A DNA stretch of 64,000 nucleotides from Patescibacteria group bacterium (GTDB lineage: Bacteria > Patescibacteriota > UBA1384 > CAJBMM01), in assembly GCA_041660565.1 (NCBI GenBank), contig JBAZWC010000002.1, positions 287,484-351,483 of the forward strand. Reading direction: 5' to 3'. Under the pieces are notes generated by a model that was given only the letters and a program-made list of their open reading frames with translations, had not been told where the DNA came from and did no database searches. Both the position numbers and the translations under genes were made by a program. Each line of letters begins with the position of its first letter. The first letter of the stretch is position 1. This document shows, piece by piece, positions 1 to 64,000 of this stretch.

Positions 1-774
1 CCGTATCGGGTTATCGGCGGCTTACGTTTTTATGAACGTAAAGAAATAAAAGACGCCATCTGCTATTTACGCGTGGTTGCTAATAAGGCTGATAGAGTCA
101 GTTTGGGGCGAGTCATAAATACTCCAACCAGAGGTATCGGAGAGAAAAGTGTGGAAACAATTTTGCGTGAAACCACCGACCGAGTGTTTGACCCGAACTA
201 TGATATTCCGAATCTGTCGGGCAGAACAGCGGAATCGTTTAAGCGTTTTCGACAAATGATATTGGATGGACGTAAATTGTATGATCAAAACGGCGATCTG
301 CTTGAACTGTTTAATTTTTTAATGGAACAGTCAGGCTATCTGAGCTGGCTTGATAGTCATACTCCCGAAGGATTAAATCGCCTGGAAAACATTGATGAGT
401 TAAAAACTGTACTCAAAGAAGAACCAGATCTAACTACATTTTTAGCCAACGTCAGTTTAGTTTCAGATATCGACCAATATGACGCAAACGCAGATAGCGT
501 AGCGTTAATGACAATGCACTCGGCTAAGGGGCTAGAGTTTCCGGTGGTGTTTATCGCCGGTATGGAAGAAGGAATTTTTCCGCATTCGCGCAGCAGTTTG
601 GACCCATCCGAAATCGAAGAGGAGCGCCGGTTGTGCTACGTTGGTATGACGCGAGCCAAAGAGCGGTTGTATTTGTTATATGCCCGAGAGCGCCGGTTGT
701 ACGGCGGCATTCAAGCAAATCCGGTGTCAAGGTTTATTGGCGATCTGCCCGAGGAACTGATCGAAGAATTATAA
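1..774 (+). CDS. pcrA: UvrD/PcrA-family DNA helicase, C-terminal fragment (5' end lies outside the window)
   Basis: The ORF is open to the window edge. It carries helicase C-terminal motifs MHSAKGLEFPVVFIAGMEEG and LCYVGMTRAKERLYL (motif VI region). Confidence 0.8.
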   Translation, partial: PYRVIGGLRFYERKEIKDAICYLRVVANKADRVSLGRVINTPTRGIGEKSVETILRETTDRVFDPNYDIPNLSGRTAESFKRFRQMILDGRKLYDQNGDLLELFNFLMEQSGYLSWLDSHTPEGLNRLENIDELKTVLKEEPDLTTFLANVSLVSDIDQYDANADSVALMTMHSAKGLEFPVVFIAGMEEGIFPHSRSSLDPSEIEEERRLCYVGMTRAKERLYLLYARERRLYGGIQANPVSRFIGDLPEELIEEL

Positions 775-840
775 TTAATTCCAATTGATCCAATTTGTCC
801 CATTAATCAAATTTGAGAAAGTCAACTTTAGTCTTGTATT

Positions 841-852
841 TGTGCTATAATA
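841..852 (+). promoter_or_regulatory. Extended -10 promoter TGTGCTATAAT
   Basis: TGnTATAAT match upstream of the G5/3D gene. The same 11-mer context recurs at 13424 and 19908. Confidence 0.45.
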
Positions 853-913
853 TAATCCAATTGGAGGAATCATTAGAAAGTGGCACTGGCTGGTTATTGG
901 TGTAGTCAGTATT

Positions 914-1855
914 GTGGCCGGATTAGGTCTGGTTTTGTATAGTTTTAATAAATCTAACTATACATATGCCGCAGATCTCCGATACGTTTTTTTGGTGCGT
1001 GATGTTAGCCCGGATTCGCTTCATAGCATTACTGAGTCGTCTATTATATCTAATAGCTTAGACGCTAGTGTGGCGCTAGCAGCAAATAATATTCCGGTTA
1101 ACGACCAAGACCGCATTATTAATACTCCAAATGGAGTGGGAAATGTGGGCGGGGTGATTACTATTGAGCGTGCCCCAGTTATTCGTCTAACCGATGCAAA
1201 GAAAACCAAAACGGTGCGTAGCTGGCAAAAAACCGTCGGCGACTTGTTGACAGAACAAAAGGTACCGGAAATTGGGGAACAGGACACGGTAACGCCAGCA
1301 ATTAGCGCGCAAGTGGTTCACAATATGTCTGTGACCATTGTCCGAGTACAAGAAACAGATATTATCGAAAAAACTGTGGTAGCTTTCCAAACCTCGGTAG
1401 TTGATGATAACACGCGTTATCGGGGCGAGCCAGACACGGTTACCCAAGCCGGTAAGGATGGGCTAATCACAAAAACTTATCACATTCGTCGTGAAGATGG
1501 GGTTGAGGTGAGTAGGAAATTGCTCAAAACCGATACAGTTGCGATGGTTAAAAAGATTGTTTCCCATCCGGTTAAACTGAAAATTGATTCGTCACAAACA
1601 AGATCTGGACGAGCTACTTGGTATTCGTCGCGATATCAAGCTGCGTCTAATTATCTTGATAGAGGCACAAATGTGCGCGTGACAAATTTAGTGAACGGTA
1701 AATCTGTGTTAATTCAAATACAAGATCATATGGCAAATGACGGGTCAGATGGTAGAAATGTAATAATTGATTTGCATCCAACGTATTTTTCTCAACTCGG
1801 AGTTCCAATAAGTCAGGGTCTTATGTCTGTAAAAGTCGAGGTAATTGTAAATTAA
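914..1855 (+). CDS. G5-domain plus 3D/RlpA-like (double-psi beta-barrel) cell-wall protein, YabE-like
   Basis: G5-like segment RGEPDTVTQAGKDGLITKTYHIRREDGVEV and a C-terminal 3D-type block GRATWYSS..TNVRVTNLVNGKSVLIQIQDH. As in Bacillus, the yabE-like gene sits next to ksgA/rsmA. The true start may lie upstream of the GTG at 914, in an in-frame region open from 851 that would add a TM helix. Confidence 0.7.
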   Translation: MAGLGLVLYSFNKSNYTYAADLRYVFLVRDVSPDSLHSITESSIISNSLDASVALAANNIPVNDQDRIINTPNGVGNVGGVITIERAPVIRLTDAKKTKTVRSWQKTVGDLLTEQKVPEIGEQDTVTPAISAQVVHNMSVTIVRVQETDIIEKTVVAFQTSVVDDNTRYRGEPDTVTQAGKDGLITKTYHIRREDGVEVSRKLLKTDTVAMVKKIVSHPVKLKIDSSQTRSGRATWYSSRYQAASNYLDRGTNVRVTNLVNGKSVLIQIQDHMANDGSDGRNVIIDLHPTYFSQLGVPISQGLMSVKVEVIVN

Positions 1856-1870
1856 ATCTACGGCGGTCGT

Positions 1871-1973
1871 CTCCTCACCCGGCCTAACGGCCACCCTCTC
1901 CTCGGGGAGGAGAGGGAAACCCTGGAACCCTTCTCCTCTAGAGGAGAAGGTGCCGGTACGGCGGATGAGGAGG
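1871..1973. repeat. Palindromic repeat family D, copy D1
   Basis: CTCCTCACCCGGCC..GGCCACCCTCTCCTC-loop-GAGGAGAGGG..CCCTTCTCCTC-loop-GAGGAGAAGGTGCC..GGCGGATGAGGAG. The core of D2 at 18005 is near-identical. Confidence 0.85.
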
Positions 1974-1988
1974 AAATAAAAGGAAAAT

Positions 1989-2783
1989 ATGCGGCAAAAA
2001 CTCGGACAACATTTTCTAAATGATCTAAACGTTATTAAAACGGCGGTTATTAATCTACCCAAACCAACTGATGATTTATTAGTGGTAGAGGTGGGGCCGG
2101 GTCAGGGCGTGCTAACGCGTGAATTACTTAACGCTGGCTATCAGGTTTTGGCGATTGAGTGGGATGAGGAGCTGCTCGCTAGTTTGCAAGCCGAATTTAG
2201 CGGTCAAAAGCGCCTACATTTAATCAATGCCGACATTCGCACATTCGACCTGGTCAAACAAATTAAATCACTCAAATTTAGCCGATACGTCATTGCTGCA
2301 AACCTGCCGTATTATTTATCGTCGTATTTCTTGCGCAGTGTGTTTGGATATCAGCTGCTACCTGAAAAGATGGTTTTATTATTGCAACAAGAGGTGGCGC
2401 AGCGTCTAGCGGCGGAAGTTGGCAGCAAGAAACGTAGTACTTTATCCATTTTAGCCCAAAGTTATTGCCGTCCCGAAGTGATATTGTCTGTCCCAGCGTC
2501 TTCTTTTACTCCGCCGCCAAAAGTAACCAGCGCTTTAGTTGAAATGGATCAGATTAAAAATCCGTTTAAGTCAAACGAAGAATCCAAACGATTTTTTCGG
2601 GTGGTGAAAGCGGGATTTGGCGAGAAGAGAAAGACCATCATTAACTCGCTTGCCGGAGGAATGCACTTGGAAAAGGACGAGATTGGGCTAATGCTGAGCG
2701 AATTAAAAATCGATTCAACTTTGCGCGCAGAGGATTTGTCGATTGAACAATGGCGAAAACTTACACAAGAATTTGAAATTTGA
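1989..2783 (+). CDS. rsmA: 16S rRNA (adenine1518/1519-N6)-dimethyltransferase
   Basis: N-terminal GQHFLND motif and a SAM-binding region VVEVGPGQGVLT. Length is 264 aa. Confidence 0.92.
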   Translation: MRQKLGQHFLNDLNVIKTAVINLPKPTDDLLVVEVGPGQGVLTRELLNAGYQVLAIEWDEELLASLQAEFSGQKRLHLINADIRTFDLVKQIKSLKFSRYVIAANLPYYLSSYFLRSVFGYQLLPEKMVLLLQQEVAQRLAAEVGSKKRSTLSILAQSYCRPEVILSVPASSFTPPPKVTSALVEMDQIKNPFKSNEESKRFFRVVKAGFGEKRKTIINSLAGGMHLEKDEIGLMLSELKIDSTLRAEDLSIEQWRKLTQEFEI

Positions 2784-2796
2784 AATTTTTAATGGC
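2770..2796. repeat. AT-rich repeat family F (F1), overlapping the rsmA stop
   Basis: gaatttgaaatttgaaatttttaatgg. Related AAATTTTAAATTTTTAATTTTAAAA elements lie downstream of several genes. Confidence 0.55.
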
Positions 2797-2797
2797 G

Positions 2798-2890
2798 GAA
2801 GGGATTTTTTCTCAGATTTCTCCCTCCGGGCGTAGTCTACGGGCGGAGCCAACGTGGTCGATTTGACAATCTCCCCGGGTCGAAATGACA
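2798..2890. repeat. Palindromic repeat family A, partial copy A1 (right half only)
   Basis: Contains TCTCAGATTTCTCC and the terminal GGGTCGAAATGACA. The left arm TGTCATTTCGAC is missing. Confidence 0.75.
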
Positions 2891-2911
2891 ATGGATTGAT
2901 GAGGTAAGTAT

Positions 2912-3568
2912 ATGTTATACGTTGTAGCAACCCCAATTGGAAATTTAGAGGATATCACAGATAGAGCTAGACGAATCTTGACGTCGGTAAGCTATATTGC
3001 GTGTGAAGACCCGAATCACAGCCGGATATTATTACAAAAAATTGGGAGTGTAGCCAAAACTATTGCTTTGAATGCTCATTCAAAATCTCCTAAAGTTGAT
3101 CAAGTAATTTCTTTGCTGCTGGCCGGAAATGACGTGGCTTACATTACTGACGCGGGTACGCCGGGTATTTCTGATCCGGGTGGGATTTTGGTTGAGGCTG
3201 CTCACAATAAAGAGATTGAGGTTTGTCCAATCCCGGGGCCATCGGCAGTGGCTTGCGCGTTATCGGTTTGCGGGTTCTGTGCTGATCAATTTATTTTTTA
3301 TGGCTACATCCCCAAGAAAAAAGGTCGTCAGACATTTTGGCTAAAATTGCAAAACCAAAAAATAACCGCTGTGATGTTTGAATCTCCAGACCGAATTGCC
3401 AAGACATTGGCCGAAATTCGTGCTACAATTAAGCCTGATAGGCGGGTGTGTATTTGCCGCGAATTAACCAAACAGTTTGAACAAATATGGCGGGGCACTA
3501 TCGCGCAAATTGAATCCGCTAAAATTATGGCAAAAGGGGAATTTGTGATCGTTTTGGAAGGTGACTAA
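2912..3568 (+). CDS. rsmI: 16S rRNA 2'-O-methyltransferase RsmI (tetrapyrrole-methylase fold)
   Basis: MLYVVATPIGNLEDIT N-terminus, typical RsmI length, and it follows rsmA. Confidence 0.9.
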   Translation: MLYVVATPIGNLEDITDRARRILTSVSYIACEDPNHSRILLQKIGSVAKTIALNAHSKSPKVDQVISLLLAGNDVAYITDAGTPGISDPGGILVEAAHNKEIEVCPIPGPSAVACALSVCGFCADQFIFYGYIPKKKGRQTFWLKLQNQKITAVMFESPDRIAKTLAEIRATIKPDRRVCICRELTKQFEQIWRGTIAQIESAKIMAKGEFVIVLEGD

Positions 3569-4623
3569 TGTTAAATAATTTCTTAAATAAACCGAATTAT
3601 AATTTATCGCCTAAAATATTGGCGGCGATCGCCAAGATAGAGCGGGCACAGGGAATCATTGACGCATCGCCGTTGGTGCCAACTTTTGAGCGAGATTTGC
3701 AATACGAAGCAATGTTGGCCACAATTCATGCGTCCACGCATATTGAGGGCAATGTTTTGGGTCAAGGCGCGGTAGAGCGCATTCTAAAAGGCGAAATCGT
3801 AACCGCTCGGCAGCGCGACATCCAAGAGGTAGTGAACTATCGCAATGTTATCGAATATGTTGGTAAAGTTTTTCGCAATACCAAGCAGCCGTTTACTGAT
3901 GTAATGATTCGTGAGTTTCATCGCGTTTTAATGCGCGATCTACTGCCCGAAGAACAGTTAGGCCAGTATCGCATTGTCCAAAACTATATTGTTGATGCCC
4001 GAACCGGCAAAACCATTTATACCCCGCCTCCAGCCAGAGACGTGCCAAAGCTAATGTTGGCGCTAACCGACTGGATAGTAGGGCAGAGCCCAGGCAGTTG
4101 TCATCCGGTCATTAAAGCGGCCTTGGCGCACTTTTTGGTAGAGGCAGTGCATCCGTTTGTAGATGGCAACGGCCGAGTTGGCCGTGTAGTGGCGATGTTT
4201 CTGCTTTACCGTGACGGCTACGATACGCGGCGATTGTTTTCGCTAGAAGATTATTACGATCAAGATCCCAAACAGTACTACCAGTCTTTGCGCTCGGTTT
4301 TGACTGCGCGGGCAGACGCCACAGAGTGGGTAGAGTATTTTGTAACCGGATTTGCAGTGCAGATTGATCAGATTTCGCAAAAAATCAGAGCGTACCTGGA
4401 CGGCGAGAAAAATCGCGATAAATTTGTAAAACAAGAGTTAAACAAGCGCCAGTTTGATGCTGTGCGTTGGCTGCAACATCACAAATCGGTGACGGCACTA
4501 GAATATGCCGAGCATTTTAAGGTTTCAAAACGCACTGCTAACTACGATCTTTCAGAGTTGGTGGGTAAAAAAATGGTTCTCCAAGAGGGCGAATCCCGTT
4601 CCTCGCGGTTTAAGCTAGCATAG
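3568..4623 (+). CDS. fic: Fic-family AMPylase (class II, N-terminal inhibitory helix) with C-terminal winged-helix
   Basis: Canonical Fic motif HPFVDGNGRVGR. The N-terminal STHIEGN matches the (S/T)xxxE(G/N) inhibitory motif. The start overlaps the rsmI stop (TAATG). Confidence 0.85.
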   Translation: MLNNFLNKPNYNLSPKILAAIAKIERAQGIIDASPLVPTFERDLQYEAMLATIHASTHIEGNVLGQGAVERILKGEIVTARQRDIQEVVNYRNVIEYVGKVFRNTKQPFTDVMIREFHRVLMRDLLPEEQLGQYRIVQNYIVDARTGKTIYTPPPARDVPKLMLALTDWIVGQSPGSCHPVIKAALAHFLVEAVHPFVDGNGRVGRVVAMFLLYRDGYDTRRLFSLEDYYDQDPKQYYQSLRSVLTARADATEWVEYFVTGFAVQIDQISQKIRAYLDGEKNRDKFVKQELNKRQFDAVRWLQHHKSVTALEYAEHFKVSKRTANYDLSELVGKKMVLQEGESRSSRFKLA

Positions 4624-4646
4624 AGTTTAGGAAAATATCACGACTG

Positions 4647-4745
4647 GTGTAGGGGCGGACTCATACTTGTCCTCCGTAGCCTTCTTGACTTTCCGTAGCT
4701 TTAGCGTAGGAGGTGGCGAAGGGGGATGTCCGCCCGTTTGGGGTG
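4647..4745. repeat. Palindromic repeat family C, long variant C1
   Basis: GTAGGGGCGGACTCATA..[~60-bp insert]..ATGTCCGCCCGTTTGG. Core hairpin GGGCGGAC/GTCCGCCC. Confidence 0.8.
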
Positions 4746-4852
4746 ATTTAATCGACAATAACCAGTAAAAGTGATATTATGATTCCGAAACAATAGCTGT
4801 CTTGGCTAATCGCTGTCGACGTAACGAGAACACCTGAAAGGAGAAACAGGTC

Positions 4853-5263
4853 ATGCTCGGTAAAGTCGGGTACATAACGGTAGCGATGGTTACCATTCTT
4901 CTCGGGATATTGTGCCTAATCATTCGAGACGATGGCCCACTGTTCGACGATCGTTCCGCGACGTTGGTGGCGCAGATCGATGCCGCCGACATGTCGGATT
5001 GTATCTCTCTGGTTGGTGCAGACACATCGGTGCTGACGAAGTCTCGGACGATGGTGGTGGTGTCGGTGCCGTTTGGGAATGCCAGTAGCCCGCCACTTTT
5101 CCAGAATACGTCGAAAAGCGCGACGACTGTGCGCTGGTTTCTGACCGGGGAGGAGAGAATACCGCTCAGTCTGACCACACAGGTCAAGGCCGGAACGTCC
5201 TATATCTCGGCTGAGCCGATCGATCTCGGCCACGGAAAGATGCGACTAAGGGTCTCGCTATGA
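4853..5263 (+). CDS. Hypothetical membrane-anchored protein encoded on GC-rich micro-island I1
   Basis: Strong RBS AAAGGAG 7 nt upstream, an N-terminal hydrophobic helix, and an intrinsic terminator immediately downstream. GC content is visibly above the backbone. Confidence 0.6.
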   Translation: MLGKVGYITVAMVTILLGILCLIIRDDGPLFDDRSATLVAQIDAADMSDCISLVGADTSVLTKSRTMVVVSVPFGNASSPPLFQNTSKSATTVRWFLTGEERIPLSLTTQVKAGTSYISAEPIDLGHGKMRLRVSL

Positions 5264-5273
5264 CGGCGGGCGT

Positions 5274-5313
5274 GGGGTCGGATGACAAGAGTTGTCCGAC
5301 CCCGTTAATTTTT
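5274..5313 (+). terminator. Intrinsic terminator of island I1
   Basis: Hairpin GGGGTCGGATGACAAGAGTTGTCCGACCCC followed by TTAATTTTTT. Confidence 0.65.
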
Positions 5314-5315
5314 TA

Positions 5316-5348
5316 TATAGATTCTGGGTCAAGCCCGGGATGACAATC
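5316..5348. repeat. Palindromic repeat family B, copy B1
   Basis: TATAGATTCTGGGTCAAGCCCGGGATGACA, near-identical to B2 at 40413. Confidence 0.8.
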
Positions 5349-5389
5349 TATCCTAATCACCATATCTTTGCTATATTTAGGGTGGAGAT

Positions 5390-6886
5390 ATGATGAAAAA
5401 GTTTTTTATCACCACCCCAATTTATTACGTTAATGATGTGCCGCACCTTGGGCACCTTTACACCACTTTAGCGGGTGATATTTTGGCGCGCCATTATCGT
5501 TTAACGGGGCGCGAGGTTTATTTTTTAACCGGCACCGATGAACATGGCTCCAAAATCGCCGAGGCAGCCGAAAAACATAATCAATCACCACAGGCCTTTG
5601 TAGATAACATTTCAGAGCAGTTTAAGCAGGTGTGGCAAAAGTACGACATCACTTTTGATCGATTTATTCGCACTACCGAAGAAGAGCACGTTAAAGTGGT
5701 CCAACAATTTCTGACCGATTTGCAGGCTCGTGGATATATTTATAAGGGCGAGTATTCCGGTTTGTATTGCCGTGGTTGCGAGGAGTACAAAAAAACATCA
5801 GATTTGGTTGATGGGCTTTGCCCGGTGCACCAGCGCGCTCCCGAATCTTTGGCTGAGCCGGCCTATTTTTTCAAATTGTCCGCTTTCGCCGATCAGATTT
5901 CTAGTTTAATCGATTCGCGTCAGTTGGAAATTCAGCCGGAGTCACGCCGCAACGAAGTACTATCATTCTTATCTAGCGGTTTAGAAGATGTGGCCATTTC
6001 GCGCCAAAACGTCGAATGGGGCATCCCGCTGCCTTGGGATCAGTCTCATACTATTTACGTGTGGATTGACGCCTTAATTAACTATTATACCGCGGGTCTT
6101 AAAGTAGACTGTTGGCCGGCAGACTGGCATTTAATGTCTAAAGACATTTTGCGATTTCACTGCGTTATTTGGCCGGCAATGCTGCTGGCGCTTGAGTTAG
6201 ACTTGCCAAAATCAATTTTCATTCACGGCTATTTTACGGTTGATGGTCAAAAGATGAGTAAGAGTTTAGGCAACGTGGTTAACCCTCTCGAAATGCTGCA
6301 GAAATATGATCGTGATGTAATTCGGGTCTTCCTTTTCAAATCGTTTCCGTTTGGTGCCGATGGTGATTTTTCGTGGGAGTTACTTGATCGATTTTATAAC
6401 GGCCAGTTGGCTAACGAGTTGGGCAATTTGGTACAGCGCGTGTTGGTGATGGCGGACAAATATTGTGACGGGATAGTGCCAAAGGGTGGCGGGTCGGTTT
6501 TGTCTGAGTTGACGCTGGATTTTGTTCAAAATACCCGCAAAGACATCGAAAAATTAGCTTTTGGCGATGCCCTGAATCATATTTTTAGTTTAATTCAGTT
6601 GGCCAATCGTCATATTGATAATATTAAATTATGGGATAAATCGAACGAACAAGCATTCATCAACCAAGGCATCGCGGAGTTGATCGAATTAATTAGGCAT
6701 CTTTCAATTGCGCTTTTGCCGATTATGCCCGATACCGCCCACAAAATTGCGCATTCACTTAATTTTGATCTTAAAAACAGTTATACTAAAGATGAATACG
6801 AAACAATAATAAGGTGGGGAAACTATCTTGAAGGGCGCAAGATTGTGGTGCCTGAGGTGCTGTTTCCACGAAGAGGAGAAAGTTGA
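5390..6886 (+). CDS. metG: Methionine--tRNA ligase (short form lacking C-terminal extension)
   Basis: Class I HIGH motif PHLGHLYT and a KMSKS motif. Length is 498 aa. Confidence 0.9.
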   Translation: MMKKFFITTPIYYVNDVPHLGHLYTTLAGDILARHYRLTGREVYFLTGTDEHGSKIAEAAEKHNQSPQAFVDNISEQFKQVWQKYDITFDRFIRTTEEEHVKVVQQFLTDLQARGYIYKGEYSGLYCRGCEEYKKTSDLVDGLCPVHQRAPESLAEPAYFFKLSAFADQISSLIDSRQLEIQPESRRNEVLSFLSSGLEDVAISRQNVEWGIPLPWDQSHTIYVWIDALINYYTAGLKVDCWPADWHLMSKDILRFHCVIWPAMLLALELDLPKSIFIHGYFTVDGQKMSKSLGNVVNPLEMLQKYDRDVIRVFLFKSFPFGADGDFSWELLDRFYNGQLANELGNLVQRVLVMADKYCDGIVPKGGGSVLSELTLDFVQNTRKDIEKLAFGDALNHIFSLIQLANRHIDNIKLWDKSNEQAFINQGIAELIELIRHLSIALLPIMPDTAHKIAHSLNFDLKNSYTKDEYETIIRWGNYLEGRKIVVPEVLFPRRGES

Positions 6887-7731
6887 TTGTCGGAATTTTA
6901 GCGGCCATTGGGTTTGCCGGTGGGGTTTTAGTTGATAAATACGAGCTTTCTAAGCGTCGGATACCGGTGCGTACCTACGTTCCGTTGATGTTCTTAACTT
7001 TGTGTTTATTTACCGGCATTGCGCTGGTTATTTTTCAACAACCAATTATGCAATATGGTACATCACTAAACTTCTCTTATGTTTTTGCATTTCTAGCGAT
7101 GATTTTGGTGGCGCTGGCTTGGAATCTGTTTTACTATCGCGCCCTAATGAAAGAGTCACTGCAAGAATTTGACCTAATTTTACTCACCGAGCCGCTAATT
7201 ACTATCGCAATGGCCGGGCTGTTATTTAGAAGTGAGCGTAATGCCACGGTGCTGCTACTGGCGTTAATCGCCTCAATTACCCTAGTGATTGCGCATATGC
7301 GTCGCAAAAAAATTAAATTTGACCATTATGCCAAAGAACTTATTTTAGCGATTTTCCTAATGTCGCTTGAAGTGATGATTATTCGCTATCTACTTGAAGT
7401 ATTTTCACCGATTGGGTTATATTTCTTGCGTACTTTTGTGGTCTATCTATTGGTAACGGCAATTTATAAGCCGAATTATAAAACCGTTAAGCATGCGGAT
7501 GCGGCTGCTATTGCTTTGACTGCCGGTTTTGGGGTAATGCAGATGGTGCTTCGGTATTACGGATATGAAATGGGTGGTGTGGTTATTACTACCTTAATGC
7601 TTTTGCTTGGGCCGTTGATTGTGGAAATGGTAAGCGTAAGCTTGTTAAAAGAAAAGGTGAATATTAAAACCGTCTCGGCTTTTATTGTTATTGCTGCCTG
7701 CGTGCTGTTCGCTTCAGTTCTTGGAACGTGA
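6883..7731 (+). CDS. Polytopic membrane protein, unknown function
   Basis: About 8-9 predicted hydrophobic helices. Start overlaps the metG stop and end overlaps the tatD start (operon). Confidence 0.6.
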   Translation: MIVGILAAIGFAGGVLVDKYELSKRRIPVRTYVPLMFLTLCLFTGIALVIFQQPIMQYGTSLNFSYVFAFLAMILVALAWNLFYYRALMKESLQEFDLILLTEPLITIAMAGLLFRSERNATVLLLALIASITLVIAHMRRKKIKFDHYAKELILAIFLMSLEVMIIRYLLEVFSPIGLYFLRTFVVYLLVTAIYKPNYKTVKHADAAAIALTAGFGVMQMVLRYYGYEMGGVVITTLMLLLGPLIVEMVSVSLLKEKVNIKTVSAFIVIAACVLFASVLGT

Positions 7732-8480
7732 TGATTGACACACATACTCATTTGAATTTTATTGATTTTGAGCCCGATCTTTCTGACGTGTTGTCACGGA
7801 TGAAAGACGCTGGGGTAATTTCTGCGATTGTGGTAGGCACGGATGATGAATCAAATATCAGTGCAATCAATTTAGCCAATCAGTATGAACAGTTGTATGC
7901 CGCGATTGGCATACATCCCTCAGACGTTAAAGGTGATTTTGACATATCTGATCTAAAAAATCTGACCAAGTCCCCAAAAGTGGTGGCTATTGGCGAAGTG
8001 GGGTTAGATTATTCATATGATGTTGACCATGGTTTACAGGCTAGGGCGTTTGAGGAATTTATGGCATTATCCGCGCAATCAAACTTGCCGTTAATTATTC
8101 ATTGTCGAGATGCTATGGACGATCTAATTACAGTTTTGTCTAAGTCGAACCAAGTTACCGGCGTAGTGCATTGTTTTACCGGTACATTAGCACAAGCGAA
8201 CCGTCTGATAGCGCTCGGATTGCATATTTCGTTTACCGGAATGATTACCTATCCAAAGAACGAGGAGCTCCGTCAAGTAATATTAAATCTGCCACACGAC
8301 AAAGTGTTGGTAGAGACTGATTGCCCGTTTTTGCCGCCACAATCCAAAAGAGGGAAGAGGTGCGAGCCGAAAGACATGGTAGAAGTGGCTGCCGCCATTG
8401 GACAAATATGGGATAAAAATGTAGAATATGTTGACAAGGTAACTTCTGACAATGCTAGGCGGTTATTTAAGATCAAATAA
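7728..8480 (+). CDS. tatD: TatD-family metal-dependent DNase/hydrolase
   Basis: MMIDTHTHLNF N-terminus, about 250 aa, TIM-barrel hydrolase pattern. Confidence 0.88.
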   Translation: MMIDTHTHLNFIDFEPDLSDVLSRMKDAGVISAIVVGTDDESNISAINLANQYEQLYAAIGIHPSDVKGDFDISDLKNLTKSPKVVAIGEVGLDYSYDVDHGLQARAFEEFMALSAQSNLPLIIHCRDAMDDLITVLSKSNQVTGVVHCFTGTLAQANRLIALGLHISFTGMITYPKNEELRQVILNLPHDKVLVETDCPFLPPQSKRGKRCEPKDMVEVAAAIGQIWDKNVEYVDKVTSDNARRLFKIK

Positions 8481-8506
8481 CAATACATCGATGGACGAGG
8501 TATAAC

Positions 8507-8543
8507 GAAAATTTTAAATTTTAAATTTTTAATTTTAAAAATT
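8507..8543. repeat. AT-rich repeat family F (F2)
   Basis: GAAAATTTTAAATTTTAAATTTTTAATTTTAAAAATT, about 30 nt near-identical to F8 at 38296. Confidence 0.7.
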
Positions 8544-8795
8544 ATGAATAAATATTTAACAAAACAATCTGCGGTTAACCAAATAGAAATGGTTCTGGAC
8601 CAAATCCGGCCGGCGTTACAAAATCATGGTGGAAACGTCGAAGTGGTTGGATTTGACAATGGAGTGGTGAAGGTAAAATTGACCGGGCATTGTCACGATT
8701 GTCTTATTTCGACCGTAACGCTCAAACTAGGAATCGAACGTGCTTTATGCGCCAATCTACCAAATTTGGTGAAAAAAGTAATTGAGGTAAAATGA
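8544..8795 (+). CDS. NifU/Nfu-like Fe-S cluster scaffold domain protein
   Basis: Nfu-type CxxC motif GHCHDC. Length is 83 aa. Confidence 0.75.
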   Translation: MNKYLTKQSAVNQIEMVLDQIRPALQNHGGNVEVVGFDNGVVKVKLTGHCHDCLISTVTLKLGIERALCANLPNLVKKVIEVK

Positions 8796-9619
8796 CAGCA
8801 AAATTATTATTAGGTCAGCCTGTTGCAGATCAGATTTACGCTGACATAAAATTTAAATTGACCCATTTACCCAGACCGGTGCATATTGCCGCTATTTTGA
8901 TTGGCGACGATATGGGGTCGGTAACTTATTTACGAATGAAAGAGAAGCGATGTGCCGAGTTGGGGATAGGTTTTACTTTGGTCAAATTGGCTCAAGACAT
9001 TAAGACCTCTAAAGTTGAATCCGAAATAAGTAAGCTAAACGCTGATGAAAAAATTACTGGCGTTATAGTCCAATTGCCGCTACCAAAACATTTAGATCAA
9101 GATTATCTACTTAAACAAATCAATCCCAAAAAAGATATTGATGCATTTGGCTATTTGAATTCATCTGACGCTAAAAATCAGATCGTATATCCGCCAACGC
9201 CAACCGGAATGCTGAAGTTATGCGAATTTTATGATATCGACCTGAAAAATCAAAAAATCGTGGTCATTGGCGATGGATTATTAGTCGGGCTACCACTACA
9301 TCGAATGTTGTGCGACCTTGGGTTTGGTTCTATGCTGATCAACAATAGCGATGCGCCTCAGTCTAGAAAAGACATTATTGAAGCCGATGTGATTTTTTGT
9401 GGTGTGGGCAAGGCAGATTTAATTACGCCAGAGATGATCAAAAATGGTGTGGTCATAATTGATGCTGGTTATTCTAAAGTAAGTGGGCAAACTCGTGGCG
9501 ACGCTGATCCGGAATGTGAGAAGAAAGCATCGGCAATAACTCCGCCTGTCGGAGGTGTTGGGCCATTAACTGTCGCGTGCTTACTATTAAATGCAGTCAA
9601 ACTTGTAGAAATAAAGTGA
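8792..9619 (+). CDS. folD: Bifunctional methylenetetrahydrofolate dehydrogenase/cyclohydrolase
   Basis: YLRMKEKRCAELGIGF and GVIVQLPLP motifs, 275 aa. Confidence 0.9.
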   Translation: MTAKLLLGQPVADQIYADIKFKLTHLPRPVHIAAILIGDDMGSVTYLRMKEKRCAELGIGFTLVKLAQDIKTSKVESEISKLNADEKITGVIVQLPLPKHLDQDYLLKQINPKKDIDAFGYLNSSDAKNQIVYPPTPTGMLKLCEFYDIDLKNQKIVVIGDGLLVGLPLHRMLCDLGFGSMLINNSDAPQSRKDIIEADVIFCGVGKADLITPEMIKNGVVIIDAGYSKVSGQTRGDADPECEKKASAITPPVGGVGPLTVACLLLNAVKLVEIK

Positions 9620-9630
9620 ATTTTATGAGC

Positions 9631-9755
9631 TGTCATTTCGACTCCTCGAGCGTTGTCTCGAGGGTGGAGAAATCTTTCAAAAAGACGGGAATGGATTCTT
9701 TCTTGAGATTTCTCCGACACAGTCGATCTGCGGCTCTCCTAGGGTCGAAATGACA
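9631..9755. repeat. Palindromic repeat family A, full copy A2
   Basis: TGTCATTTCGACTCCTCG..GGAGAAATCT..AGATTTCTCC..GGGTCGAAATGACA. The terminal ATG of the repeat is the mnmA start codon. Confidence 0.85.
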
Positions 9756-10823
9756 AATAAAAAACATTCAAATCAAACTGTTTGTGTCGCCATGTCCGGT
9801 GGAGTGGATAGTGCGGTGGCTGCGGCATTGTTAGTAGAACAAGGCTTCCGGGTTATTGGCGCATTTATGAAGAACTGGTCTTTGAATCAACAAGGAGTTA
9901 GTTACCAGCCGTGGGAAAACGAAGCTAACGTGGCGAAAGCGGTTTGTGAAAAACTAAAGATTCCTTTTCATATTTTTGATTTCGAAAAGGAATATCTGTC
10001 TCGGGTGGTACAATCGTTTGTCCAAGATTACGCGCGCGGACTGACGCCGAACCCCGATGTTTTATGCAATCGTGAAATTAAATTTGATCTTTTTATTAAA
10101 GAAGCGCAGAAACTGGGTGCAGATTTAATTGCCACCGGCCATTACGCTCAAATCAAACCGGTCGAGGGTCGGCTTGGATTGTTTGCAGGTGCGGATTCGA
10201 ACAAAGATCAGTCGTATTTTTTGTACACATTAGGTCAGCCCGAACTCAAATTTACTTTGTTTCCAATTGGGCATCTAACCAAGCCTGAGGTGAGAAAAAT
10301 AGCAGCGGATCTGAATTTGCCAAACGCGGCTAAAAAAGATAGCCAAGGTGTATGTTTTATCGGTCCGGTTTCAATGCGCCAATTTTTGCAACATTACCTT
10401 AAGCCGCAGTCGGGTGAAGTGGTGGACCAAAATGGGCGCGTGATCGGTCATCACGACGGGGTGATTTATTATACCGAAGGCCAGCGTCATGGCTTTAGCA
10501 CCGGCGGAAATCACGAGCCATTATATATTGCACGCAAATATATTAAGAAAAATCAGTTGGTGGTGGTGCCGGCAAACGACCCGATGTTATATTGCCAATC
10601 GGTCAATCTAATCGACTGCAGTTGGGTAGATCAACCTATCCCAGATCAAACAAAATGTTTGGTGCGAATTCGCTATCGTCAGCCGTTGCAGCCGGCAATT
10701 GTTAGTGTTAACGATGGTAAATATCAAATCGATTTTGAAAATCCAATTGAGTTTGTCAGTGCCGGCCAATCTGCAGTGATTTATTTGGGCGAGCAAGTCC
10801 TTGGTGGGGGGATAATTGCCTAA
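9750..10823 (+). CDS. mnmA: tRNA-specific 2-thiouridylase
   Basis: PP-loop VAMSGGVDSAVAA, 357 aa. Confidence 0.9.
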   Translation: MTNKKHSNQTVCVAMSGGVDSAVAAALLVEQGFRVIGAFMKNWSLNQQGVSYQPWENEANVAKAVCEKLKIPFHIFDFEKEYLSRVVQSFVQDYARGLTPNPDVLCNREIKFDLFIKEAQKLGADLIATGHYAQIKPVEGRLGLFAGADSNKDQSYFLYTLGQPELKFTLFPIGHLTKPEVRKIAADLNLPNAAKKDSQGVCFIGPVSMRQFLQHYLKPQSGEVVDQNGRVIGHHDGVIYYTEGQRHGFSTGGNHEPLYIARKYIKKNQLVVVPANDPMLYCQSVNLIDCSWVDQPIPDQTKCLVRIRYRQPLQPAIVSVNDGKYQIDFENPIEFVSAGQSAVIYLGEQVLGGGIIA

Positions 10824-10840
10824 GCAATAAAATTTCTTGT

Positions 10841-12235
10841 ATGATGGTTATGGAGGGCTGCATCGTTCGCCTGATTCGTTATAGTTTATTATCAACATTG
10901 TTGGTTGCATTGCTAATACAATCGACCGGTTTAGCATATGCACAATCACTAATTAGTCCGAATTACGAAGTTGATGCGATGGGATTCTTCTCAACAGATT
11001 TGCCTCAAGATTTTGCTCCTCCTGAAATTTTGACTGGTCCGACAGTTAGCTCGGTTACTTCTGGGTCGGCTATTGTAGAGTGGACCACCGATATTGTTAG
11101 TAGCTCGGTGGTGGCGTTTGGTTTGACCACCGATTATGGTCAAGAGAGCGCAAAAACCAGCGATCGTGTGACCAGCCATACGGTAAAATTAAACGGCTTA
11201 TCGCCAGAACGCACCTATCACTATCTGATCAAGAGCGCGGACGCAATGGGGCGATACGGTACCGGAACCGACCAAGTTATCACCACCACTTCTAATATCT
11301 CGCCTATATCTGAAGTACAAATTACTGATATCACCTTAAGTTCCGCTATTGTTAGTTGGAAAACAGCAGCGCTGTCAAATTCAACCGTGAATTACGGTCA
11401 ATCTTCTTCTTATGGTCAAACAGTTGGCGACCAAAGCGCCGGTACTACTACGGCTCATACTATTAGATTGAGTTCATTAAGTTCTGGCACCACATATCAC
11501 ATTCGTGTGTCCGGCGTAAATTCAGAAGGCGCCGACATCTTTTCTGACGATTATATCTTTACCACCCTTAGCTTACCGGTGTTAGTAAGCTATTCTTTAG
11601 GCACGATTACCGGTAATACGGCTGAAATATTGTGGACTACGAATGTACCGGTGGACTCGTTTATTTCTTATTGGAAAGAGGGCACGGATGAAAGTAGTGC
11701 CAAAACTCAGGCAAAACCAGAATTGGGCAAAACGCACATCATGGTTATTACTGGGTTAGAGGGTAAAACGCACTACTATTTCCGTATTACAGGGCGCGAT
11801 GCAAATGGTAATAATTTAAGATCAGAAATTTTATCATTTAATACACCATTGGACACCACGCCTCCGGTAATAACTAATATAAAAAGTGAGGTCAACTCCA
11901 ACTCTAAAAGTGATTCATTACAGCTTGTAATATCGTGGGATACAGACGAGCCGGCAAAGAGCCAGATCGAGTATAATCTTGGTCCGGTTGCCACGACTTA
12001 CAGCCTGAGCTCAAAACCAGATGATGGGTTAAATGTTAACCACATTATTATCGTGTCACCGCTGAAATCTTCCTCAAACTACCACTTTAGAATTAAAGCT
12101 ACTGATGCTTCGGGCAATGCTGGTTTTAGCGCCGATTACAGCGTTTTAACGCCGCAGAAACAGAAATCGTTGTTACAGATTATTTTAGATAAATTAGAAC
12201 AGACTTTTGGTTGGTTGCGAAAAATTGGCTCATAA
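10841..12235 (+). CDS. Secreted protein with multiple fibronectin type-III-like repeats
   Basis: N-terminal signal-like hydrophobic segment. Repeated about 90-aa modules with motifs such as TAVVEWTTD, AIVSWKT and AEILWTT (Fn3/purple-acid-phosphatase N-terminal-like). Confidence 0.7.
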   Translation: MMVMEGCIVRLIRYSLLSTLLVALLIQSTGLAYAQSLISPNYEVDAMGFFSTDLPQDFAPPEILTGPTVSSVTSGSAIVEWTTDIVSSSVVAFGLTTDYGQESAKTSDRVTSHTVKLNGLSPERTYHYLIKSADAMGRYGTGTDQVITTTSNISPISEVQITDITLSSAIVSWKTAALSNSTVNYGQSSSYGQTVGDQSAGTTTAHTIRLSSLSSGTTYHIRVSGVNSEGADIFSDDYIFTTLSLPVLVSYSLGTITGNTAEILWTTNVPVDSFISYWKEGTDESSAKTQAKPELGKTHIMVITGLEGKTHYYFRITGRDANGNNLRSEILSFNTPLDTTPPVITNIKSEVNSNSKSDSLQLVISWDTDEPAKSQIEYNLGPVATTYSLSSKPDDGLNVNHIIIVSPLKSSSNYHFRIKATDASGNAGFSADYSVLTPQKQKSLLQIILDKLEQTFGWLRKIGS

Positions 12236-12243
12236 ATAAAGTT

Positions 12244-12272
12244 GACCCCGGCGCGCCTAAGCGGTCGGGGTC
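12244..12272. terminator. Bidirectional hairpin between convergent genes
   Basis: GACCCCGGCGCGCCTAAGCGGTCGGGGTC. Confidence 0.5.
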
Positions 12273-12709
12273 TTGCTAGCAATGGCTTGGCGGAGTTGGG
12301 CCAGATAGTGAATGGCTCGTCTCAGGCCAGTTGGGGCGCCGGATTCTATCCGAAGTCGTTTGGCTAGTTGGTCGATGATCTTGCGCTCGTCCTCGGGCAA
12401 CATCATGTAGATATTCCGGCCCCACCGGCCGAGGGTACATGGCGCAGACTGAAGTGGGTTGGTTCGCGTTGGTGTGCGAATTATGGCTCCGCCGACACAG
12501 GCGCTCGAAACGAATTCGCTAATGGTGATACAGTCTCCGTACGCTCGGTGGCGCGTGAACTGGCCGAATGTCGACATGGGCGGGTGCTTGCCTGCCTCCT
12601 CACCCAATACTAACGTCAACAGCTTGGTGGAATATCTGATGTCGCCTGCCCGATAAAGCAGCCCAATGATCACATCGTGCGGGATCGACGTTACCACAGA
12701 CATCGAACC
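12257..12709 (-). CDS. Hypothetical protein on GC-rich micro-island I2
   Basis: Strong RBS GGGAGGTGG before the ATG (MSVVTSIPHD..). GC content is visibly high. No recognisable family. The longer ORF-track start at 12850 is unlikely. Confidence 0.5.
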   Translation of the reverse strand, partial: GSMSVVTSIPHDVIIGLLYRAGDIRYSTKLLTLVLGEEAGKHPPMSTFGQFTRHRAYGDCITISEFVSSACVGGAIIRTPTRTNPLQSAPCTLGRWGRNIYMMLPEDERKIIDQLAKRLRIESGAPTGLRRAIHYLAQLRQAIASKTPTA

Positions 12710-12849
12710 ACCTCCCAGAGATGTTCTAGCAAGACACGGTCTTGCTTGATTTGGATGATAGCACAAACTTCGCTTTCCGTCATTAGTTCTCTGATTCCCT
12801 TTACATCCATTTTTTTTATTGTTACCATTATTTATGAAAGTGAGGAACA

Positions 12850-13303
12850 AATGCGACGAAAACGAGTAATTTTATCAATTGCGTATATTGTGATTGCAGC
12901 AGTAGTGGTTTATGCCATTGTTTATACCAAAGGGTTTGGTTTATTTGATAAAAAAGACAGTGGGTCTGGTTGGTCGGCCGTGTTCCTAACCAATGGTCAA
13001 GTGTATTTTGGCCATCTAAAGGGGCAAAACAATCAGTTCTCAACGCTTTCAGACATTTACTACTTGCAAGTTGAGCAACAGTCTTCACTACAGCCAGAAG
13101 CAACAAAATCGACTGTCGCATCTCCTTCTGCTTCATCTAACCTGTCTTTAATTAAGCTAGGAAATGAGTTGCACGGGCCAAAAGATCAAATGACCATTAA
13201 CCGTGACCAGATTCTGTTTATCGAAGAGATGAAAACAGGTTCAAAGGTGGTTACTGCTATCGAAGCATATATAAAGAACCCAACCGCAACTCCAACACCA
13301 TAG
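12850..13303 (+). CDS. Small membrane-anchored protein, unknown function
   Basis: RBS GTGAGGAAC, start MRRKRVILSIAYIVIAAVVVYAIVY (TM helix), Ser/Thr-rich C-terminus. Confidence 0.6.
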
Positions 13304-13364
13304 TATAAACTGATTTTCAATATCGTATTGGCGGAACTTTGTGTCCGCCTTTATGATATTAACA

Positions 13365-13412
13365 AAATCTCAAATCCAAATTTTTAATTTTTAAAATTGT
13401 AATTTAGAATTT
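13365..13412. repeat. AT-rich repeat family F (F3)
   Basis: aaatccaaatttttaatttttaaaattgtaatttagaattt. Confidence 0.5.
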
Positions 13413-13423
13413 CGCCTCGTATG

Positions 13424-13434
13424 TGCTATAAATA
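13424..13434 (+). promoter_or_regulatory. Extended -10 promoter TGTGCTATAAAT upstream of recG
   Basis: Same TGTGCTATAA context as at 841 and 19908. Confidence 0.4.
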
Positions 13435-13438
13435 ACGT

Positions 13439-15508
13439 ATGATAACTTTAGATTCTCCAATTGAGGTGGTGGCTGGGGTAGGGCCGGCGATTGCGGCTAA
13501 ACTGCACAGCCGCGGTATTAATATTGTGCGTGATTTGCTGTCGTTTACACCCATGCGATATATCGATTTTAGCCATCCCAAAAAATCGAACAGCCTAATG
13601 GCGGGCAAATGGGCGGTGATTTCGGGGACAATTACCGGATGTCATCAGGAACACAGTTTTCGTAAGCGGATGGCGATAATCAAAGCGGAAATTACAGACG
13701 ATGCCGGTAAAATTGAAGCGGTGTGGTTTAACCAGCCGTTTTTGACTCAAATTTTACGTGTTGGCCGCCCGGTGCGTTTACATGGCCTGGTTATTCAAGA
13801 CCAGTTTGGAAAAAAGATCTTGCGCAATCCGGAAATTCAATTAACCGCTGATGGCAAGCCGGAAGTGAGATATTCCACCAAGAGTGGCATCGAAAGCGGG
13901 CGTTTTAAGCATATTATCAACTCAATTCTGCCATTAACCGACAGCTTACCAGATCCGCTGCCACCAGATTTGCTCAAAAAACTCAAATTGATTTCATTAT
14001 CGCAGGCGCTCAGGTGGTGCCATCAACCCGAAAAAATTTCAGATGTAACATTGGCGCGAACGCGTTTAGCAATTGATGAGTTGTGGACTTTGATGGTGCT
14101 AACCAAATTAACCAAACAACAAAACCAGGCTCATCCGGCATTAAAAATTGCGGTGGACGAGACGCGGGTTAAAAATGATGTTGACCGTTTGCCATTTAAA
14201 TTAACCGATGGTCAAAATAAGGCGATCGGTCAAATTCTGTCCGACATATCTAAAACGGTGCCGATGCGACGGTTGCTGAATGGCGATGTCGGATCAGGCA
14301 AAACGGTGGTGGCAATGTTGGCGTGTCATCAAGCCATTTTATCGGGTTGGCGGGCAATTATGATTGCGCCAACAGTGGTTTTAGCCTGGCAGCATATACG
14401 TAATTGGCAAAAACTGTATCCAAATGTGCCCAGTTTTATTTTTACCGGCAACGGGGTGTGGTTTAACGGGCAAAAGATCAAAACATCTGAAATAAAATCG
14501 ACATTAGATAATAATCCGGCCGCATTTATCTGCGGCACACACGCGGTATTTTCACCGGAACTGGAATTGGTAAATAATACCGCGCTGGTGATTGTAGATG
14601 AACAGCATCGGTTTGGGGTAATGCAACGAGCATTTTTCTCCCAAAATCCCAAAGCGGTGCCGCATTTGCTATCGATGTCCGCCACCCCAATTCCGCGCAC
14701 TGCGGCATTGGTGTTGTACGGCGATATGGACGCCAGTATTTTACCCGAGAAGCCGGCTGGACGAATTCAAATCACCTCAAAATTAGTATCAGACAACGGC
14801 CGTGAAATGATGTACAAATTTATCGACCAACTAATTGATAAAGGGGAGCGTGTTTACATTGTTTGCCCTCTAATTTCACCACCAGATCCGGACGAAGAGT
14901 TTGGCCAGTTTAACTTTGGTGATGATCGTAAAACCGTGATTGCCGAGTTTGAAAAGTTGCAAAAAACGGTCTTTAGTCATCGCCGCATTGGTTTGTTGCA
15001 CGGTAAAATGAAAGCCGCCGAAAAAGATGCGGTGTTAACCAGTTTTCGAGATGGAGAGTTGGACATTTTGATCACCACTTCGGTTATCGAAGTGGGGGTA
15101 GATGTGCCCGAGGCCACGGCGATGGTGATAGAAGGGGCAGAGTATTTTGGTTTGGCGCAGCTGCATCAGTTGCGTGGGCGAGTGGGCAGAAGTGATAAGC
15201 CTTCATACTGTTTCCTATGCGCTGCCAACTGGAACGAAAGCACTCAAAGCCGTTTAGAGCTATTGGTAAAATATCATGATGGATTTAGCCTGGCCGAACA
15301 AGATTTGCAACTGCGTGGCCCAGGTGAGCTTTACGGTACTATTCAAGCGGGGGTAATTCCGTTTAAATACGCCTCACTCGCCGACAAAAATTATATTGAG
15401 ATTGCCAAACAAATCGCTGATGAAATTATTACCACCCCAGTCGAAAAACGCTCTCCCGAATTAGAGTCTTGGCTCTCTACGCATCAAAATATGTTACATG
15501 TGGAATAA
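13439..15508 (+). CDS. recG: ATP-dependent DNA helicase RecG
   Basis: Walker A GDVGSGKT, DEQHRFG motif, RecG wedge domain and helicase C-terminus, 689 aa. Confidence 0.92.
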   Translation: MITLDSPIEVVAGVGPAIAAKLHSRGINIVRDLLSFTPMRYIDFSHPKKSNSLMAGKWAVISGTITGCHQEHSFRKRMAIIKAEITDDAGKIEAVWFNQPFLTQILRVGRPVRLHGLVIQDQFGKKILRNPEIQLTADGKPEVRYSTKSGIESGRFKHIINSILPLTDSLPDPLPPDLLKKLKLISLSQALRWCHQPEKISDVTLARTRLAIDELWTLMVLTKLTKQQNQAHPALKIAVDETRVKNDVDRLPFKLTDGQNKAIGQILSDISKTVPMRRLLNGDVGSGKTVVAMLACHQAILSGWRAIMIAPTVVLAWQHIRNWQKLYPNVPSFIFTGNGVWFNGQKIKTSEIKSTLDNNPAAFICGTHAVFSPELELVNNTALVIVDEQHRFGVMQRAFFSQNPKAVPHLLSMSATPIPRTAALVLYGDMDASILPEKPAGRIQITSKLVSDNGREMMYKFIDQLIDKGERVYIVCPLISPPDPDEEFGQFNFGDDRKTVIAEFEKLQKTVFSHRRIGLLHGKMKAAEKDAVLTSFRDGELDILITTSVIEVGVDVPEATAMVIEGAEYFGLAQLHQLRGRVGRSDKPSYCFLCAANWNESTQSRLELLVKYHDGFSLAEQDLQLRGPGELYGTIQAGVIPFKYASLADKNYIEIAKQIADEIITTPVEKRSPELESWLSTHQNMLHVE

Positions 15509-15536
15509 TTTGGGTTAACCTCGTACATCATGACTA

Positions 15537-15570
15537 GTGTAGGGGCGGACTCATATGTCCGCCCTCTGGC
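15537..15570. repeat. Palindromic repeat family C, copy C2
   Basis: GTGTAGGGGCGGACTCATATGTCCGCCC. Confidence 0.85.
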
Positions 15571-15628
15571 GGTAATTTGTCTAAATATTTGCTGAGTGAT
15601 ATTATCTATTTAAGGAGATCGGAAAAGT

Positions 15629-16114
15629 ATGGAAGATTATGATGACAAAGCAACGGATTCGCAAAATGGTTATAATTGGGGTGCGTTCTGGCTGACTGGG
15701 ATTTGGGGTGCCTGCCACGGATATTGGCTATCATTGGCATATATTCCTCTTATTCTTGTTGCATTATTTTTATCAATATTTTCTATTGTCAATGTGGCCG
15801 CGCACCTATCTCGAAGCTCTTTAGCATTAGCATATCCATTAATCTTATTGTCTGTGGTAGTCGATATTTTGACGGTTATTACCTTGTACAGATTTGGTCG
15901 TAAAGGGAACAAACTTGCTTGGATAATGCGAGGTTCTCGTGACAAAGAGTCATATAAAAAACGTGAAAAAAATTGGGCGATAGCTGGTTGGGTCGTTGGA
16001 GTGATAGCTGCTGTATGGTATGTGAGTGTGATTTATGTTTCAGTTGCTAATGAATATTCCTCGCCAGATTGTGGTGACGTAATGTCAATTGAATGTTTTC
16101 AGATATCGAAATAA
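15629..16114 (+). CDS. Membrane protein, unknown function
   Basis: Three to four hydrophobic helices. RBS AAGGAG upstream. Confidence 0.6.
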   Translation: MEDYDDKATDSQNGYNWGAFWLTGIWGACHGYWLSLAYIPLILVALFLSIFSIVNVAAHLSRSSLALAYPLILLSVVVDILTVITLYRFGRKGNKLAWIMRGSRDKESYKKREKNWAIAGWVVGVIAAVWYVSVIYVSVANEYSSPDCGDVMSIECFQISK

Positions 16115-16167
16115 ATTAAATGAGCGCTGACCTATAAAAAATACGCCATATCTGTTATAATAAATAC

Positions 16168-16575
16168 GTGGACAAGCTGCTAGATTGGTTAGAAAAGTAT
16201 CGAGTGGTGATGGGAGGGGTGATCGCCGTTGTTATTGTCGGCATTGGTGGATTGCTGATTTGGTACGACAGGCATCCAAACACCACCACCATTTCTACGC
16301 GCACGTTAGTGAGTCAAACTACAGTACCGGCGAGTGGGGCGGAAATTACCACAACATCCGCCAAATCTAACTCCAGTTTGATCAACATTAACACGGCAAA
16401 TGCCGAGCAGTTAGACAGTTTGCCCGGGATTGGGGCAACATACGCTCAGCGGATAATTGATTATCGCGTTGCGCATGGTAACTACAAAACAACTCACGAT
16501 TTAGTTTTAGTTAAGGGAATTGGTGAAGGTACGTACACTAAATTGAAAGATTTAGTGACAACAGGAGGGGAATAG
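16168..16575 (+). CDS. comEA: Competence protein ComEA (helix-hairpin-helix DNA-binding)
   Basis: N-terminal TM helix and C-terminal HhH motifs INTANAEQLDSLPGIGATYAQRII..LVLVKGIGEGT. Confidence 0.85.
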   Translation: MDKLLDWLEKYRVVMGGVIAVVIVGIGGLLIWYDRHPNTTTISTRTLVSQTTVPASGAEITTTSAKSNSSLININTANAEQLDSLPGIGATYAQRIIDYRVAHGNYKTTHDLVLVKGIGEGTYTKLKDLVTTGGE

Positions 16576-16578
16576 TAT

Positions 16579-16664
16579 GCGGATGTGGTGGAATGGCAGA
16601 CACGATAGCTTTAGGAGCTATTGGAGGAAACTCCGTGGAGGTTCAAGTCCTCTCATCCGCACCA
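16579..16664 (+). tRNA. tRNA-Leu (anticodon TAG), long variable arm
   Basis: Acceptor GCGGATG/CATCCGC, anticodon loop TTTAGGA, T-arm GGTTCAAGTCC, 3' CCA. Confidence 0.8.
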
Positions 16665-16666
16665 TA

Positions 16667-17002
16667 GTGTTGGTACCATTTATTTCAACTTTTATTTCAT
16701 CTCAAATTCATTTGGCGTTTGCCGCCTCACCTAGTGCGTCTGCGGTAGTGAGTTCGTCCAGCAACTTGCTTGGGGCGACCAGTTTAAGTGATTGGGTGAC
16801 CAAATTTGTTACTTGGGCTACAACTATCGGTATTTCGGTGGCCGCATTGATGATTTTGTACGCTGGAGTGGAGTATATCAACTCGGGCGGGAATGAAACA
16901 AAAATTAAAGGTGCCAAAGATCGGGTGATTGGCACGCTACTTGGGATCATAATTTTGTTACTAATTGGCACAATAATGAGAGTTTTACTCAAAACGAGCT
17001 AG
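16667..17002 (+). CDS. Small secreted two-helix (pilin/VirB2-TrbC-like) protein
   Basis: A GTG/TTG start directly after the tRNA. Signal-peptide-like N-terminus (..LAFA|AS), then two hydrophobic helices separated by a NSGGNETKIKGAKDR loop. The ORF-track start at 16577 would overlap the tRNA and is rejected. Confidence 0.5.
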   Translation: MLVPFISTFISSQIHLAFAASPSASAVVSSSSNLLGATSLSDWVTKFVTWATTIGISVAALMILYAGVEYINSGGNETKIKGAKDRVIGTLLGIIILLLIGTIMRVLLKTS

Positions 17003-17013
17003 GGAAATGTTTA

Positions 17014-17118
17014 GGGGGATTTGGGGGTTTAGGGTGATTGGCTCCAGCCCGTAGGGCTTACGCCCGGAGGGGAGATCCTTGGGTTCCCCCAATGTCTCTA
17101 ATCACCCTAATTCACCTA
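17014..17118. repeat. Palindromic repeat family E, copy E1
   Basis: AGGGTGATTGGCTCCAGCCCGTAGGGCTTACGCCCGGAGG..CTAATCACCCT. Shares the GGCTCCGCCCGTAGG module with copies at 47275, 52496 and 57820. Confidence 0.8.
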
Positions 17119-17128
17119 AAATGGTCCT

Positions 17129-17986
17129 CTAATTTTTTCCCACCGGGCTAGTGACGGCTCCGGTATTTGAGTCATATAAAATATCACGGTTAAGTGGGTC
17201 TTTGGGGATTTCGGTCAGATAGTGTTTTTGTACTAACTCGTTCAGATCTTTTGGGTAATGACCGAATTTATTTTTGTAATCTTTAATCATATTAGTTAAT
17301 CCTTGCAAGATGGTGTAGTGATCGACAAACAGTTTGGCGCGATCTTTAAAGTATTGCGTATCACTACTTTCCGCCAATCCTTCAAAAATCGCCAATGCGG
17401 TTTGGTAATCATTTGATCGATCAAACTCAACTGCCGATAAAAATTTGGTTTTAGACGGCGCTCCGGGTTTTTCTGAAGCGCGTTTATATGCGGCGGCCGA
17501 TTGCGCGTAATCTTTTTTGTTGATGTAGTAAATTGTGCCCTCGTAATATGGAATTTCCCAGTTGTTTGGTAACGCAACCTCGCCGTCTTTTAGAATTTGC
17601 AAAGCTTGATCAGAAAAACCTTCACCGGAGAGCACGATGCCGGAAAATTGATACGGGTAGCTGAATTTATTATCCAGAGACAAAATTGAGCTCATTAATT
17701 TGGGTAATGCTTGATATTTGCCGTATGGATCACCCCCGCCGTAGTATTGGATGGTGTTTAGCCACAATAAATCTGCCATAAAATTATTGTTTCCAAGCGC
17801 GCTAATTTTGAGCATATCTTTATTCGGCACTATAGGTTCAATAATTTGATTATAAGTTACAGTCGATTTGCGCCACTGGCTGGCACGTACCCGGTCAAAA
17901 TTGAGCTGCGTTAATACTACCAGCGCTAAAAGGGCTGGGACGGTAAGCCATTTAATTATTGAGGTGATTATTTTATTCATTTTCAT
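17129..17986 (-). CDS. Hypothetical exported protein
   Basis: N-terminal signal/anchor WLTVPALLALVVLTQL, 285 aa, no recognisable motifs. Confidence 0.6.
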   Translation of the reverse strand: MKMNKIITSIIKWLTVPALLALVVLTQLNFDRVRASQWRKSTVTYNQIIEPIVPNKDMLKISALGNNNFMADLLWLNTIQYYGGGDPYGKYQALPKLMSSILSLDNKFSYPYQFSGIVLSGEGFSDQALQILKDGEVALPNNWEIPYYEGTIYYINKKDYAQSAAAYKRASEKPGAPSKTKFLSAVEFDRSNDYQTALAIFEGLAESSDTQYFKDRAKLFVDHYTILQGLTNMIKDYKNKFGHYPKDLNELVQKHYLTEIPKDPLNRDILYDSNTGAVTSPVGKN

Positions 17987-18004
17987 TGTTTTTTTGATGA
18001 TGTG

Positions 18005-18104
18005 CTCCTCACCCGGCCTACGGCCACCCTCTCCTCAGGGAGGAGAGGGGATCCCCTTCTCCTCGTTTTTGAGGAGAAGGTGCCTGTCAAGGCGGATGAG
18101 GAGG
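18005..18104. repeat. Palindromic repeat family D, copy D2
   Basis: Near-identical to D1: CTCCTCACCCGGCCTACGGCCACCCTCTCCTCAGGGAGGAGAGGGG..CCCTTCTCCTC..GAGGAGAAGGTGCC..GGCGGATGAGGAGG. Confidence 0.85.
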
Positions 18105-18113
18105 GAGTCGATC

Positions 18114-18884
18114 CTATAATTCCTGCTTGCGGAAGGCAGCGTTGGCCAAAAACAACAATATCGCACTGTAAACAACGGTATAAACTATCACTAATGAAAT
18201 TTGCTCAGCAGTGGGCTGGATATGGTAAACCACATTATTGCGCAAATTAAATTTTTCTAAATTTGGAAAGATGTAATAAACCGCTTTGTACAAATCTTTA
18301 ATCCAAACAGGGCTATCTTGGCTTAAATTTACCACCGTTGCCGATGAATGGCCGATAATAAAGATCGCTAAGGCGTAAACGGTGCTTATAACCGCCGAGC
18401 AAAAACTGGAAAACATTACGGTTAAGGCAATAAGCAACACCATCTCTAGATAAGTATAAAACAGGGCAAGAATCAGCGTGACATCAATAACTTGCCAGCC
18501 TAGCCGAATGACCAACAAAGCTCCAAAAATTACTGACATCATGCCAATTAACATCAAAACGGTTAAACACAAGCCCGCAAATTTGCCTAATAAGTAGGTG
18601 AGGCGGGTGATTGGGCGCGCCAGCACTGTGTATGCGGTGCGTTGGTCTAACTCTTTGGCGATACTGGAGCCGCTTAGGAAGATGGTGATGATGATGCCGA
18701 AGAAAAATATGCCGGTTAAGCCAAGTTCGATGATAATTTTGCTGTCTTGGTCTAGCGAGATTGAGCCCAAAAATAAGGTAGCGCCAAGCAGTAAAACGGC
18801 AAAAACTCCCAGAGTGATTAAAATTCGATCACGGATGCTTTCTTTGTAGGTGTTAAGGGCTATGACTTTTATGGCATTGATCAT
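18114..18884 (-). CDS. ABC-2 type transporter permease
   Basis: Six hydrophobic helices. Start overlaps the stop of the upstream ATPase gene. Confidence 0.75.
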   Translation of the reverse strand: MINAIKVIALNTYKESIRDRILITLGVFAVLLLGATLFLGSISLDQDSKIIIELGLTGIFFFGIIITIFLSGSSIAKELDQRTAYTVLARPITRLTYLLGKFAGLCLTVLMLIGMMSVIFGALLVIRLGWQVIDVTLILALFYTYLEMVLLIALTVMFSSFCSAVISTVYALAIFIIGHSSATVVNLSQDSPVWIKDLYKAVYYIFPNLEKFNLRNNVVYHIQPTAEQISLVIVYTVVYSAILLFLANAAFRKQEL

Positions 18885-19612
18885 TTTTTAATCTCCTTGA
18901 GACGCGATTGATTAATTCGATCGACAAAGAATTGCTCCAAAGTTTGGTGGGGTTTAAGGAACGATTTAGTTTCGCCAATTTCGAGCAACACACCGCGGTC
19001 AATAATACCAATTTGATCACACATCTCTTCGACATCACTTAAAATGTGTGAGTTGAAAAAGATGGTGATTTTTTGTTTGCGCAAATCTTGGATCAGCTTT
19101 TTCATTTCGGCGCGGCCAAAAGCATCTAAGCCGTCTAGCGGTTCATCTAAAAATAGAATTTTTGGATCGCCAATTAGCGCTTGGGCTAAGCCCAGTCTTT
19201 GCACCATGCCTTTGGAATACCCGCGAATAGAGCGGGTTTGTGAATCTGTGAGGCCAACCTGATTTAAGAGCGCGGACGCTCGATTGCGCGCTGATTTTTT
19301 AGCTAGCCCCGCTAATTGCCCATGCATGGTGACAAACTCTAGACCGGTTAAGTATTGGTAAAATCGGGGATTTTCGGGCATAAAACCCAGTTCTTTCATC
19401 GCTGCCACTGTTCCGGCGGGGTGATTAAAGATTTTTATTTCGCCTGAATCTGGTTTGGCTAGCCCAACAACCATTCGCATGGTGGTAGTTTTTCCGGCGC
19501 CGTTTGGGCCTAAAAAACCAAACACGGTGCCAGCTTTTAGTGCAAAAGAAAGATGGTTGACCGCGGTTTGGCTGTATTTTTTTGTCACGTCTTTAAGTTC
19601 AAGCGCGTACAT
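18881..19612 (-). CDS. ABC transporter ATP-binding protein
   Basis: Walker A GPNGAGKTT, signature LSGGMVQRLGLAQAL-like (YSKGMVQRLGLA), Walker B ILFLDEP. Confidence 0.88.
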   Translation of the reverse strand: MYALELKDVTKKYSQTAVNHLSFALKAGTVFGFLGPNGAGKTTTMRMVVGLAKPDSGEIKIFNHPAGTVAAMKELGFMPENPRFYQYLTGLEFVTMHGQLAGLAKKSARNRASALLNQVGLTDSQTRSIRGYSKGMVQRLGLAQALIGDPKILFLDEPLDGLDAFGRAEMKKLIQDLRKQKITIFFNSHILSDVEEMCDQIGIIDRGVLLEIGETKSFLKPHQTLEQFFVDRINQSRLKEIKK

Positions 19613-19675
19613 TTACTCTCCTTGTCGAATATATTGTAGCCGTGAAATTGGCAAAAAACAAGAGTAAAAGAAATC

Positions 19676-19703
19676 GTCCCGGGGCACAGAGCGGCCTCGG
19701 GAC
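19676..19703 (-). terminator. Minus-strand intrinsic terminator after the small GC-rich ORF
   Basis: Hairpin GTCCCGGGGCACAGAGCGGCCTCGGGAC. On the minus strand it is followed by a T-rich run (GATTTCTTTTACTCTTGTTTTTTGCC). Confidence 0.5.
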
Positions 19704-19741
19704 GGTGATAATCGCGCCCCATTGTCAGTTGCTATACCCAG

Positions 19742-19879
19742 TCACCATAGCTTGTTGTTGACGGTCACCTGTTGGGCTGGCAACTTCCGGCTTCGCACTT
19801 CATGGAACAGGCCGAGCAATAGGAATGCGCAAACGAATAGTACAAATACGATGTCACGCCACCGTGTATCTTTGTTCAT
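19742..19879 (-). CDS. 45-aa hydrophobic peptide on GC-rich micro-island I7 (not in the ORF track because it is under 60 aa)
   Basis: RBS GGGAG 8 nt before the ATG. Peptide MNKDTRWRDIVFVLFVCAFLLLGLFHEVRSRKLPAQQVTVNNKLW has a single TM helix. GC-rich codons, own terminator. Confidence 0.45.
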   Translation of the reverse strand: MNKDTRWRDIVFVLFVCAFLLLGLFHEVRSRKLPAQQVTVNNKLW

Positions 19880-19907
19880 CTGACGTCTCCCGTTGCTAGA
19901 ATGTGTC

Positions 19908-19927
19908 AGCATGTGCTATATTATAAT
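19908..19927 (+). promoter_or_regulatory. Extended -10 promoter TGTGCTATATTATAAT upstream of miaA
   Basis: TGn plus TATATT/TATAAT. The start codon lies within or right after it, so the mRNA may be leaderless. Confidence 0.4.
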
Positions 19928-20801
19928 GACTATGAAACAAAAAGTCAAACAAATTATCGTGCTCGCGGGGCCAACTGCTAGTGGTAAAACCGATCTGGCT
20001 GCTGATTTGATCAAAAAATATCCGCTCGAAATAATTTCGGCTGATTCGCGACAGGTTTATCGTGGGCTGGATATTGGTAGTGGCAAAGATAAAACCGTGC
20101 CACAGTTCTTAATTGATGTGGTTAATCCGGAGAACGGATTTACTGTGGCGGATTTCAAGAAACTAGCCGAAGAAAAAATTGAACAAATCTGGCAAAGAGG
20201 GAACACGCCCCTAATTGTCGGCGGCACCGGCTTTTACATTGAGGCATTGATGTTTGATCAAACCACAAACCAAACGCCGCCAAATAAGTCGATCAGACAA
20301 AAACTCGAGCCGCTTTCCGGTGCAGAGCTATTAGAAATAATCGCGCGAGTTGACGCGATGACCGCTAGCAAAATCGATGTCAATAATCGCCGACGTTTAA
20401 TTCGCGCAGCGGAAATTATCTCGGCAACAAAAAAGCCGATTGCCCCGGTTTCGCATCAGTTGCGCACCGACGCTCGGGTTAGCTGCTTCGTGCTTGATGT
20501 ACCGCGTGAGGAGCTGTATAAGAGAATCGATAAACGAGTAGATGATCGGTTGAAGATCGGAATGATCGAAGAAGTTGAGCATTTAATCTTGGCCGGAGTC
20601 TCAAAAGAGTGGTTAGTTTCACTCGGGCTTGAATATCGCGCCATCACTCGATTCCTATCAGGTGAGGTTGGGCGCGACGAAATGGTGAAACAGTTAAAAT
20701 ATGACACGCACGCCTTTGCCAGACGGCAAATATCATATTTTAAGAGATGGAAATTCGCCGAAGCACTAAGCAAAAAAAGAATTTTAAATTTTAAATTTTA
20801 A
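19926..20801 (+). CDS. miaA: tRNA dimethylallyltransferase
   Basis: P-loop AGPTASGKT and DSRQVYRGLDIGSGK. The start is ATG 19926 or ATG 19932; the ORF-track start at 19893 is unlikely. Confidence 0.88.
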   Translation: MTMKQKVKQIIVLAGPTASGKTDLAADLIKKYPLEIISADSRQVYRGLDIGSGKDKTVPQFLIDVVNPENGFTVADFKKLAEEKIEQIWQRGNTPLIVGGTGFYIEALMFDQTTNQTPPNKSIRQKLEPLSGAELLEIIARVDAMTASKIDVNNRRRLIRAAEIISATKKPIAPVSHQLRTDARVSCFVLDVPREELYKRIDKRVDDRLKIGMIEEVEHLILAGVSKEWLVSLGLEYRAITRFLSGEVGRDEMVKQLKYDTHAFARRQISYFKRWKFAEALSKKRILNFKF

Positions 20802-20828
20802 ATTTTCAAAACTTGGAATTTAATTAAT
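20776..20828. repeat. AT-rich repeat family F (F4), overlapping the miaA 3' end
   Basis: gaattttaaattttaaattttaaattttcaaaacttggaatttaatt. It encodes the miaA C-terminus ..KRILNFKF. Confidence 0.6.
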
Positions 20829-20829
20829 C

Positions 20830-21420
20830 TTATGGTTTCACGCCGTAAACATTGATTGCTTGCTCGTAAATATCGTCAGCAACCTCATCAAAATTTAAGC
20901 TCTCGGTATGATACATAATTTTGGGCAAGGTGCTGTCGTGATAAAGCGCCAACAGTTTATATTGATACATTTTATACCACTCCACGGCGTTGTCCTCGCT
21001 TTGCCCGCGTCGTTTTAGCTCTTCTTGCCACTTGGTTTCATGAAGCGCTTTAGAGTACAGTAAGCGTTGCTTAATTATATCTTCGGGTACTTGCAATAGC
21101 ACTAGCATTGGATTGTATTCGCGAATTACTTTTTCAATTTCAACCAAGTCGGCCGGTGATCCGTTAGTAATATTTAGGTGATAAAGATGGAATCGGCAAC
21201 AAATGGTCACTTTTTTATCAGACGAGCACTCTTTTTTTAAGAACGCGGTAAGTTGCGCGATACTGTTTTTCGGATCAGGGTGCGTGTAGGTTTCAGGTGA
21301 AATCCTTTTTGACTCGTCAAAAACTTCGCATGATACGCCCCGACTTTTGAATTTTTCACCAAGAACTTTAATTACATCAGTCTTGCCACTGGTTGGTATG
21401 CCTTCAAGAATAATAATCAT
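20830..21420 (-). CDS. P-loop nucleoside/nucleotide kinase-like protein
   Basis: Walker A ILEGIPTSGKTD, about 196 aa, typical of the dNK/thymidylate-kinase-like fold. Confidence 0.6.
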   Translation of the reverse strand: MIIILEGIPTSGKTDVIKVLGEKFKSRGVSCEVFDESKRISPETYTHPDPKNSIAQLTAFLKKECSSDKKVTICCRFHLYHLNITNGSPADLVEIEKVIREYNPMLVLLQVPEDIIKQRLLYSKALHETKWQEELKRRGQSEDNAVEWYKMYQYKLLALYHDSTLPKIMYHTESLNFDEVADDIYEQAINVYGVKP

Positions 21421-21469
21421 ATGCTTTCTCCTAATCCAAGCATATCAAATTTTTGTGTCATCAACTAAA

Positions 21470-21913
21470 TTATTTCGTTAGATTGTCGCTTTGGTGAGTT
21501 CGAGTAGAGTGGTGGCGATGGCGTTTGACTACATTAATGCGGTTTAAGTTGCGCTCTAATAATGCGGCGGCGTGAGCAAATTCAACATCGTTTTTAGCCT
21601 TGTCTTGCAAAGAGGTGGCTGCTTTAACAGCGGCCTCGGCGGCGGCCAGATCAATTGAATCAACGTGCTCGGCGCGATCCGCCATAACTGTGACGGTTTT
21701 GTCGGTAATTTCGGCCACACCGCCAAAAACAGAGAAATGATTGGTTTTGTTGCTGGAATGAGTGGTAATTTCGCCGGTTTTAATCATTGTAATTAAATTA
21801 ACGTGATTTGGTAGCACGCCAATTTCACCGAGTGTGGTCGGTAATAATACTTCGTCAACTTCGAACTCATCAACGACGCGGTCTTGGCTAATTAGGGAGA
21901 AGGTGATGGACAT
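21470..21913 (-). CDS. atpC: F1 ATP synthase epsilon subunit
   Basis: Last gene of the atp operon. N-terminal beta-sandwich sequence LLPTTLGEIGVLPNH. Confidence 0.85.
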   Translation of the reverse strand: MSITFSLISQDRVVDEFEVDEVLLPTTLGEIGVLPNHVNLITMIKTGEITTHSSNKTNHFSVFGGVAEITDKTVTVMADRAEHVDSIDLAAAEAAVKAATSLQDKAKNDVEFAHAAALLERNLNRINVVKRHRHHSTRTHQSDNLTK

Positions 21914-21954
21914 TGGGTCCTTAATTTACAATTTGAAATAGTGGGAGATCTTTC

Positions 21955-21990
21955 ATAGACTGGATTCCCGCCTTCGCGGGAATGACTACC
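21955..21990. repeat. Palindromic repeat family B (variant stem), copy B4, inside the atp operon
   Basis: CATAGACTGGATTCCCGCCTTCGCGGGAATGACTAC. Stem TTCCCGC/GCGGGAA with compensatory changes relative to B1-B3. Confidence 0.8.
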
Positions 21991-21995
21991 ACTGA

Positions 21996-23381
<1,386 letters not shown>

Positions 23382-24263
23382 TTACTGCTCAAGGGCGGTG
23401 ATACTTGAGGAAATCTCCGCCATTTCGGCTGTAATTGCTGTTTGTCTTTCGCTGTTAAATGTTAGTTGTAAGTCGTTTGATAAATCTTCGGCGTTATCGG
23501 TAGCTGATCTCATTGCAATCATGCGCGCAGAATGTTCTGAAGCGGCTGACTCAAGCATCATTTCAAAAAATAATTGATCTACTAATTTTGGTAAAAGCCC
23601 TTTGAGCAACTCAGAAACGCTTGGCTCAAACATTGCCTCGGCGTCTGCAATTTGTTGGTCTTTGTTGGCTGTTTCGCGCGCTGATTCCGGGTGAACAAAC
23701 AATGGCAAAAGCTGAGTTACGGTTGGAACTTGAACTAACGTTGATTGAAAATGACTGTAAACCACGTTAACCAGGTCGTATTTCTTAGCTAAAAAGTTTG
23801 TGGTGGCAAACAAAGAAATTGGTCGGCAAAACTCAAATGGTACATTTGCTGGTACATCGATAAAAGTGGCAGCGATGGGAAATTTGTACTTAGCCAAAAG
23901 CGAGTTGCCCTTTTTGCCTATTACCACTAAATCCGTGTCGTGACCGGCTTCTTTAATTTGGGTTAGCGCTTTTTTAATCACCTGCGCGTTGATGCCGCCA
24001 GCTAAGCCACCGTCGGAAGTGATAATGATCAGCAATTCATTTTTAATTGGCCGAATGTCTAGTAAAGGATGATGAAATTCCAAATTTTGTTGCTGCAAGC
24101 GGTCAATTAACGCCGAGATACGGGTAGCGTATGGTCTTGCCCCCACAACGGCCTGGCTAGCCTTATGCATTTTTGCAGCCGACACTAATTCCATCGCTTT
24201 GGTAATTTGTTTGATATTACCAACCGATCGAAGTCGTCTTTTAATTACTAAACTGTTGCTCAC
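23382..24263 (-). CDS. atpG: F1 ATP synthase gamma subunit
   Basis: [26 protein letters not shown]-terminus. Confidence 0.9.
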
Positions 24264-25747
24264 GCCGTTGCTTCCTTAAATGCCTTAGTAATGGTTTCTT
24301 CGTCCGATTTTTCTATCGTATCTTTTGTGGTCAATTCGGCTAATAATTTTGCATAGCCAGATTTTAATCCAGTCAAAAACTGCTTAGTGGTTTTGGCGAC
24401 ATCATCTATATCTACACCGTCGTAAAGTCCGTTGGTAACCGCCCAAACCAACGCAATCTGCTCGCCGACCGGTAGGGGAGAATATTGTGGCTGTTTCAGG
24501 ATTTCAGTAATTCTGGCACCGCGGTCGAGCTGGCTCTTGGTGGCATCGTCTAAGTCTGAACTAAATTGGGCAAAAGCGGCTAATCCACGATATTGTGCCA
24601 AGTCTAAGCGCAATTTTCCGGCCACTTTTTTCATATTTTTAATTTGAGCGTCACTTCCAACGCGTGAAACCGATAATCCAACGTTTAATGCCGGTCTGAT
24701 TCCTTGATAGAATAGATCAGATTCAAGATAAATTTGTCCGTCGGTGATAGAAATAACGTTGGTTGGAATGTAGGCCGAGACATCGCCAGATTGAGTTTCG
24801 ATAATCGGTAGGGCAGTAATTGATCCGCCGCCGGCTTCTTTATTTAAGTTAGCGCTGCGTTCGAGTAATCTGGAGTGCAGATAAAAAACATCACCCGGAT
24901 AAGCTTCGCGACCCGGTGGGCGACGGAGCAATAGCGAGATTTGACGATACGACCAGGCGTGCTTGGATAGATCATCATAAACTACTAGCACGTCTTGTCC
25001 TTTAGCCATGAAATATTCGGCGATAGCGCAACCGGCGTACGGAGAGAGAAAGACTAATGATGCTGGGTCTGAAGCTCCTGCCACTACCACAATGGTATGT
25101 TTTAGCGCGTTCATTTCTTCAAGTTTGGCTACAATTCTGGCGGTTTTGGACTTTTTTTGACCGATAGCAACGTAAATACAGATGACGTCGGTATCGCGCT
25201 GGTTAATGATGGTGTCGATGGCGATGGCAGTTTTACCGGTTTGGCGATCTCCAATAATCAGTTCGCGCTGACCACGGCCAATTGGAATCATCGAATCGAT
25301 GGCAATGATACCGGTTTGAATTGGCTTGTTGACCTTCTGCCTGGTAATGACGCCCGGCGCCACTTTTTCAACCGGCATCATAGTAGTTTTTTTGAACGCG
25401 CCTTTGCCGTCAATTGGTTCACCGAGTGGGTTAACCACGCGCCCGATCATCTCTTCAGATGCAGGGACGCTCATAACCTGTCCGGTGCGCTTAACGCTGT
25501 CACCGGCTTTAACCTTAGTGGTATCACCTAAAATGGCAGCTCCAACCCGAGTTTCTTCTAAGTTTAACACTAAACCAACCAAATCATCGTTAAAGGTAAC
25601 GAGCTCGCCAGACATCACCGAAGATAGGCCAGAGATAGTGGCAATTTCATCAGCCACACTCAGAACAATCCCGGATTGTCTTTGCTCCGGCGTGTATTCA
25701 ATATCGGCAAGTTGTTTTTTTAGTTGATCGATAAGGGTTTCGCTCAT
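24260..25747 (-). CDS. atpA: F1 ATP synthase alpha subunit
   Basis: P-loop GDRQTGKTA. Confidence 0.95.
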
Positions 25748-25758
25748 GTCGTTCCTTT

Positions 25759-26244
25759 TTATTCAGATGTGTTTAGGGCTAAACTAATTTGTCTTAACTG
25801 TTGTCTTAGGCTATTCTCATAGGTCTGGTCGGAAACAGTCAGTCGCACGCCGGCCAGTAGGTTTGAATCTAACCGAGAAATTATGATGCTGTTGCTCCCA
25901 AACTGTTTTTTGATCTCGGTTTCATCCACTTGTGTCTTAGCATAATCGATCTTGATAATCGGAATGCCAAGACGTCGTAACTGTCGCTCAAAAGCGGATA
26001 ATACTTTGGGGATTATTTTAATACTGCGATCTCGGTGTAAAATTAAAACCAAATTGGTGAGCGGTTTCACCGTGCCTTGGGTAGAAAGCAATGATTTTAG
26101 CTGGCTTGTGGTTAAATTGCTTAATTTTGATGGGCACTCGGTGGCAATTTCGGCTAAGTCTAATAAAACTTGATAACATCGTCCGTAATCGGATGATTCA
26201 ACCTGATCTAGCAACGCTGTTGCAGCTAGCGCGTGATTAATCAT
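25759..26244 (-). CDS. atpH: F1 ATP synthase delta subunit (OSCP)
   Basis: Correct position and size (161 aa) in the operon. Confidence 0.8.
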
Positions 26245-26746
26245 CGTTTTTCTTCCCCACGGCCTTCAAAGTGGTCTCGATGTATTTTTGCTCAATACTG
26301 GTTGGCATTTTTTCTAGCAAAATCGATTTAACAGCTAGCATCACTAAGTCAGCAGCTTCAGACTGAATCTGCTTTTTTATTTCAGAGGCTTGCTGAGACA
26401 ACTTAGCCTCGGTTTGGCTGATCATTTTTGCCGATTGTTCCTTGGCTAAATCCAAAATCTCTAATTGACGTGATTTGGCTTGATTCTCAGCTTTTGCAAT
26501 TAACTGTTCTGCATCAATACGAGCTTGGTGCAAGATTTTTTGCTGCTCGTCAGTAGTCTCGGCCAGCTTTTTCTCGATTGTCTCGGCATTTTTTAAGCTT
26601 TCGTCGATCTTATTTTTGCGCTCATCCATCACCTGTAACAATGGCTTGTACACAATTTTATTTAACAAAAATAACAAGATCACAAAGTTTATCGTGCTTG
26701 CGACCAATAGTTTCCAATCAACTCCAAAAGAATTAAGAATTTCCAT
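26237..26746 (-). CDS. atpF: Fo ATP synthase subunit b
   Basis: N-terminal TM helix followed by a long charged coiled-coil. Confidence 0.85.
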   Translation of the reverse strand: MEILNSFGVDWKLLVASTINFVILLFLLNKIVYKPLLQVMDERKNKIDESLKNAETIEKKLAETTDEQQKILHQARIDAEQLIAKAENQAKSRQLEILDLAKEQSAKMISQTEAKLSQQASEIKKQIQSEAADLVMLAVKSILLEKMPTSIEQKYIETTLKAVGKKNDD

Positions 26747-26767
26747 ATTTATCCGATTCTTTTATAT

Positions 26768-26989
<222 letters not shown>

Positions 26990-27766
26990 TTAATGCGCGT
27001 CGTGTTCGACGGGCTGGCTGATAATACTAAAGAAAACAAGGGTTAATAACGCAAAAACGGTCGCCTGGACTAACCCGACGATCGTTTCGAGCATTAAAAA
27101 TGGTACCGGAGCAATGTACCCGGCCATACCGGTAATAGTGCTAATTACTACATCTCCGGCATAAACGTTACCAAACAGTCGAAACGATAACGAGATTATC
27201 TTAACAAATTCTGATACAACTTCCAAGAACCCCACAAAACCGCCAATGGCGATCCCAAGTAGAATAAAGGCGATTCCGCCCTGCAGAGGGTTATGAAAAT
27301 ATCGTTTAACATAGCCGTATATGCCGTTGAATCGGATGCCGTAGTACTGGGTTAATATCACGGTAATTAAAGCGAGTGCCAGCGTTGTATTTAGATCAGA
27401 TGCGGCCGAGCGAAAAAGCGGTACGAACACGGTTCCATGCGCGGAGTGTTCATATATCCCGATGGCATTTAAACCGGGAATCAGACCAAACCAGTTTGCG
27501 CATAAAATAAACAAAAAAAGTGTGGCGATAATCGGGAAAAAAACACGAGCCCGATCTGCCGCCACCGATTTTACCAAGTCATAAAGCGTTTCTAAAATAT
27601 ATTCCATAAAATTTTGCAGTTTGCCGGGGTGCAATTTGATGTGCCTAGTAGCTAACAATCCCAAAATAATCAAAGTTGACATTACCAACCAAGACATCAG
27701 CAGTGAGTTGGTAATAAAAAAATGTCCAATGTGGACGACATTTTCTGGCTTTAATGGGACTTCCAC
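26990..27766 (-). CDS. atpB: Fo ATP synthase subunit a
   Basis: Five to six TM helices, conserved R in the LSFRLFGNVYAGD motif. Confidence 0.9.
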   Translation of the reverse strand: MEVPLKPENVVHIGHFFITNSLLMSWLVMSTLIILGLLATRHIKLHPGKLQNFMEYILETLYDLVKSVAADRARVFFPIIATLFLFILCANWFGLIPGLNAIGIYEHSAHGTVFVPLFRSAASDLNTTLALALITVILTQYYGIRFNGIYGYVKRYFHNPLQGGIAFILLGIAIGGFVGFLEVVSEFVKIISLSFRLFGNVYAGDVVISTITGMAGYIAPVPFLMLETIVGLVQATVFALLTLVFFSIISQPVEHDAH

Positions 27767-27913
27767 GATAATCCTTATGTAAATTATATTAAATATTTGT
27801 CAATGACATTCTAGCATTACGAAGGGGTTTTTGGCAAGAACAGGCAAATATTTGATAATTATGCTTCGTATTTATTGACGCCCAGCGGTGCTAGTCTATA
27901 CTAAACCTATAGA

Positions 27914-28724
27914 GGGGATTCGTATGACTGTCATACAGCTGTACTGGCTTAGCTTAAGTGTCTTAGTAGCCGTGATTGTTGCGGTGATTTGGGTTTCTGC
28001 ATCAAAACGACGATCTATGAAACGAAGCGTAGAAGCGCATAAAACCGAATTTTTTTCACTCGTTGCGCACTATTTTATGACTCCGCTATCCATTATCCGC
28101 GGAAATGTATCCGAGCTAATTGACCCATCGTCAGCCAGCCTGTCGAAATCACAGCTAATAACATATTATCTGAACATCCAAGTATCGGCTGCCCGTTTGA
28201 TCATGTTAGTTCAAAACATTATGACGGTATCGGAAATTGATCAGCAGACCATCTCGCTTAATCCGACTGCGGTTAATCTAATGGATGTAATAGATAAATG
28301 TATTACCGAGGTGCACTCAGAGGCGATGCAGCGAGGAGTAAACATTAGATTTGATCGTACCCTAGAAGAATCGGCAAGTCAGGTTACTATTGATCCGGAA
28401 AAATTCCGACAGGCTTTAATTAATATTCTGCATAACTCGGTAAAATTCACGCGGCCGGGTGGTAATATTCAAGTTACGCTCAAAACTAGCTCAAATTCCT
28501 TTGAAATACAGGTTGCTGATTCCGGTATTGGCATTTCCAAAGATGAAATGACTAAACTGTTTACCCGGTTTCACCGTGGCACCAGCTATTTGAATTTGGA
28601 TTATGAGGGCGTTGGGCTGGGATTATATATTGCCAAATATCTGATTGAACTTAACCGCGGGCAAATTAGGGTAGATAGTGAACTAGACAAAGGCACTGTG
28701 GTAACAATAAATTTGATTAAATAA
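27914..28724 (+). CDS. Sensor histidine kinase
   Basis: H-box FSLVAHYFMTPL and HATPase_c motifs N (LHNSVKFT), G1 (DSGIGI) and G2 (GVGLGLYIAK). One N-terminal TM helix. RBS GAGGGG before ATG 27914. No adjacent response regulator was found. Confidence 0.82.
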
Positions 28725-28749
28725 TATTCAAATGTGATATAGTTGAGCT

Positions 28750-30288
28750 ATGGCGATATCACGCGTAAATTCGGTGGTAATTCAGGGGCTAGATGGTATC
28801 AGCATCATCGTCGAAGTTGATCTTGGCTTAGGTCTGCCTAAATTTAGCATTGTCGGTTTGCCCGATAAAGCGGTAGATGAAGCAAAAGAACGTACTAAAT
28901 CTGCACTCAAAAATTCAAACATCCCATTTCCGCAACATTTGGTGACGGTTAATTTGGCGCCAGCCGATGTTAAGAAGTCCGGTACCGGTTACGATCTGCC
29001 GATTGCTTTGGGGATCGCCGTAGGATTAGAACAAGTGGAGCAATCCGCACTAGAAAACGCTGGGTTTATCGGTGAATTGTCTTTAAGTGGTGATATTAAG
29101 CCGGTTTCGGGCATTTTGCCGGCCACCATGCATGTGCGTGACTTGGGTTGGAAATCGCTTTATGTGCCTTCTGCAAACGGGGCAGAGGCGGCCATTATTG
29201 ATGGTATTGATATTTATCCGGTGGAAAGTCTACGGCAATTAATTTTACATTTGCGCGGTGAAAAGCTAATCAAACCACTACCCCAAACCGAGTGGCAAGG
29301 GCAAGTGGACAAAGCAGTTTATACCGATATGTCATCCATTCGCGGGCAAAATCAGGCCAAGCGATCATTAGAAATTGCTGCGTCTGGTGGTCATAACGTG
29401 TTGATGAGCGGGCCTCCGGGAAGTGGCAAAACCATGCTGGCCAAAGCGTTTGCTGGCATTTTGCCTACCATGACTAAAAACGAAGTGTTTGAAGTGACCA
29501 AAATTTACAGTGTGGCTGGTTTGCTAACCGCCGACGAGCCGATTATGTTACGCCGACCTTTTCGTTCCCCGCACCACACCAGTAGCACTATTTCTTTGAT
29601 TGGCGGAGGGCAATGGCCCAAGCCGGGGGAGATAAGCCTTGCCCATCGAGGTGTGCTGTTTTTAGATGAATTTCCCGAGTTTCCCAGAAGTGCTTTGGAA
29701 AGTTTGCGCCAGCCACTGGAAGATGGCACCGTTTCGATATCTCGAGCTAACGGCTCGGTGCATTTTCCGGCTAAGTTTATTTTGTTGGCAACTCAAAATC
29801 CTTGCCCGTGTGGTTATTTGCACGACACCATCAAGCGTTGCCGTTGCTCGCAAACCGAGATAAAGCGTTATCACCAACGCTTGTCTGGCCCGCTTTTGGA
29901 TCGCATTGACTTGCATATTACCGTGCCACGAGTTGAAGTGGATGATTTAAGTAATGCCGGCAACGGAGAGACGACCGAAAGTATCCGTCTGCGCGTTGAA
30001 AAAGCGCGTAAAATTCAGTCGGTGCGTTTTGAAGGCACAAAGATAGTCTCGAACGCGGAAATGGGAGTTAAAATGATCGATCAGTTTTGTGTGCTCGATG
30101 TAGCGTCTCGAAATTTATTAAACAAGGCGGTGGAAAGGTACGGTTTATCGGCTCGGTCATATCATCGTATCATTAAGGTTGCCAGAACCATTGCTGATCT
30201 GTCTGGAGAGGAAAACATCCAACAAAACCACATTGCTGAAAGTCTGCAATTTAGAGAAAGCTCTCAGGATGAGGAAAATATTAGATAA
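28750..30288 (+). CDS. comM: YifB/ComM-family Mg-chelatase-like AAA+ ATPase
   Basis: Walker A SGPPGSGKTML and Walker B VLFLDEF. N-terminal Lon-like ChlI domain, 512 aa. Confidence 0.88.
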   Translation: MAISRVNSVVIQGLDGISIIVEVDLGLGLPKFSIVGLPDKAVDEAKERTKSALKNSNIPFPQHLVTVNLAPADVKKSGTGYDLPIALGIAVGLEQVEQSALENAGFIGELSLSGDIKPVSGILPATMHVRDLGWKSLYVPSANGAEAAIIDGIDIYPVESLRQLILHLRGEKLIKPLPQTEWQGQVDKAVYTDMSSIRGQNQAKRSLEIAASGGHNVLMSGPPGSGKTMLAKAFAGILPTMTKNEVFEVTKIYSVAGLLTADEPIMLRRPFRSPHHTSSTISLIGGGQWPKPGEISLAHRGVLFLDEFPEFPRSALESLRQPLEDGTVSISRANGSVHFPAKFILLATQNPCPCGYLHDTIKRCRCSQTEIKRYHQRLSGPLLDRIDLHITVPRVEVDDLSNAGNGETTESIRLRVEKARKIQSVRFEGTKIVSNAEMGVKMIDQFCVLDVASRNLLNKAVERYGLSARSYHRIIKVARTIADLSGEENIQQNHIAESLQFRESSQDEENIR

Positions 30289-30372
30289 ATTTTTAATTTT
30301 TAATTTTTAATTTCAAATGAAAGGTTGCCAATTTTAAATGACTAAATAAAGAACCATTTAAAATTTAATCAT
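30287..30372. repeat. AT-rich repeat family F (F5)
   Basis: aaatttttaatttttaatttttaatttcaaatg..ccaattttaaatg..atttaaaatttaatc. Confidence 0.6.
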
Positions 30373-30407
30373 TCGGTACTTATTCATTTAAAATTTGGGC
30401 GATATAT

Positions 30408-30487
30408 TATAGACTGGATTCCCGCTCTTCGAGCCTGAGCCTGAGGGCTTATCCCTCAGAGTCGAATGACCTGCGCGGGAATGACAG
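30408..30487. repeat. Palindromic repeat family B, copy B5, with a nested palindromic insert
   Basis: TATAGACTGGATTCCCGC[TCTTCGAGCCTGAGCCTGAGGGCTTATCCCTCAGAGTCGAATGACCT]GCGCGGGAATGACAG. Confidence 0.8.
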
Positions 30488-30492
30488 ATCGT

Positions 30493-30804
30493 CTAGTTAT
30501 TTATATGTAAAAACTGGCTAAAGCTGTTGCTAAAGTGCTGCAAATAGTCAGTTTTTGCGTTTACTATGACCGTGGCCACTAAAATAATTATTAATAAGCC
30601 AAATACAAAACCAACTCGGCGTAGCTCTTTAACTACTAACGTAGATGAGTGGCTAAGCGAAGATTCTGGCTCAACAACGGGTTTTGCAGCGATTGTAACT
30701 GTTTCGGATACGGTTGGAATTTGATCGGGTTGGCTAATAGGAATGGTGGAAACTGGGGCCGAAACTGTTTTTTTGAAAAACTTTTTCTTATGTTTTTTTG
30801 ACAT
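30493..30804 (-). CDS. Small membrane protein with a basic N-terminus and C-terminal TM helix
   Basis: MSKKHKKKFFKK.. then GFVFGLLIIILVATVIV. Length is 103 aa. Confidence 0.55.
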   Translation of the reverse strand: MSKKHKKKFFKKTVSAPVSTIPISQPDQIPTVSETVTIAAKPVVEPESSLSHSSTLVVKELRRVGFVFGLLIIILVATVIVNAKTDYLQHFSNSFSQFLHINN

Positions 30805-30902
30805 TTATTGCCTCCGGTTATTCTCGCCTCGATCATATCGCTTTTTCCACCTTTTACACAAGAGGGGGTTTTGTGTTATAATCGGATACATACGAGCGAA
30901 AT

Positions 30903-30977
30903 GCGAGAGTAGTTCAGTGGTAGAACGCTTCCTTGCCAAGGAAGAGGCCGGGGGTTCAAGTCCCCTCTCTCGCTCCA
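30903..30977 (+). tRNA. tRNA-Gly (anticodon GCC)
   Basis: Acceptor GCGAGAG/CTCTCGC, D-arm AGTTCAGTGGTAGAACG, anticodon loop TTGCCAA, T-arm GGGTTCAAGTCCC, 3' CCA. Upstream promoter TGTGTTATAAT at 30870. Confidence 0.85.
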
Positions 30978-30987
30978 ATATTCTTTT

Positions 30988-31061
30988 GGTCTGGTGGCCG
31001 AGCAGCTAGGCAGCGGTCTGCAAAACCGCGTACAGCAGTGCAACTCTGCTCCAGACCTCCA
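30988..31061 (+). tRNA. tRNA-Cys (anticodon GCA), tentative
   Basis: Acceptor GGTCTGG/CCAGACC, anticodon stem-loop GCGGT-CTGCAAA-ACCGC, 3' TCCA. The T-loop is atypical. Confidence 0.55.
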
Positions 31062-31200
31062 CAAGACAAAATTCGAAATCCGAAGCACCAAGCACGAAAT
31101 AAATAATAAATACAAAATAAAAAAGGTTTCTAACATTTGAATTTGAAATTTGGGATTTGTTTCGAATTTCGGATTTAGTGCTTCGAATTTGCAAAGGATA
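31062..31200. repeat. AT-rich repeat family F (F6), palindromic variant
   Basis: Inverted arms CGAAATCCGAAGCACCAAGCACG .. TTTCGGATTTAGTGCTTCGAA. Shares the CGTGCTTGGTGCTT module with F9 at 47990. Confidence 0.6.
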
Positions 31201-31203
31201 TTT

Positions 31204-31431
31204 ATGGCTGATAATACAGGGATGATGATTGCTCAGGTTGTTGTGTCATTGTTGTTAGTTGCAACGGTGTTGCTGCAGCAACGGGGGACAGGACTTGGTG
31301 GAGCATTTGGTGGTGAAGGTAACGTGTATCGATCAAGACGCGGCACCGAACGATTTTTATTTGGTTCGACGATTGTTTTAGGCGTGGCTTTTGTGGCTTT
31401 AGCTGGAATATCCGTTTTCCTCGCCAGATAA
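31204..31431 (+). CDS. secG: Preprotein translocase subunit SecG
   Basis: MADNTGMMIAQVVVSLLLVATVLLQQRGTGLGGAFGG is typical of SecG. RBS AAAGGA. The ORF-track start at 31150 is likely too early. Confidence 0.8.
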   Translation: MADNTGMMIAQVVVSLLLVATVLLQQRGTGLGGAFGGEGNVYRSRRGTERFLFGSTIVLGVAFVALAGISVFLAR

Positions 31432-31441
31432 ATAGGTAATT

Positions 31442-32923
31442 ATGATTAAGTTATCAATCAATCCCGGGAGAATGACGTTAATTGAGAGGCTGGGGTCGGT
31501 TTGGCGTCGGCTAATCCGATTACCAAAAGTGCTTCGGCCAAAAGAAAAACGGGCGATTTTATTCTTAGCTCTAGTGATGCTTGGTGCGTTGCTGTGGAAC
31601 TTAATCAGTAGTCACGGTTCTAACCCGGCCTTTGGTGGTACTTATGTGGAAGGGTTTGTGGGAGAGGCAAAATATATCAATCCGGTGCTGGCCAGCTCAG
31701 ATGCTGACACCAGTATGGTTAAACTTATTTATTCCGGATTAACCAGAATCGATGAAAATGGTGATATCCAGCCAGATTTGGCCTCGTCTTGGGAGATAAC
31801 CGATGGCGGCAAGACTTACATTTTCCATTTGCGCAATGACGTAGAGTGGCATGATGGGTCGCCGTTCACTGCCAAAGACGTGGTATATACTATCGGGTTG
31901 ATCCAAGACCCGGCAGTCCAAAGTTGGCATTTCGACGCGTGGAACAACATTTCTGCAAGCGCGCCCGATGACTACACGGTAAAGTTTAGCTTGCCCGAGG
32001 TTACATCTACCTTCATTTGGAACACCACTATTGGTATAATGCCAGCAAAAATTGGCAGCTCCGATATTAATCAAAGTTTTGTGGGCACCGGGCCGTATAA
32101 ATATTCTAAGGTAAGAGTTAAAAACAATAAGATCGAATCCATCGTGTTAGTCCGGAATACCCATATCTATCATGTTTCGGCGCCGTACATCGATGCAGTC
32201 GAAATTTGGCTTTTCCCATCATTAGCTGAAGCAAAATCTGCTTTGCAAGATCAGAAGATACAGGCGTTGGCCAAGCCGGAAGTAAATGATAGCCGTGCCA
32301 ATAGTTATCAGCTAATTTTGAATCAAAAAATCACTTTGTTCATTAACAGCCAGAGCGCTTTGTTATCCGACCTAAATGTGCGGCAGCAGCTGCTAAGTGG
32401 TACGGTTACAGCAAGCATTACCAAGCCGCTTGTGGTGGTGGTTGACACTGCACACGCTAATGATTCGGTAATAACCGAAACCATCAAGCAGTGGGAAAAA
32501 GAGGGGATCACAATTACGTCGCAAAACTTGTCACTAACCGCTATCAAAGCGTCCATATTACCATCGCGAAAATATGATGTGCTTATTTTGGCGGTTGAAG
32601 ACGGCCCGCAGTTTGATTATTATGCTTATTGGCATTCGTCGCAAATGAGTGGGCTCGGGTTAAACTTTTCGAGCGTGAAAAATAATGATCTGGACAAATT
32701 ATTGTCAGATCAGCGCAAGGCACTAACCATTGCCGATCGCAGTACCTTAACTGACCAGATTGAAAAGATGCTAGATGGTTTGGCAGTGCGAAAAGTGTTG
32801 TCTCAGGCAAAATTTGAATACGCAATCAGCAAAAATGTGCATGTTGTGCCGACAAAGGTTGGTAACAGTGGAGCCGATCGTTTCAATAGTTTTGAGAAAT
32901 GGTACATTAAAACCAGGCGGTAA
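31442..32923 (+). CDS. ABC transporter substrate-binding protein, family 5 (oligopeptide/dipeptide type)
   Basis: N-terminal anchor, about 490 aa, SBP_bac_5-like pattern. No cognate permease or ATPase genes are adjacent, so it is an orphan. Confidence 0.75.
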   Translation: MIKLSINPGRMTLIERLGSVWRRLIRLPKVLRPKEKRAILFLALVMLGALLWNLISSHGSNPAFGGTYVEGFVGEAKYINPVLASSDADTSMVKLIYSGLTRIDENGDIQPDLASSWEITDGGKTYIFHLRNDVEWHDGSPFTAKDVVYTIGLIQDPAVQSWHFDAWNNISASAPDDYTVKFSLPEVTSTFIWNTTIGIMPAKIGSSDINQSFVGTGPYKYSKVRVKNNKIESIVLVRNTHIYHVSAPYIDAVEIWLFPSLAEAKSALQDQKIQALAKPEVNDSRANSYQLILNQKITLFINSQSALLSDLNVRQQLLSGTVTASITKPLVVVVDTAHANDSVITETIKQWEKEGITITSQNLSLTAIKASILPSRKYDVLILAVEDGPQFDYYAYWHSSQMSGLGLNFSSVKNNDLDKLLSDQRKALTIADRSTLTDQIEKMLDGLAVRKVLSQAKFEYAISKNVHVVPTKVGNSGADRFNSFEKWYIKTRR

Positions 32924-32930
32924 ACCGCCA

Positions 32931-33013
32931 ATTTTCTATTTTTATTTTAAAATTTTAAAACATTTGGAAATTCATTTAAAATTTATAATTTATACTTTAA
33001 AATTTAAGTGCTT
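32931..33013. repeat. AT-rich repeat family F (F7) upstream of tRNA-Leu
   Basis: tttattttaaaattttaaaacatttggaaattcatttaaaatttataatttatactttaaaatttaagtgcttgggg. Preceded by the hairpin CCAGGCGGTAAACCGCC at the SBP gene stop. Confidence 0.6.
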
Positions 33014-33099
33014 GGGGATGTGGTGAAATGGCAGACACGCAGCGTTCAGGTCGCTGTGAGCGCAAGCTCGTGGAGGTTCAACTCCTCTCATCCCCACCA
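33014..33099 (+). tRNA. tRNA-Leu (anticodon CAG), long variable arm
   Basis: Acceptor GGGGATG/CATCCCC, anticodon loop TTCAGGT, T-arm GGTTCAACTCC, 3' ACCA. Confidence 0.8.
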
Positions 33100-33215
33100 T
33101 TCGACTCTCCGCCGGTCGGCGGATCGCTCACGTTCGACACCGCTACGCGGTGCTCAGGGCCTGAGTGTAATCGAAGGCATGGTCTACGACCCTGAGCTGA
33201 AGAAGTAAGGCGAAT

Positions 33216-33245
33216 GCCCTGAGAATTGTAGAGGGGCTTTTTTGT
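33216..33245 (+). terminator. Hairpin plus T-run just inside island I3
   Basis: GCCCTGAGAATTGTAGAGGGGC followed by TTTTTT. It follows a 9-codon mini-ORF (ATGGTCTACGACCCTGAGCTGAAGAAGTAA). Confidence 0.45.
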
Positions 33246-33316
33246 TGTCAAAATATCGACAAAACATAAATAATATGATAATATAATGCCAACTCGCGCG
33301 AAAGGGGGACGGATGA

Positions 33317-33850
33317 ATGCGCGTTTTGGTGGTACCAAGCAGTGGCATGGTCCCGGTTGATCAGCTTGGACCAGACACGCTGATGCGCTGCGAAAAAGCG
33401 CTTGAGCTGTGGCGGACGGGACAGTTTGGCTGCCTGGTGGTTACCGGCGGTCGGTGTCACCCGTCATACGTGGAGACACGGTCGGCTGCGGAATCGATGC
33501 AAGTGTGGTTCGATTTCGGCCGAGTTCCGCTGTCATGCATTCTGGTAGAGCCGGAGGCCAAGGACACCTTCGGAAACGCGATCAGCACCGTGGCGGGGCT
33601 TCAGCATTGGGGGATCGACACAGACAACATCACAGTGGTCAGTCACTGGTTGCACTGTGTTCGGCTCCGGATCACCTTCCGACTAGCCTGTAGGGTTCGG
33701 GTCAAGACGGTGCCGCTTTACTACCCAATCGGGTGGAAGGGCGCGTTTGCCGAGGTCGCGATGATCTGCTACCACGTGCTTGATCGGAAAGGGAATGGCT
33801 GGATTGCCCGGCGCAACCGCGCCAAGCGAACATTCTCGAAACCATCCTGA
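33317..33850 (+). CDS. DUF218/YdcF (SanA/ElyC)-like protein on GC-rich island I3
   Basis: LVVTGG and EAKDTFGNA motifs of the DUF218 family. RBS AAGGGGGA. GC-rich codons. Confidence 0.65.
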   Translation: MRVLVVPSSGMVPVDQLGPDTLMRCEKALELWRTGQFGCLVVTGGRCHPSYVETRSAAESMQVWFDFGRVPLSCILVEPEAKDTFGNAISTVAGLQHWGIDTDNITVVSHWLHCVRLRITFRLACRVRVKTVPLYYPIGWKGAFAEVAMICYHVLDRKGNGWIARRNRAKRTFSKPS

Positions 33851-33856
33851 TGTAGA

Positions 33857-34318
33857 ATGGAGGAGTCGATGTGCGACAAGTACGTATATCTCGCAGGGCC
33901 GATTGCGGGGCAGACTTACGACCAGAGCAACGACTGGCGTATCAATACCGGTGACCGGCTCAGAGAACTTGGGATGGTTCCGCTTTCACCGATGCGAGGG
34001 AAAGACCCGCAAGCGTTTGTTCCGGGGTTTGACCGTGAATCCACGCCGCTGACCTCCGCCCGTGGCATCAAGGCTCGTGATAAGTATGATGTGCACCGAT
34101 CATCGGCAGTCCTGGCCAACTTCCTTGGGGCCACGGACAAGTCTATCGGCACAGCGTGCGAATTCAGTTGGGCTGATGACGCCGGGGTGCCGGTCATCGC
34201 TGTCATGGAGCCATCGGGTAATCCGAATGATCACCCGTTCATTCGAGAAACCGCGTTCTGCGTGGTCACAACTCTTGGTGAGGCGATCGAGGTTCTCAGA
34301 TGGATCGTGCTTCCATGA
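33857..34318 (+). CDS. Nucleoside 2-deoxyribosyltransferase-like protein on GC-rich island I3
   Basis: YLAGPIAG signature of the NDT/Rcl fold. RBS GGAGGAG. Start is 7 nt after the upstream stop. Confidence 0.7.
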   Translation: MEESMCDKYVYLAGPIAGQTYDQSNDWRINTGDRLRELGMVPLSPMRGKDPQAFVPGFDRESTPLTSARGIKARDKYDVHRSSAVLANFLGATDKSIGTACEFSWADDAGVPVIAVMEPSGNPNDHPFIRETAFCVVTTLGEAIEVLRWIVLP

Positions 34319-34333
34319 CAACGAACCGTCACT

Positions 34334-34366
34334 GCCGGGGCTTAACCGCCCCGGCTATTATTTTTC
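34334..34366 (+). terminator. Intrinsic terminator closing island I3
   Basis: GCCGGGGCTTAACCGCCCCGGC followed by TATTATTTTT. Confidence 0.7.
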
Positions 34367-34435
34367 GTTGACTTTTGGTGCTGAATCACGTAATATAAAA
34401 GATAGCCGAGATGGATGGCCAGTTTTTTGTTATTT

Positions 34436-34521
34436 GGGATCGTGGTGGAATTGGCATACACAACAGGTTGAGGGCCTGTGGGAGAAATCCCGTGAGGGTT
34501 CAAGTCCCTCCGATCCCACCA
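34436..34521 (+). tRNA. tRNA-Leu (anticodon GAG), long variable arm
   Basis: Acceptor GGGATCG/CGATCCC, anticodon loop TTGAGGG, T-arm GGTTCAAGTCC, 3' ACCA. Confidence 0.8.
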
Positions 34522-34629
34522 TTCAGAGGATAGAAAATGGAGGATAGAGGATGGACTGTTTTCCTAACATTACAATAGGATCGAAATAAACAATCTATTT
34601 TCCACCTTCAATCATCCATTCTCCGATCT

Positions 34630-34706
34630 GGAATCTTAGCTCAGTTGGTTAGAGCGCCTCGTTTACACCGAGGAGGTCAGTGGTCCGAGTCCACTAGGTT
34701 CCACCA
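34630..34706 (+). tRNA. tRNA-Val (anticodon TAC)
   Basis: GGAATCTTAGCTCAGTTGGTTAGAGCG.. with anticodon loop TTTACAC, 3' CCACCA. Confidence 0.82.
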
Positions 34707-34730
34707 TTCGACTTTTCGACCAAATTATTT

Positions 34731-34806
34731 GCCCAGATAGCTCAGTGGTAGAGCGCTGCCCTGAAGAGGCAGGCGTGGTCAGTCCGATTCTGACTCTGGG
34801 CACCAA
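34731..34806 (+). tRNA. tRNA-Phe (anticodon GAA)
   Basis: GCCCAGATAGCTCAGTGGTAGAGCG, anticodon loop CTGAAGA, 3' GGGCACCA. Confidence 0.8.
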
Positions 34807-34950
34807 CCTTCGCCATCGCGTACGCTCGGACTATGGTTGGCAAGCCAATCAGTTTACTCTAAAGATTAGGTAATAATTGCGAAGGTTGCCGTCCGAAGTC
34901 GTTATGGAATAACGCGAAGGATGGCTAGGCAAATATAATGGAGTACGTTA

Positions 34951-35334
34951 ATGTCCACATTTTTCCCGCCAATAGATGGTACGAGTGCGCAATATGGCAC
35001 CATTTGGATCGTATTACTTCTTGCAACCGCGCTTTTAATTGGGCTATGGTGGTTCATGCACAAAGCAGTGATGCGAACATCAATATTACGTTATCTATCT
35101 ACAGTAGTGGTAATGGGGTTCATTGTTTACTGGTTTAGGTTCGAAAACGTAATGTACTTTACCGCAGATTGGATTATCTGGTTGTGGGTTGCGGTGGTGG
35201 CAATTGGCTTGCTCTGGTTGTTGTCGATCCGCCTGATAAAAGTGCCCAAAGTTAAAGCTAAACAATCAGTAGTAGATACCAAAACAAAATACCTTCCGAA
35301 ATCAAAAAATACAAAGCCAAGGATTAAAAAATAA
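34951..35334 (+). CDS. Membrane protein, unknown function (three TM helices, lysine-rich tail)
   Basis: RBS GGAG before ATG 34951. Hydrophobic helices. Confidence 0.6.
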   Translation: MSTFFPPIDGTSAQYGTIWIVLLLATALLIGLWWFMHKAVMRTSILRYLSTVVVMGFIVYWFRFENVMYFTADWIIWLWVAVVAIGLLWLLSIRLIKVPKVKAKQSVVDTKTKYLPKSKNTKPRIKK

Positions 35335-35343
35335 ATCAGTAAA

Positions 35344-35466
35344 TGTCATTTCGACCCTCGGAGAGCGTCAGCTCGACGGTGTTGGAGAAATCTTAAAAAG
35401 AATCCCTTCCAGTCTTTCTTGAGATCTCTCCAACCTCTCGACAAAGCTCGAGGGGTCGAGATGACA
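35344..35466. repeat. Palindromic repeat family A, full copy A3
   Basis: TGTCATTTCGACCCTCGG..GGAGAAATCTTAAAAAG..AGATCTCTCC..GAGGGGTCGAGATGACA. Confidence 0.85.
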
Positions 35467-35524
35467 ATTATCGGATCATAAAAATTATAAACAAAAATCA
35501 AACAAGAAATAGTTTAGGAGAACA

Positions 35525-36760
35525 ATGGTCAATAAGCCGAATACAGAAGAGACGATGGAAGAGCTAGTTACCGAGGCTGGTGAGAACCTGGTCCCATTTA
35601 AAGTTGGCAGCGTAGCCGACGTAGTTGTAACTGCAGTTACTAAAAACAGCATTTGGGTAGATGTTGCGGGCGTGGCGGTTGGAATAATTCCAGACCGTGA
35701 GTTTTCGTTTGGTACGGGGGATCTAAAAGTGGGCGATCATGTTGTGGCGTATGTTTTGTCTCAAGAAGACAAAGAGGGTCATGTAGTCTTAAGCTTGCGC
35801 AAAGCAGACAGAGAGCGCTTGTGGGTTACCTTAAAAGATAAATTCGAAAGCGGTGAAGTACTTCAAGCTAAAGTAGCCGAAGCAAACAAGGGTGGTTTGA
35901 TGGTAGAAATTGGCGGCGTGGTTGGTTTCTTGCCGATATCGCAGCTTGCGTCAAACCATTATCCTAGAGCAACTCAAGGGAATCGAGACGAGGTTTCAAC
36001 CAAACTTAATGAATTAATTGGCGAAACCATGAACGTCAAAATTATTAACTTTGATAAAATTACCAATAAATTAATCTTTTCTGAGCGCGCCGCCGGAGAT
36101 ACCGTTGCAGAAGAAAAGCTAAGCAAAATTAAAATTGGCGAGATCTTAAAAGGTAAAATTACCGGTATCGTAGATTTTGGTTTGTTTGTTAGTATTGGTG
36201 ATGATTTAGAGGGCTTGGTACACATCTCCGAAATTTCGTGGAAAAGGGTTAGTGATTTACGCACCATGTTTAACATTGGTGATGAAATCAACGTCTCCGT
36301 GACTGGCATAACCGACGGAAAAGTGTCGTTGTCAATGAAGCGATTGCTAGAAGACCCATGGGTAGAAGCAGCTAGTAAGTTTAAAGTAGGTGATATTGTA
36401 TCTGGCGTGGTTACAGGTGCTACCCGATTTGGCGTTTTTGTCCGCTTGAACGATACTGTTGATGGCCTGGTACACAAATCTGAGTTGACCGATGAAAATG
36501 TAGAAGATCCATCAACCATATTACCAATTGGTCACAAAGATCAGTTTAGAGTAATTAGCATCGATTCTCCGGCTCATCGCTTAAGTTTAAGCTGGAAGGG
36601 TCTAAAAGCCGAAGCAGACAAGCAAGCTGCCAAAACGGCCAAGAAATTACCGGAAAAAGCCGAAGTTCAAGAGGAAGTTAAAGAAGAAGTCAAAAAGGAA
36701 TCACCTAAAAAAGCACCTGCCAAAAAGCCGGCTGCCAAAAAAACCTCCAAAAAAGAATAA
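35525..36760 (+). CDS. rpsA: 30S ribosomal protein S1 (four S1 domains, lysine-rich tail)
   Basis: Repeated S1 motifs (GxV..G.VGFLP.S) and a KKxxAKK C-terminal tail. RBS TAGGAG. Confidence 0.88.
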   Translation: MVNKPNTEETMEELVTEAGENLVPFKVGSVADVVVTAVTKNSIWVDVAGVAVGIIPDREFSFGTGDLKVGDHVVAYVLSQEDKEGHVVLSLRKADRERLWVTLKDKFESGEVLQAKVAEANKGGLMVEIGGVVGFLPISQLASNHYPRATQGNRDEVSTKLNELIGETMNVKIINFDKITNKLIFSERAAGDTVAEEKLSKIKIGEILKGKITGIVDFGLFVSIGDDLEGLVHISEISWKRVSDLRTMFNIGDEINVSVTGITDGKVSLSMKRLLEDPWVEAASKFKVGDIVSGVVTGATRFGVFVRLNDTVDGLVHKSELTDENVEDPSTILPIGHKDQFRVISIDSPAHRLSLSWKGLKAEADKQAAKTAKKLPEKAEVQEEVKEEVKKESPKKAPAKKPAAKKTSKKE

Positions 36761-36769
36761 AGAGGTAAT

Positions 36770-37258
36770 ATGATTATTACGCGCAATTCTGAACATGCTT
36801 TAGAGTTTAAGACCAAAGAAGCGGCGATTAAAGTAAACACAGACGTGGTTATTAACGATGTAAAGATAGCTGGCCCGGGTGAATACGATGTGGCAAAGGT
36901 TTCGGTGATTGGGTTTCCTACAAAAACGCAGACGGTTTACCTGTTGGCTGTGGACGATGTTACAGTGTGCTATTTTTCCGTCAAACCGGAAAAATTGGCC
37001 ACCGATGTAATTGAAAAGATGGGTAATGTTGAGATGCTTGTGGTTACGCTTTGTGCAGACACAACTCCAGAGGAAGTGGTTAACTTAATTAACGCGCTTG
37101 AGCCGAACGTAGTGATGCCAATTGGTGATAAAGGTGCGGTGGAAAAATTAATGCAGACATCTGGGGCAGATAACACCGAGATTGATTCTTATAAAATTAC
37201 CAAATCCACCTTACCGGCTGACGACCGACAAATGATCGTACTCAAGTCGGGTAGATAA
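36770..37258 (+). CDS. Hypothetical protein
   Basis: Tightly follows rpsA. 162 aa, no recognisable motifs. Confidence 0.55.
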   Translation: MIITRNSEHALEFKTKEAAIKVNTDVVINDVKIAGPGEYDVAKVSVIGFPTKTQTVYLLAVDDVTVCYFSVKPEKLATDVIEKMGNVEMLVVTLCADTTPEEVVNLINALEPNVVMPIGDKGAVEKLMQTSGADNTEIDSYKITKSTLPADDRQMIVLKSGR

Positions 37259-37277
37259 TAGAGGATGGAATATGGAT

Positions 37278-37313
37278 CCGTAGGGGTGGACTCATATGTC
37301 CGCCCGTTTGTGG
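37278..37313. repeat. Palindromic repeat family C, copy C3
   Basis: CCGTAGGGGTGGACTCATATGTCCGCCCGTTTGTGG. Confidence 0.85.
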
Positions 37314-37322
37314 AGAGGCCTG

Positions 37323-38291
37323 ATGTTCAGCCCCGATCTAAGTAAATCTCTAAAAGACATTATCGCAAATTCACCTCGAGTTTTGCTGATTTGTCATGAA
37401 AAACCGGATGGTGACGCGATCTCGTCATTACTAGCAACTCGGTTAATGTTATTTGGCCTGAATTGTTTGGACGTGCAAATGGTCAGTATAGATGGCGTGC
37501 CAAAGGCGTTTGAGTTTTTACCTGATTCAAATTTGATAAAATCCGATTTTTTACGAGGTGATTTTGAAGTCATTATTACTTTGGACTGTGGCGACTTTAA
37601 ACGCACCGGATACTCTGATCGCATAGCTAAGATGATCGAAAAGGGCACCAAATTAATTAACATAGATCATCACCCTAAAAACGATATTTTTCGGATTGCA
37701 CACCTAAATTTAAGCGATACAACATGCGCCTCAACCACGCAAATAATCTATCAACTTTGCCAGTTTTTTCATCTCAAATTAGATGTCAAATTAGCAACTT
37801 TGTTATTTGTTGGGCTTTACACCGACACGGGTGGTTTTCAGCACATCGTAACGTCGCCGGAAGTGATGCGTATGGCGGCCGAGCTGGTCTCTAGCGGCGC
37901 GCAAACCAGGCTGATCAGCCAATACCTAACCGGCACCAAATCTTCGGCGCAATTAAAGTTGTGGGGGCGAGTGATTAGCCGAGCACGAGTAAGTAAGGAT
38001 GGGGTAGTGGTTGCGGGGGTAACTCAATCAGATTTGAAAGCAGTTGGCGCTAACGAGGAGGACGTAGCGGGGCTGTTAACGATGCTAGAGACCCTAGACC
38101 AGTGTAAAATGGCGATATTGTTATGTGAAACCGCGGATGGTGTGATTAAAGGTAGTTTGCGCTCTAACAACAGCCAAATTGATGTTTCTAAAATTGCCAG
38201 ATATTTTGGGGGCGGTGGGCACGTTAAGGCGGCCGGATTCACTCTTCCAGGGAAACTGGTTATAGACAAGCACAGCGTAAGCGTGGTATAA
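37323..38291 (+). CDS. nrnA: DHH/DHHA1 phosphoesterase, NrnA-like
   Basis: DHH motif LICHEKPDGDAISS and DHHA1 GGGGH motif YFGGGGHVKAAG. The ORF-track start at 37296 lies within repeat C3; ATG 37323 is more likely. Confidence 0.8.
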   Translation: MFSPDLSKSLKDIIANSPRVLLICHEKPDGDAISSLLATRLMLFGLNCLDVQMVSIDGVPKAFEFLPDSNLIKSDFLRGDFEVIITLDCGDFKRTGYSDRIAKMIEKGTKLINIDHHPKNDIFRIAHLNLSDTTCASTTQIIYQLCQFFHLKLDVKLATLLFVGLYTDTGGFQHIVTSPEVMRMAAELVSSGAQTRLISQYLTGTKSSAQLKLWGRVISRARVSKDGVVVAGVTQSDLKAVGANEEDVAGLLTMLETLDQCKMAILLCETADGVIKGSLRSNNSQIDVSKIARYFGGGGHVKAAGFTLPGKLVIDKHSVSVV

Positions 38292-38295
38292 TAAG

Positions 38296-38348
38296 ACAAA
38301 ATTCTAAATTTTAAATTTTTAATTTTAAAATAATTGGAATTTGTTTTT
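38296..38348. repeat. AT-rich repeat family F (F8)
   Basis: AAAATTCTAAATTTTAAATTTTTAATTTTAAAATAATTGGAATTTG. Confidence 0.7.
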
Positions 38349-38349
38349 G

Positions 38350-38374
38350 CCCAGGTGGTGGAATGGCATACAAT
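38350..38374 (+). pseudogene. Duplicated 5' fragment of tRNA-Leu, left boundary of the HNH insertion
   Basis: GCCCAGGTGGTGGAATGGCATACAA versus GCCCGGGTGGTGAAATTGGCATACAC of the intact tRNA-Leu at 38896. No tRNA body follows. Confidence 0.6.
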
Positions 38375-38420
38375 AATAACGATCATTGCAAACACCTCTG
38401 CCATATGCCATAATTGATTT

Positions 38421-38888
38421 ATGAAAGATAAATCGTGGACAGAAGCACAATTAAGGTCAGCCGCCCAAGAATCTCGAAGTATCCGTCAGATTTTACAGAG
38501 ACTTGGATTAGCAGAGGCGGGCGGAAATTACGCTCAGATTAAAAAATATTTGCACATTTACAATATCAATATGGAAAATATTAAAGGTAAATCTTGGTGC
38601 AAAGGGTTGAATGTCGAAGGACATCCAAGAGTGCAGTTAGATCAATTATTGGTAGAAAACAGTAGTTTCCAAAGTTACAAGCTAAAAAATCGACTTTTCA
38701 ATTCGGGGTTAAAGCCCAGAAAATGTGAAGAATGTGGGTGGTCAAAAATAACGCCAAGCGGTCATTTGCCTTTAGAAATACATCATATCAATGGGGATCG
38801 GTCTGATAACAGAATAAATAATTTAGTCATTCTGTGTCCCAACTGTCATAGTCAAAAGCCGAATTATCGTGGTAGGCGAAGAGATTAG
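38421..38888 (+). CDS. HNH homing-endonuclease-like protein
   Basis: HNH zinc-finger core CEECGW..HLPLEIHHINGDRSDNRINNLVILCPNCH. Confidence 0.8.
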   Translation: MKDKSWTEAQLRSAAQESRSIRQILQRLGLAEAGGNYAQIKKYLHIYNINMENIKGKSWCKGLNVEGHPRVQLDQLLVENSSFQSYKLKNRLFNSGLKPRKCEECGWSKITPSGHLPLEIHHINGDRSDNRINNLVILCPNCHSQKPNYRGRRRD

Positions 38889-38895
38889 TAAATAA

Positions 38896-38980
38896 GCCCG
38901 GGTGGTGAAATTGGCATACACGCGACACTTAAAATGTCGTTTCGAAAGAATTGCGGGTTCGAGTCCCGCCCTGGGCACCA
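38896..38980 (+). tRNA. tRNA-Leu (anticodon TAA), long variable arm
   Basis: Acceptor GCCCGGG/CCTGGGC, anticodon loop CTTAAAA, T-arm GGTTCGAGTCC, 3' ACCA. Confidence 0.82.
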
Positions 38981-38995
38981 AAAATTGCAGCATAC

Positions 38996-39030
38996 CCTCG
39001 TCATTCCGGGCTTGACCCGGAATCTATGTA
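38996..39030. repeat. Palindromic repeat family B, copy B3 (inverted orientation)
   Basis: CCTCGTCATTCCGGGCTTGACCCGGAATCTATGTA. Confidence 0.8.
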
Positions 39031-39041
39031 AAAAGAAAAAA

Positions 39042-39386
39042 ATGAATAAATATACCGGCACTATCGTTGAAGAGTCACTAGACGACAATCGGCTTATAAA
39101 TGAATTTAATATCTTAAATACTCGTATTTCCGGGGCAGAAAATCCTGCCGACCGCTGGCACTTATATAAAGTCGATGCAACTAAAGAGCAGCTTGAGGAG
39201 CTATCAAAACATATTAAACCGCAAAAGTGGTATGCTCATTTTTGGTGTGACGACGAGATGATAGTAGTTTTCCGAGATAAAATGTTTGATCAAAAAGTTA
39301 ATGATAAAAATACTTGGGAGCCAGCAATTAGATACGGGCTCTCTCACGGTATCCCAATAAAACAGCTTGATTTTGTTGTTGAGTGA
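39042..39386 (+). CDS. Hypothetical protein
   Basis: ATG 39042 after repeat B3. The ORF-track start at 38934 would overlap the tRNA and is rejected. Confidence 0.55.
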   Translation: MNKYTGTIVEESLDDNRLINEFNILNTRISGAENPADRWHLYKVDATKEQLEELSKHIKPQKWYAHFWCDDEMIVVFRDKMFDQKVNDKNTWEPAIRYGLSHGIPIKQLDFVVE

Positions 39387-39393
39387 AAAATAA

Positions 39394-39978
39394 ATGATTG
39401 AAGTTGAGAAGAAGTTTAAATTAAGCGGGCAAGACATTGAACGGCTAACCAGGGATGCCGAGTTTTTGAAAGAGCGGACTTTTACTGACATTTATTTTGA
39501 CGATGAAAAATATTCTCTAACCTCGAACGATAAATGGTTGCGTGCGCGAGATGGCCTTTATGAACTAAAATTGCCAATGCATGCGGGGGTGGATAGAAAA
39601 GCAGACCAGTACGATGAAATTGAAGATGAACAAAAGATTCGCGAAGTGCTAAATATCCCCACCGACCAGAAAATTGACGAAATTTATGCACCATTTTGCA
39701 ATGTCACCACTACGCGCAAAAAATATAAAAAAGATCAATTTATTATTGATTTAGACGATGTCGATTACGGTGATTTTAAGTATTCGCTTGGTGAGATTGA
39801 ACTATTAGTAAATAATCAGTCAGATATTGAAAAAGCAATTGCGGAAATTATGGATTTTGCGAATAAGTATCAATTGTCCGTCGCAATGGTTCGTGGAAAA
39901 GTAATTGAATATCTAAAACAAGTTAAACCGGAACATTATCAAGCTCTAATTAAAGCCAAAGTAGTGAAAGATTTCTGA
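39394..39978 (+). CDS. CYTH-domain protein (CyaB-like/triphosphatase fold)
   Basis: N-terminal EVEKKF motif, plus YFDD and LRAR..YELKLP motifs. Confidence 0.75.
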   Translation: MIEVEKKFKLSGQDIERLTRDAEFLKERTFTDIYFDDEKYSLTSNDKWLRARDGLYELKLPMHAGVDRKADQYDEIEDEQKIREVLNIPTDQKIDEIYAPFCNVTTTRKKYKKDQFIIDLDDVDYGDFKYSLGEIELLVNNQSDIEKAIAEIMDFANKYQLSVAMVRGKVIEYLKQVKPEHYQALIKAKVVKDF

Positions 39979-39985
39979 ATAGAGT

Positions 39986-40013
39986 GAATGCCCGTCCGAA
40001 GACGGGCATTTTG
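39986..40013 (+). terminator. Intrinsic terminator
   Basis: AATGCCCGTCCGAAGACGGGCATTTTGG. Confidence 0.7.
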
Positions 40014-40036
40014 GTGTGGCGGGTAGGCGCACTGGC

Positions 40037-40306
40037 CTACTCAGCGTTCTTGTTGGCAGGTACGATGCCAGAGCCGTCATAAGGCTCGATCTCGATGACG
40101 CCTGCAACGAATGCCTCGTCAGCCTTGGCGACGTTCCTGACAAATGTCCATTCACCGTCCGGGCCTTCGTGGAAACGCCCGATGATCGTACCAGTGTCTC
40201 GAACGCGATGGGGCAGCTTTCGTTCTGGCCCGTGGCCGTCCTGCATTCCAACGAGCGCATCAGTTTCCAACATGGCCGCAATTCCGGACAGACCCTCGTT
40301 CTCCAT
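40037..40306 (-). CDS. Hypothetical 89-aa protein on GC-rich micro-island I4
   Basis: RBS AAAGGAG 8 nt before the ATG (MENEGLSG..). GC content is visibly high. No motifs recognised. Confidence 0.55.
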   Translation of the reverse strand: MENEGLSGIAAMLETDALVGMQDGHGPERKLPHRVRDTGTIIGRFHEGPDGEWTFVRNVAKADEAFVAGVIEIEPYDGSGIVPANKNAE

Positions 40307-40412
40307 TGCTCGACTCCTTTGGTATCCGAATCGATGAAAAGATCGACAGGAGTGATTGCTTATCCTGCTATGCCGTGATCATATAATTATTTGTCTTGTG
40401 ATTCAAGCTATT

Positions 40413-40446
40413 TATATAGATTCCGGGTCGAGCCCGGAATGACAGC
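40413..40446. repeat. Palindromic repeat family B, copy B2
   Basis: TATATAGATTCCGGGTCGAGCCCGGAATGACAGC. Confidence 0.85.
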
Positions 40447-40471
40447 GGAACGAATATGTTATAATGACGGC

Positions 40472-41041
40472 ATGAAAAGGGTTATCTTCAAATTTATTTC
40501 TACACTGATAATTTTAGGCCTCGCTGCGGCAGGGGGATATTATTACTATCAAACTTGGCGATACCCGCTAAAATATCAAGATGAGGTAAAGGCAGCGGCA
40601 ATACAGAATAATTTGCCCAAGAACTTTATCATGTCGGTAATTCGTGAAGAAAGCCGATTTAATCCAGATGCCAAATCTAACGCAGGGGCAGTAGGGCTGA
40701 TGCAAGTTTTGCCCACCAGTGCTAAATGGATGGCCACAAAACGGGGTAAAACATTAGATTTAAGCACGTTAAATGACCCAAAAGTGAATATTGATTATGG
40801 TTGTTGGTACTTAAGTTATCTACTAAAAACGTTTAACGGCAACTATACCACGACCATCGAGGCATACAACGCGGGGATGGCAAATGTAACAGAATGGGAG
40901 AAAGTGCAATCGGGTTACATTGCATTTCCAGAGACCGCAGAGTTTGTGAAAAGAGTGAAGCAATCGAACGAGATTTATGATAAGCTGTATGGAGAAAATT
41001 GGGATGCGAGTCGTTATGACATTACCCGCGTTCTAAGGTAG
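40472..41041 (+). CDS. Lytic transglycosylase (SLT domain), membrane-anchored
   Basis: N-terminal TM helix. SLT catalytic motif ESRFNPDAKSNAGAVGLMQV. Extended -10 TGTTATAAT just upstream. Confidence 0.8.
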   Translation: MKRVIFKFISTLIILGLAAAGGYYYYQTWRYPLKYQDEVKAAAIQNNLPKNFIMSVIREESRFNPDAKSNAGAVGLMQVLPTSAKWMATKRGKTLDLSTLNDPKVNIDYGCWYLSYLLKTFNGNYTTTIEAYNAGMANVTEWEKVQSGYIAFPETAEFVKRVKQSNEIYDKLYGENWDASRYDITRVLR

Positions 41042-41050
41042 GAGACCAAT

Positions 41051-42799
41051 ATGATCACCAGAGAGCAATTGATCCAAAAATACAGAGAGTTTTTTGAATC
41101 CCATGGACACAAGTGGGTGGCTGGGGCTTCGCTTGTGCCAGAAAACGATCCGACAGTGCTATTTACTACCGCCGGGATGCATCCGTTGGTGCCATATTTA
41201 ATGGGCGAAAATCACGCCGAGGGTAAGCGCATTGCCAATGCGCAGAAATGTATTCGAACCGATGATATCGACGAAGTGGGCGATGCTACTCATCAAACCT
41301 TTTTTGAAATGCTTGGTAACTGGTCGTTTGGTGACTATTTTAAGTCAGAAGCTATCCAATGGAGCTACGAATTTTTGACTGATCCAAAATGGTTGGGGCT
41401 TGATGTGGCGAAATTAGCCGTGACGGTTTTCGCCGGAGATCAGGATGCACCATTTGACACTGAAGCATACGATTTATGGATCAAGACTGGGATTAAACCG
41501 CAGCGAATTGCCAAGTTGCCAAAATCTGATAACTGGTGGGGGCCGGCAGGGCAGGTGGGGCCGTGTGGACCGGATACCGAGATGTTTTATTGGACAGGTA
41601 GTGATAAGGCTCCGGCCGAGTTTGACCCGAAAGACACGCGTTGGGTGGAAATTTGGAATAACGTCTTTATGCAATACAACAAGACCGAGGACGGCAAATT
41701 CGTTCCTCTTAAACAGACTAATGTTGATACGGGTATGGGATTGGTGCGTACGCTGGCGGTTATTAACGGCCAAGCCGATAACTATCAAACCGAACTTTTT
41801 TGGCTAATTATTCAAAAAATCGAACAGATTTCGGGAAAAAAATATGCTGATCATTTAATCGAATTTAGAATTGTTGCCGATCATATTACCGCGGCCATTT
41901 TTGCCATCGCAGATGATGTATTGCCATCTAATAAAGGTGCCGGATACATCACTCGCCGTTTAATTCGTCGCGCAATTTCAAAAATGCATGCATTGGGAGT
42001 TAAGGGTGCTTGCGTATATCAGATTGGGCTAGAGGTTGTTCATTTATATCAGCAAGATTATTCAAAGCTAGCAGACAAATCGATTTTGGAAACGCTGGAA
42101 CAGGAAGAGAAAAAGTTTTTGGCCACTCTGGTTTTGGGTTTGAAGCAACTTGATTCGTGCAAAAATCCAGACGGCAAGTTTGCTTTTAATTTATTTCAAA
42201 CGTATGGTTTCCCGGTTGAAATGACGATGGAGCAAATGCGTCTGCAAAAAATCGGCTTCGATAAGGGTCAGTTATTGCGCGAGTTTGGCCAAGAAATGAC
42301 GGCGCACCAAGATTTATCCCGTACGGCATCGGCGGGGATGTTTAAGGGCGGGCTGGCTGATGCAAGTGAGATAACCACCAAATATCATACTGCTACGCAT
42401 TTGTTGCAAGCTGCGCTACGTCAGGTGCTAGGAACAGAAGTTTACCAGCGCGGATCTAACATTACTGCCGAAAGAATGCGGTTTGATTTCTCGTATCCGG
42501 ACAAAATGACTGACGATCAGATTGCTCAAGTCGAGCAACTAGTTAATGGTTGGATAAAAGATTCGCTAGTTGTTCAAATGGAAGAAATGTCTCCTGCTGA
42601 AGCAAAGCAAAGTGGTGCGTTAGGCATTTTTGATGATAAATATGGTTCTAAAGTGAAGGTTTATTCGGTGGGTAAGACTAGCCGCGAGATCTGCGGTGGT
42701 CCGCATGTATCTAATACCAAAGAATTAGGATTATTTAAGATAACTAAAGAAGAAGCTTCCTCCGCCGGGGTCAGGCGTATTAAAGCCACGCTGATATAA
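41051..42799 (+). CDS. alaS: Alanine--tRNA ligase, shortened (582 aa, lacks the C-Ala domain)
   Basis: Class II catalytic N-terminus (FFESHGHKWVAGASLVP..TTAGM). Editing-domain motifs HTATHLL and CGGPH are present. Confidence 0.88.
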   Translation: MITREQLIQKYREFFESHGHKWVAGASLVPENDPTVLFTTAGMHPLVPYLMGENHAEGKRIANAQKCIRTDDIDEVGDATHQTFFEMLGNWSFGDYFKSEAIQWSYEFLTDPKWLGLDVAKLAVTVFAGDQDAPFDTEAYDLWIKTGIKPQRIAKLPKSDNWWGPAGQVGPCGPDTEMFYWTGSDKAPAEFDPKDTRWVEIWNNVFMQYNKTEDGKFVPLKQTNVDTGMGLVRTLAVINGQADNYQTELFWLIIQKIEQISGKKYADHLIEFRIVADHITAAIFAIADDVLPSNKGAGYITRRLIRRAISKMHALGVKGACVYQIGLEVVHLYQQDYSKLADKSILETLEQEEKKFLATLVLGLKQLDSCKNPDGKFAFNLFQTYGFPVEMTMEQMRLQKIGFDKGQLLREFGQEMTAHQDLSRTASAGMFKGGLADASEITTKYHTATHLLQAALRQVLGTEVYQRGSNITAERMRFDFSYPDKMTDDQIAQVEQLVNGWIKDSLVVQMEEMSPAEAKQSGALGIFDDKYGSKVKVYSVGKTSREICGGPHVSNTKELGLFKITKEEASSAGVRRIKATLI

Positions 42800-42861
42800 A
42801 CATTTCAAATTGATATTGGTCGACTTTATGTAGTACAATGATATAAACGAGGGGATTGTTT

Positions 42862-44127
42862 ATGTTTGGTGTGGGTAAAAGCAAGAAAAAAAATCAGTAC
42901 GCCATATCGTTGGATATTGGCACTGAGTTTGTGAAGGCGCTTATTTTCCGCATTGAGGGTGAAAAAGGTTATGTGGTGGGAGTGGGGCGAGAACGCCAGC
43001 GTTTATCCGATATGCAGGGTGGAACTGTTACCGACATCGCCGGAGTAATCTCTAACTGTGAAAAAGCCTTAAAACAGGCAGCCGAACATGCCGGTGTTTT
43101 GCCTCGCCAGGTAATTATTGGAATCGCAGGCGAGCTGGTTAAAGGGTTAACCACGCATGTGCATTACGTTCGGCCAAATTCCAGGCAGAAAATTGGTTTG
43201 AATGAATTGCAGGAAATTGTGCATCAGGTTCAGTCAAAAGCGTTGGAACAGGCTAAAACCGCTTTGGCATGGGAAACAGGGCATAAAGAAATCGATGTGC
43301 GCTTGGTTAACTCTGCTGTGGTTGAAGTTAAAATTGATGGATATCGCGTTACAAATCCAATTGGTTTTTATGGTAAAGATGTTTCGGTGGGCGTTTTTAA
43401 CTCTTTTGCACCAATTGTGCACCTTGGCGCTTTGCAAACGATCGCCGAGGAGCTTGGCTTAGATTTGTTATCAATTGCGGCCGAGCCGTATGCTGTTTCG
43501 CGCTGTTTGGGGATGGAAGAGTCGGTTGATTTTTCAGCCATCTTCATCGATGTTGGTGGTGGCACAACCGATATTGCCGTGGTGCGCAACGGTGGTGTTG
43601 AAGGCACTAAGATGTTTGCCATTGGTGGCCGCAGTTTTACCAAGCGGGTGGCCAACACTTTGTCTCTGGGGTTTGTTGAGGCTGAGGAGATGAAAATTAA
43701 TTACGCAAATGGTCTGGTAGAAGGCGAGCAAAAACAAGCTTTAGCTAAAGCAATTAAGGCTGATGCAGAGGTGTGGTTGTCTGGGGTAGAGCTAACGCTT
43801 GAAGAGTTTGCTGCCAAATCCAAAACCGGTGATTCCGATCTGTTGCCGACTCGCATATTGCTCTGTGGTGGTGGTAGTATGTTACCCGAGATTTATCAAA
43901 CCTTAAAAGAGGCAAAGTGGAGTAAGAGTTTGCCATTTCCACACGCGCCAAAGGTGGAATATATTATGCCGAAAGATGTGGTGGCAATTGCAGACGAGAC
44001 CGGGGTATTAAAAGACCAACAAGATGTTACCCCAATGGGGTTAGCTAATTTGGCTATCGATTTTGCCGGGGTAGAGGGCGTAGTGGATAGCGTTTTGGAA
44101 AAAGTAACTTCGGGATTAAAATCATAA
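42862..44127 (+). CDS. ftsA: Cell division protein FtsA (actin-like ATPase)
   Basis: DIGTEFVKALIF phosphate-1 motif and DVGGGTTDIAV phosphate-2 motif. Confidence 0.8.
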   Translation: MFGVGKSKKKNQYAISLDIGTEFVKALIFRIEGEKGYVVGVGRERQRLSDMQGGTVTDIAGVISNCEKALKQAAEHAGVLPRQVIIGIAGELVKGLTTHVHYVRPNSRQKIGLNELQEIVHQVQSKALEQAKTALAWETGHKEIDVRLVNSAVVEVKIDGYRVTNPIGFYGKDVSVGVFNSFAPIVHLGALQTIAEELGLDLLSIAAEPYAVSRCLGMEESVDFSAIFIDVGGGTTDIAVVRNGGVEGTKMFAIGGRSFTKRVANTLSLGFVEAEEMKINYANGLVEGEQKQALAKAIKADAEVWLSGVELTLEEFAAKSKTGDSDLLPTRILLCGGGSMLPEIYQTLKEAKWSKSLPFPHAPKVEYIMPKDVVAIADETGVLKDQQDVTPMGLANLAIDFAGVEGVVDSVLEKVTSGLKS

Positions 44128-44128
44128 T

Positions 44129-45886
44129 ATGGAACAGATTTTTCTAGCATTAGATGATGAAATTACCGGCGTTGTCGAAAAGATACAGCAAAGCGTATCC
44201 GATGACGTAGTATTAATTGTGCCGAAAGGTGCTACAATTTTGCAAAGTTTGGTCAATATTCGCTTGCTAATGAAGAAAGCAGACGAATTTGACAAAAAAG
44301 TCTCTGTGGTAACGTCGGATGCGATTGGAAAACAGTTATGTGCTCAAGCGGGGTTGAAGGTTTATCAATCAGTCCCCGATGGAAAACCAGTGGTAAAAGA
44401 TAAGATGCCCAAAACAGCAGTTGGGGATGATGTGGTTGTCGACTCAGATCAAAAAGTGGAATCGCATGATGGTGCCGTTAGGGTAACGCACTACAATGCA
44501 TCGGCCACCGAGGCATTAAAGAAAGCGGGCATAGAACCGGCTGAAAAAATCGATGAATCACCACCGGAGGCGTCGATCGAAGTAACAGAAGATTCGGAAA
44601 TATCCGATGAAGCAGAAATTGACATACCGGCAGAGCCCGAAGTTAAATCATCTGCATCATCTGATGTGATTATGGGTAAAGTAATCGAAGATGATGTTGA
44701 AGAGCATCCGCATAAAACTCGAATTAAGTTAACTCGAAAACCAGTATCTTTGCCGAAGTGGTTGTGGCGCGGTGTAGCACTGACATTGGTACTAGTGGTG
44801 TGCGCGGCTATAAGTTATGCCATTTTTATTCCTTCTACTAGTGTGGTGATAAATGTTCCGAGCGAAAGTGTTAAGAAAACCGCGTCGATCGTTGTTGATA
44901 CTTCAGCGTCGGGAATAAATCAAAATGTCATTCAAGGTTTGGCGCACCAGACAACAGCCGATAGTATTGGTACGGCTAAGGCAACAGGTAAAAAACAAGT
45001 TGGCGACAAGGCAACCGGTACGGTTACAATATCCAATGCCGATAGCACAGACGTCGTGACAATTGCCAAAAACACCGCCCTTACTTCTACTGATAGCAAA
45101 TTGGTATTTCGTACTCAAGTTGCAGTTTCGGTTCCCGGAGACACTGTAACCAAAGTAAACGGCAGATTTGTGGATAATCCGGGTAGAGCTGATGTAGCAG
45201 TAATCGCGGATCAGCCGGGAGACCAATACAATATCAAAGCAACTAGTTTTACGATTGCTGGTGTTTCATCATTAATTACCGGAGCCAGTGCAAAAGCGAT
45301 GTCTGGCGGAACCACAAAAGAGCTGACTATTGTAGCTGAGGCAGACATTACATCGGCCAAGAACGATGCTCAGTCAAAAATGTCAGATGCGGCATTAGCA
45401 GCTTTGCAAAAATCAATTCCATCTAGCGAAACGGCTTTCTATCAATCTGTTAGCGATGTAACTTATTCGGGGCAAGACCATCAGGTGGGTGATGAGGCAA
45501 GCACAGTTTCCATCACTGCCAGTGGTAAAGCAAACGGGGTTTCGTATCGTGGAGATGATATTGCAAGCGTGCTTAAGAGCCAGTTTGCCGATGATATTCC
45601 ACCAGCTAAAAACCTGGTTTTACCGGTAGTGGCGGATATTAAGTTTGACGTAAAATCAGATTCTAGCACCCGATTTACCTTGACCAAGGAAATTGAAGGA
45701 AAGTTAATTGCGAATATTAATACAACCGAAGTAAAAAATAAGTTACGTGGGCGAACAGTGAAGGGTTCGGCGGAGAATATTAAGAGTGCGTACAGCGCAG
45801 ATGCCGTTACAATTACCGCAAGCCCGTCTAAATGGCCACTAATTTCGATTCTCGCTAATCATATTAATGTGACTGTTGCGGAGTAG
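44129..45886 (+). CDS. Bitopic membrane protein occupying the position where ftsZ is normally found
   Basis: Start is 2 nt after the ftsA stop. A cytoplasmic domain of about 200 aa, one TM helix (WRGVALTLVLVVCAAISYAIFI), then a roughly 360-aa Thr/Ser/Ala-rich extracytoplasmic domain. No tubulin GGGTG(S/T)G motif. Confidence 0.6.
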   Translation: MEQIFLALDDEITGVVEKIQQSVSDDVVLIVPKGATILQSLVNIRLLMKKADEFDKKVSVVTSDAIGKQLCAQAGLKVYQSVPDGKPVVKDKMPKTAVGDDVVVDSDQKVESHDGAVRVTHYNASATEALKKAGIEPAEKIDESPPEASIEVTEDSEISDEAEIDIPAEPEVKSSASSDVIMGKVIEDDVEEHPHKTRIKLTRKPVSLPKWLWRGVALTLVLVVCAAISYAIFIPSTSVVINVPSESVKKTASIVVDTSASGINQNVIQGLAHQTTADSIGTAKATGKKQVGDKATGTVTISNADSTDVVTIAKNTALTSTDSKLVFRTQVAVSVPGDTVTKVNGRFVDNPGRADVAVIADQPGDQYNIKATSFTIAGVSSLITGASAKAMSGGTTKELTIVAEADITSAKNDAQSKMSDAALAALQKSIPSSETAFYQSVSDVTYSGQDHQVGDEASTVSITASGKANGVSYRGDDIASVLKSQFADDIPPAKNLVLPVVADIKFDVKSDSSTRFTLTKEIEGKLIANINTTEVKNKLRGRTVKGSAENIKSAYSADAVTITASPSKWPLISILANHINVTVAE

Positions 45887-45888
45887 CC

Positions 45889-46293
45889 GTGATTTTAGCG
45901 ATTGATTTTGGCTTAGTGCGAATTGGTTTGGCAATGGGCGAGCAGATTGCATCGGAATATCGAACTATTTTGAATAATGATGGCGCAATATCTGAAATTC
46001 TAAAGATTATTGGTGATGAGCAAGTTGACACTGTGGTTATTGGTCGTCCGGTACGTAGCCGAGGCGAAAAAGGCAGTATCGATGAACACATCGATTTTTT
46101 TGTCCAAGCTATTAAATTAGCGGTGCCACATATTACAATTTGTGAATCAAATGAGGCGTTTACTACGTCTGCGGCGCTCTCAGATTTGAAGGAAAAAGGG
46201 TTGTCTATAGAAGCGAGTAAGAAAAGAGTAGATCAATACGCCGCCAAATTATTGTTGCAACAGTATATTGATGAACAAATGAAAAAGGCGTAA
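45889..46293 (+). CDS. ruvX: YqgF/RuvX-like putative Holliday-junction resolvase
   Basis: ILAIDFGLVRIGLAM N-terminus of RNase H-like fold. GTG start. Confidence 0.75.
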   Translation: MILAIDFGLVRIGLAMGEQIASEYRTILNNDGAISEILKIIGDEQVDTVVIGRPVRSRGEKGSIDEHIDFFVQAIKLAVPHITICESNEAFTTSAALSDLKEKGLSIEASKKRVDQYAAKLLLQQYIDEQMKKA

Positions 46294-46295
46294 GG

Positions 46296-47258
46296 ATGAA
46301 ACTTTGGGTTAAGATTAGTTTATTGATAATCGGAATTATTATCGCGATTGGTTTGTCGGGGTATCTTTGGTTTATTAATCAAATTAATGCCAAAACAACC
46401 GCTTCGGTTACTACATTCGAGATTACATCCGGAGAAAGCTCGGCAGATGTTATTAGTCGATTATACTCCAGCGGTATTATTAAGTCCGAAACGGTGGCGC
46501 TGATTTATCAAAAAATATATCGCCCTAAGTTGTTGGCGGGTACGTTTTCGATCCCTCAAACTTATTCCGTTAAATCTTTATTTAATGTTCTTGGCTCTCC
46601 GGAGTTAGAGCAGAAGAAGTTGACTGTTAAAGAAGGATGGGCCAAGGAGCAAATTGCCGATAAGATTACGGAATTCGGGCTGTCTTCATTTACATTTCTG
46701 AATTTGGCAAAAAATTCAGAAGGTAAATTGTTCCCCGACACTTATTTTATTGGTAAGAAAACGACCGAAGAAAGCCTGGTTACGGCGATGACCGATCAGT
46801 ACAGCAAAGAAACGGCCAGTTTGAATGTGACAAAAAATCAACTTATTTTGGCATCAATTGTCGAACGAGAAGCGTTGAACGATGCGGATAGAGGCATTAT
46901 TGCCGGGATTTACTCAAATCGATTGAAAATTAATATGTCAATGGGCGCGGACCCAACGGTGCAATACGCTAAAAATATCGATCTTGGATTAGCGCCGGTT
47001 AAGGATGGGATAACGCAGTGGTGGGCGCCAATTACGGCGGCGGATTATAAATCGGCCAACTCATTGTATAACACTTACCTACATGTTGGGTTGCCTCCAG
47101 CGCCAATTTGCAATCCCGGGATCGCCAGTATTAATGCAGCCCAAAATCCAACACCGTCGGACGACTATTATTTCTACTACGATGCAAAAAGTGTTTTAAT
47201 TACCGCTAAAACACTTGCCGAACGAAACGCGCTGCTTCGAACATATCCAATTCATTAG
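46296..47258 (+). CDS. mltG: Endolytic murein transglycosylase MltG (YceG-like)
   Basis: N-terminal TM helix and YceG-like domain (..GLPPAPICNPG..). Confidence 0.8.
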   Translation: MKLWVKISLLIIGIIIAIGLSGYLWFINQINAKTTASVTTFEITSGESSADVISRLYSSGIIKSETVALIYQKIYRPKLLAGTFSIPQTYSVKSLFNVLGSPELEQKKLTVKEGWAKEQIADKITEFGLSSFTFLNLAKNSEGKLFPDTYFIGKKTTEESLVTAMTDQYSKETASLNVTKNQLILASIVEREALNDADRGIIAGIYSNRLKINMSMGADPTVQYAKNIDLGLAPVKDGITQWWAPITAADYKSANSLYNTYLHVGLPPAPICNPGIASINAAQNPTPSDDYYFYYDAKSVLITAKTLAERNALLRTYPIH

Positions 47259-47412
47259 GTGATTAGCTGATTAGGCTCCGCCCGTAGGGCTACTCCTCTC
47301 CGAGCCGTAGGCTCTACGAGCTGGAGGCCGGAGGGTGATTAGGGGTTCCATAGGGGCGATACCTCGTTTCACTTCGGAAACCGAAGGTTAACACGAATCG
47401 CCCGTTTCGGCG
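47256..47412. repeat. Palindromic repeat family E, copy E2 (long composite)
   Basis: GGTGATTAGCTGATTAGGCTCCGCCCGTAGGGCT..GGAGGGTGATTAGGGG. Carries additional hairpins ending CGAATCGCCCGTTTCGGCG. Confidence 0.8.
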
Positions 47413-47487
47413 TAGTTGAAGATTATCTATCGAAGTAATATATTGATGTTGTCAGTCTGAATGACTCGTATCTCAGGGGAGAAGCGC

Positions 47488-47691
47488 ATGGAAGGGAATC
47501 GTGGCCTCGCGTCGTTGGAGGATCTGGTACGGTCTATCGGCACTGATCCAATCGATCCAATGTTCGCCACGTCGAGCGACAAGGAACGATTCGATGGGTC
47601 TTTGCGGACGGTGCTGGAACCGCTCTGGGCAGAGGACGACGTTGCTCGCGCCAAGTCGGTCGAATCTGGCCGAAGTTACATCGTATATTGA
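47488..47691 (+). CDS. Hypothetical 67-aa protein, gene 1 of GC-rich micro-island I5
   Basis: RBS AGGGGAGAAG before the ATG. GC-rich. Confidence 0.5.
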   Translation: MEGNRGLASLEDLVRSIGTDPIDPMFATSSDKERFDGSLRTVLEPLWAEDDVARAKSVESGRSYIVY

Positions 47692-47715
47692 GCTACTGTC
47701 ACGGAGGTTTGTGAG

Positions 47716-47922
47716 ATGTATGACGAGGAGCTGACCCCGATAGAGAAGCTTGTCTTGTCTAACTCGGGTGGAGTGCCTGCTGCCCATCCCGTACTGGCAA
47801 CTCGGGCAGACATCGATGCGTTTGAGGGGAGAATGCGGATTGCAACAGAGCTGACTCTCAAGGCAGACCGAAGAGCCATGGATGAGTCATGGCAGGCTGC
47901 GCGCTTCAAGCTGATCGACTGA
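47716..47922 (+). CDS. Hypothetical 68-aa protein, gene 2 of GC-rich micro-island I5
   Basis: RBS GGAGG 9 nt before the ATG. Followed by an intrinsic terminator. Confidence 0.5.
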   Translation: MYDEELTPIEKLVLSNSGGVPAAHPVLATRADIDAFEGRMRIATELTLKADRRAMDESWQAARFKLID

Positions 47923-47936
47923 GTGTCGGGTGATAG

Positions 47937-47975
47937 GCCGGGTGGATGTTCCACTCCGGCCTTTCTCTTTTTAAT
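47937..47975 (+). terminator. Intrinsic terminator closing island I5
   Basis: GGCCGGGTGGATGTTCCACTCCGGCC followed by TTTCTCTTTTT. Confidence 0.65.
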
Positions 47976-48036
47976 ATTTTGATTTTGAATTTATTCCGTG
48001 CTTGGTGCTTAGAATTTAGTGCTTATTCAACCCGGC
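47963..48036. repeat. AT-rich repeat family F (F9) upstream of mreB
   Basis: tttttaatattttgattttgaatttattCCGTGCTTGGTGCTTagaatttagtgctt plus palindrome TTCAACCCGGCGGGTTGAA. Confidence 0.6.
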
Positions 48037-48091
48037 GGGTTGAATTAATCTGTCAGATTGATATAATCAGCGCCAGACGGAGATTTTTATT

Positions 48092-49138
48092 GTGGTCAAA
48101 ATAATTGACACCCTATTCAACTTTTTTTCCCAAGATATTGGCATCGATTTAGGTACGGCCAACACCTTGGTTTATGTACGCGGAAAAGGAGTGGTTATTC
48201 AAGAGCCGTCGGTTGTAGCCATCAACGAGCGCACTAAAAAAGTATTAGCCATTGGTAACGAAGCCAAGCGGATGGTAGGGCGTACCCCGTCACATATTGT
48301 GGCTGTTCGTCCACTTGTAGATGGGGTAATCTCTGATTTCGAGGTGACCGAGGCCATGCTTCGCTATTTTATTGATAAAGTAACTCAAGACAAATTTAAA
48401 TTATTATCCAGACCTAGGGTGGTAATTGGTATCCCGTATGGTGTAACCGAAGTTGAGCGTCGCGCTGTTGAAGAAGGAGCGCTGAATGCCGGTGCGCGGC
48501 AAGTTTTCTTAATTGAAGAGCCGGTCTCGGCGGCTATTGGGGCGCGTTTGCCAATTCACGAACCATCGGGCAATATGATCGTTGATATTGGTGGCGGTAC
48601 TACTGAGGTGGCTGTATTAAGTTTGGGAGGGATTGTTGCGTCCAGATCGCTTCGAGTGGCCGGCGATGAGCTGAACCAAGACATCATCCAATACGCTCGT
48701 GATCAATTTAATATCTTATTGGGCGAAAAAACCGCCGAAGATGTTAAAATTAATATTGGTAGTGCCTTCCCCCTGAATGAAAAATTGCAGACGCCAATGC
48801 GCGGGCGTGATTTGGTTAGCGGATTGCCTAAAGAAATTATGGTAAACGATGAACAGATTCGCGAAGCGATGAAGAAATCGATTAAAATTATTGTTGATAG
48901 TATTCGGATGACTATGGAAGAAACTCCACCGGAGTTGCTGGCAGATATAATGGAGCGAGGAATTATTTTGGCTGGCGGGGGTGCAATGTTGCGCGGGCTG
49001 GATAAGTTGATCGCTCAGGAAACCAGAACCATTGTGCATATTGCTGACGATCCGTTGACATGCGTTGTGCGAGGAACAGGGGTGGTGCTTGAAGATTTGG
49101 ATAATCTACGGGAAGTACTGTTACCGACCGTTAGATAA
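48092..49138 (+). CDS. mreB: Rod shape-determining protein MreB
   Basis: IGIDLGTANTLVYV, DIGGGTTEVAV, 348 aa. Extended -10 TGATATAAT at 48059. Confidence 0.92.
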   Translation: MVKIIDTLFNFFSQDIGIDLGTANTLVYVRGKGVVIQEPSVVAINERTKKVLAIGNEAKRMVGRTPSHIVAVRPLVDGVISDFEVTEAMLRYFIDKVTQDKFKLLSRPRVVIGIPYGVTEVERRAVEEGALNAGARQVFLIEEPVSAAIGARLPIHEPSGNMIVDIGGGTTEVAVLSLGGIVASRSLRVAGDELNQDIIQYARDQFNILLGEKTAEDVKINIGSAFPLNEKLQTPMRGRDLVSGLPKEIMVNDEQIREAMKKSIKIIVDSIRMTMEETPPELLADIMERGIILAGGGAMLRGLDKLIAQETRTIVHIADDPLTCVVRGTGVVLEDLDNLREVLLPTVR

Positions 49139-49148
49139 ACTGCTCGTA

Positions 49149-49272
49149 TTGTCATTTCGACTCCTCGACATTCGAGTCGAGGGTGGAGAAATCTCAAAAA
49201 AGACTGGAAGGGGTTTTATCTCAGATTTCTCCAACACAGTCGTGTTGACACACTCCTAGGGTCGAAATGACA
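49149..49272. repeat. Palindromic repeat family A, full copy A4
   Basis: TGTCATTTCGACTCCTCGACATTCGAGTCGAGGGTGGAGAAATCTC..AGATTTCTCC..CTAGGGTCGAAATGACA. Confidence 0.85.
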
Positions 49273-49288
49273 GGCAAAAGGATTGTTT

Positions 49289-50074
49289 ATGTGGAAAAGA
49301 TTTCGGTCTCAAATTATTATTACGATAGTTTTGATTGTGCTATTATTTTTGCCAACCAGCTGGTCTAACTCGGTTCGATCTGGCATAAAAACTGTTATTA
49401 CTCCAATTGTAGAGCCAATTTATCAAAGCAGTACATACTTACGCAAAATCTCAATAACATTATCCGGATTATCCAGTTTGCCCGGACAAAACGATCAGCT
49501 TTCGGCCGAGGTATCTAGGCTGTTGGTTGAAAACGCGCGGTTGCAAGAAGTTGATCACAATAACACCGTGCTTAGAAACGAATTAAACATCAATCAAACT
49601 TCTGGTACTAGGAAACTGGTTGAGGCAAGAATTACATCGCGTAGTACTTATGTATTTCAAGATAAGATATCCATAGATGTTGGCAGTAATAACGGAATCA
49701 AAGTTGGCTTTCCGGTAACCAGTAGCGGTGCATTGGTTGGGCGGGTAACTGTGGTTAGTGGCAATCAATCCGAAGTGGAATTGGTTACCAGTAGCACTGC
49801 GGTAACACAGGCCCAACTGCAACAATCACGAATGACCGGTATTGTACGGGGCGGTTTAACGGGGTTAGTGTTAGAAAATATCCCGCAAGACACCAAGATT
49901 AACGAAGGCGAAGTAGTGCAGACGAGTGGGTTGGGCGGTTTCTTGCGCCCCGGCTTATTAATTGGCACCGTGTCCGAGGTTATCTCAAAAAAGAATAATG
50001 TATTTCAATCCGCGCTAATTTCCCCAACGGTCAGTATTAGTCGTTTAGACACGGTTTTTGTGGAATTGCCATGA
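49289..50074 (+). CDS. mreC: Rod shape-determining protein MreC
   Basis: N-terminal TM helix, coiled-coil, C-terminal beta domain. It follows mreB. The context GGATTGTTTATG is shared with ftsA. Confidence 0.8.
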   Translation: MWKRFRSQIIITIVLIVLLFLPTSWSNSVRSGIKTVITPIVEPIYQSSTYLRKISITLSGLSSLPGQNDQLSAEVSRLLVENARLQEVDHNNTVLRNELNINQTSGTRKLVEARITSRSTYVFQDKISIDVGSNNGIKVGFPVTSSGALVGRVTVVSGNQSEVELVTSSTAVTQAQLQQSRMTGIVRGGLTGLVLENIPQDTKINEGEVVQTSGLGGFLRPGLLIGTVSEVISKKNNVFQSALISPTVSISRLDTVFVELP

Positions 50075-50568
50075 AAAAAACCAGTCAAATTATCAGTTTT
50101 GGGTGGTGGTTGATTTTGGCGATATTCCAAGTTGGGGTGGTGGTTAACTGGCGAATAGATGGCATGGTGCCAAACATCATTACCATCGCGATTGTAGTTT
50201 TGGTGGTGCAGAAAAATCAAACCGTGCCGTGGATCAATATTTTGGGGGCAAGTGTGGTGCTAGACACTGTCAATAACATTAGAATTGGCGAATCGGCTTT
50301 TGCGTTAATTATGATTTTGTTGATGCTGGAACTGGTTAAAAGCCGGTTCGTTCGAGAAGGATCGGTCATCTTTGCTATGGTCGCTTTGTTCTTAACCTCA
50401 GCGATTTTTGATTTCATTATGACAATATTATCCGCCCCGTCATCAATTTCGCTTAGCCGGTTAATTGGTAACGGGGTGTACTCTTTAATTATTGGGATGC
50501 TTATAATTGGTTTGTTTACTTTAAGTCAGGATTGGTTTAAGGCCAAAAGTCAGATGAGGATTGAGTGA
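50071..50568 (+). CDS. mreD: Rod shape-determining protein MreD (polytopic membrane)
   Basis: Position between mreC and PBP2. Five hydrophobic helices. Overlapping start and stop codons. Confidence 0.7.
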   Translation: MKKTSQIISFGWWLILAIFQVGVVVNWRIDGMVPNIITIAIVVLVVQKNQTVPWINILGASVVLDTVNNIRIGESAFALIMILLMLELVKSRFVREGSVIFAMVALFLTSAIFDFIMTILSAPSSISLSRLIGNGVYSLIIGMLIIGLFTLSQDWFKAKSQMRIE

Positions 50569-52496
50569 GTATATTTGATCAATATGAAAACAGCACCGAC
50601 CAGATAGATCATAGCGATGTGGTAGATTATCGTTACACCGATCCGGAGAGTGAAGACAATCCGGAAATGGCAGAAAAACCGAGTAGTCATCATTATCGAG
50701 GATTCGTTTATCTATCATTGCTGATTTTTGGATTGTTAATATGGCGTTTAGTGGATGTACAAATTGTACAAGGAACAAATAACGCCGTGTTGGCCAAGGC
50801 GAATAGTGTTCGTCAGGTAATTAATCCGGCAAAACGGGGAGGTATATTTGACAGTCGCGGGGTGTGGTTGGCTCGAAACGTAGCTACATTTCAAGTTCAA
50901 CTTACCCCCAGCAATTTGCCGAAAAAGTTATCCGACCGAAACAAGGTTTACGATCAGATAACGAATGCACTTGGCTGGACAGAGGCCGAAAAACAAAGTC
51001 AGATCACGCAAATTGAAAAAAAGATATTGGTTAGCATTGAAGCAATTGTGCTTAAAGATGAAATGACCAGGGACGATGCCTTAATTTTGACCGAAAAGTT
51101 AAATAATATCGACGCGGTGGCAGTGGTTCCAACCAGTATTCGGCAGTATAACAATCCAACAAATGGATTATCGTTTATTTTGGGATATGTGGGTAAAGCA
51201 AACAATGATGATATTATTAACGGCTCGTATCATCTAAATGATACGGTGGGCAAAAACGGTTTGGAATCGAGCTATGATATTCAAATGCGCGGAACAGACG
51301 GGGTAATCCAAGAGGTAGTAGATAGCCGTGGAAAAGTTTTACAGGCCCTGAACGATAGTAATTCCGCCCCGGTTTCTGGTAATAATTTGGTTTTAAAAAT
51401 CGACAACAAATTGCAAAACATCATGTACACCGAACTGTCAAAAGGATTGCAGACAGCGGGGATTACCTCTGGCGTGGCAATTGCGATGGACCCGCGTGAC
51501 GGCGGTATTTTGGGCATGGTGTCGTTGCCCGCGTACGATAATAATTTGTTTGCCAACGGTGTGTCTAGCGATGTCTATCAAAAATTATCCACCGATCCGA
51601 CCAAGCCGTTATTTAGCCGGGCCACTCAGGGTACTTATCCTTCTGGATCAACCATTAAACCGTTTGTGGCCTCGGTTGGGCTAAATGACGGGGTAATTAC
51701 CGAAAATACCAAAATTGATACTCCTCCCGAGATTACCATTGGTCCTTGGCGATTTCCAAACTGGCAGAATAAATTAATTACAGGTGTAGATGTTAAGAAA
51801 GCTATTGCAGAATCGAATGACATTTTCTTTTATGCTGTTGGGGGTGGATATGACAAGATTGGTGGGCTTGGTGTAGATCGGTTGTCTAAAGGATTAGGAC
51901 TGTTTGGATTTGGCAAGAAGACCGGCGTAGATTTGCCATCGGAGTCGACCGGGTTAATTCCAAACGCCGCTTGGAAGAAAAGCTACAAAGGAGAAAGCTG
52001 GTATATTGGCGATACTTATCACATGGCCATCGGGCAAGGTGACCTGTTGGTAACGCCATTGCAGTTGGTTACGGCGTTGTCGGCTGTGGCAAATGGCGGC
52101 ACGCTATATCAGCCCCATATCGTCGACAAAATTATGGATGATAATGATAAGGTGGTATCAACCATTAAGCCAACAGTTGCGTCAAGCAATTTTATTGATC
52201 CCAAAAATATTCAGATAGTACGCGAGGGGATGCTGCTGACCAACACCAGCGGATCTGGGCGGTCATTGGCTACTTTGCCTGTGCCATCCGGAGGAAAGAC
52301 CGGTACGGCGCAGGTGGGGGCAAATAACGAGTATCTAAACGCTTGGTACGAGGTTTTTGCGCCGTATGACAACCCAACCATCGCATTAGTGGTATTGGGC
52401 GAAAAAGGCCCGCTAACCAACGAAGGTAACTCAACCGCTGTGCCAGTAGCCAAAGCGATTTTGCAGCAATATTTTAGTCCGGATTATAGTAAATAG
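50565..52496 (+). CDS. mrdA: Penicillin-binding protein 2 (elongasome transpeptidase)
   Basis: SxxK (STIK), SxN (SND) and KTGTA motifs. N-terminal TM helix. Confidence 0.88.
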   Translation: MSIFDQYENSTDQIDHSDVVDYRYTDPESEDNPEMAEKPSSHHYRGFVYLSLLIFGLLIWRLVDVQIVQGTNNAVLAKANSVRQVINPAKRGGIFDSRGVWLARNVATFQVQLTPSNLPKKLSDRNKVYDQITNALGWTEAEKQSQITQIEKKILVSIEAIVLKDEMTRDDALILTEKLNNIDAVAVVPTSIRQYNNPTNGLSFILGYVGKANNDDIINGSYHLNDTVGKNGLESSYDIQMRGTDGVIQEVVDSRGKVLQALNDSNSAPVSGNNLVLKIDNKLQNIMYTELSKGLQTAGITSGVAIAMDPRDGGILGMVSLPAYDNNLFANGVSSDVYQKLSTDPTKPLFSRATQGTYPSGSTIKPFVASVGLNDGVITENTKIDTPPEITIGPWRFPNWQNKLITGVDVKKAIAESNDIFFYAVGGGYDKIGGLGVDRLSKGLGLFGFGKKTGVDLPSESTGLIPNAAWKKSYKGESWYIGDTYHMAIGQGDLLVTPLQLVTALSAVANGGTLYQPHIVDKIMDDNDKVVSTIKPTVASSNFIDPKNIQIVREGMLLTNTSGSGRSLATLPVPSGGKTGTAQVGANNEYLNAWYEVFAPYDNPTIALVVLGEKGPLTNEGNSTAVPVAKAILQQYFSPDYSK

Positions 52497-52518
52497 GCTC
52501 CGCCCGTAGGCTGATTAG
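52496..52518. repeat. Family E repeat fragment E3
   Basis: GGCTCCGCCCGTAGGCTGATTAG. Confidence 0.65.
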
Positions 52519-52561
52519 AAGTCGCGAAGGGGATCGAACGATGCAACGGAGGACAAATCAG

Positions 52562-54160
52562 CTATTTAATCGCGGCTTTGATGAACTGTTTGAATAACGG
52601 GTGGCCGGTTTCTGGGCGGGATTTAAATTCGGGATGAAACTGACAACCAACGTAAAATGGATGATTTTTTAGCTCGATAATCTCCACAATGCGATCGTCG
52701 GGCGAAGTGCCGGCAATCACCAACCCGGCCTCTTCCAGTTTTTGGCGATACAAATTATTAAATTCAAAACGATGGCGATGGCGCTCCGAAATCAACTCTT
52801 CCCCGTATGCCATTTTGGAAATCGATCCTTCCTTCAGCTGACACGGATATGCGCCCAGCCGCATGCTGCCGCCGTAATTATGTTCCAGCATCTTTTTTTC
52901 TTGGTCTGGCATAATGTGAATAACCGGATGAGCAGTTTTAGGATCAATTTCGGTGGTGTGGGCATCTTTTAGCTTAGCTACGTTTCGCGCGAATTCAATT
53001 ACGGCAATTTGCATTCCATAGCATAAACCTAAATAGGGGATTTTGTGCTCGCGGGCATACTGTGCCACCGCGATTTTCCCTTCGACACCGCGGTTGCCGA
53101 ATCCGCCCGGTACCACAATGCCATCAAATTGCCTTAACTCTGGCAGTTTGGATGGATTTTTCTCAAAATCTTCAGCATTAAGCCATGTTAATTTTGGTTT
53201 GCATTTGTTTGCCCAAGAGGCGTGTTTTAGTGCTTCAATAACTGAGATGTACACATCCGACAGCACAAAATCGCCGGTGGAAAAGTATTTGCCTAAAATG
53301 CCAATGTTTACTTCTTTGGTGTAGGTATTGATTTCTTTAACCCAGTTGCTCCACGACACCAGATCATCTTTTCGTACTCGCAGATGCAATTTACGTAGAA
53401 TTTTTTCGCCCAGTTGCTGGTCGTTGTAAGTATCCGGTACGGCATAAACACTTGGCGCATCCGGAGACGAGATAATGTCTTCTTGCGACACATTACACAT
53501 CATACTCATCTTGCGCTTTCGCGGCTCGTCTACCGGTTGCTCACTTCTGGCCAAGATAAAATCCGCCTGCAAACCGGCGGCATTTAACGAATGAGATGCG
53601 TATTGAGTTGGTTTGGTTTTCATTTCGCCAATACTCTTGGGGATCGGTAGGTAACTGACTAAAATACACAGAACATCTTTTGGGTGGGCCAATTTCATCA
53701 TTCTAGCGGCTTCCAAAAATAAGATGTTTTGATATTCGCCCACAGTGCCACCAACTTCGATAATGACGATATCGGCTTTAGCTTTTTTGCCGGCATTTTT
53801 AATTCGTTTAATCACTTCCTCTGGAACGTGTGGCACCACTTCTACACAATGACCATTATATTCCAAGGCGCGTTCGCGCTCGATTACGGTTTTATACACC
53901 CGTCCGGTGGTCATGTAGTTATAGGATAAAATGTCTTCATCCAAAAAACGCTCGTACGAGCCGATGTCTTGGTCAGTTTCGTCACCATCGTCGGTGACAA
54001 AAACCTCGCCGTGTTCAATTGGGTTCATGGTACCGGCATCAACATTGACGTATGGGTCAATCTTTACTGCGGTAACGGCTAGCCCTTTGCTTTTGAGAAT
54101 TTTGCCAATGGATGCAGCAGCTGTGCCTTTGCCTACTCCACTCATTACCCCGCCGGTCAC
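52562..54160 (-). CDS. pyrG: CTP synthase
   Basis: N-terminal VTGGVMSGVGKG. Glutamine amidotransferase triad region GLCYGMQ. Confidence 0.93.
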   Translation of the reverse strand: MTGGVMSGVGKGTAAASIGKILKSKGLAVTAVKIDPYVNVDAGTMNPIEHGEVFVTDDGDETDQDIGSYERFLDEDILSYNYMTTGRVYKTVIERERALEYNGHCVEVVPHVPEEVIKRIKNAGKKAKADIVIIEVGGTVGEYQNILFLEAARMMKLAHPKDVLCILVSYLPIPKSIGEMKTKPTQYASHSLNAAGLQADFILARSEQPVDEPRKRKMSMMCNVSQEDIISSPDAPSVYAVPDTYNDQQLGEKILRKLHLRVRKDDLVSWSNWVKEINTYTKEVNIGILGKYFSTGDFVLSDVYISVIEALKHASWANKCKPKLTWLNAEDFEKNPSKLPELRQFDGIVVPGGFGNRGVEGKIAVAQYAREHKIPYLGLCYGMQIAVIEFARNVAKLKDAHTTEIDPKTAHPVIHIMPDQEKKMLEHNYGGSMRLGAYPCQLKEGSISKMAYGEELISERHRHRFEFNNLYRQKLEEAGLVIAGTSPDDRIVEIIELKNHPFYVGCQFHPEFKSRPETGHPLFKQFIKAAIK

Positions 54161-54232
54161 AAAAATAAATTTGGCGATTTTGCACCTCCATTCTTAGTTT
54201 TGAGTATAGTCGAATTACTGTTTGCGTCAACT

Positions 54233-54261
54233 ATTGACAAACCCTAAACCCATCCCTATAT
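54233..54261 (+). promoter_or_regulatory. Sigma-70-type promoter TTGACA-17-TATATT in the greA leader region
   Basis: TTGACAAACCCTAAACCCATCCCTATATT. A second -10-like element GGTATAAT lies at 54296. The leader hairpin TAACGCGAAAGCGTTA at 54336-54351 sits just before the RBS. Confidence 0.45.
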
Positions 54262-54366
54262 TACTAGAGTAAATAATGTCCTATTATAATTAAGGTATAA
54301 TAATTTAGTTGACCTTGTATGGTCGCTTTTTAAGTTACGTAACGCGAAAGCGTTAGAAAGGTTGAT

Positions 54367-54837
54367 ATGGCGGATGCTGTATATTTAACCAAAGAGGGTT
54401 TGGAAAAAATCGAGGTTGAGCTGAAAGAGCTAAAGACAGTTAAGCGTAAAGAAGCAGTTAAACATATTCAAGAAGCAAAAGAATTTGGTGATTTGTCGGA
54501 AAACAGTGAATACGAAGACGCAAAAAATGAACAGGCGTTTGTTGAAGGCCGTATCTCTGAGCTAGAGGATGTGGTTCGTAAAGCAAAAATAATTGATTCT
54601 AGGGGAAAATCCGATCAAGTGGTAGGTTTGGGCTGCAAAGTGGTAGTAACCGTTGATGGTGGTGACGAAAGCTATACTTTGGTAGGCGCAACCGAAGCAA
54701 ATCCACGCAAAGGCGCTATCTCGGTTGAAAGCCCAACCGGAAAAGCGTTGCTTGGTGCCAAAAAAGGCCAGAAAATTGTGGTGTCTGCTCCGGCGGGTAA
54801 AATTGAATATGTGATCAAATCTGTCGAGTCCATCTAA
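54367..54837 (+). CDS. greA: Transcription elongation factor GreA
   Basis: LTKEGLEKIEVELKELK coiled-coil N-terminus, C-terminal FKBP-like domain, 156 aa. Confidence 0.88.
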   Translation: MADAVYLTKEGLEKIEVELKELKTVKRKEAVKHIQEAKEFGDLSENSEYEDAKNEQAFVEGRISELEDVVRKAKIIDSRGKSDQVVGLGCKVVVTVDGGDESYTLVGATEANPRKGAISVESPTGKALLGAKKGQKIVVSAPAGKIEYVIKSVESI

Positions 54838-54883
54838 TCTCTGTATTCCATTCTCCGTTACTTTTTGTTATTCTCGAAGATGA

Positions 54884-56404
54884 ATGGCGGAGTTGATGGT
54901 AGAGAAAAAAGAAGAAAATGACCTAATTAAAGCACGGGCTGAACATCTTAAATCCCTAATTGATTTAGGGGTTGATCCTTTTGCTAGCCAGAGTGAAAAA
55001 ACGCATAGTATTAAACAAGCGTTGGATTTGTGGCAAAAAAATCAGAAAGCTTGGGGGAAAGACGTTGGATCTCCGGTAGAGGACGCAGATAAATTAACGC
55101 TAGCGGGCCGCGTTACCGCGCTTAGAGGCCACGGCGGGGCTACTTTTGTGGATATTGAAGATGGTGTAGATAAAATCCAACTCCTAGCCAGTCAATCTGC
55201 GCTGGGGAAACAGTACAACTTGTGGGAGTTATTTGATTTAGGTGATTTTGTGGAAGTGTCTGGGCGATTATTTATTACCAAACGTGGCGAAGTCACGCTA
55301 CACTTAGATCATTTTAAATTGCTAACCAAATCGCTCCGTCCGCTACCCGATAAATGGAGTGGGCTGGAAGACACCGAAAAACGCTATCGCGAACGCTACG
55401 CCGATTTAATTGCCAACCCAGAGGTTAGGCAAATCTTCCGTACGCGAAGCGCAATCGTCGCCAATCTGCGAGCGCAGCTGGAATCAAACAATTTTATGGA
55501 AGTAGAGACACCAATTTTGCAATCTTTAGCCGGTGGTGCCACCGCCAAGCCGTTTATCACGCATTACAACGCCTACGATGCCGATGTGTATTTGCGCATT
55601 GCTCCCGAGCTGTATCATAAGCGGTTAGTGGTGGGCGGGTTTGAGCGAGTTTACGAGTTCGCCAAATGTTTCCGAAACGAAGGGGTAGATCATTCTCATA
55701 ATCCGGAATTTACCAACCTCGAGTTTTACGTGGCCTATTTTGACTATCAAAAACTGATGGCGTTTAGTGAAGAGATGATTCGTAAATTGGTAAAAGAGGT
55801 GATGCAGTCGGATACCACGCAATACAAAGATCACAAGATTAATTGGGCGAGACCGTTCGAACGGATTACCTTTAGAGATGCAGTAAAACATCATACCTCA
55901 ATCGATATTTGGGCGGAAACAGAGGATAGTTTACGCGCCAAACTAAAATCACTCAAAATCGATACGCCACGGTCAGCTGACTTTGGCCGAATGTGTGATT
56001 TACTACTTAAACATATGGTGCGACCAAACATTATTCAGCCTACCTTTATTATCGATCACCCGACCGTCCTGTCGCCGTTGGCAAAAAGTAAAAACGATAA
56101 AGAGGTGCAGCGATTTCAACTTTTGGTGGCTGGGGAATTTGAGCTATGTAACGCGTTTTCAGAGCTAAACGATCCGAATGTGCAGAGAGAGCGCTTTGAA
56201 AATCAGCAAAAACTGCGTGAAAAAGGCGATGAAGAGGCGCAAAGTTATGACGATGATTTTGTGCGTGCATTAGAGTACGGCATGCCGCCGACAGCCGGGT
56301 TTGGAATGGGAATTGATCGCTTGTGCGCGTTGCTAACCAACTCGAACACACTTAGAGAGGTAATTTTATTCCCATTTATGAAACCGAAAGGGAAAAATGA
56401 TTGA
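54884..56404 (+). CDS. lysS: Lysine--tRNA ligase (class II)
   Basis: OB-fold anticodon-binding N-domain. Class II motifs FRNEG and GMGIDR. Confidence 0.92.
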   Translation: MAELMVEKKEENDLIKARAEHLKSLIDLGVDPFASQSEKTHSIKQALDLWQKNQKAWGKDVGSPVEDADKLTLAGRVTALRGHGGATFVDIEDGVDKIQLLASQSALGKQYNLWELFDLGDFVEVSGRLFITKRGEVTLHLDHFKLLTKSLRPLPDKWSGLEDTEKRYRERYADLIANPEVRQIFRTRSAIVANLRAQLESNNFMEVETPILQSLAGGATAKPFITHYNAYDADVYLRIAPELYHKRLVVGGFERVYEFAKCFRNEGVDHSHNPEFTNLEFYVAYFDYQKLMAFSEEMIRKLVKEVMQSDTTQYKDHKINWARPFERITFRDAVKHHTSIDIWAETEDSLRAKLKSLKIDTPRSADFGRMCDLLLKHMVRPNIIQPTFIIDHPTVLSPLAKSKNDKEVQRFQLLVAGEFELCNAFSELNDPNVQRERFENQQKLREKGDEEAQSYDDDFVRALEYGMPPTAGFGMGIDRLCALLTNSNTLREVILFPFMKPKGKND

Positions 56405-57650
56405 TATTCAACTTATTCGCGAACATTTAGACTTGGTCAAAAAAGGACTGACAAAAAAGCAAAGCAATCCAGAGCTGGCCGTTGACGCTTTCAAACTAGA
56501 CAAAGAAAAACGACGCTTGCAAACCGAAGTCGAAGCTTTTCAATCTAACTTGAATCAGGTGTCAAAAGAAATTGCCAAAGAGTTTGGTCAAAAAAAGGTT
56601 GATTTACTTAAGCAGGCGAACCAAATTTCGGAACAGATTGACAAGCATCGCCCGCATTTAGACGCGCTTGAAAAGGATTTGAATGAGGTGATGGCGCAAA
56701 TTCCAAATATGCCCCTTGACGATGTTATTGCCGGACATTCCGATAAAGATAACAAAGTTGCCTACAAAAAAGGCGATGTACCAAAATTTGGGTTTACAGT
56801 TAAAGATCATATTCAGTTGGCGGCAGATTTAGATTTAATCGAATTTGATGCGGCGGCCAAGTCTATGGGTTCACGTTTTGCGTATCTTAAAAATGAACTA
56901 GTAGTGCTTGAATTTGCTTTAATGCGCTACGGGCTAGATCAGGCGATGAAAAGTGGGTTTAAGCCCATTCTGCCTCCAATTTTATTAAATCGAGCGGCAA
57001 TGGATGCGGCGGGGTATTTGGGACAAGCCGAAGAAGAAATTTACAAAACTCAAGATGATTTATATTTAGCGGGCACCGCCGAACAGCCCCTGTTAGCTCT
57101 GCACGCTGGGCAAATGCTCAAAAAAGAAGATTTACCGTTAAGATACGTTGGATTTTCCAGCTGTTTTAGGCGTGAAGCTGGCAGCTATGGTAAAGATGTA
57201 AAAGGCATTTTACGTATGCATCAATTTCAAAAACTGGAACTATTTAGCTTTGTAGAGCCCGAAATGGCCGAACAGGAACACAAAAAGATTTTAGAGTTAG
57301 AAGAAAAACTAATGGCCAGTCTAGACATTCCGTATCAAGTAATCGACATTTGCGCGGGGGATTTAGGTTTTCCGGCCGCCAAAAAATGGGATATTGAGGC
57401 GTGGATGGCGGGGCAAAACACTTATCGCGAAACGCATAGTTGTAGCAACTGCACCGATTTTCAAGCTAGACGGATGAATATTCGGTATAAAGATGAAAAA
57501 GGCACGCGATTTGTTTATACCTTAAACGGCACTGTTTTTTCCGAACGCCCGCTAATTGCCATTTTAGAAAATAATCAACAAAAAGACGGTTCAATTAAGG
57601 TACCAAAAGTTCTAGCGCCTTACACCGGGTTTGATGTTATAAAAAAATAA
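56397..57650 (+). CDS. serS: Serine--tRNA ligase
   Basis: N-terminal coiled-coil arm, class II core, 417 aa. Overlaps the lysS stop. Confidence 0.9.
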   Translation: MIDIQLIREHLDLVKKGLTKKQSNPELAVDAFKLDKEKRRLQTEVEAFQSNLNQVSKEIAKEFGQKKVDLLKQANQISEQIDKHRPHLDALEKDLNEVMAQIPNMPLDDVIAGHSDKDNKVAYKKGDVPKFGFTVKDHIQLAADLDLIEFDAAAKSMGSRFAYLKNELVVLEFALMRYGLDQAMKSGFKPILPPILLNRAAMDAAGYLGQAEEEIYKTQDDLYLAGTAEQPLLALHAGQMLKKEDLPLRYVGFSSCFRREAGSYGKDVKGILRMHQFQKLELFSFVEPEMAEQEHKKILELEEKLMASLDIPYQVIDICAGDLGFPAAKKWDIEAWMAGQNTYRETHSCSNCTDFQARRMNIRYKDEKGTRFVYTLNGTVFSERPLIAILENNQQKDGSIKVPKVLAPYTGFDVIKK

Positions 57651-57652
57651 TT

Positions 57653-57848
57653 CCTCCTCGTCCGCCCGCTGGGCACCTTCTCCTCCACCCTCCTTCGCAA
57701 TGCTTCGGAAGGGCAGGGAGGAGAAGGGCTTTTCTGGTATTTCCCTCTCCTCTCAGAGAAGAGGGTGACCGTAGGCCGGCCACCGGCTCGTAGACCCTCC
57801 GGGCGTAAGTCCTACGGGCTGGAGCCTACGGCTCGGAGAGGTGAGGAG
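57653..57848. repeat. Composite palindromic repeat: family D (inverted) fused to a family E module (D3/E4)
   Basis: CCTCCTCGTCCGCC..CACCTTCTCCTCCACCCTCC..GGAGGAGAAGGG..CCCTCTCCTCTCAGAGAAGAGGG..CCTACGGGCTGGAGCCTACGGCTCGGAGAGGTGAGGAG. Confidence 0.8.
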
Positions 57849-57907
57849 TCTTGTATATAAAAGAACAGGACCGAGACGCGCGATGGCGTCCCGGTCCGAA
57901 AGCGGAG

Positions 57908-58141
57908 CTACTTCTCCAGCTCCTGCATGATGTGCTTGAAGTCGCCGTCGTCGAGACGTCGCGCTATTCGGTCGAATTTGCCAGCGACGTCCATTGGATC
58001 TGGGCCTTCATGTATAACAATATCTCTTCCGTCGACCATCTTGACCCTAATGTTGCTCAGGCCGGGTTGTGCTAGCGTCTGATCGGCATAAAACGGCTCG
58101 ATGCAATCGACATAGTCAGAGTTGATAACGAGCCTCTTCAC
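57908..58141 (-). CDS. Hypothetical 77-aa protein on GC-rich micro-island I6
   Basis: GTG start (or an internal ATG). The region between the repeat composite and repeat C4 is GC-rich. Confidence 0.4.
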   Translation of the reverse strand: MKRLVINSDYVDCIEPFYADQTLAQPGLSNIRVKMVDGRDIVIHEGPDPMDVAGKFDRIARRLDDGDFKHIMQELEK

Positions 58142-58299
58142 ATGCGGGACGCCTTAGGCCTTGGGCTCGCGCACGTCCACAACCGTAAAGAACGCCATTT
58201 TGCTCACCCCCTCCTTGTCGCCACGCCTAATCTGGTGTATCTTTAAGGCGTAGGTGACAGTGATATTATTACACTATTTTACGATTTATGTCAATAATT

Positions 58300-58330
58300 T
58301 GTAGGGCGGACACACGGGTCCGCCCCTACA
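58300..58330. repeat. Palindromic repeat family C, copy C4
   Basis: TGTAGGGCGGACACACGGGTCCGCCCCTACA. Confidence 0.8.
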
Positions 58331-58356
58331 CAGGTCGTGATGTAGCGAAAGGAAAT

Positions 58357-61125
58357 ATGATGTTTGGACTGTTTGGCGATCTAAATAAAAAAGAAGTTTC
58401 TAAAATTGAGCCGATTGTTGGGCAGATAAATCAGCATAGCTCGACCATCGAGGCATTAACCAAAGAGCAGATCCGTATTCGAGTAGAAGAACTAAAAACA
58501 AAGGTACAAGACGAAATTAAAGCCGTGGTGGGCGACGAATCCGAATCCGCATTAATTCAAAACGAAGACGAACGCGAAAAATGGCAAATTGATCGCCTAA
58601 AAAAAGTCGAACAAAGCGTACTAGATGAAATATTGCCAGAAGCGTTTGCCTTGGTTAGAGAAGCGGCAAAACGCACCATTAAAGAGCGCCATTTTGATGT
58701 GCAGCTAACCGGTGGGGTGGTTCTGCATCAAGGTAAAATTGCCGAAATGCGTACTGGAGAAGGTAAAACTTTAGTGGCAACACTGCCCGCTTTTCTGAAT
58801 GCGCTAACCGGTAAAGGCGTGCACATCGTAACGGTTAACGACTATTTGGCTAAACGTGATGCGGCTTGGATGGGGCAGATTTTCGATTATTTAGGCGTTA
58901 CTGTGGCGGCAATTGGGCACGAAACTTCGTTAATTTACGATACTAAAGCCAAAAAACAACAAGAAAAAGACGCGCAGTTAGCTGCCGAAGAGCAAGGTTT
59001 GGTTTATACTTCGGACGATTCGCCTTTAGCCGCGGTTAGCCGCAAGGCTGCCTATCAGGCCGACATCGTTTACGGCACCAATAACGAGTTTGGTTTTGAT
59101 TATTTGCGCGATAATATGGCACAAGATCCGGAGCAGATGGTCCAACGTGAATTGCATTACGCTATCGTAGATGAAGTAGACTCCATTTTAATTGATGAAG
59201 CGCGAACGCCGCTGATTATCTCGGCACCGGCTGAGGAATCGGCTAGTGAATACCATCGCTTTGCCAAATTGGTGACCAATCTTGAAGCCGAAAAAGATTA
59301 TACCGTTGATGAAAAGATGAAAGCCATCAGTTTAACCGATGCCGGCATCGCCAAAATGGAATCTTTGCTCGGTTTGAAAAACATTTACGAGCAGGGCGTG
59401 CATTTGGTGCACTATATGGAAGAATCACTTAAGGCCAACATTTTATTCACGAGAGACAAAGACTATGTGGTTAAAGATGGCGAGGTGGTAATAGTTGACG
59501 AATTTACCGGCCGTATGATGCCCGGGCGTCGATATTCCGAGGGCTTGCACCAAGCTATCGAAGCCAAAGAAGGCGTTGAAGTGCAAAAAGAGTCGTTAAC
59601 GTTGGCCACCATTTCGTTTCAGAACTTATTCCGCATTTACCAGAAACTATCGGGTATGACCGGAACCGCGGCAACCGAGGCAGAGGAATTTCATAAAATC
59701 TATAAATTAGAGGTTGTTGAAATCCCGACAAATCGCCCGAACCAACGCCACGATTTTTCAGACCAGATTTATCAGACCGTTGACGAAAAGTTTAAGGCTG
59801 TGTGCAAAGACGTAGCTGAGCGGCATCAAAAAGGCCAGCCAATTTTGATTGGTACAATTTCGATCGAAAAAAACGAATACTTATCACAGCTTCTAACTAA
59901 AGCCGGGGTAAAACACGAGCTGTTAAACGCCAAAAACCACGAAAAAGAGGCGCATATTATTGCGCACGCAGGCGCGGTGGGCGCGGTTACGGTGGCTACA
60001 AACATGGCAGGGCGTGGTACGGATATTAAAATTACCAAAGAGGTGGCGGAGGTTGGCGGATTGCATGTGATCGGCACTGAACGCCACGAATCACGCCGCA
60101 TTGACAATCAGTTGCGCGGACGTACCGGACGTCAGGGTGATGTTGGATCGAGCCAGTTTTTTGTATCGATGGATGACGATTTGATGCGCATTTTTGGTGG
60201 CGAGCGGTTAAAATCGATTATGACCACGCTGCGCCTTCCCGCTGATATGCCAATTGAAAATAAAATGATTAGCCGGGCTATCGAGAGCGCCCAGAAAAAG
60301 GTGGAAGGACACAACTTTGATACTCGTAAGCACTTGGTTGAATACGATGATGTAATGAACAAACATCGCGAAGTGATTTACAAACGTCGTCGTCGAATTT
60401 TGCACATGAACACCGCAGAAGCGCAAAACCACTACATTAAGAATCAATTTTTATCCACTGCCGAAGAGCGCATTCGCGCTACGTTAAATAGTTATTTAGA
60501 GACAAATCAAGACTTAACAAAAGCCAAGGACGAAATCCAGAGAATTATTGGCGTAGATTTGGCTGGGACCGAGGCGAACCTTGATTCCATATTATCGCAG
60601 GTCAAGCAGCAGTATGACGCGAGAGAGCAACGATTTGGGGCCGAAATTATGCGCCAAATTGAAAAAGCAATTTACTTGCGTGCCATTGATACGGCGTGGA
60701 TTGATCATTTAACCGCGATGGATCATTTACGCGATGGGATTGGGCTTAGAGGCTATGGGCAATATGATCCGCTAGTTGCGTATAAACAAGAATCGTACAA
60801 AATGTTTCAGCGATTGTTACAGGTGATTGACAGCGCTGCGCTAGAGATGATCTTTAGAGTTGAAGTGGCACAGGCAGCAGCTCAGCCAAAGCCAGAGAAG
60901 GTGCAATTAAAGGGAGCGGATGAATCGGATAGCGGTGGCGGGTTTACCAAAGAAAAAACATTGGAAAAAACCAAGGTGCAAAAGTTGATGTCTAGCGAGG
61001 CAGACAGATCTAGTAATAAGCCAACCGGCGAGTCCAAAAAAGTCGGCCGAAATGATCCATGCCCATGCGGAGCGAAAAAAGCAGATGGAACACCGGTTAA
61101 ATACAAACATTGTCATGGGCGATGA
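58357..61125 (+). CDS. secA: Preprotein translocase ATPase SecA (with C-terminal zinc-binding CxC..C(H/C) tail)
   Basis: N-terminus MMFGLFGDLNKK, DEAD-like motifs, C-terminal CPCGAKKADGTPVKYKHCHG. The ORF-track start at 58288 lies within repeat C4; ATG 58357 is preceded by RBS GAAAGGAAAT. Confidence 0.93.
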   Translation: MMFGLFGDLNKKEVSKIEPIVGQINQHSSTIEALTKEQIRIRVEELKTKVQDEIKAVVGDESESALIQNEDEREKWQIDRLKKVEQSVLDEILPEAFALVREAAKRTIKERHFDVQLTGGVVLHQGKIAEMRTGEGKTLVATLPAFLNALTGKGVHIVTVNDYLAKRDAAWMGQIFDYLGVTVAAIGHETSLIYDTKAKKQQEKDAQLAAEEQGLVYTSDDSPLAAVSRKAAYQADIVYGTNNEFGFDYLRDNMAQDPEQMVQRELHYAIVDEVDSILIDEARTPLIISAPAEESASEYHRFAKLVTNLEAEKDYTVDEKMKAISLTDAGIAKMESLLGLKNIYEQGVHLVHYMEESLKANILFTRDKDYVVKDGEVVIVDEFTGRMMPGRRYSEGLHQAIEAKEGVEVQKESLTLATISFQNLFRIYQKLSGMTGTAATEAEEFHKIYKLEVVEIPTNRPNQRHDFSDQIYQTVDEKFKAVCKDVAERHQKGQPILIGTISIEKNEYLSQLLTKAGVKHELLNAKNHEKEAHIIAHAGAVGAVTVATNMAGRGTDIKITKEVAEVGGLHVIGTERHESRRIDNQLRGRTGRQGDVGSSQFFVSMDDDLMRIFGGERLKSIMTTLRLPADMPIENKMISRAIESAQKKVEGHNFDTRKHLVEYDDVMNKHREVIYKRRRRILHMNTAEAQNHYIKNQFLSTAEERIRATLNSYLETNQDLTKAKDEIQRIIGVDLAGTEANLDSILSQVKQQYDAREQRFGAEIMRQIEKAIYLRAIDTAWIDHLTAMDHLRDGIGLRGYGQYDPLVAYKQESYKMFQRLLQVIDSAALEMIFRVEVAQAAAQPKPEKVQLKGADESDSGGGFTKEKTLEKTKVQKLMSSEADRSSNKPTGESKKVGRNDPCPCGAKKADGTPVKYKHCHGR

Positions 61126-61248
61126 CGTTGGGCATAAATCGAGCATAGCGGAGTCCTCCGTAGCTCGAAGAGCGTAAGAGGATGAAAATGGTAAGAAATA
61201 CAAAAAATGCCATGGAAAATAAAGGATAACTAGGGATGGCGATGGGTT

Positions 61249-61279
61249 CCGTAGGGGCGGACCCATGTGTCCGCCCGCC
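61249..61279. repeat. Palindromic repeat family C, copy C5
   Basis: CCGTAGGGGCGGACCCATGTGTCCGCCCGCC. Confidence 0.8.
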
Positions 61280-61308
61280 AACAGAAAAAAAATGCCACGG
61301 GAGGTAGT

Positions 61309-61755
61309 ATGGATGAGAAATCTCTAAAATTCTTAATTAATTCTAGACAAAGCACTTATGCCTCTGGGATGAAGGCGGATGAGATCAATGGTGGTAAAAC
61401 GTACGTTATTAAATCAGGTAATTTAGAGTATCGCGATACGTATTTCGATCAGCACTTAATTTTTCAAGGTCAAGAAGTTTTGTTTGAAGATGGCCAGCCA
61501 GTTTGGTCAATGAGCTATAGGGGTGCGGCGGTCGAGGGAGTTGATGCTGGTGCGGTTTTTGCAGTTTTGCAAAAATTTATTAAAGAATATTCCGACAAGG
61601 TCAGATTCGGTAACAACTTTGAAAAAGATGAAGGCGAATATAAATATAGTTGCTCCGCAACGGGGGATCCAAGTGAGTTCAGTGGCCGCGAAGAGATTTA
61701 TCAAAATGGAAAACTGGTTCATTGGATGAATTATTTTGGCGGATCTATCCAATAA
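61309..61755 (+). CDS. Hypothetical protein (about 148 aa)
   Basis: RBS GGGAGG before ATG 61309. No motifs recognised. Confidence 0.55.
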   Translation: MDEKSLKFLINSRQSTYASGMKADEINGGKTYVIKSGNLEYRDTYFDQHLIFQGQEVLFEDGQPVWSMSYRGAAVEGVDAGAVFAVLQKFIKEYSDKVRFGNNFEKDEGEYKYSCSATGDPSEFSGREEIYQNGKLVHWMNYFGGSIQ

Positions 61756-61824
61756 ATGTAATAAGGTAAACGAAGGATAGCTAAGGATTGCGAAGGATGG
61801 CAAGGGAGGTAGTGGCCGCGAGAT

Positions 61825-62190
61825 CTATTTTTTAGCAGTAAGGCGGACGGAGAATTTGAAGCCGCGTTGCGAACCATCGGTAACCTCAATTACCTCGCTT
61901 TTTCTTTCTATGCGATATTCTATTAGCTCTTCCGAAAGCATCTCTTTTAAGGTCATAATTTCGTCGCGATTTTCTTTGATTTCAACTTGTAATTTATTAT
62001 TTGCGGGTTGGTTGTAGATTTCGGACAGAATTTGTTTTTTCTTGCTGCTGGCTACTTTGGCTTCCTCGGCGGCGTCAGTGTAAGCTGAGTCGTTGGTTAA
62101 GGCCTCGTTAAGCATATCCTTCGCTATTTTGATTTCACCCTGTAGCTTCTCAATTAGTTCGATTCGCCTTTTTATCGTATCTGTATCCAC
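61825..62190 (-). CDS. Hypothetical coiled-coil protein (121 aa)
   Basis: Convergent with the preceding gene. Charged helical N-terminus, beta-rich C-terminus. Confidence 0.55.
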   Translation of the reverse strand: MDTDTIKRRIELIEKLQGEIKIAKDMLNEALTNDSAYTDAAEEAKVASSKKKQILSEIYNQPANNKLQVEIKENRDEIMTLKEMLSEELIEYRIERKSEVIEVTDGSQRGFKFSVRLTAKK

Positions 62191-62346
62191 GTTGCTCCTT
62201 TTCTTAATGCGTCTAGTGTAACGTGAATTTATTCTGTTGCCAAGCTAGAAAGAATTGGGACGATTGGAGATATTGGATAAATTGGGGAGTCCAAGCTTGA
62301 TAATAATCACCAATTTATATATTCTTAATACGAAATAGGAGATCTA

Positions 62347-63258
62347 ATGCATACAAAACTTGCTATTATTGGTTCGGGGCCGGCGGGATTAACCGCCGCC
62401 ATTTATGCTGCCCGTGCCGAGTTAAAACCAATTGTTTTTGCCGGTGCCGTACCAGGCGGACAACTAACCGAAACAACCGAGGTAGAAAACTTTCCCGGGT
62501 TTGATGATGGCATAATGGGGCCGGATTTAATGGCCAAAATGCGTTTGCAAGCCGAGAAATTTGGTTCAGTTACTGTTGATGCCTCGGTGGACAAGGTAAA
62601 CCTCAAAAAACAGCCATTTACAATTGAATCAGGGGATAAATCGTATTCGGCTGACGCAATTATTGTAGCTACCGGTGCCAGCGCGATGTGGTTAAACGTT
62701 AAAGGGGAAACGGAATTTAAGGGAAAAGGCGTTTCGGCTTGCGCCACTTGCGATGGTTTTTTCTTTAAGAATAAGGCAGTGGTCATTGTTGGCGGCGGTG
62801 ACGCAGCCATGGAAGAATCAATGTTTTTGACTAAATTTGCTTCTAGCGTCACTATTGTTCATCGTCGAAATGAATTTAGAGCTAGCAAAATTATGCAGGA
62901 AAAGGTACTAAATAATCCTAAAATCAAAGTGGTTTGGGACTCTGCGGTGGTGGAGATAAAAGGTGGGGCAAAAGTTGAAGCAGTAGTGGTGGAAAATATT
63001 AAAGATCAATCAAAATCTGAAATTAAAACCGATGGAGTGTTTGTGGCGATCGGCCATAAACCAAATACAGATATTTTCAAAGATCAGCTTGAAATTGATG
63101 AAAAGGGCTACATCGTTTTGCACGGTGAAACAAAGTCAAACGTCGAAGGTGTATTTGTTGCGGGTGATGTGTATGACCACCGATATCGACAAGCTATTAC
63201 CGCCGCCGGGTCTGGCTGTAAAGCGGCCATAGATGCAGAGAAATACTTGGCTGAGTAA
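62347..63258 (+). CDS. trxB: Thioredoxin-disulfide reductase
   Basis: FAD motif GSGPAGLTAA, redox-active CATC, NADPH-binding GGGDAAMEE. 303 aa. RBS AGGAG. Confidence 0.93.
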   Translation: MHTKLAIIGSGPAGLTAAIYAARAELKPIVFAGAVPGGQLTETTEVENFPGFDDGIMGPDLMAKMRLQAEKFGSVTVDASVDKVNLKKQPFTIESGDKSYSADAIIVATGASAMWLNVKGETEFKGKGVSACATCDGFFFKNKAVVIVGGGDAAMEESMFLTKFASSVTIVHRRNEFRASKIMQEKVLNNPKIKVVWDSAVVEIKGGAKVEAVVVENIKDQSKSEIKTDGVFVAIGHKPNTDIFKDQLEIDEKGYIVLHGETKSNVEGVFVAGDVYDHRYRQAITAAGSGCKAAIDAEKYLAE

Positions 63259-63282
63259 AGCATCACGACTTGATACGCGGAA

Positions 63283-63426
63283 CCCTTCTCCTCACGAGGA
63301 GAAGGTGCCCGTAGGGCGGATGAGGAGCTCCTCACCCGGCTTTCAGCCACCCTCTCATCAAGACAAAACTTTGCAGTTTTGTCTTGTAGTTCCTTTCCGA
63401 CACGGATCTATCGGGAGGAGAGGGAA
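63283..63426. repeat. Palindromic repeat family D, rearranged copy D4 with a nested hairpin
   Basis: CCCTTCTCCTCACGAGGAGAAGGTGCC..GGCGGATGAGGAGCTCCTCACCCGGC..CCACCCTCTC[ATCAAGACAAAACTTTGCAGTTTTGTCTTG]..GGGAGGAGAGGGA. Confidence 0.8.
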
Positions 63427-63484
63427 CAAAGATCGAAATGACAGTTGCTGACGTTCTGTGTTAGAATAAACCTAGGTGGGTAAT

Positions 63485-64000
63485 TTGATTGAGTTTATTC
63501 ATGTCTCAAAAAAATATGGTAAAAAGACCGCGGTTGAAGACCTAAACTTCTTCATTGATCGCGATGAGTTCGTGACCTTAGTTGGGCCATCGGGCTCAGG
63601 GAAGTCCACGTTAATTAAGCTGCTCATTGCCGAAGAAAAACCAACCAGCGGACAAATAGTAGTCGCTGGGCGCGATATTACCACCTTAACCTCACGCGAA
63701 CTGCCATTCTTTAGACGTAAAATTGGGGTGGTTTTTCAAGATTTTAAGATATTGCCTCATAAAAATGTTTATGAAAACATTGCGTTTGCTTTGGAAGTAA
63801 GTGACGCAGAACAAAGCGTAATCAAATTAAAGGTGCCAGAGATTTTGCAGCTGGTTAATTTGTCGGATAAAGCCAGAAGTATGCCTAACGAATTGTCTGG
63901 TGGGGAAAAACAGCGAGTCTCAATTGCCCGTGCCTTAGTTCACGAGCCAAAATTATTGATTGCCGATGAGCCCACCGGAAACTTGGATCCAATAAATAGT
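63485..64000 (+). CDS. ftsE: Cell division ATP-binding protein FtsE (3' end lies outside the window)
   Basis: TTG start. LIEFIHVSKKYGKK..VTLVGPSGSGKST Walker A and LSGGEKQRVSIARAL signature. Open to the window end. Confidence 0.85.
   Translation, partial: MIEFIHVSKKYGKKTAVEDLNFFIDRDEFVTLVGPSGSGKSTLIKLLIAEEKPTSGQIVVAGRDITTLTSRELPFFRRKIGVVFQDFKILPHKNVYENIAFALEVSDAEQSVIKLKVPEILQLVNLSDKARSMPNELSGGEKQRVSIARALVHEPKLLIADEPTGNLDPINS

Follow-up and report, generated by a model that had tools for sequence, protein, structure and literature searches.

The window considered here, meaning the whole analysed stretch of 64 kb from an uncultured Patescibacteria (CPR) metagenome-assembled genome (MAG), holds five copies of a short hairpin at the sites given in an initial annotation of this DNA, all of them intergenic. 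Five copies in 64 kb, of which one is decayed, amount to a moderate density. The decayed copy (5318-5345, minus strand; TGTCATCCCGGGCTTGACCCAGAATCTA, with TAGATTCTGGGTCAAGCCCGGGATGAC on the plus strand at 5318-5344) lies between a GC-rich ORF of 136 aa with its terminator and metG (5390-6886). The second copy (21956-21987, minus strand; AGTCATTCCCGCGAAGGCGGGAATCCAGTCTA, with TAGACTGGATTCCCGCCTTCGCGGGAATGAC on the plus strand at 21956-21986) occupies the 82-bp spacer between atpD (21996-23372) and atpC (21470-21913), two minus-strand genes called with NCBIfam, which confirms its initial placement inside the ATP synthase operon. Its stem starts 13 nt past the stop codon of atpD, and 50 nt (21914-21963) separate its end from the start codon of atpC. 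The third copy (30410-30486, minus strand) is a composite in a 204-bp convergent spacer, which extends from yifB (28750-30288) to an ORF of 103 aa (30493-30804, minus strand). The last two copies form an inverted pair (39000-39026, plus strand, GTCATTCCGGGCTTGACCCGGAATCTA; 40417-40444, minus strand, TGTCATTCCGGGCTCGACCCGGAATCTA, with TAGATTCCGGGTCGAGCCCGGAATGAC on the plus strand at 40417-40443) that brackets ORF114, a CYTH gene and a GC-rich ORF of 89 aa. The first member of the pair begins 19 nt past the tRNA-Leu(taa) gene (38896-38980) and points into this three-gene block. The GC-rich islands initially described in front of two copies are really small protein-coding ORFs, 4853-5263 (plus strand) and 40037-40306 (minus strand), and downstream of the former lies a hairpin that, with its T-run, resembles an intrinsic terminator.

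The ...ATGAC(A) end shared by the copies was correctly singled out as a recognition feature. It reads GTCAT on the other strand, where the copies have the architecture 5'-GTCAT-stem-loop-stem-C. All five read GTC-A(T)T...AAT-C, with GTC directly upstream and C directly downstream of the palindrome. Three copies, those at 5318, 39000 and 40417, are of type I, with a CCGGG/CCCGG stem and a 5-nt loop, and the copies at 21955 and 30408 are of the CCCGC type; the latter two are those labelled B4 and B5 in the initial annotation, whose labels are not in the order of the coordinates. The stem TTCCGGG/CCCGGAA, assigned there to all of B1-B3, does not apply to the copy at 5316, which has TTCTGGG/CCCGGGA with two of its eight stem pairs broken and folds no better as ssDNA than shuffled sequences do (-4.1 kcal/mol, z -1.5). 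The other four copies are intact 8-bp hairpins with ssDNA folds of -8.5 to -19.4 kcal/mol and z scores of -3.3 to -4.8, namely -9.4 kcal/mol (z -4.8) for the atp copy, -19.4 kcal/mol (z -4.25) for the composite, -8.5 kcal/mol (z -4.0) for the copy at 39000 and -9.1 kcal/mol for the copy at 40417. The pattern GTCATTCCSGSN{4,5}SCSGGAATC has three matches in the window versus 0.00 in 100 dinucleotide-preserving shuffles of it. Chance is no explanation for the copies, and they constitute a true family of dispersed repeats, as first proposed.

The NTS/SRM hairpins (Neisseria Transformation Sequence; Ssn-related motif) and the Ssn nucleases were described in 2025 (Chenal et al., Nat Commun 2025, PMC11893778). 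Ssn-family nucleases are single-domain GIY-YIG proteins of ~94 aa (cd10448), and SsnA, with 94 aa, binds the NTS hairpin in its single-stranded form and cuts immediately 5' of it, GTC upstream being a determinant of cleavage and C downstream a determinant of binding (PMC11893778). The activity of N. meningitidis SsnA is lost when the stem sequence is altered and the hairpin is kept (PMC11893778). Compared with the NTS consensus CGTCATTCCCGCGMAVGCGGGAATCYRG, the atp copy (21960-21987, minus strand) is identical at 27 of 28 positions, with 0.00 such matches expected in shuffles, and the 30408 copy also reaches 27 of 28 if an insert of 45 nt is taken out. The atp copy thereby lies within the one mismatch to the consensus that PMC11893778 allows, as the 30408 copy would without its insert, and the three type I copies fall outside it. 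A degenerate SRM pattern, HGTCWYN(0-2)YYVSBRHN(0-5)WNVSBRGN(0-2)RNCYNB, which was built manually, matches one of the five copies (21956-21987; shuffle mean 0.13). Despite their SRM architecture, the type I copies lie outside this pattern.

With a probability of roughly three in four, the five copies are NTS/SRM-type hairpins, that is, directional elements that act at the level of DNA and are not RNA signals, and that have the same role in this Patescibacteria genome as in the published system. They share with the published system the 27/28 consensus match, the GTC head, the 8-bp stem and the C tail, as well as a dispersed, intergenic and directional arrangement. They differ from it in their host, a Patescibacteria MAG whose 64-kb window is without an ssn gene, in the CCGGG/CCCGG stem and 5-nt loop of three copies, which the published pattern misses, and in the second hairpin module that is nested beside the loop of one copy.

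The published SRM survey covered RefSeq representative genomes, and Patescibacteria are absent from its text (PMC11893778). When 185,579 species genomes were scanned, at least 120 loci in many phyla had the hairpin, and at least 15 Patescibacteria genome assemblies are among the matches listed. In 138 of the 138 matches listed, the two unconstrained stem positions pair. Across genomes, 36 distinct cores were checked for covariation: 99.3% of cells pair, C:G<->G:C swaps affect two of the pairs, in 16 and 8 rows, and none of 500 shuffles equals the pairing or the covariation score. The two stem versions, which differ by two C:G<->G:C swaps, are mutually compensatory, as had been stated. The further claim of selection on the structure rather than on the sequence is unsupported, since the stems fall into two discrete subtypes of nearly invariant sequence across phyla and since SsnA needs the stem sequence (PMC11893778). 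The loops are stereotyped across genomes (GAAA, GAAG, GCAG or GTAG), GTCATTCCGGGCTTGACCCGGAAT recurs unchanged in MAGs of Sphingomonadales, Syntrophaceae, Bacteroidales and others, and a gammaproteobacterial MAG has an exact copy of the 31-nt type II sequence. Judged from these sequences, the two stems are widespread, sequence-conserved subtypes and did not co-evolve within this genome, and the uncultured Patescibacteria genome is a new host for a known hairpin element. In Logan, one contig of this organism starts within the atp hairpin, as would be expected of a repeat.

Neither a six-frame HMM search nor Pfam and NCBIfam scans of ~60 ORFs, essentially all of those present, found an Ssn or GIY-YIG gene in the window. 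An Ssn-profile search of 5.8 billion proteins placed none of the best 120 of at least 8000 homologs on the 374,447-bp source contig; the protein family comprises more than 8000 clusters, many of them on contigs shorter than 2 kb. In other genomes, ORFs of ~94 aa lie 3-13 nt from the hairpin at four loci (L011, L042, L067 and L088). The ORFs of L011 and L042 were scanned and both match Pfam GIY-YIG, and L042 reproduces the published NTS-ssn-NTS layout. At a fifth locus (L074), a GIY-YIG domain next to the hairpin forms part of a longer mechanical ORF. Of two other candidate partners in the window, ORF114 (39042-39386), which is in the canonical ssn position, was rejected: it has no Pfam, NCBIfam or GIY-YIG match, and its eight homologs occur in unrelated contexts without hairpins. 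The HNH protein (38421-38888) has a generic HNH domain only, and the tRNA gene separates its gene from the hairpin.

The hairpins could also be orphan relics, which are NTS/SRM by descent and have no cognate Ssn, persisting without a present function as neutral passengers from horizontal gene transfer or after the loss of ssn. This explanation is possible, at well under even odds. Besides the missing ssn in 64 kb and the decay of the copy at 5318-5345, it is favoured by the position of two copies right next to small ORFs whose G+C content is ~58%, versus 44% for the window, which suggests imported DNA, and by the finding that an SsnA homolog is present in no more than 81% of the genomes that have over 200 SRMs (PMC11893778). 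However, four of the five copies pair perfectly and have the exact cross-phylum consensus, which is not what long-term neutral decay would predict, and the window is only ~17% of the source contig, so that the absence of ssn from it says little.

With a function at the level of RNA, the hairpins would be mRNA stabilisers, processing sites or attenuators, and the atp copy would tune the expression of atpD versus atpC, like REP hairpins in operons of E. coli. The atp copy is transcribed in the sense orientation within the operon, its stem follows the atpD stop codon by 13 nt, and it forms a strong RNA hairpin as part of a spacer fold of -24 kcal/mol. As in Rho-independent terminators, a G+C-rich stem-loop lies 3' of genes. 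In contrast to these, the hairpins lack a T-run and have asymmetric conserved flanks, and the gene downstream of the atp copy needs to be expressed. No T-run or terminator-like site was detected in 21400-22100, and Rfam returned no family other than tRNAs, for which reason an intrinsic terminator and a known Rfam family were rejected, and the initial idea of an attenuator or a processed 3' end at this site is unsupported. Moreover, copies occur in both orientations relative to adjacent genes, one of them between convergent genes, and SsnA does not bind RNA (PMC11893778). The conserved asymmetric GTC/C flanks and the cross-phylum identity indicate recognition of DNA by a protein. An RNA-level role for the family is thus unlikely; an incidental effect of the atp hairpin on the mRNA may occur.

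It also speaks against an RNA role that the atp operon of relatives works with a spacer of 5 bp. In syntenic relatives, the atpD-atpC spacers of 63, 5 and 48 bp are free of hairpins, versus 82 bp here, and the yifB-side spacers are hairpin-free with 1-15 bp, versus 204 bp here. The nearest of these relatives have 56-68% AtpC identity, and a metagenome protein scan with AtpC found no close relatives with exact empty sites. At this distance, the empty sites reveal a difference by insertion or deletion and not a dated insertion, and they are too divergent to define target-site duplications or exact insertion boundaries.

Two further explanations draw on other repeat families. The core at 21964-21983 (minus strand ATTCCCGCGAAGGCGGGAAT) fits the palindrome of the Neisseria repeat dRS3, ATTCCC-N8-GGGAAT, the reported target of a specific phage recombinase (PMC11893778), and several copies occur on some IMG/VR contigs, as would suit attachment sites on which an IS110/Piv-type element or a filamentous phage lands. 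Only the two CCCGC-type copies fit dRS3, one of them only with its insert ignored, and the type I copies, with ATTCCG..., fall outside it. Genes for recombinases, transposases or phages are absent from the window, and only 66 stretches match among 2.9 million viral contigs in IMG/VR, a number on which a viral origin was rejected as well. Since it would explain a use of the hairpins and neither their origin nor the conserved GTC/C flanks, the attachment-site explanation is improbable, even slightly more so than an RNA function. Small repeat modules in mosaic or nested combinations are also common to the dRS3 repeats and NIMEs (Neisseria intergenic mosaic elements), which differ in that RS-unit arrays between hairpins are missing here and in the phylum of the host. 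REP/REPIN sequences, or BIMEs, served by a RAYT (a domesticated IS200/IS605 Y1 transposase), look similar in being short intergenic palindromes with an oriented, asymmetric conserved head, which may sit inside operons and of which one inverted pair (39000, 40417) is present here. In both systems a single-copy gene for a small nuclease is flanked by repeats and thought to act on ssDNA hairpins; the fold is HUH/Y1 in RAYT and GIY-YIG in Ssn. The head is GTCAT and not the GTAG typical of REPs, the hairpin-adjacent gene in other genomes encodes a GIY-YIG protein and not a Y1 transposase, none of which is found in the window, and REPs are lineage-specific, whereas these hairpins are identical across phyla. 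A REP/RAYT origin is largely refuted by these differences.

The composite copy bears on how such hairpins may spread. Its arms ATTCCCGC and GCGGGAAT are 49 nt apart, which equals a normal 4-nt loop (GCAG) plus an insert of 45 nt. The palindromic insert initially reported in the loop does exist, with 45 and not 47 nt, and lies between the loop and the 3' arm (30426-30470, minus strand; GTCATTCGACTCTGAGGGATAAGCCCTCAGGCTCAGGCTCGAAGA). This GTCAT-headed module occurs once in the window and in 69 metagenome contigs with unrelated flanks. One unrelated contig (L250) has the same NTS-plus-module composite, with the module at the same position inside another NTS. In L218, L221, L238, L242 and L254 the module itself holds a further module, and in L221 the nested cluster adjoins an Ssn-like gene. 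Outer stems of at least 5 bp surround the module in ~11% of 56 contexts versus 3% in controls, a proportion on which the notion that it always inserts into hairpin loops was rejected; usually it is embedded in other repeat modules. Tentatively, and with the odds against it, GTCAT-headed hairpins might be small mobile elements of ssDNA, non-autonomous and inserting beside or into one another, possibly moved by Ssn.

Patescibacteria are thought to depend on DNA uptake. An ORF in the window (16168-16575) has an HHH_3 domain, typical of ComEA. Genes for pili and competence are prevalent in the phylum (PMC12455944). In Neisseria, Ssn fragments incoming transforming ssDNA that bears the motif and reduces its integration, and strand-specific binding and cleavage of ssDNA have been demonstrated only in N. 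meningitidis, N. elongata, N. wadsworthii and Wolbachia (PMC11893778). In the systems studied, the strand reading 5'-GTCAT...ATC-3' folds as ssDNA into the 8-bp G+C-rich hairpin, to which an Ssn-family nuclease binds by reading the stem sequence, the upstream GTC and the downstream C, and the nuclease nicks the ssDNA a few nucleotides upstream. The hairpins of this Patescibacteria genome may have the same role with a putative cognate nuclease. The copies would have reached their intergenic spacers by insertion, whether imported with foreign DNA or mobilised in trans by an ssn at another place in the genome. Their two stem types would be pre-existing subtypes of the family, and the 30408 copy would be an NTS with a second GTCAT-headed module beside its loop.

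As NTS/SRM hairpins, the repeats gain a concrete, testable identity as part of a published nuclease-target system instead of that of an unknown structured repeat, and the system is extended to Patescibacteria and many uncultured lineages outside the RefSeq-based survey. A survey with the published SRM pattern would overlook three of the five copies. For annotation, the hairpins account for contig breaks and for spurious ORF starts ("...VIPGLTRNL...", "MDSRFRGND..."). The nested composite, together with the filled versus empty spacers, provides modest new evidence on hairpin mobility, a question left by PMC11893778. If Ssn nucleases do move hairpins, NTS-ssn-NTS units would represent a class of transposon driven by a GIY-YIG enzyme that has not been recognised before, and its spread would have carried identical hairpins into different bacterial phyla, the reduced Patescibacteria genomes among them.

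The five copies of the family B hairpin described in the initial annotation, which lie at 5316, 21955, 30408, 38996 (39000 for the hairpin itself) and 40413, were all recovered from the window sequence, and all five are intergenic. The annotation's numbering departs from coordinate order, its B4, in the atp operon, being the 21955 copy and its B5, with a nested palindrome, the 30408 copy. Three hairpins are of type I (5318-5344, 39000-39026, which is inverted, and 40417-40443) and have the common core ATTCCGGG-TCRAG-CCCGGAAT; the two type II hairpins (21956-21986 and 30410-30485) share the sequence TAGACTGGATTCCCGC...GCGGGAATGAC. The pattern GTCATTCCSGSN{4,5}SCSGGAATC has three matches in the window and none in 100 dinucleotide-preserving shuffles. 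Folded as ssDNA, four copies reach -8.5 to -19.4 kcal/mol (z -3.3 to -4.8), far stabler than shuffles. The 5316 copy, with two broken pairs between its minus-strand arms (ATCCCGGG/CCCAGAAT), folds at -4.1 kcal/mol (z -1.5) and is decayed. Read on the complementary strand, all copies take the form 5'-GTC-A(T)TCCxGx-loop-xCxGGA(A)T-C-3', in which an 8-bp palindrome is directly flanked by GTC upstream and C downstream, and this asymmetric frame is retained in all five, the decayed copy included.

The motif resembles dRS3 of Neisseria, a lead that the literature confirmed. The Neisseria Transformation Sequence (NTS), CGTCATTCCCGCGMAVGCGGGAATCYRG, contains dRS3 (ATTCCC-N8-GGGAAT), and two further patterns, the variant NTSvar and the degenerate "Ssn-related motif" (SRM), have been defined (Chenal et al., 2025, Nat Commun 16:2388; PMC11893778). 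SsnA, a 94-aa single-domain GIY-YIG protein (cd10448), binds the hairpin only in ssDNA and on one strand only, and cleaves a few nucleotides upstream of it; the strongest binding determinant is the C directly after the palindrome, the loop is dispensable, and activity is lost when the stem is changed in sequence but not in structure (PMC11893778). The motif typically flanks ssn genes in the order NTS-ssn-NTS, and deletion of ssnA in N. meningitidis raises transformation five-fold, for NTS-bearing DNA only (PMC11893778). The minus-strand segment 21960-21987 matches NTS at 27 of 28 positions and is thus within the one mismatch that the paper allows; it is also the only one of the five copies to match the published SRM pattern, which misses the type I stem subtype of the window.

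Family B is therefore best read, with a probability of about 0.75, as NTS/SRM hairpins recognized as ssDNA by an Ssn-type nuclease. The likely consequence would be cleavage of ssDNA bearing the hairpins, whether it is taken up from outside or exposed in some other way, and the spread of the hairpins would be linked to ssn units. The biochemistry and the transformation effect have been demonstrated in other organisms (PMC11893778). The present analysis shows membership of the family by sequence, its occurrence across phyla, its linkage to GIY-YIG genes in other genomes and insertion-type differences between the window and its relatives, and we infer that a cognate nuclease exists in the genome of the window and acts on these copies. 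The GTC...C reading, and with it the cleavable strand, is the minus strand in four of the five and the plus strand in the 39000 copy; cumulative GC skew rises throughout the window.

The family extends across phyla. The pattern TAGAN{0,5}TTCCSGSN{4,6}SCSGGAATGAC matched at least 120 stretches in 185,579 species-representative genomes, with about 20 matches expected by chance over the full 596-Gb collection (a rough estimate that supposes uniform composition). The matches listed include Neisseria, Legionella, Coxiellaceae, Rickettsiales (Tisiphia) and many other Proteobacteria, as well as Bacteroidota, Fibrobacter, Planctomycetes, Verrucomicrobia, about 17 Dehalococcoidia, at least 15 Patescibacteria MAGs and one Bathyarchaeota MAG. 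The window's type I core has identical copies in Sphingomonadales, Syntrophaceae, Bacteroidales and other MAGs, and the 31-nt type II sequence is identical in a gammaproteobacterial MAG.

The scan pattern fixes six stem pairs itself and leaves two positions where pairing is not imposed, and these pair in all 138 matches listed, as CGC/GCG, GGC/GCC, GGG/CCC or CGG/CCG. Across a set of 36 distinct cores, pairing holds in 99.3% of cells (six of the eight pairs being fixed by the search pattern), two pairs exchange C:G for G:C or the reverse, one in 16 rows and the other in 8, and none of 500 shuffles reached the observed pairing or covariation score. A third compensatory stem, CCTGC/GCAGG, is present in metagenome contig L250. 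Since the free positions always pair, the hairpin is clearly required, and the annotation was descriptively right about compensatory variants. Its inference of selection on structure rather than sequence holds only in part. Each subtype is sequence-conserved across phyla, loop included (GAAA, GAAG, GCAG or GTAG with CGC and GGC stems, CTTGA with the GGG stem), and the published mutagenesis shows that sequence is read along with structure; the two stems are thus best seen, from these comparisons, as two imported subtypes and not as copies co-evolving within one genome. Different or cross-reacting nucleases may serve them, and partial cross-specificity among Ssn nucleases has been reported (PMC11893778).

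In other genomes, the hairpins are linked to GIY-YIG genes. When ORFs within 1.5 kb of hairpins were clustered across the 120 loci listed, the largest cross-locus cluster consisted of ORFs of about 94 aa. Four of these (at loci L011, L042, L067 and L088) lie 3-13 nt from a hairpin, and a fifth locus, L074, has the same domain within a longer mechanical ORF. Both proteins scanned, from L011 and L042, match Pfam GIY-YIG. The layout of L042 (forward hairpin, 5 nt, ATG, 96 aa, stop, 10 nt, inverted hairpin) is exactly the published NTS-ssn-NTS arrangement. A profile built from four of these ~94-aa proteins retrieves at least 8000 clusters, many on contigs shorter than 2 kb, which is what a gene with repeats on either side would be expected to give. 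A six-frame HMM search of the window returned no Ssn or GIY-YIG gene. The copies could also be orphan relics, a less likely reading that shares the family assignment and accommodates the decayed 5316 copy. Among about 60 window ORFs scanned with Pfam and NCBIfam models, only housekeeping genes and no transposase were found, and it is hardly credible that the hairpins are REP/RAYT elements.

The placement of the 21955 copy between atpD (21996-23372) and atpC (21470-21913), both on the minus strand, was borne out by NCBIfam. Four syntenic relatives have the common order yifB, histidine kinase, atpBEFHAGDC, miaA, ABC transporter. At the DNA level, the atpD-atpC spacers of three relatives are 63, 5 and 48 bp long and hairpin-free, compared with 82 bp in the window, and their yifB-side spacers measure 1-15 bp versus 204 bp. 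By this comparison, both type II copies are extra DNA within otherwise conserved spacers, and the relatives are too distant (56-68% AtpC identity) to show when the difference arose or where exactly its junctions lie. A reading of the hairpins as recombinase targets is quite improbable. As mRNA, the atp spacer has a predicted fold of -24 kcal/mol in which the hairpin would form, a point in favour of RNA elements. No T-run was found after this hairpin, and it ends 50 nt (21914-21963) ahead of the atpC start codon, leaving the ribosome-binding site free; any RNA effect of the copy would be incidental, and RNA elements are an unlikely account of the family. The same organism is represented by a short-read contig (L001, Logan SRR18595301) that starts 67 nt upstream of atpC, inside the hairpin (window ~21980), where a break in the assembly is to be expected if the sample holds several copies of the hairpin k-mers. 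The syntenic relative L126, whose atp spacer is hairpin-free, carries near miaA (13630-13709) two head-to-head hairpins, GTCATTCTGG...CCAGAATC, with an outer stem resembling the decayed window copy (5318-5345).

Two intact type I copies, inverted and pointing inward, bracket ORF114, a CYTH-domain gene and an 89-aa GC-rich ORF (39000-40444), which mirrors the NTS-gene-NTS layout of Neisseria. Homologs of ORF114 elsewhere have other neighbours and no hairpins, which rules out a conserved cassette. Three patches of 58-60% G+C in the 44% G+C window are candidates for horizontally acquired DNA: 4853-5263(+) and 40037-40306(-), small ORFs of 136 and 89 aa, each beside a hairpin copy, and 33000-34500, with DUF218 and nucleoside 2-deoxyribosyltransferase-like genes between two tRNA-Leu (33014-33099, 34436-34521). 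Mechanical ORFs run through hairpins in the window (38934-39386, 40391-41041) and in L074 and L088, with recurring pseudo-peptides (...VIPGLTRNL..., RFRVEPGMT, MDSRFRGND, SFPRRRESI), and such read-through can make predicted genes appear longer at the N terminus than they are. Directly upstream of tRNA-Leu(taa) is a gene for a 155-aa HNH endonuclease (38421-38888), which matches Pfam HNH and HNH_3 and, weakly, the HNH parts of the NCBIfam models for IscB and ZorE; the gene may be a homing-type insertion, as initially proposed. Another tRNA, tRNA-Leu(tag) (16579-16664), lies inside the 5' end of the mechanical ORF 16577-17002, whose T4SS-pilin domain begins at residue 67; the true pilin start codon must therefore be downstream of the tRNA.

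The nested palindrome of the 30408 copy is real: besides the usual GCAG loop, its arms hold a 45-nt insert (30426-30470; minus-strand reading GTCATTCGACTCTGAGGGATAAGCCCTCAGGCTCAGGCTCGAAGA) that starts with GTCAT and folds alone. The general form of the insert is GTCATTCGACTCTGAGGG-AYRAG-CCCTCAG-GCTCAGACTCGAAGA. Its first 30 nt are matched in 69 stretches of metagenome sequence (groundwater, lake and sediment), one of them on a 1.04-Mb contig of a relative of the window organism (L247 and L124), and the unrelated flanks identify the insert as a discrete module. In L250, a different NTS carries the module in an identical position, GTCATTCCTGC-GAAG-[module]-GCGGGAATCC; across metagenome contexts the outer hairpin is not always present, and the module is more often embedded in other short repeats, often of the CCTTCGACAA^GCTCAGGACAAG type. 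Five contigs (L218, L221, L238, L242, L254) have a further GACATTCGAC... module nested within it. L221 (5870-11000; same sequence in L238) also holds three Ssn-like GIY-YIG genes within about 5 kb: one (6020-6349, minus strand) adjoins the nested cluster, and another (8393-8710) is flanked by hairpins of the form GTCATTCTGA.../GTCATCCTGAGC..., namely GTCATTCTGAACGAAGTGAAGAATC and GTCATCCTGAGC...GAAGGATC, which makes this a good locus for studying nuclease-hairpin pairing. The family A elements of the initial annotation are palindromic and MITE-like, about 123-125 bp long (9631-9755, 35344-35466, 49150-49272, with a half copy at ~2855-2890), with terminal inverted repeats TGTCATTTCGACCC and a central palindrome GGAGAAATCT...AGATTTCTCC; their pattern, at up to three mismatches, gave 19 matches versus 7.9 expected. 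Their head, GTCATTTCGAC, resembles that of the 45-nt module, so that both families, A and B, may fall within a single GTCAT-headed superfamily.

The initial observation is sound and the family real, but already described in 2025. The novelty is modest and lies in the Patescibacteria host, a stem subtype outside the published search pattern, the operon-internal copy and the nested composite, the last of which is relevant to whether the hairpins are mobile.

Follow-up and report, generated by a model that had tools for sequence, protein, structure and literature searches.

An islet of approximately 1.26 kb of foreign composition (~33107-34366) occupies the spacer between tRNA-Leu(CAG) and tRNA-Leu(GAG) on a Patescibacteria chromosome, within the 64-kb stretch of DNA that was analyzed here (hereafter, the window). 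The islet contains two intact ORFs and no others: ORF1, a member of the DUF218/YdcF family, and ORF2, a member of the NDT/Rcl superfamily. The reading that is considered probable, with some reservation, is that this two-gene islet is foreign, that ORF2 would cleave 2'-deoxynucleoside 5'-monophosphates (dNMPs) or swap their bases, and that the two genes are neighbors owing to their donor origin. The islet would thus represent a horizontal acquisition of two genes of known families, and its entry into the spacer is presumed to have been fairly recent.

Positions 33100-34366 have a GC content of 57%, compared to 44% for the window (more precisely, 0.569 for 33100-34360 versus 0.443). Among the 128 intervals of 500 bp that make up the window, the two highest in GC are 33501-34000 (0.576) and 33001-33500 (0.550), and the interval 34001-34500 (0.540) ranks fourth. 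At a resolution of 60 nt, GC rises to 0.63-0.68 directly 3' of tRNA-Leu(CAG) and falls to 0.38-0.40 past position 34340. Further, GC at third codon positions is 0.702 in ORF1 and 0.627 in ORF2, values that lie 7.0 and 5.0 standard deviations above the mean of the 46 other ORFs of the window (0.430 +/- 0.039, maximum 0.510). Synonymous codon usage likewise places ORF1 3.7 and ORF2 3.4 standard deviations away from the host mean. The sequence-only reading of this DNA had proposed a compositionally foreign island at a tRNA 3' end, and the GC, third-position GC, codon usage, and tRNA coordinates all bear this out.

The left edge of the islet coincides with the 3' end of tRNA-Leu(CAG) (33014-33099, forward strand; ARAGORN; Rfam tRNA, 50.6 bits). 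A repeat search and a listing of the trailers of all 8 tRNAs showed that the 7 nt that follow this gene (TTCGACT, 33100-33106, forward strand) also form the trailer of tRNA-Val. The trailer itself is thus probably native, and the foreign DNA proper is taken to start at ~33107. The right edge is a terminator that ends 70 nt short of tRNA-Leu(GAG) (34436-34521, forward strand; ARAGORN, Rfam tRNA), with which the host genes resume and after which come tRNA-Val (34630-34706) and tRNA-Phe (34731-34805). The intervening DNA (34361-34435) is AT-rich and host-like, with a GC of 0.35, and contains a promoter-like site ahead of tRNA-Leu(GAG) (TTGACT-17-TAATAT, 34368-34396, forward strand; 9/12 consensus matches). 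Within 5 kb of the islet, the neighboring genes encode SecG, a solute-binding protein, a small membrane protein, S1, an MBL-fold protein, and a DHH protein.

Between these boundaries, the islet has the appearance of a self-contained transcription unit, with a promoter-like site, two genes, and a strong terminator, all on the forward strand. The promoter-like site (TTGTCA-18-AATAAT, 33245-33274) is sigma-70-like, with 10/12 matches to the consensus, which is the sole basis of its detection; it is the best such site of the region, lies inside an AT-rich segment (34% GC), and is likely the promoter of a putative two-gene operon. ORF1 (33317-33850) is followed by a Shine-Dalgarno-like GGAGGAG (33859-33865, read from the sequence) that precedes the ATG at 33869, the likely start of ORF2 (33869-34318, 149 aa) and also the start chosen by NCBI. 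The intrinsic terminator (34334-34365) comprises a stem at 34334-34355 with 8 GC pairs, a loop of 6, and a T-rich tail. Co-transcription of ORF1 and ORF2 is likely. Translational coupling of the pair, as originally suggested, does not hold in the strict sense: the ATG of ORF2 lies 18 nt beyond the stop codon of ORF1 (33848-33850), and the two frames do not overlap.

Upstream of the promoter-like site is a GC-rich (58%) leader (33107-33235, forward strand), identified as non-coding from its GC and six-frame translation. At its end, a weak hairpin at ~33216-33237 followed by a T-run (33238-33243) could be read by eye on the forward strand, although the scan did not report this hairpin. The leader was considered as a riboswitch, a small RNA, or a gene fragment, and each of these was rejected: there was no match in Rfam at E<=1 and none in Pfam, its predicted RNA fold was not significant (z = -1.4), and no convincing reading frame was found by six-frame translation or by GC at each codon position. 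The leader may have been left over from DNA that lay upstream of the operon in the donor.

Given that the islet abuts a conserved tRNA, it might be asked if a GC-rich segment from another organism was joined to this chromosome during assembly or binning. A separately assembled Logan contig of 1634 bp from sample SRR18595301 carries an identical islet, flanked on the left by 70 nt of tRNA-Leu(CAG) and on the right by tRNA-Leu(GAG), the spacer, and the start of tRNA-Val; this is the sole sample with the organism, and the left junction of the contig ends inside the conserved tRNA. Indeed, look-ups of the exact protein sequences of ORF1, ORF2, and a downstream gene of 127 aa returned contigs of SRR18595301 only. 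Moreover, the terminal 30-mer at the 3' end of tRNA-Leu(CAG) is identical in unrelated organisms, having matched six unrelated tRNA-Leu(GAG) genes among metagenome contigs. These observations leave room for a chimera. Against it, the right junction of the Logan contig runs from the terminator of the islet into AT-rich, host-specific spacer, tRNA-Leu(GAG), and tRNA-Val, the islet is neatly bordered by a trailer of native appearance at its left end and by the promoter-like site of the next tRNA at its right end, and the contig of the metagenome-assembled genome is 374 kb long. A chimeric origin is thus considered highly improbable.

ORF1 encodes a protein of 177 aa that is predicted to be cytoplasmic and stand-alone. 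It is a soluble member of the DUF218/YdcF family with a nucleotide-binding (HUP-like) fold, and its initial assignment to this family was confirmed by a Pfam score well over the curated cut-off (PF02698, E = 3.9e-13, 49.9 bits versus 27.6). The protein has both the LVVTGG and EAKDTFGNA motifs, and a profile of its subfamily matches E. coli YdcF (PDB 3CA8; E = 3.6e-4); ORF1 has the YdcF-type alpha/beta nucleotide-binding fold. No soluble DUF218 member is known to have a function (YgjQ, SanA, ElyC, and YdcF are named in the family). YdcF resembles ORF1 in being soluble and stand-alone but is longer (266 aa) and only 17% identical, whereas SanA and ElyC are membrane-anchored and ORF1 has no membrane anchor. 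The subfamily of ORF1 is distinct, with proteins of ~180 aa and 232 relatives, the closest of which is 44% identical, and it retains E78, T84, and H113. A putative Thr/His/Glu triad has been described for SanA (PMC12176290), and the conserved residues of ORF1 may be its counterparts. ORF1 may be an enzyme whose ligand is nucleotide-linked or SAM-like. In other genomes, the subfamily gene shares the GC content of its host and stands singly among housekeeping genes, with neighbors that include gyrase/IF-2, PFOR, SHMT/epimerase, and TrmD. Separately, an apparent mention of 'DUF218' in a CBASS paper proved to be a prefix match to DUF2188 and is irrelevant here.

ORF2 carries the YLAGP motif, and its best Pfam family is PF05014 (E = 1.8e-6), although its score of 28.5 bits falls 0.3 bits under the gathering cut-off of 28.8; a precomputed database annotation assigns PF05014 to an identical protein. 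When the family profile of ORF2 was compared to the PDB, BlsM ranked first (E = 1.6e-6), with BcmB, MilB, and Rcl next; the protein has the flavodoxin-like NDT fold. Rcl (DNPH1) is a 2'-deoxynucleoside 5'-phosphate N-hydrolase, and MilB, BlsM, and BcmB are CMP/hmCMP N-glycosidases. Among 56 members of the ORF2 family, Y7, D71, and E98 are invariant, constituting the Tyr/Asp/Glu catalytic triad of the superfamily, and in the alignment the positions of D71 and E98 are those of the Asp and Glu in BlsM, BcmB, MilB, and Rcl. S92 and G94 are also invariant, giving the motif Ser-x-Gly-x-x-x-Glu, and Ser92, Gly94, and Glu98 align with 'SPGTHVE' in MilB and 'SLGVGYE' in Rcl (within 'PSLGVGYELG'). Profile, fold, and residue alignment thus uphold the earlier placement of ORF2 in the NDT/Rcl superfamily with a catalytic Glu.

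The residues that surround the catalytic Glu bear on the substrate. The Asp...Ser-x-Gly-x-x-x-Glu layout is shared by ORF2 with Rcl/DNPH1, MilB, BlsM, and BcmB, and in MilB, Ser97 and Gly99 touch the phosphate while Glu103 is catalytic (PMC4081090). At the position of Ser92, nucleoside 2'-deoxyribosyltransferases have an Asp or Asn for the 5'-OH and hydrolases have small uncharged residues (PMC12884076). The deoxy-specific Rcl, like ORF2, has Tyr in its N-terminal (Y/F)LAGP motif, and this Tyr bars ribo-substrates according to PMC12884076, which cites Sikowitz 2013 on this point. ORF2 therefore carries the marks of Rcl/DNPH1-like dNMP N-glycosidases (the Tyr, and Ser-x-Gly before the catalytic Glu) and lacks that of classical transferases (EC 2.4.2.6), an Asp or Asn six residues before the Glu. 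Since Ser92-x-Gly94 stands where true nucleoside transferases have Asp or Asn, dNMP cleavage or transfer would be the most likely activity of ORF2. Specifically, the enzyme may split dNMPs into a free base and deoxyribose 5-phosphate, or transfer the deoxyribose phosphate onto a different base; either reaction would proceed by a covalent intermediate on Glu98, with Tyr7 and Asp71 as the other catalytic residues. A water-excluding proline is typical of transferases; the invariant Pro41 could be this residue, and its role bears on whether water or a base would be the acceptor. Despite the shared layout, ORF2 is only 14-21% identical to Rcl/DNPH1, MilB, BlsM, and BcmB, has invariant motifs peculiar to its own family (SPMRGK and R70-D71-x-x-D74), and belongs to a clade that is mainly phage-borne. 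In fold searches, true nucleoside transferases rank as high as nucleotide hydrolases, so that the substrate assignment rests on one motif and on gene neighborhood.

That neighborhood comes largely from viruses. The ORF2 clade is found mostly in phages, with 274 IMG/VR contigs (the closest 51% identical), and isolated phages with a gene of this clade include Tunturi_5 and BDU-MI-1; a tblastn search of 50,697 phage records with ORF2 matched four only, namely those two, MTATph1, and CRP-7. A dNMP kinase is encoded directly 3' of the ORF2-clade gene in 19 of 84 loci, a NUDIX gene lies directly upstream in one locus (L037) that is among the three closest (51%) viral relatives of ORF2, and a ribonucleotide reductase adjoins some members of the clade. 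Together with the Ser-x-Gly-x-x-x-Glu motif, these phage neighborhoods favor a 5'-phosphorylated deoxynucleotide as the substrate, as in Rcl/DNPH1, MilB, and DmtZ, and ORF2 is accordingly more likely, as judged from sequence features, a dNMP N-glycosidase or phosphodeoxyribosyltransferase than a nucleoside transferase. Classical enzymes (Lactobacillus NDT/PDT; bacterial 7O62, 6EVS, and 8RH3) share the Tyr/Asp/Glu triad with ORF2, whose best Pfam family is PF05014 at a score just below the cut-off, but they bind the 5'-OH by Asp or Asn where ORF2 has Ser, and the neighbors of ORF2 relatives act at the nucleotide level (dNMP kinase, NUDIX, ribonucleotide reductase). The suggestion that ORF2 provides nucleoside salvage as a classical transferase is thus favored neither by its active-site motif nor by the phage neighborhoods.

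A close parallel is DmtZ, an NDT-family enzyme of Z-genome phages that acts both as a dAMP hydrolase and as a deoxyribose-5-phosphate transferase; it eliminates dAMP and is either fused to the dUTPase-like protein DutZ or encoded next to it (PMC12884076). DmtZ and the ORF2 clade are both phage members of the NDT superfamily, with action on dNMPs shown for the former and predicted for the latter, and each can have a dNMP-producing neighbor (DutZ for DmtZ, and the NUDIX protein of the locus above for the ORF2 clade). However, none of the tblastn matches of ORF2 is a Z-genome phage, so its clade differs from that of DmtZ; ORF2 also has Asp71 in place of Asn77 of DmtZ and lacks a PurZ context. This parallel also invites the idea that the islet is a phage-derived nucleotide-pool module kept for defense or counter-defense, for example to destroy particular dNMPs during infection, and the elimination of dAMP by DmtZ (PMC12884076) and the association of the phage clade with nucleotide-pool enzymes fit this idea. 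Nevertheless, PADLOC models match neither ORF1 nor ORF2, no further defense genes lie nearby, and the pair does not recur, rendering a role in defense most unlikely.

The co-occurrence of ORF1 and ORF2 was examined at other loci. The pair is absent from all 89 other NDT-bearing loci (1.42 Mb) and from all 9 other loci of the DUF218 subfamily, and the search for this combination elsewhere, proposed along with the original description of the pair, thus yielded no recurrence and no sign of a functional pair. The habitats of the two families also differ, the NDT clade being mostly phage-borne and the DUF218 subfamily standing singly among housekeeping genes. An alternative is that ORF2 is a classical transferase for nucleoside salvage or base exchange in a reduced organism and that the DUF218 protein cooperates with it, the two genes forming a new module. 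The distance of only 18 nt between the genes, the single promoter and terminator, and the retention by each ORF of the conserved residues of its family are all compatible with such a module, which is nonetheless unlikely: the Ser at the 5'-OH position has as its counterpart in MilB and Rcl a Ser that binds phosphate (PMC4081090; PMC12884076), phage relatives beside a dNMP kinase or NUDIX gene point to nucleotide-level chemistry, and the pair is missing from the 89 and 9 loci. Chance adjacency in the donor is more likely than a functional pairing; that is, ORF1 and ORF2 would be adjacent because they were neighbors on the donor DNA and not because they form a conserved system. A true operon would likewise show closely spaced genes of similar GC, so that a functional link keeps some probability. 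A P-loop gene at 20830-21420, once suggested to complement ORF2 as a nucleoside kinase, encodes a KTI12-like P-loop protein of host composition that lies 12 kb away on the other strand, with no link to the islet. A KTI12-like neighbor is also present beside one DUF218 homolog (L002), and this connection was dismissed since the two P-loop proteins share the P-loop alone.

How the DNA entered is a separate matter. The foreign two-gene islet may have arrived on a tRNA-targeting element that has since decayed, or by homologous recombination on one side only, with the conserved tRNA gene as the anchor. The first of these routes corresponds to a sub-case of the preferred reading, concerning entry alone, in which a prophage or integrative element had tRNA-Leu(CAG) as its target, with attachment at the 3' end of this gene, and the islet is all that survived once the integrase and nearly everything else had been lost. 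Atypical composition beside a tRNA 3' end is a recognized mark of genomic islands, and the islet displays it; like tRNA-associated islands and integrative elements, it has a foreign composition, a start at the tRNA 3' end, and cargo with its own promoter and terminator. The position of the islet exactly at the tRNA 3' end, the mostly phage-borne ORF2 clade, and a GC-rich non-coding leader that resembles leftover DNA agree with such a remnant. Yet the islet differs from these elements in being only 1.26 kb long and in lacking an integrase, att direct repeats, and mobility genes. The absence of an integrase or recombinase, noted at the outset, extends to 5 kb on both sides. Direct repeats of the tRNA 3' end, for which a search with relaxed matching had been proposed, were not found: with 7-nt seeds, no copy of the tRNA-Leu(CAG) end was found near 34300-34435, and the matches were solely to the following tRNAs, at their homologous ends, leaving the right boundary without a repeat. 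Additionally, a 25-mer of the tRNA-Leu(CAG) 3' end, as a candidate attP, matched no viral contig, and searches of phage records and viral contigs, including one with a narrower alignment, gave no relative of the ORF1 subfamily. A decayed element is thus a possible, if somewhat doubtful, origin.

Concerning the donor, a blastn search of the islet against plasmids and phages gave no match, and since the closest relatives are 44% (DUF218) and 51% (NDT) identical, the donor lineage is unsampled. On the side of the host, the S1 protein encoded near the islet was compared to 185,579 species genomes (one per species), and the best match was 43% identical, with no syntenic relative.

Overall, the islet is best viewed as a fairly ordinary gene acquisition and not as a new system; both ORFs belong to known families that NCBI already names in its annotation, and the stakes are modest. 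A bolder proposal, that ORF1 and ORF2 form a real two-enzyme module from a phage or a GC-rich neighbor, is regarded as very unlikely. If true, ORF2 would free or swap the base of dNMPs and the resulting nucleotide or sugar phosphate would be the substrate of ORF1, allowing biosynthetically poor, symbiotic Patescibacteria to dismantle or re-base the deoxynucleotides of scavenged DNA, and this would be the first biochemical role for the soluble DUF218 family. The more useful by-product of the study of this islet is the phage-borne ORF2-like clade, which is uncharacterized and constitutes a reasonable candidate for another phage enzyme that, like DmtZ, cleaves dNMPs or swaps their bases. The islet itself is a clean, well-bounded example, from a streamlined Patescibacteria genome, of a tiny piece of foreign DNA inserted at a tRNA gene, and as an insert without mobility genes, it bears on DNA uptake by such organisms.

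The GC-rich island that a sequence-only reading had placed between tRNA-Leu(CAG) and tRNA-Leu(GAG) is borne out by tRNA calls, GC content, GC3, and codon usage. The two tRNA genes (33014-33099 and 34436-34521, respectively), followed by tRNA-Val and tRNA-Phe, all lie on the + strand and were called by ARAGORN and Rfam. The DNA separating the two Leu tRNAs is 56.9% GC versus 44.3% for the window, and the two GC-richest of 128 500-bp windows are 33001-33500 and 33501-34000; at a 60-nt scale, GC is 0.63-0.68 immediately 3' of tRNA-Leu(CAG) and ~0.38 beyond 34340. Its two genes, a DUF218/YdcF-family gene (ORF1) and a gene of the nucleoside 2-deoxyribosyltransferase (NDT)/Rcl superfamily (ORF2), have GC3 values of 0.70 and 0.63, which are 7 and 5 sd above those of the 46 other ORFs in the window (0.43 +/- 0.04, maximum 0.51), and in synonymous codon usage the two genes deviate from the host mean by 3.7 and 3.4 sd. 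The seven bases 3' of the CCA end of tRNA-Leu(CAG), TTCGACT, recur behind tRNA-Val, which puts the probable start of the foreign DNA near 33107, a few bases past tRNA-Leu(CAG). The longer trailer reads CCA-TTCGACT(C/T)T(C/T)CG at 33097-33111 for tRNA-Leu(CAG) and at 34704-34718 for tRNA-Val; CCA-TTC is common to both and to tRNA-Leu(GAG), and the shared trailer may direct 3' processing of these clustered tRNAs. On the 5' side of tRNA-Leu(CAG), 32930-33005 is extremely AT-rich (8% GC at 32940-32999) and contains several promoter-like sites that overlap one another, as well as TTTAAAATTT-type motifs that are repeated and inverted.

A separately assembled 1634-bp contig from run SRR18595301 (L001) carries an identical islet sequence and continues on its right side through the host-specific spacer into tRNA-Leu(GAG) and tRNA-Val. 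The right-hand junction is thus present in a separate assembly, making it unlikely that the islet is an assembly chimera, although on its left side this contig extends only into tRNA-Leu(CAG). The islet is a real and very small horizontal acquisition, which we infer to be recent, of two genes from known families that are already annotated under their family names; the donor lineage is unsampled. Further GC-elevated stretches (0.53-0.54) at 47300-48090 and 57650-58288, one preceding a MreB-like gene and the other SecA, lack a long ORF; only ORFs of 68-77 aa were found, with no Pfam match and no Rfam family, and these stretches may be more small foreign inserts.

The islet is a neat, self-contained unit placed in the tRNA spacer, with all its features on the + strand. 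A GC-rich leader of 130 nt from ~33107 has no convincing coding frame, does not fold significantly (z = -1.4), and matches nothing in Rfam or Pfam; it is followed by an AT-rich segment with the region's best promoter-like site (TTGTCA-18-AATAAT, 33245-33274). ORF1 (33317-33850, in a 177-aa reading) is followed by ORF2, whose likely ATG at 33869 is preceded by GGAGGAG (149 aa as called by NCBI). The strong terminator suggested for the right end is present at 34334-34355 (8 GC pairs, then a T-rich tail), and directly 3' of it, ahead of tRNA-Leu(GAG), a promoter-like TTGACT-17-TAATAT lies in host-like AT-rich DNA. Of the translational coupling that had been proposed, co-transcription of the two genes is probable, but they are separated by an 18-nt gap without overlap.

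As had been noted, the islet lacks an integrase, and no recombinase gene of any kind lies inside it or in the 5 kb to either side; the proposed check for att-like repeats found none at the islet, and no copy of the tRNA-Leu(CAG) 3' end was detected in viral contigs. Two routes of entry both fit these data, neither being preferred. A tRNA-targeting element may have inserted and decayed to a stub. Alternatively, foreign DNA may have been taken up and have entered by homologous recombination on one side only, at the conserved tRNA gene, its right-hand end being joined illegitimately. Six unrelated metagenome contigs (L121-L126, 44-56% GC) carry tRNA-Leu(GAG) genes whose 3' ends match the last 30 nt of tRNA-Leu(CAG) exactly, and such identity across unrelated organisms could provide a cross-lineage recombination anchor.

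The assignment of ORF1 to DUF218 is confirmed by Pfam (E 3.9e-13, far over the cut-off). HMMER, run exhaustively against 1.84 billion representative proteins, recovered 232 relatives (E<=1e-3); almost all are 170-190 aa long, the closest are only 43-44% identical, and just two are named, labelled Patescibacteria and Omnitrophota. Conserved positions include W32, G44, G45, D83, H113, R116, H153, D156, G159, and R171. In many genomes, homologues match the 177-aa reading (ATG 33317) from its residue 1-2 onwards and share the N-terminus M-R-x-L-x-V-P, so the start of the 167-aa NCBI product, which excludes 33317-33346, looks 10 codons short. In the literature, YdcF is a soluble protein that binds SAM and has no assigned role; SanA and ElyC, its membrane-anchored paralogues, carry a putative Thr/His/Glu triad and influence the synthesis of peptidoglycan and ECA (PMC12176290). 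Elsewhere (5 contexts, 9 loci), the DUF218 subfamily gene matches its surroundings in GC and stands alone amid housekeeping or envelope-sugar genes (gyrase/IF-2, PFOR, SHMT/epimerase, TrmD, glycosyltransferases). Searches for ORF1 relatives came up empty in 50,697 phage records, in the regions flanking 80 viral NDT loci, and in a pattern scan of viral contigs.

The search for the gene pair in other genomes, as had been advised, used HMMs of both families on all fetched loci (2.0 Mb) and found the two together only in the window and its same-sample copy. The DUF218 subfamily was absent from 89 other NDT loci (1.42 Mb) and the NDT clade from the 9 other DUF218 loci; the literature searched makes no mention of both families together, and no PADLOC model matches ORF1 or ORF2. 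Absent from all other loci searched, the pairing is unique so far and most plausibly reflects chance gene order in the donor; the tight spacing and common promoter and terminator give a genuine functional link a low probability.

ORF2 scores 28.5 bits against Pfam PF05014 (cut-off 28.8) and has 89 homologues at identities of <=50%. Eleven residues invariant in a 56-sequence family alignment (Y7, G10, P41, R43, K45, R70, D71, D74, S92, G94, and E98) are all present in ORF2, and the top PDB sequence matches of the family profile are the nucleotide N-glycosidases BlsM (1.6e-6), then BcmB, MilB, and Rcl. The family motif vSiGtvvE aligns with pSPGTHVE in BlsM and MilB and with PSLGVGYE in Rcl. The phosphate-binding residues of MilB are Ser97 and Gly99, and its catalytic residue is Glu103 (PMC4081090). 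At the position of the motif Ser, Asp or Asn holds the 5'-OH in NDTs, whereas hydrolases have small uncharged residues, and an N-terminal Tyr excludes ribo-substrates (PMC12884076). Given the Ser-x-Gly alignment and these residue roles, ORF2 is predicted to act on a 2'-deoxynucleoside 5'-monophosphate, with water or a base as acceptor. This prediction draws on one motif and the gene neighbourhood because the fold ranking fails to split hydrolases from transferases. The earlier proposal of a nucleoside-salvage NDT with a novel partner is partly supported, in its family placement and catalytic Glu; the Ser-x-Gly motif, the dNMP-level neighbours of ORF2 relatives, and the non-recurrence of the pair speak against the remainder. 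A gene at 20830-21420 (- strand), suggested to be a complementing nucleoside kinase, encodes a KTI12-like P-loop protein (Pfam E 3.2e-5) with host-like GC (0.41), is flanked by the genes for a MiaA-like IPP transferase and ATP synthase epsilon, and has nothing linking it to the islet.

Relatives of ORF2 occur on 274 IMG/VR contigs (the closest 51% identical), and their other metagenome contexts are phage-like in appearance too. Among isolated phages, the relative in Tunturiibacter phage Tunturi_5 (43%) adjoins ribonucleotide reductase, and that in Bradyrhizobium phage BDU-MI-1 is flanked by an A1-like protein and a dNMP kinase. When same-strand neighbours were clustered across 84 phage-like loci, not de-replicated, the commonest partner was a dNMP kinase (PF21448; 19 loci, median 38 nt downstream). 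In L037, one of the three closest viral relatives (51%), a NUDIX hydrolase overlaps the start of the ORF2 relative. T5 A1-like proteins also recur beside the clade gene. This neighbourhood would fit a deoxynucleotide-acting enzyme with which phages manipulate the nucleotide pool; DmtZ and DutZ of Z-genome phages offer a parallel (PMC12884076). The phage-borne clade (L035-L114 from IMG/VR, L033, and L034) is uncharacterised and has invariant SPMRGK, R-D-x-x-D, and S-x-G-T-x-x-E motifs. Its members are candidates for a phage enzyme that either acts as a dNMP N-glycosidase or swaps bases, and this clade, rather than the islet itself, is the more promising thread.

Follow-up and report, generated by a model that had tools for sequence, protein, structure and literature searches.

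A free-standing HNH endonuclease gene bound to tRNA-Leu(UAA) in Patescibacteria resembles the homing genes of phage tRNA clusters

Homing endonuclease genes sit in the tRNA clusters of a few phages, where they bias the inheritance of whole tRNA regions. Other elements leave other marks on tRNA genes: in cyanobacteria and plastids the anticodon loop of tRNA-Leu(UAA) is the classic site of a group I intron, and integrative elements that target tRNA genes are typically recognized by a duplicated piece of tRNA at their boundary. Among the phage enzymes, the GIY-YIG nuclease SegB of the T4 tRNA cluster recognizes a conserved tRNA-gene motif and secures the preferential inheritance of itself and the flanking tRNAs; the segB mRNA is cut by tRNA processing because the ORF ends at the next tRNA (PMC2330249). 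[quoted passage not shown]

The locus considered here lies in a stretch of 64,000 nucleotides ("the window") from an ultra-small Patescibacteria bacterium; coordinates are positions in this window, and the HNH and tRNA-Leu(UAA) genes, promoter-like sites, tRNA fragment, repeat arms and AT-rich tract described below are all on its plus strand. It is likely that this is a free-standing HNH homing endonuclease gene specialized on tRNA-Leu(UAA), a member of the broad family of phage tRNA-cluster HNH genes. Judged from sequence, it is apparently a widespread tRNA-targeting mobile cassette and not a one-off scar; the cassette is also seemingly undescribed, the literature searched (of incomplete coverage) holding no description of a tRNA-Leu-linked HNH gene in Patescibacteria.

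The HNH gene (38421-38888) is an intact ORF for a protein of 155 aa, identical to MFA6082586.1 and to P0001 of the homology search, with the core CEECGW...HHINGD...CPNCH. The protein scores above the curated Pfam cut-offs for both HNH (E = 1.5e-6; 28.7 bits, cut-off 21.4) and HNH_3 (E = 8.7e-7; 28.9 bits, cut-off 24.8), so that the free-standing nuclease gene which the preliminary description of this DNA had placed here, with the same core, is confirmed. A three-helix, HTH-like domain makes up the N-terminal part and an HNH domain bearing a zinc ribbon the C-terminal part, and the ββα metal finger is present in the AlphaFold2 model (strands 119-122 and 135-138, helix 140-144; pLDDT 86.8). Two CxxC pairs of the structural-zinc type (C102/C105 and C139/C142; the subgroup that includes McrA) are kept; in 42 homologs C102, C105, H122, G125 and N134 never vary, and C139, C142 and H143 hardly do. 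Together with a dN/dS of about 0.06-0.13, a sign of strong purifying selection, the conserved catalytic and zinc-binding residues support a functional nuclease gene. Sequence and fold searches of the PDB returned only weak McrA-type matches, the best by profile and by fold being EcoKMcrA and ScoMcrA (E 0.003-0.1), and no close solved relative. Membership in the IscB or ZorE families was not accepted, the NCBIfam matches of the HNH domain being sub-threshold only. The ORF of one other insert, L102, appears broken.

The protein also has relatives in phages. The family phrog_10822 matches it over its full length (residues 2-153, E = 1.6e-33), and 246 phage records match it, 61 of them over at least 80% of the protein. 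tRNA genes flank the phage homologs of S-CRM01, GodonK, Enterococcus phage Bop (where the gene is called "F-TflIV") and T5 (ORF070); T5 ORF070 shares the HNH core (43.6% identity over residues 75-152), and other phage members of phrog_10822 align full length at 32-40% identity. All characterized relatives named in the literature consulted are homing endonucleases of phage tRNA clusters. Like the HNH genes of the T5 F-TflI/F-TflII/F-TflIV type, the Patescibacteria gene is free-standing, sits among tRNA genes and abuts the next tRNA. Unlike the T5 and phrog_10822 genes, it is chromosomal, is linked in 79 of 80 loci to just one kind of tRNA, Leu(UAA), and has a promoter that carries what appears to be a target-derived inverted repeat; its product is also shorter than many of the phage proteins and is without their extra C-terminal region. 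The HNH stop codon, 7 nt before the tRNA, likewise recalls segB, as does locus L065, in which the HNH ORF runs into a partly N-masked tRNA. By contrast, the two enzymes belong to different nuclease families (HNH against GIY-YIG), and where SegB recognizes the T-psi-C arm in many tRNAs, the motif repeated in the Patescibacteria sequences is the D-arm of one.

The gene that follows the HNH stop codon is an intact tRNA-Leu(UAA) (38896-38980), found by ARAGORN and by Rfam (tRNA, 55.4 bits) just where the preliminary description had it; it is the sole gene for that tRNA in this bacterium. Upstream of the HNH gene lies a 5' fragment of the same tRNA gene, GCCCAGGTGGTGGAATGGCATACAA (38349-38373), which aligns to tRNA positions 1-25 with 22 matches, two mismatches and one indel. 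Its local score of 33 was reached by none of 5000 shuffles of the 129-nt intergenic region (mean 13.9, sd 2.2, maximum 29), so the degenerate 25-nt copy that had been proposed, one base further right at 38350, does stand out against shuffled sequence. Outside tRNA genes, nothing else in the 64-kb window matches the tRNA 5' end as well, the next unrelated place scoring 24, and its full acceptor strand is closer to tRNA-Leu(UAA) than to any of the three further tRNA-Leu genes that the window contains. The fragments end at tRNA position 25-27 in the aligned loci (the window, L002, L006 and L009), and reading of the leader sequences places the same end in L010, L011, L014, L018 and L025.

Where did the fragment come from? 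It can be read as the piece of the resident tRNA gene that stayed behind where the insertion joined it, because in L006 the fragment, GGCAGACA, is closer to the tRNA of relatives with an empty site, GGCAGACAC, than to the tRNA downstream of it, GGCATACAC. This bears on an earlier proposal that the insertion had regenerated the tRNA and left a 5' remnant: the remnant is there, but the L006 fragment is better explained by a cassette that brought a complete tRNA-Leu allele of its own than by regeneration. Nor does the fragment look like a mere decaying remnant, since its D-loop part is conserved across Patescibacteria as an arm of an inverted repeat in the HNH promoter. The tRNA of the window has the anticodon stem CGACA/TGTCG, common to L006 and L009 and the commonest type among the parsed HNH-linked tRNAs; a CRACA stem occurs in 44 of 80 HNH-linked tRNAs versus none of four HNH-less ones, which are not independent of one another. 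None of 82 loci has a promoter scoring at least 10/12 within 110 nt upstream of the tRNA; the intact tRNA-Leu(UAA) is probably carried by the cassette and co-transcribed with the HNH gene. On the far side of the tRNA, the repeat of family B (39000-39035, 19 nt past the tRNA) that had been taken as the right boundary of the element is real, but it is a dispersed repeat without relation to the element and not such a boundary, because two other copies lie elsewhere (5317-5344 and 40416-40443) and none follows the tRNA in any relative examined.

The linkage extends far beyond the window. Of 80 other species-level loci, 78 have an HNH gene that precedes a tRNA-Leu(UAA) of its own strand by 5-74 nt, and L065 makes a 79th. 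The left context of the HNH gene varies: in 40 loci a tRNA-Cys gene of the same strand precedes it by no more than 200 nt, and 39 have no upstream tRNA; in the clade of the window the left neighbor is a DHH gene. A search by DHH homology, combined with contig look-ups, located the empty sites. The site is occupied in the window, L002/L003, L006/L007/L100 and L009. The empty-site relatives to which the preliminary description had looked for comparison exist in three lineages (L101, L105/L106 and L107/L108), which read DHH, promoter, tRNA-Leu, SLT with neither HNH gene nor fragment. A metagenome scan with the DHH protein yielded only relatives of 35-38% identity with no tRNA nearby. By S1, DHH and AlaRS identity, the empty L101 is nested among HNH-bearing genomes.

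On sequence comparison the insertion is old. The HNH gene keeps its position in relatives with HNH proteins of only 64-76% identity and has the low dN/dS given above, which argues against a recent footprint. Some units nevertheless sit in unrelated surroundings: L042 and L043 have HNH proteins of 79% amino acid identity and only about 690 nt in common, and in L016/L031, L010/L011, L013/L051 and L041/L049 the unit alone is likewise shared. Host rearrangement could account for these flank differences, and dS is at least 0.67 in all of the closest HNH pairs tested. Since, in addition, the HNH tree roughly follows the host tree within the clade of the window, the data do not demonstrate recent transfer, and much of them would fit a long vertical descent broken by occasional loss. 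An argument for cross-phylum transfer from taxon names was dropped, many MAG labels being unreliable. Of the homing or mobile-cassette insertion first proposed for this locus, then, the empty sites, the tRNA-Leu linkage and the 5' fragment uphold the core, while the family-B boundary falls away and the "regenerated" tRNA is better read as one that the cassette brought.

Two promoter-like sites precede the tRNA. The first (38263-38292), in the 3' end of the DHH/NrnA gene, consists of TAGACA, an 18-nt spacer and TG-TATAAT, with 11 of 12 consensus positions plus the TG extension; in the empty sites of L101, L105 and L107 a TATAAT or TATAGT is found at the DHH stop codon, about 25-85 nt before the tRNA. 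The resident tRNA-Leu gene probably had this site as its promoter originally. Between it and the fragment lies an AT-rich phased tract (38299-38347) of repeat family D1, six copies of which occur in the window, one of them ahead of tRNA-Leu(CAG). The second site (38386-38414) belongs to the HNH gene itself: TTGCAA (38386-38391) is separated by 17 nt from TG-CATAAT (38409-38414), which ends 6 nt ahead of the ATG. A TANNNT hexamer ends 4-10 nt before the HNH start codon in 65 of 80 loci, against 22.7 in shuffles, and exactly 6 nt before it in 40 of those 65; Shine-Dalgarno-like motifs occur in just two of 80. From this geometry the HNH mRNA appears to be leaderless. The conserved -10 hexamer of its own, an intact tRNA and the lack of an intron-family match together mark the gene as free-standing.

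The HNH promoter is built into an inverted repeat of 12-nt arms with a 20-nt spacer that bracket the -35 box. The left arm, arm5 (AATGGCATACAA, 38362-38373), is the D-loop/D-stem part of the fragment and has the consensus AATGGTAtACgt over 36 loci; the right arm, arm3 (ACCTCTGCCATA, 38394-38405), is its inverted copy and occupies the -35/-10 spacer here and across loci. In the window itself the repeat is weak, with 7-8 of 12 positions paired: the reverse complement of arm3, TATGGCAGAGGT, pairs with arm5 at seven of 12 positions across the 20-nt spacer, and a second, overlapping TATGCCAT at 38404-38411 offers an alternative 8-bp pairing. In a search anchored on a GG/CC pair, the arms pair at 8/12 or more positions in 38 of 82 loci, against 1.6 in shuffles and two of 77 in a control region; a generic inverted-repeat search allowing G-T pairs did no better than shuffles (8.6 versus 7.6). 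The spacer measures 19-21 nt in 34 of 36 loci. In register, 81% of arm positions pair, against 29-44% when the arms are slid by 1-3 nt, and arm positions 6, 8, 11 and 12 show compensatory pair types, both measures being biased in that their loci were picked for arm pairing.

This repeat looks like an operator made from the target sequence. As in the autorepression of I-TevI, and also in that of I-TevII and I-TevIII, sequences that resemble the presumed target overlap the promoter of the nuclease gene (PMC2988022). The putative operator differs from that of I-TevI in having two inverted half-sites, 32 bp apart center to center, one of which would be a physical remnant of the target gene.

But could the arms act in RNA instead of DNA? 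A reading that changes just this step has arm5 and arm3 form a hairpin in transcripts that read through from the host promoter, where it would block HNH translation or direct processing; transcripts from the internal promoter would be without arm5 and hence translated. The position of the promoter within the repeat suits such an arrangement, for which T4 offers a precedent (PMC2988022), and so do the compensatory pair types. In loci chosen for pairing, segments of 44 nt give better folds than shuffles do (mean z -3.4), and the two arms are paired in 33 of 36 minimum-energy folds; in some loci (e.g., L049, L026 and L070) the stem reaches far into the spacer. What makes the hairpin doubtful, if possible, is that the spacer is fixed in length (20 nt ± 1), that the arms are conserved in sequence beyond their pairing, that most loci have their start codon 15-20 nt past arm3, with no Shine-Dalgarno motif to mask, and that the leader of the window does not fold significantly (z -0.5). 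It is weakened further because self-complementarity of the spacer is at chance level (3.47/7 versus 3.10, sd 0.21).

How would a homing cassette of this kind work? The unit, about 550 nt long, comprises the promoter region including arm3, the HNH ORF and a complete tRNA-Leu(UAA), and would lie inside a former resident tRNA-Leu gene; with the junction near tRNA position 26, nucleotides 1-25 of the resident gene would therefore be left upstream, beside the resident promoter. The HTH domain is proposed to bind the D-arm sequence of tRNA-Leu genes, and the HNH domain to nick or cut nearby in cassette-less alleles; repair would then copy the cassette from the donor, with the D-arm fragment as left homology and the tRNA body as right. 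Because these homology arms are portable, the cassette could enter a tRNA-Leu gene in any genomic context. Once there, it would make an essential tRNA depend on transcription through the HNH gene, while the inverted D-arm-like 12-mers around the -35 box would serve the nuclease as pseudo-target operators for the repression of its own leaderless mRNA.

A bolder version, which we put forward tentatively and as probably too strong, treats the cassette as a gene drive for an essential tRNA. It would bring along a cleavage-immune tRNA-Leu(UAA) allele, recognizable by its atypical CRACA stem; the D-arm would double as a portable left homology arm and as half of an operator; the sole tRNA-Leu(UAA) would depend on transcription of the nuclease gene; and the element would cross between distant Patescibacteria whatever the flanks. 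Immunity of the linked allele is hard to explain, in that the linked tRNA retains the D-arm motif of the arms. Hosts may keep the cassette since the nuclease would destroy phage-borne tRNA-Leu(UAA) genes.

If hosts gain from the nuclease, is it a homing element at all? It might instead be a domesticated gene, long inherited vertically with tRNA-Leu(UAA), that cuts foreign (e.g., phage) tRNA-Leu(UAA) genes or regulates the tRNA operon via the D-arm-like sites. Its protein is conserved as well as S1 and better than DHH or AlaRS, and an identity that matches the best-conserved housekeeping neighbor is not what one usually sees in a purely selfish gene, a hint that the host may benefit. The dN/dS of 0.06-0.13, the rough parallel between HNH and host trees in the clade of the window, the absence of very recent transfers (dS of at least 0.67) and a patescibacterial phage on record that carries tRNA-Leu(TAA) all point the same way. 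We nevertheless hold domestication to be rather improbable: the gene is dispensable, being cleanly absent from three related lineages; near-identical units lie within unrelated flanks; the characterized relatives in the literature consulted are all phage homing endonucleases; and a junction that leaves a fragment of the target marks an insertion, not an ordinary operon.

The duplicated piece of tRNA, familiar from integrative elements, could also suggest an integrase-type islet, or simply that the tRNA 5' end was duplicated locally, the HNH gene being a passenger. This is very unlikely: the HNH gene is the only ORF of the 550-nt unit, no integrase or recombinase gene lies in or beside it, the 5' and not the 3' end of the tRNA is duplicated, the unit recurs in 79 species and always with HNH, and the arm geometry is conserved; we rejected it. 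A degenerate group I intron that kept only its endonuclease ORF, to which the shared tRNA species (the likeness to the cyanobacterial and plastid intron being that of selfish elements on one tRNA) and the pairing of arm3 with the end of the upstream "exon," loosely recalling an internal guide sequence, might point, is hardly credible and was likewise rejected: the junction lies at about position 26, outside the anticodon loop, not at 34/35, the downstream tRNA is complete and splicing therefore unneeded, Rfam finds only the tRNA at the locus and no intron family even at E up to 1, and the non-coding flanks of the ORF measure a mere 47 and 7 nt.

The homing-cassette reading places a phage-type tRNA-cluster element in bacterial chromosomes, tied to one essential tRNA gene and hosted by a very large, poorly understood bacterial group, with a conserved promoter design that joins a leaderless start to an inverted repeat of which one arm would be leftover target. 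Should the proposed steps (cleavage and its site, autorepression, immunity of the linked allele and co-transcription) hold, the locus would be a compact natural drive that supplies both the homology arms and an immune version of the target, it would point to a path by which genes flow between reduced genomes with little other synteny, and its products would form a family of small nucleases that bind DNA at a target one can predict, namely the D-arm of tRNA-Leu. For annotation, an "HNH endonuclease" beside tRNA-Leu(UAA) in Patescibacteria MAGs can be treated as one coherent element. Assemblies tend to break at this locus.

The HNH gene is best explained as part of a free-standing homing-endonuclease cassette that would target tRNA-Leu(UAA) and bring its own copy of that tRNA; this cassette is old, widespread in Patescibacteria and functionally maintained, with a putative promoter/operator module partly built from the target itself. 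In the window, a DHH/DHHA1 (NrnA-like; Pfam) gene (37296-38291, plus strand, as are all features of the locus) is followed, after a 129-nt gap, by the 155-aa HNH ORF (38421-38888; Pfam HNH and HNH_3, both above cut-offs) and, after a 7-base spacer, by tRNA-Leu(UAA) (38896-38980; ARAGORN; Rfam tRNA, 55.4 bits). The window derives from a MAG of Patescibacteria (CPR), and the protein is identical to MFA6082586.1, encoded on a 374-kb contig. The gap holds a copy of the tRNA 5' end, GCCCAGGTGGTGGAATGGCATACAA (38349-38373), which aligns to tRNA positions 1-25 with 22 matches, two mismatches and one indel; this fragment is the top non-tRNA match to the tRNA-Leu(UAA) 5' end window-wide, and its score of 33 was reached in 0 of 5000 shuffles of the gap (mean 13.9, sd 2.2, max 29). 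The gene, the tRNA and the fragment named in the preliminary description are thus all confirmed, the fragment after a one-base shift and the rest at the coordinates given, and the match holds against shuffled sequence. Its mobile-cassette reading was right in kind but wrong in three respects: the insertion is not recent; the fragment is no mere remnant, since its D-loop part is a conserved inverted-repeat arm before the HNH gene; and the element is not bounded by the family-B repeat.

How general is this arrangement? Scanning a single genome for each species gave at least 578 relatives of the HNH protein, and the 80 best loci were retrieved. Among these, the gene ends 5-74 nt before a same-strand tRNA-Leu(UAA) in 78; a 79th (L065) has the tRNA, partly N-masked, and the sole exception (L088), from a MAG labelled Blastocatellia, has the gene without a nearby tRNA. 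MAGs labelled Elusimicrobia (L018, L025, L038) also have the cassette, tRNA-Leu(UAA) and fragment; these and the Blastocatellia occurrence may reflect mis-binning, mislabelling or genuine spread outside Patescibacteria. Upstream, 40 loci have a same-strand tRNA-Cys(GCA) within 200 nt and 39 have no tRNA. Five pairs of loci with 76-82% identical HNH proteins (L042/L043, L016/L031, L010/L011, L013/L051, L041/L049) share the HNH-tRNA unit only (~600-750 nt), with no detectable similarity in 3.5 kb of flank on each side; some other pairs are clearly syntenic. The left junction also varies between L052 and L062, whose HNH proteins are 86% identical: L052 has a 15-nt tRNA-Leu 5' fragment (3388-3402) 98 nt ahead of the gene and no arm5 (the left arm of the inverted repeat described below), and L062 has tRNA-Cys 35 nt ahead. 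The HNH gene is under strong purifying selection, with dN/dS of 0.06-0.13 in the six pairs with estimable dS. If it is so well conserved, is it purely selfish? A benefit to the host is a live alternative, given this very strong conservation and the fact that, in the clade of the window, HNH and host phylogenies roughly agree. A search of the searchable literature found no description of this HNH-tRNA-Leu(UAA) element.

Within that clade, the order S1, Lactamase_B_3, DHH, HNH, tRNA-Leu(UAA) is common to four lineages (L002/L003, L006/L007/L100, L009 and the window) with 61-76% identical HNH proteins. SLT and AlaRS lie downstream of the tRNA in three of the four, L009 having other genes there; the window has 1.4 kb of additional DNA between tRNA and SLT. 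Three further lineages (L101, L105/L106, L107/L108) have neither HNH gene nor fragment, so the proposed insertion does have empty-site counterparts and is not refuted by the main objection foreseen in the preliminary description, that relatives might offer none. There, DHH, with TATAAT or TATAGT at its stop codon, is followed after 25-85 nt by tRNA-Leu(UAA) and then by SLT (L101 and L105/L106) or directly by AlaRS (L108); L101 is nested among HNH-bearing genomes (69% identity in AlaRS and 75% in S1 to L006). In a fourth lineage (L102/L103), the DHH-tRNA gap holds a different small ORF of ~500 nt, apparently frame-broken (L102 4461-4968); the region 5' of this tRNA is possibly a general insertion hot spot.

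Long fragments stop at tRNA position 25-27, directly 5' of the anticodon stem, both in aligned loci (the window, L002, L006, L009) and in leader sequences read by eye (L010, L011, L014, L018, L025). The L006 fragment (…GGCAGACA) is closer to the tRNA of empty-site relatives (GGCAGACAC) than to its own downstream tRNA (GGCATACAC), as expected if the fragment were the 5' end of the resident gene and the intact tRNA had been brought by the cassette. The acceptor stems of HNH-linked tRNAs are highly variable, and their anticodon stem reads C(G/A)ACA in 44/80 and xxxCA in 62/80; in the clade's tRNAs that lack the HNH gene it reads xxGGA or xAAGA (4/4), the stem type of tRNA-Leu(UAA) in E. coli and B. 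subtilis. The difference suggests co-conversion or an immune allele, a lead only, because there are just four controls and these are related to one another. In L012, a tRNA-Leu 3'-half remnant (variable arm and T arm; 1110-1133) lies ~15 nt 5' of arm5, perhaps left over from an earlier tandem unit.

The catalytic His, Asn, His and four Cys are conserved among homologues. In the AlphaFold2 model (pLDDT 86.8), a three-helix bundle at the N-terminus is connected by a flexible linker to a beta-beta-alpha finger at the C-terminus; matches to solved structures are weak, to McrA-type HNH domains and, for the N-terminus, Fis- or TyrR-type HTH. The nearest described relatives are phage proteins: phrog_10822 ("HNH endonuclease") matches over the full length (E 1.6e-33), and 246 phage records hold a relative. 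In 4/4 phage loci inspected (Synechococcus phage S-CRM01, Gordonia phage GodonK, Enterococcus phage Bop, annotated "H-N-H endonuclease F-TflIV", and T5 ORF070) the gene lies between tRNA genes. The wider family is very large: clustering at 50% identity gives 7603 clusters with E up to 1e-10, of which only 67 reach 1e-30; the tRNA-Leu subfamily is thus a tight clade. Homing endonucleases in tRNA clusters have known precedents in the F-Tfl enzymes of T5 and SegB of T4. SegB recognizes a motif conserved in tRNAs and drives the inheritance of the tRNA region, and maturation of the next tRNA cleaves the SegB mRNA (PMC2330249).

Does the fragment have a role? In loci after tRNA-Cys it is reduced to the D-loop part, arm5 (consensus AATGGTAtACgt), whose reverse complement, arm3, follows 20 nt downstream, +/-1. 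At least 8/12 positions pair in 38/82 loci (shuffles, 1.6, max 5; control 500 nt upstream, 2/77), and the spacer is 19-21 nt in 34/36 selected loci. Arm positions are paired in 81% of cases in register and in 29-44% with arm3 slid 1-3 nt; positions 6, 8, 11 and 12 show several standard pair types. The repeat is interlaced with a putative promoter: the spacer between the arms contains TTGnnT at the correct distance for a -35 box, and arm3 occupies the stretch from there to an extended -10, which comes immediately after it. In 65/80 loci (shuffles, 22.7) a TANNNT hexamer ends 4-10 nt ahead of the start codon, in 40 at exactly 6 nt, and a Shine-Dalgarno-like motif occurs in only 2/80; transcription from this promoter is therefore predicted to give a leaderless HNH mRNA. 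In the window, arm5 (38362-38373), the -35 box TTGCAA (38386-38391), arm3 (38394-38405) and the -10 box CATAAT (38409-38414) precede the ATG at 38421; its own repeat is weak, with 7-8/12 positions paired.

Does the repeat act as DNA or RNA? T-even phages offer a fitting precedent for each: I-TevI, II and III have homing-site-like operators overlapping the nuclease promoter (PMC2988022), and I-TevI, segB and mobE have an inhibitory RNA hairpin, limited to read-through transcripts since the nuclease promoter lies within it. A hairpin deserves some weight here too: folding of the 44-nt segments is better than that of shuffled ones (mean z -3.4, in a sample selected for arm pairing), and some loci have long stems. 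We nevertheless favour an operator, because the spacing is fixed and the arms are conserved in sequence, spacer self-complementarity is not beyond chance (3.47/7 vs 3.10 expected, sd 0.21), there is no ribosome-binding site to hide, and the window leader RNA does not fold significantly. Operator and hairpin could also act together, as for I-TevI.

In none of 82 loci do the 110 nt ahead of the tRNA contain a promoter scoring at least 10/12, and the HNH-to-tRNA gap is mostly <30 nt; tRNA-Leu(UAA) is thus most likely made from transcripts crossing the HNH gene, which would begin at the HNH promoter or at a putative resident promoter by the DHH stop codon (38263-38292). In L065 (3501-4110), the HNH ORF continues into the tRNA without a stop codon; cleavage by RNase P would therefore yield a stop-less mRNA.

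The family-B repeat fails as a boundary: it is dispersed in the window (5317-5344, 39000-39035, 40416-40443), and the copy after the tRNA is absent from every relative examined. Copies at 39000-39035 and 40408-40443 are inverted, 92% complementary, and flank 1.4 kb missing in relatives. Since these pass directly from tRNA-Leu to SLT, the segment looks like a separate insertion, distinct from the HNH element. It contains a 114-aa ORF (no Pfam match), a CYTH-domain gene, a G+C-rich hairpin (39987-40010) and a 58-60% G+C stretch (40020-40310) with a minus-strand 89-aa ORF (no Pfam match).

Other repeats also adjoin these genes. An AT-rich phased tract (AAATTTTAAATTTT..., family D1; six copies in the window) lies at 38299-38347, directly 5' of the tRNA fragment, and at 32929-32977, directly 5' of tRNA-Leu(CAG); it may serve as a curved-DNA or UP-like element, or else as a tRNA leader that is transcribed. 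A short palindrome (GTAGGGGCGGACTCATATGTCCGCCC, family D2) also has six copies, including 15539-15564, 61251-61276 and one overlapping the DHH gene start (37280-37305). L001, a Logan contig assembled independently for this organism and identical to positions 34748-38980 of the window, begins within tRNA-Phe (34731-34805) and stops exactly at the tRNA-Leu 3' end (38980); assemblies thus tend to break at such tRNA/repeat junctions.
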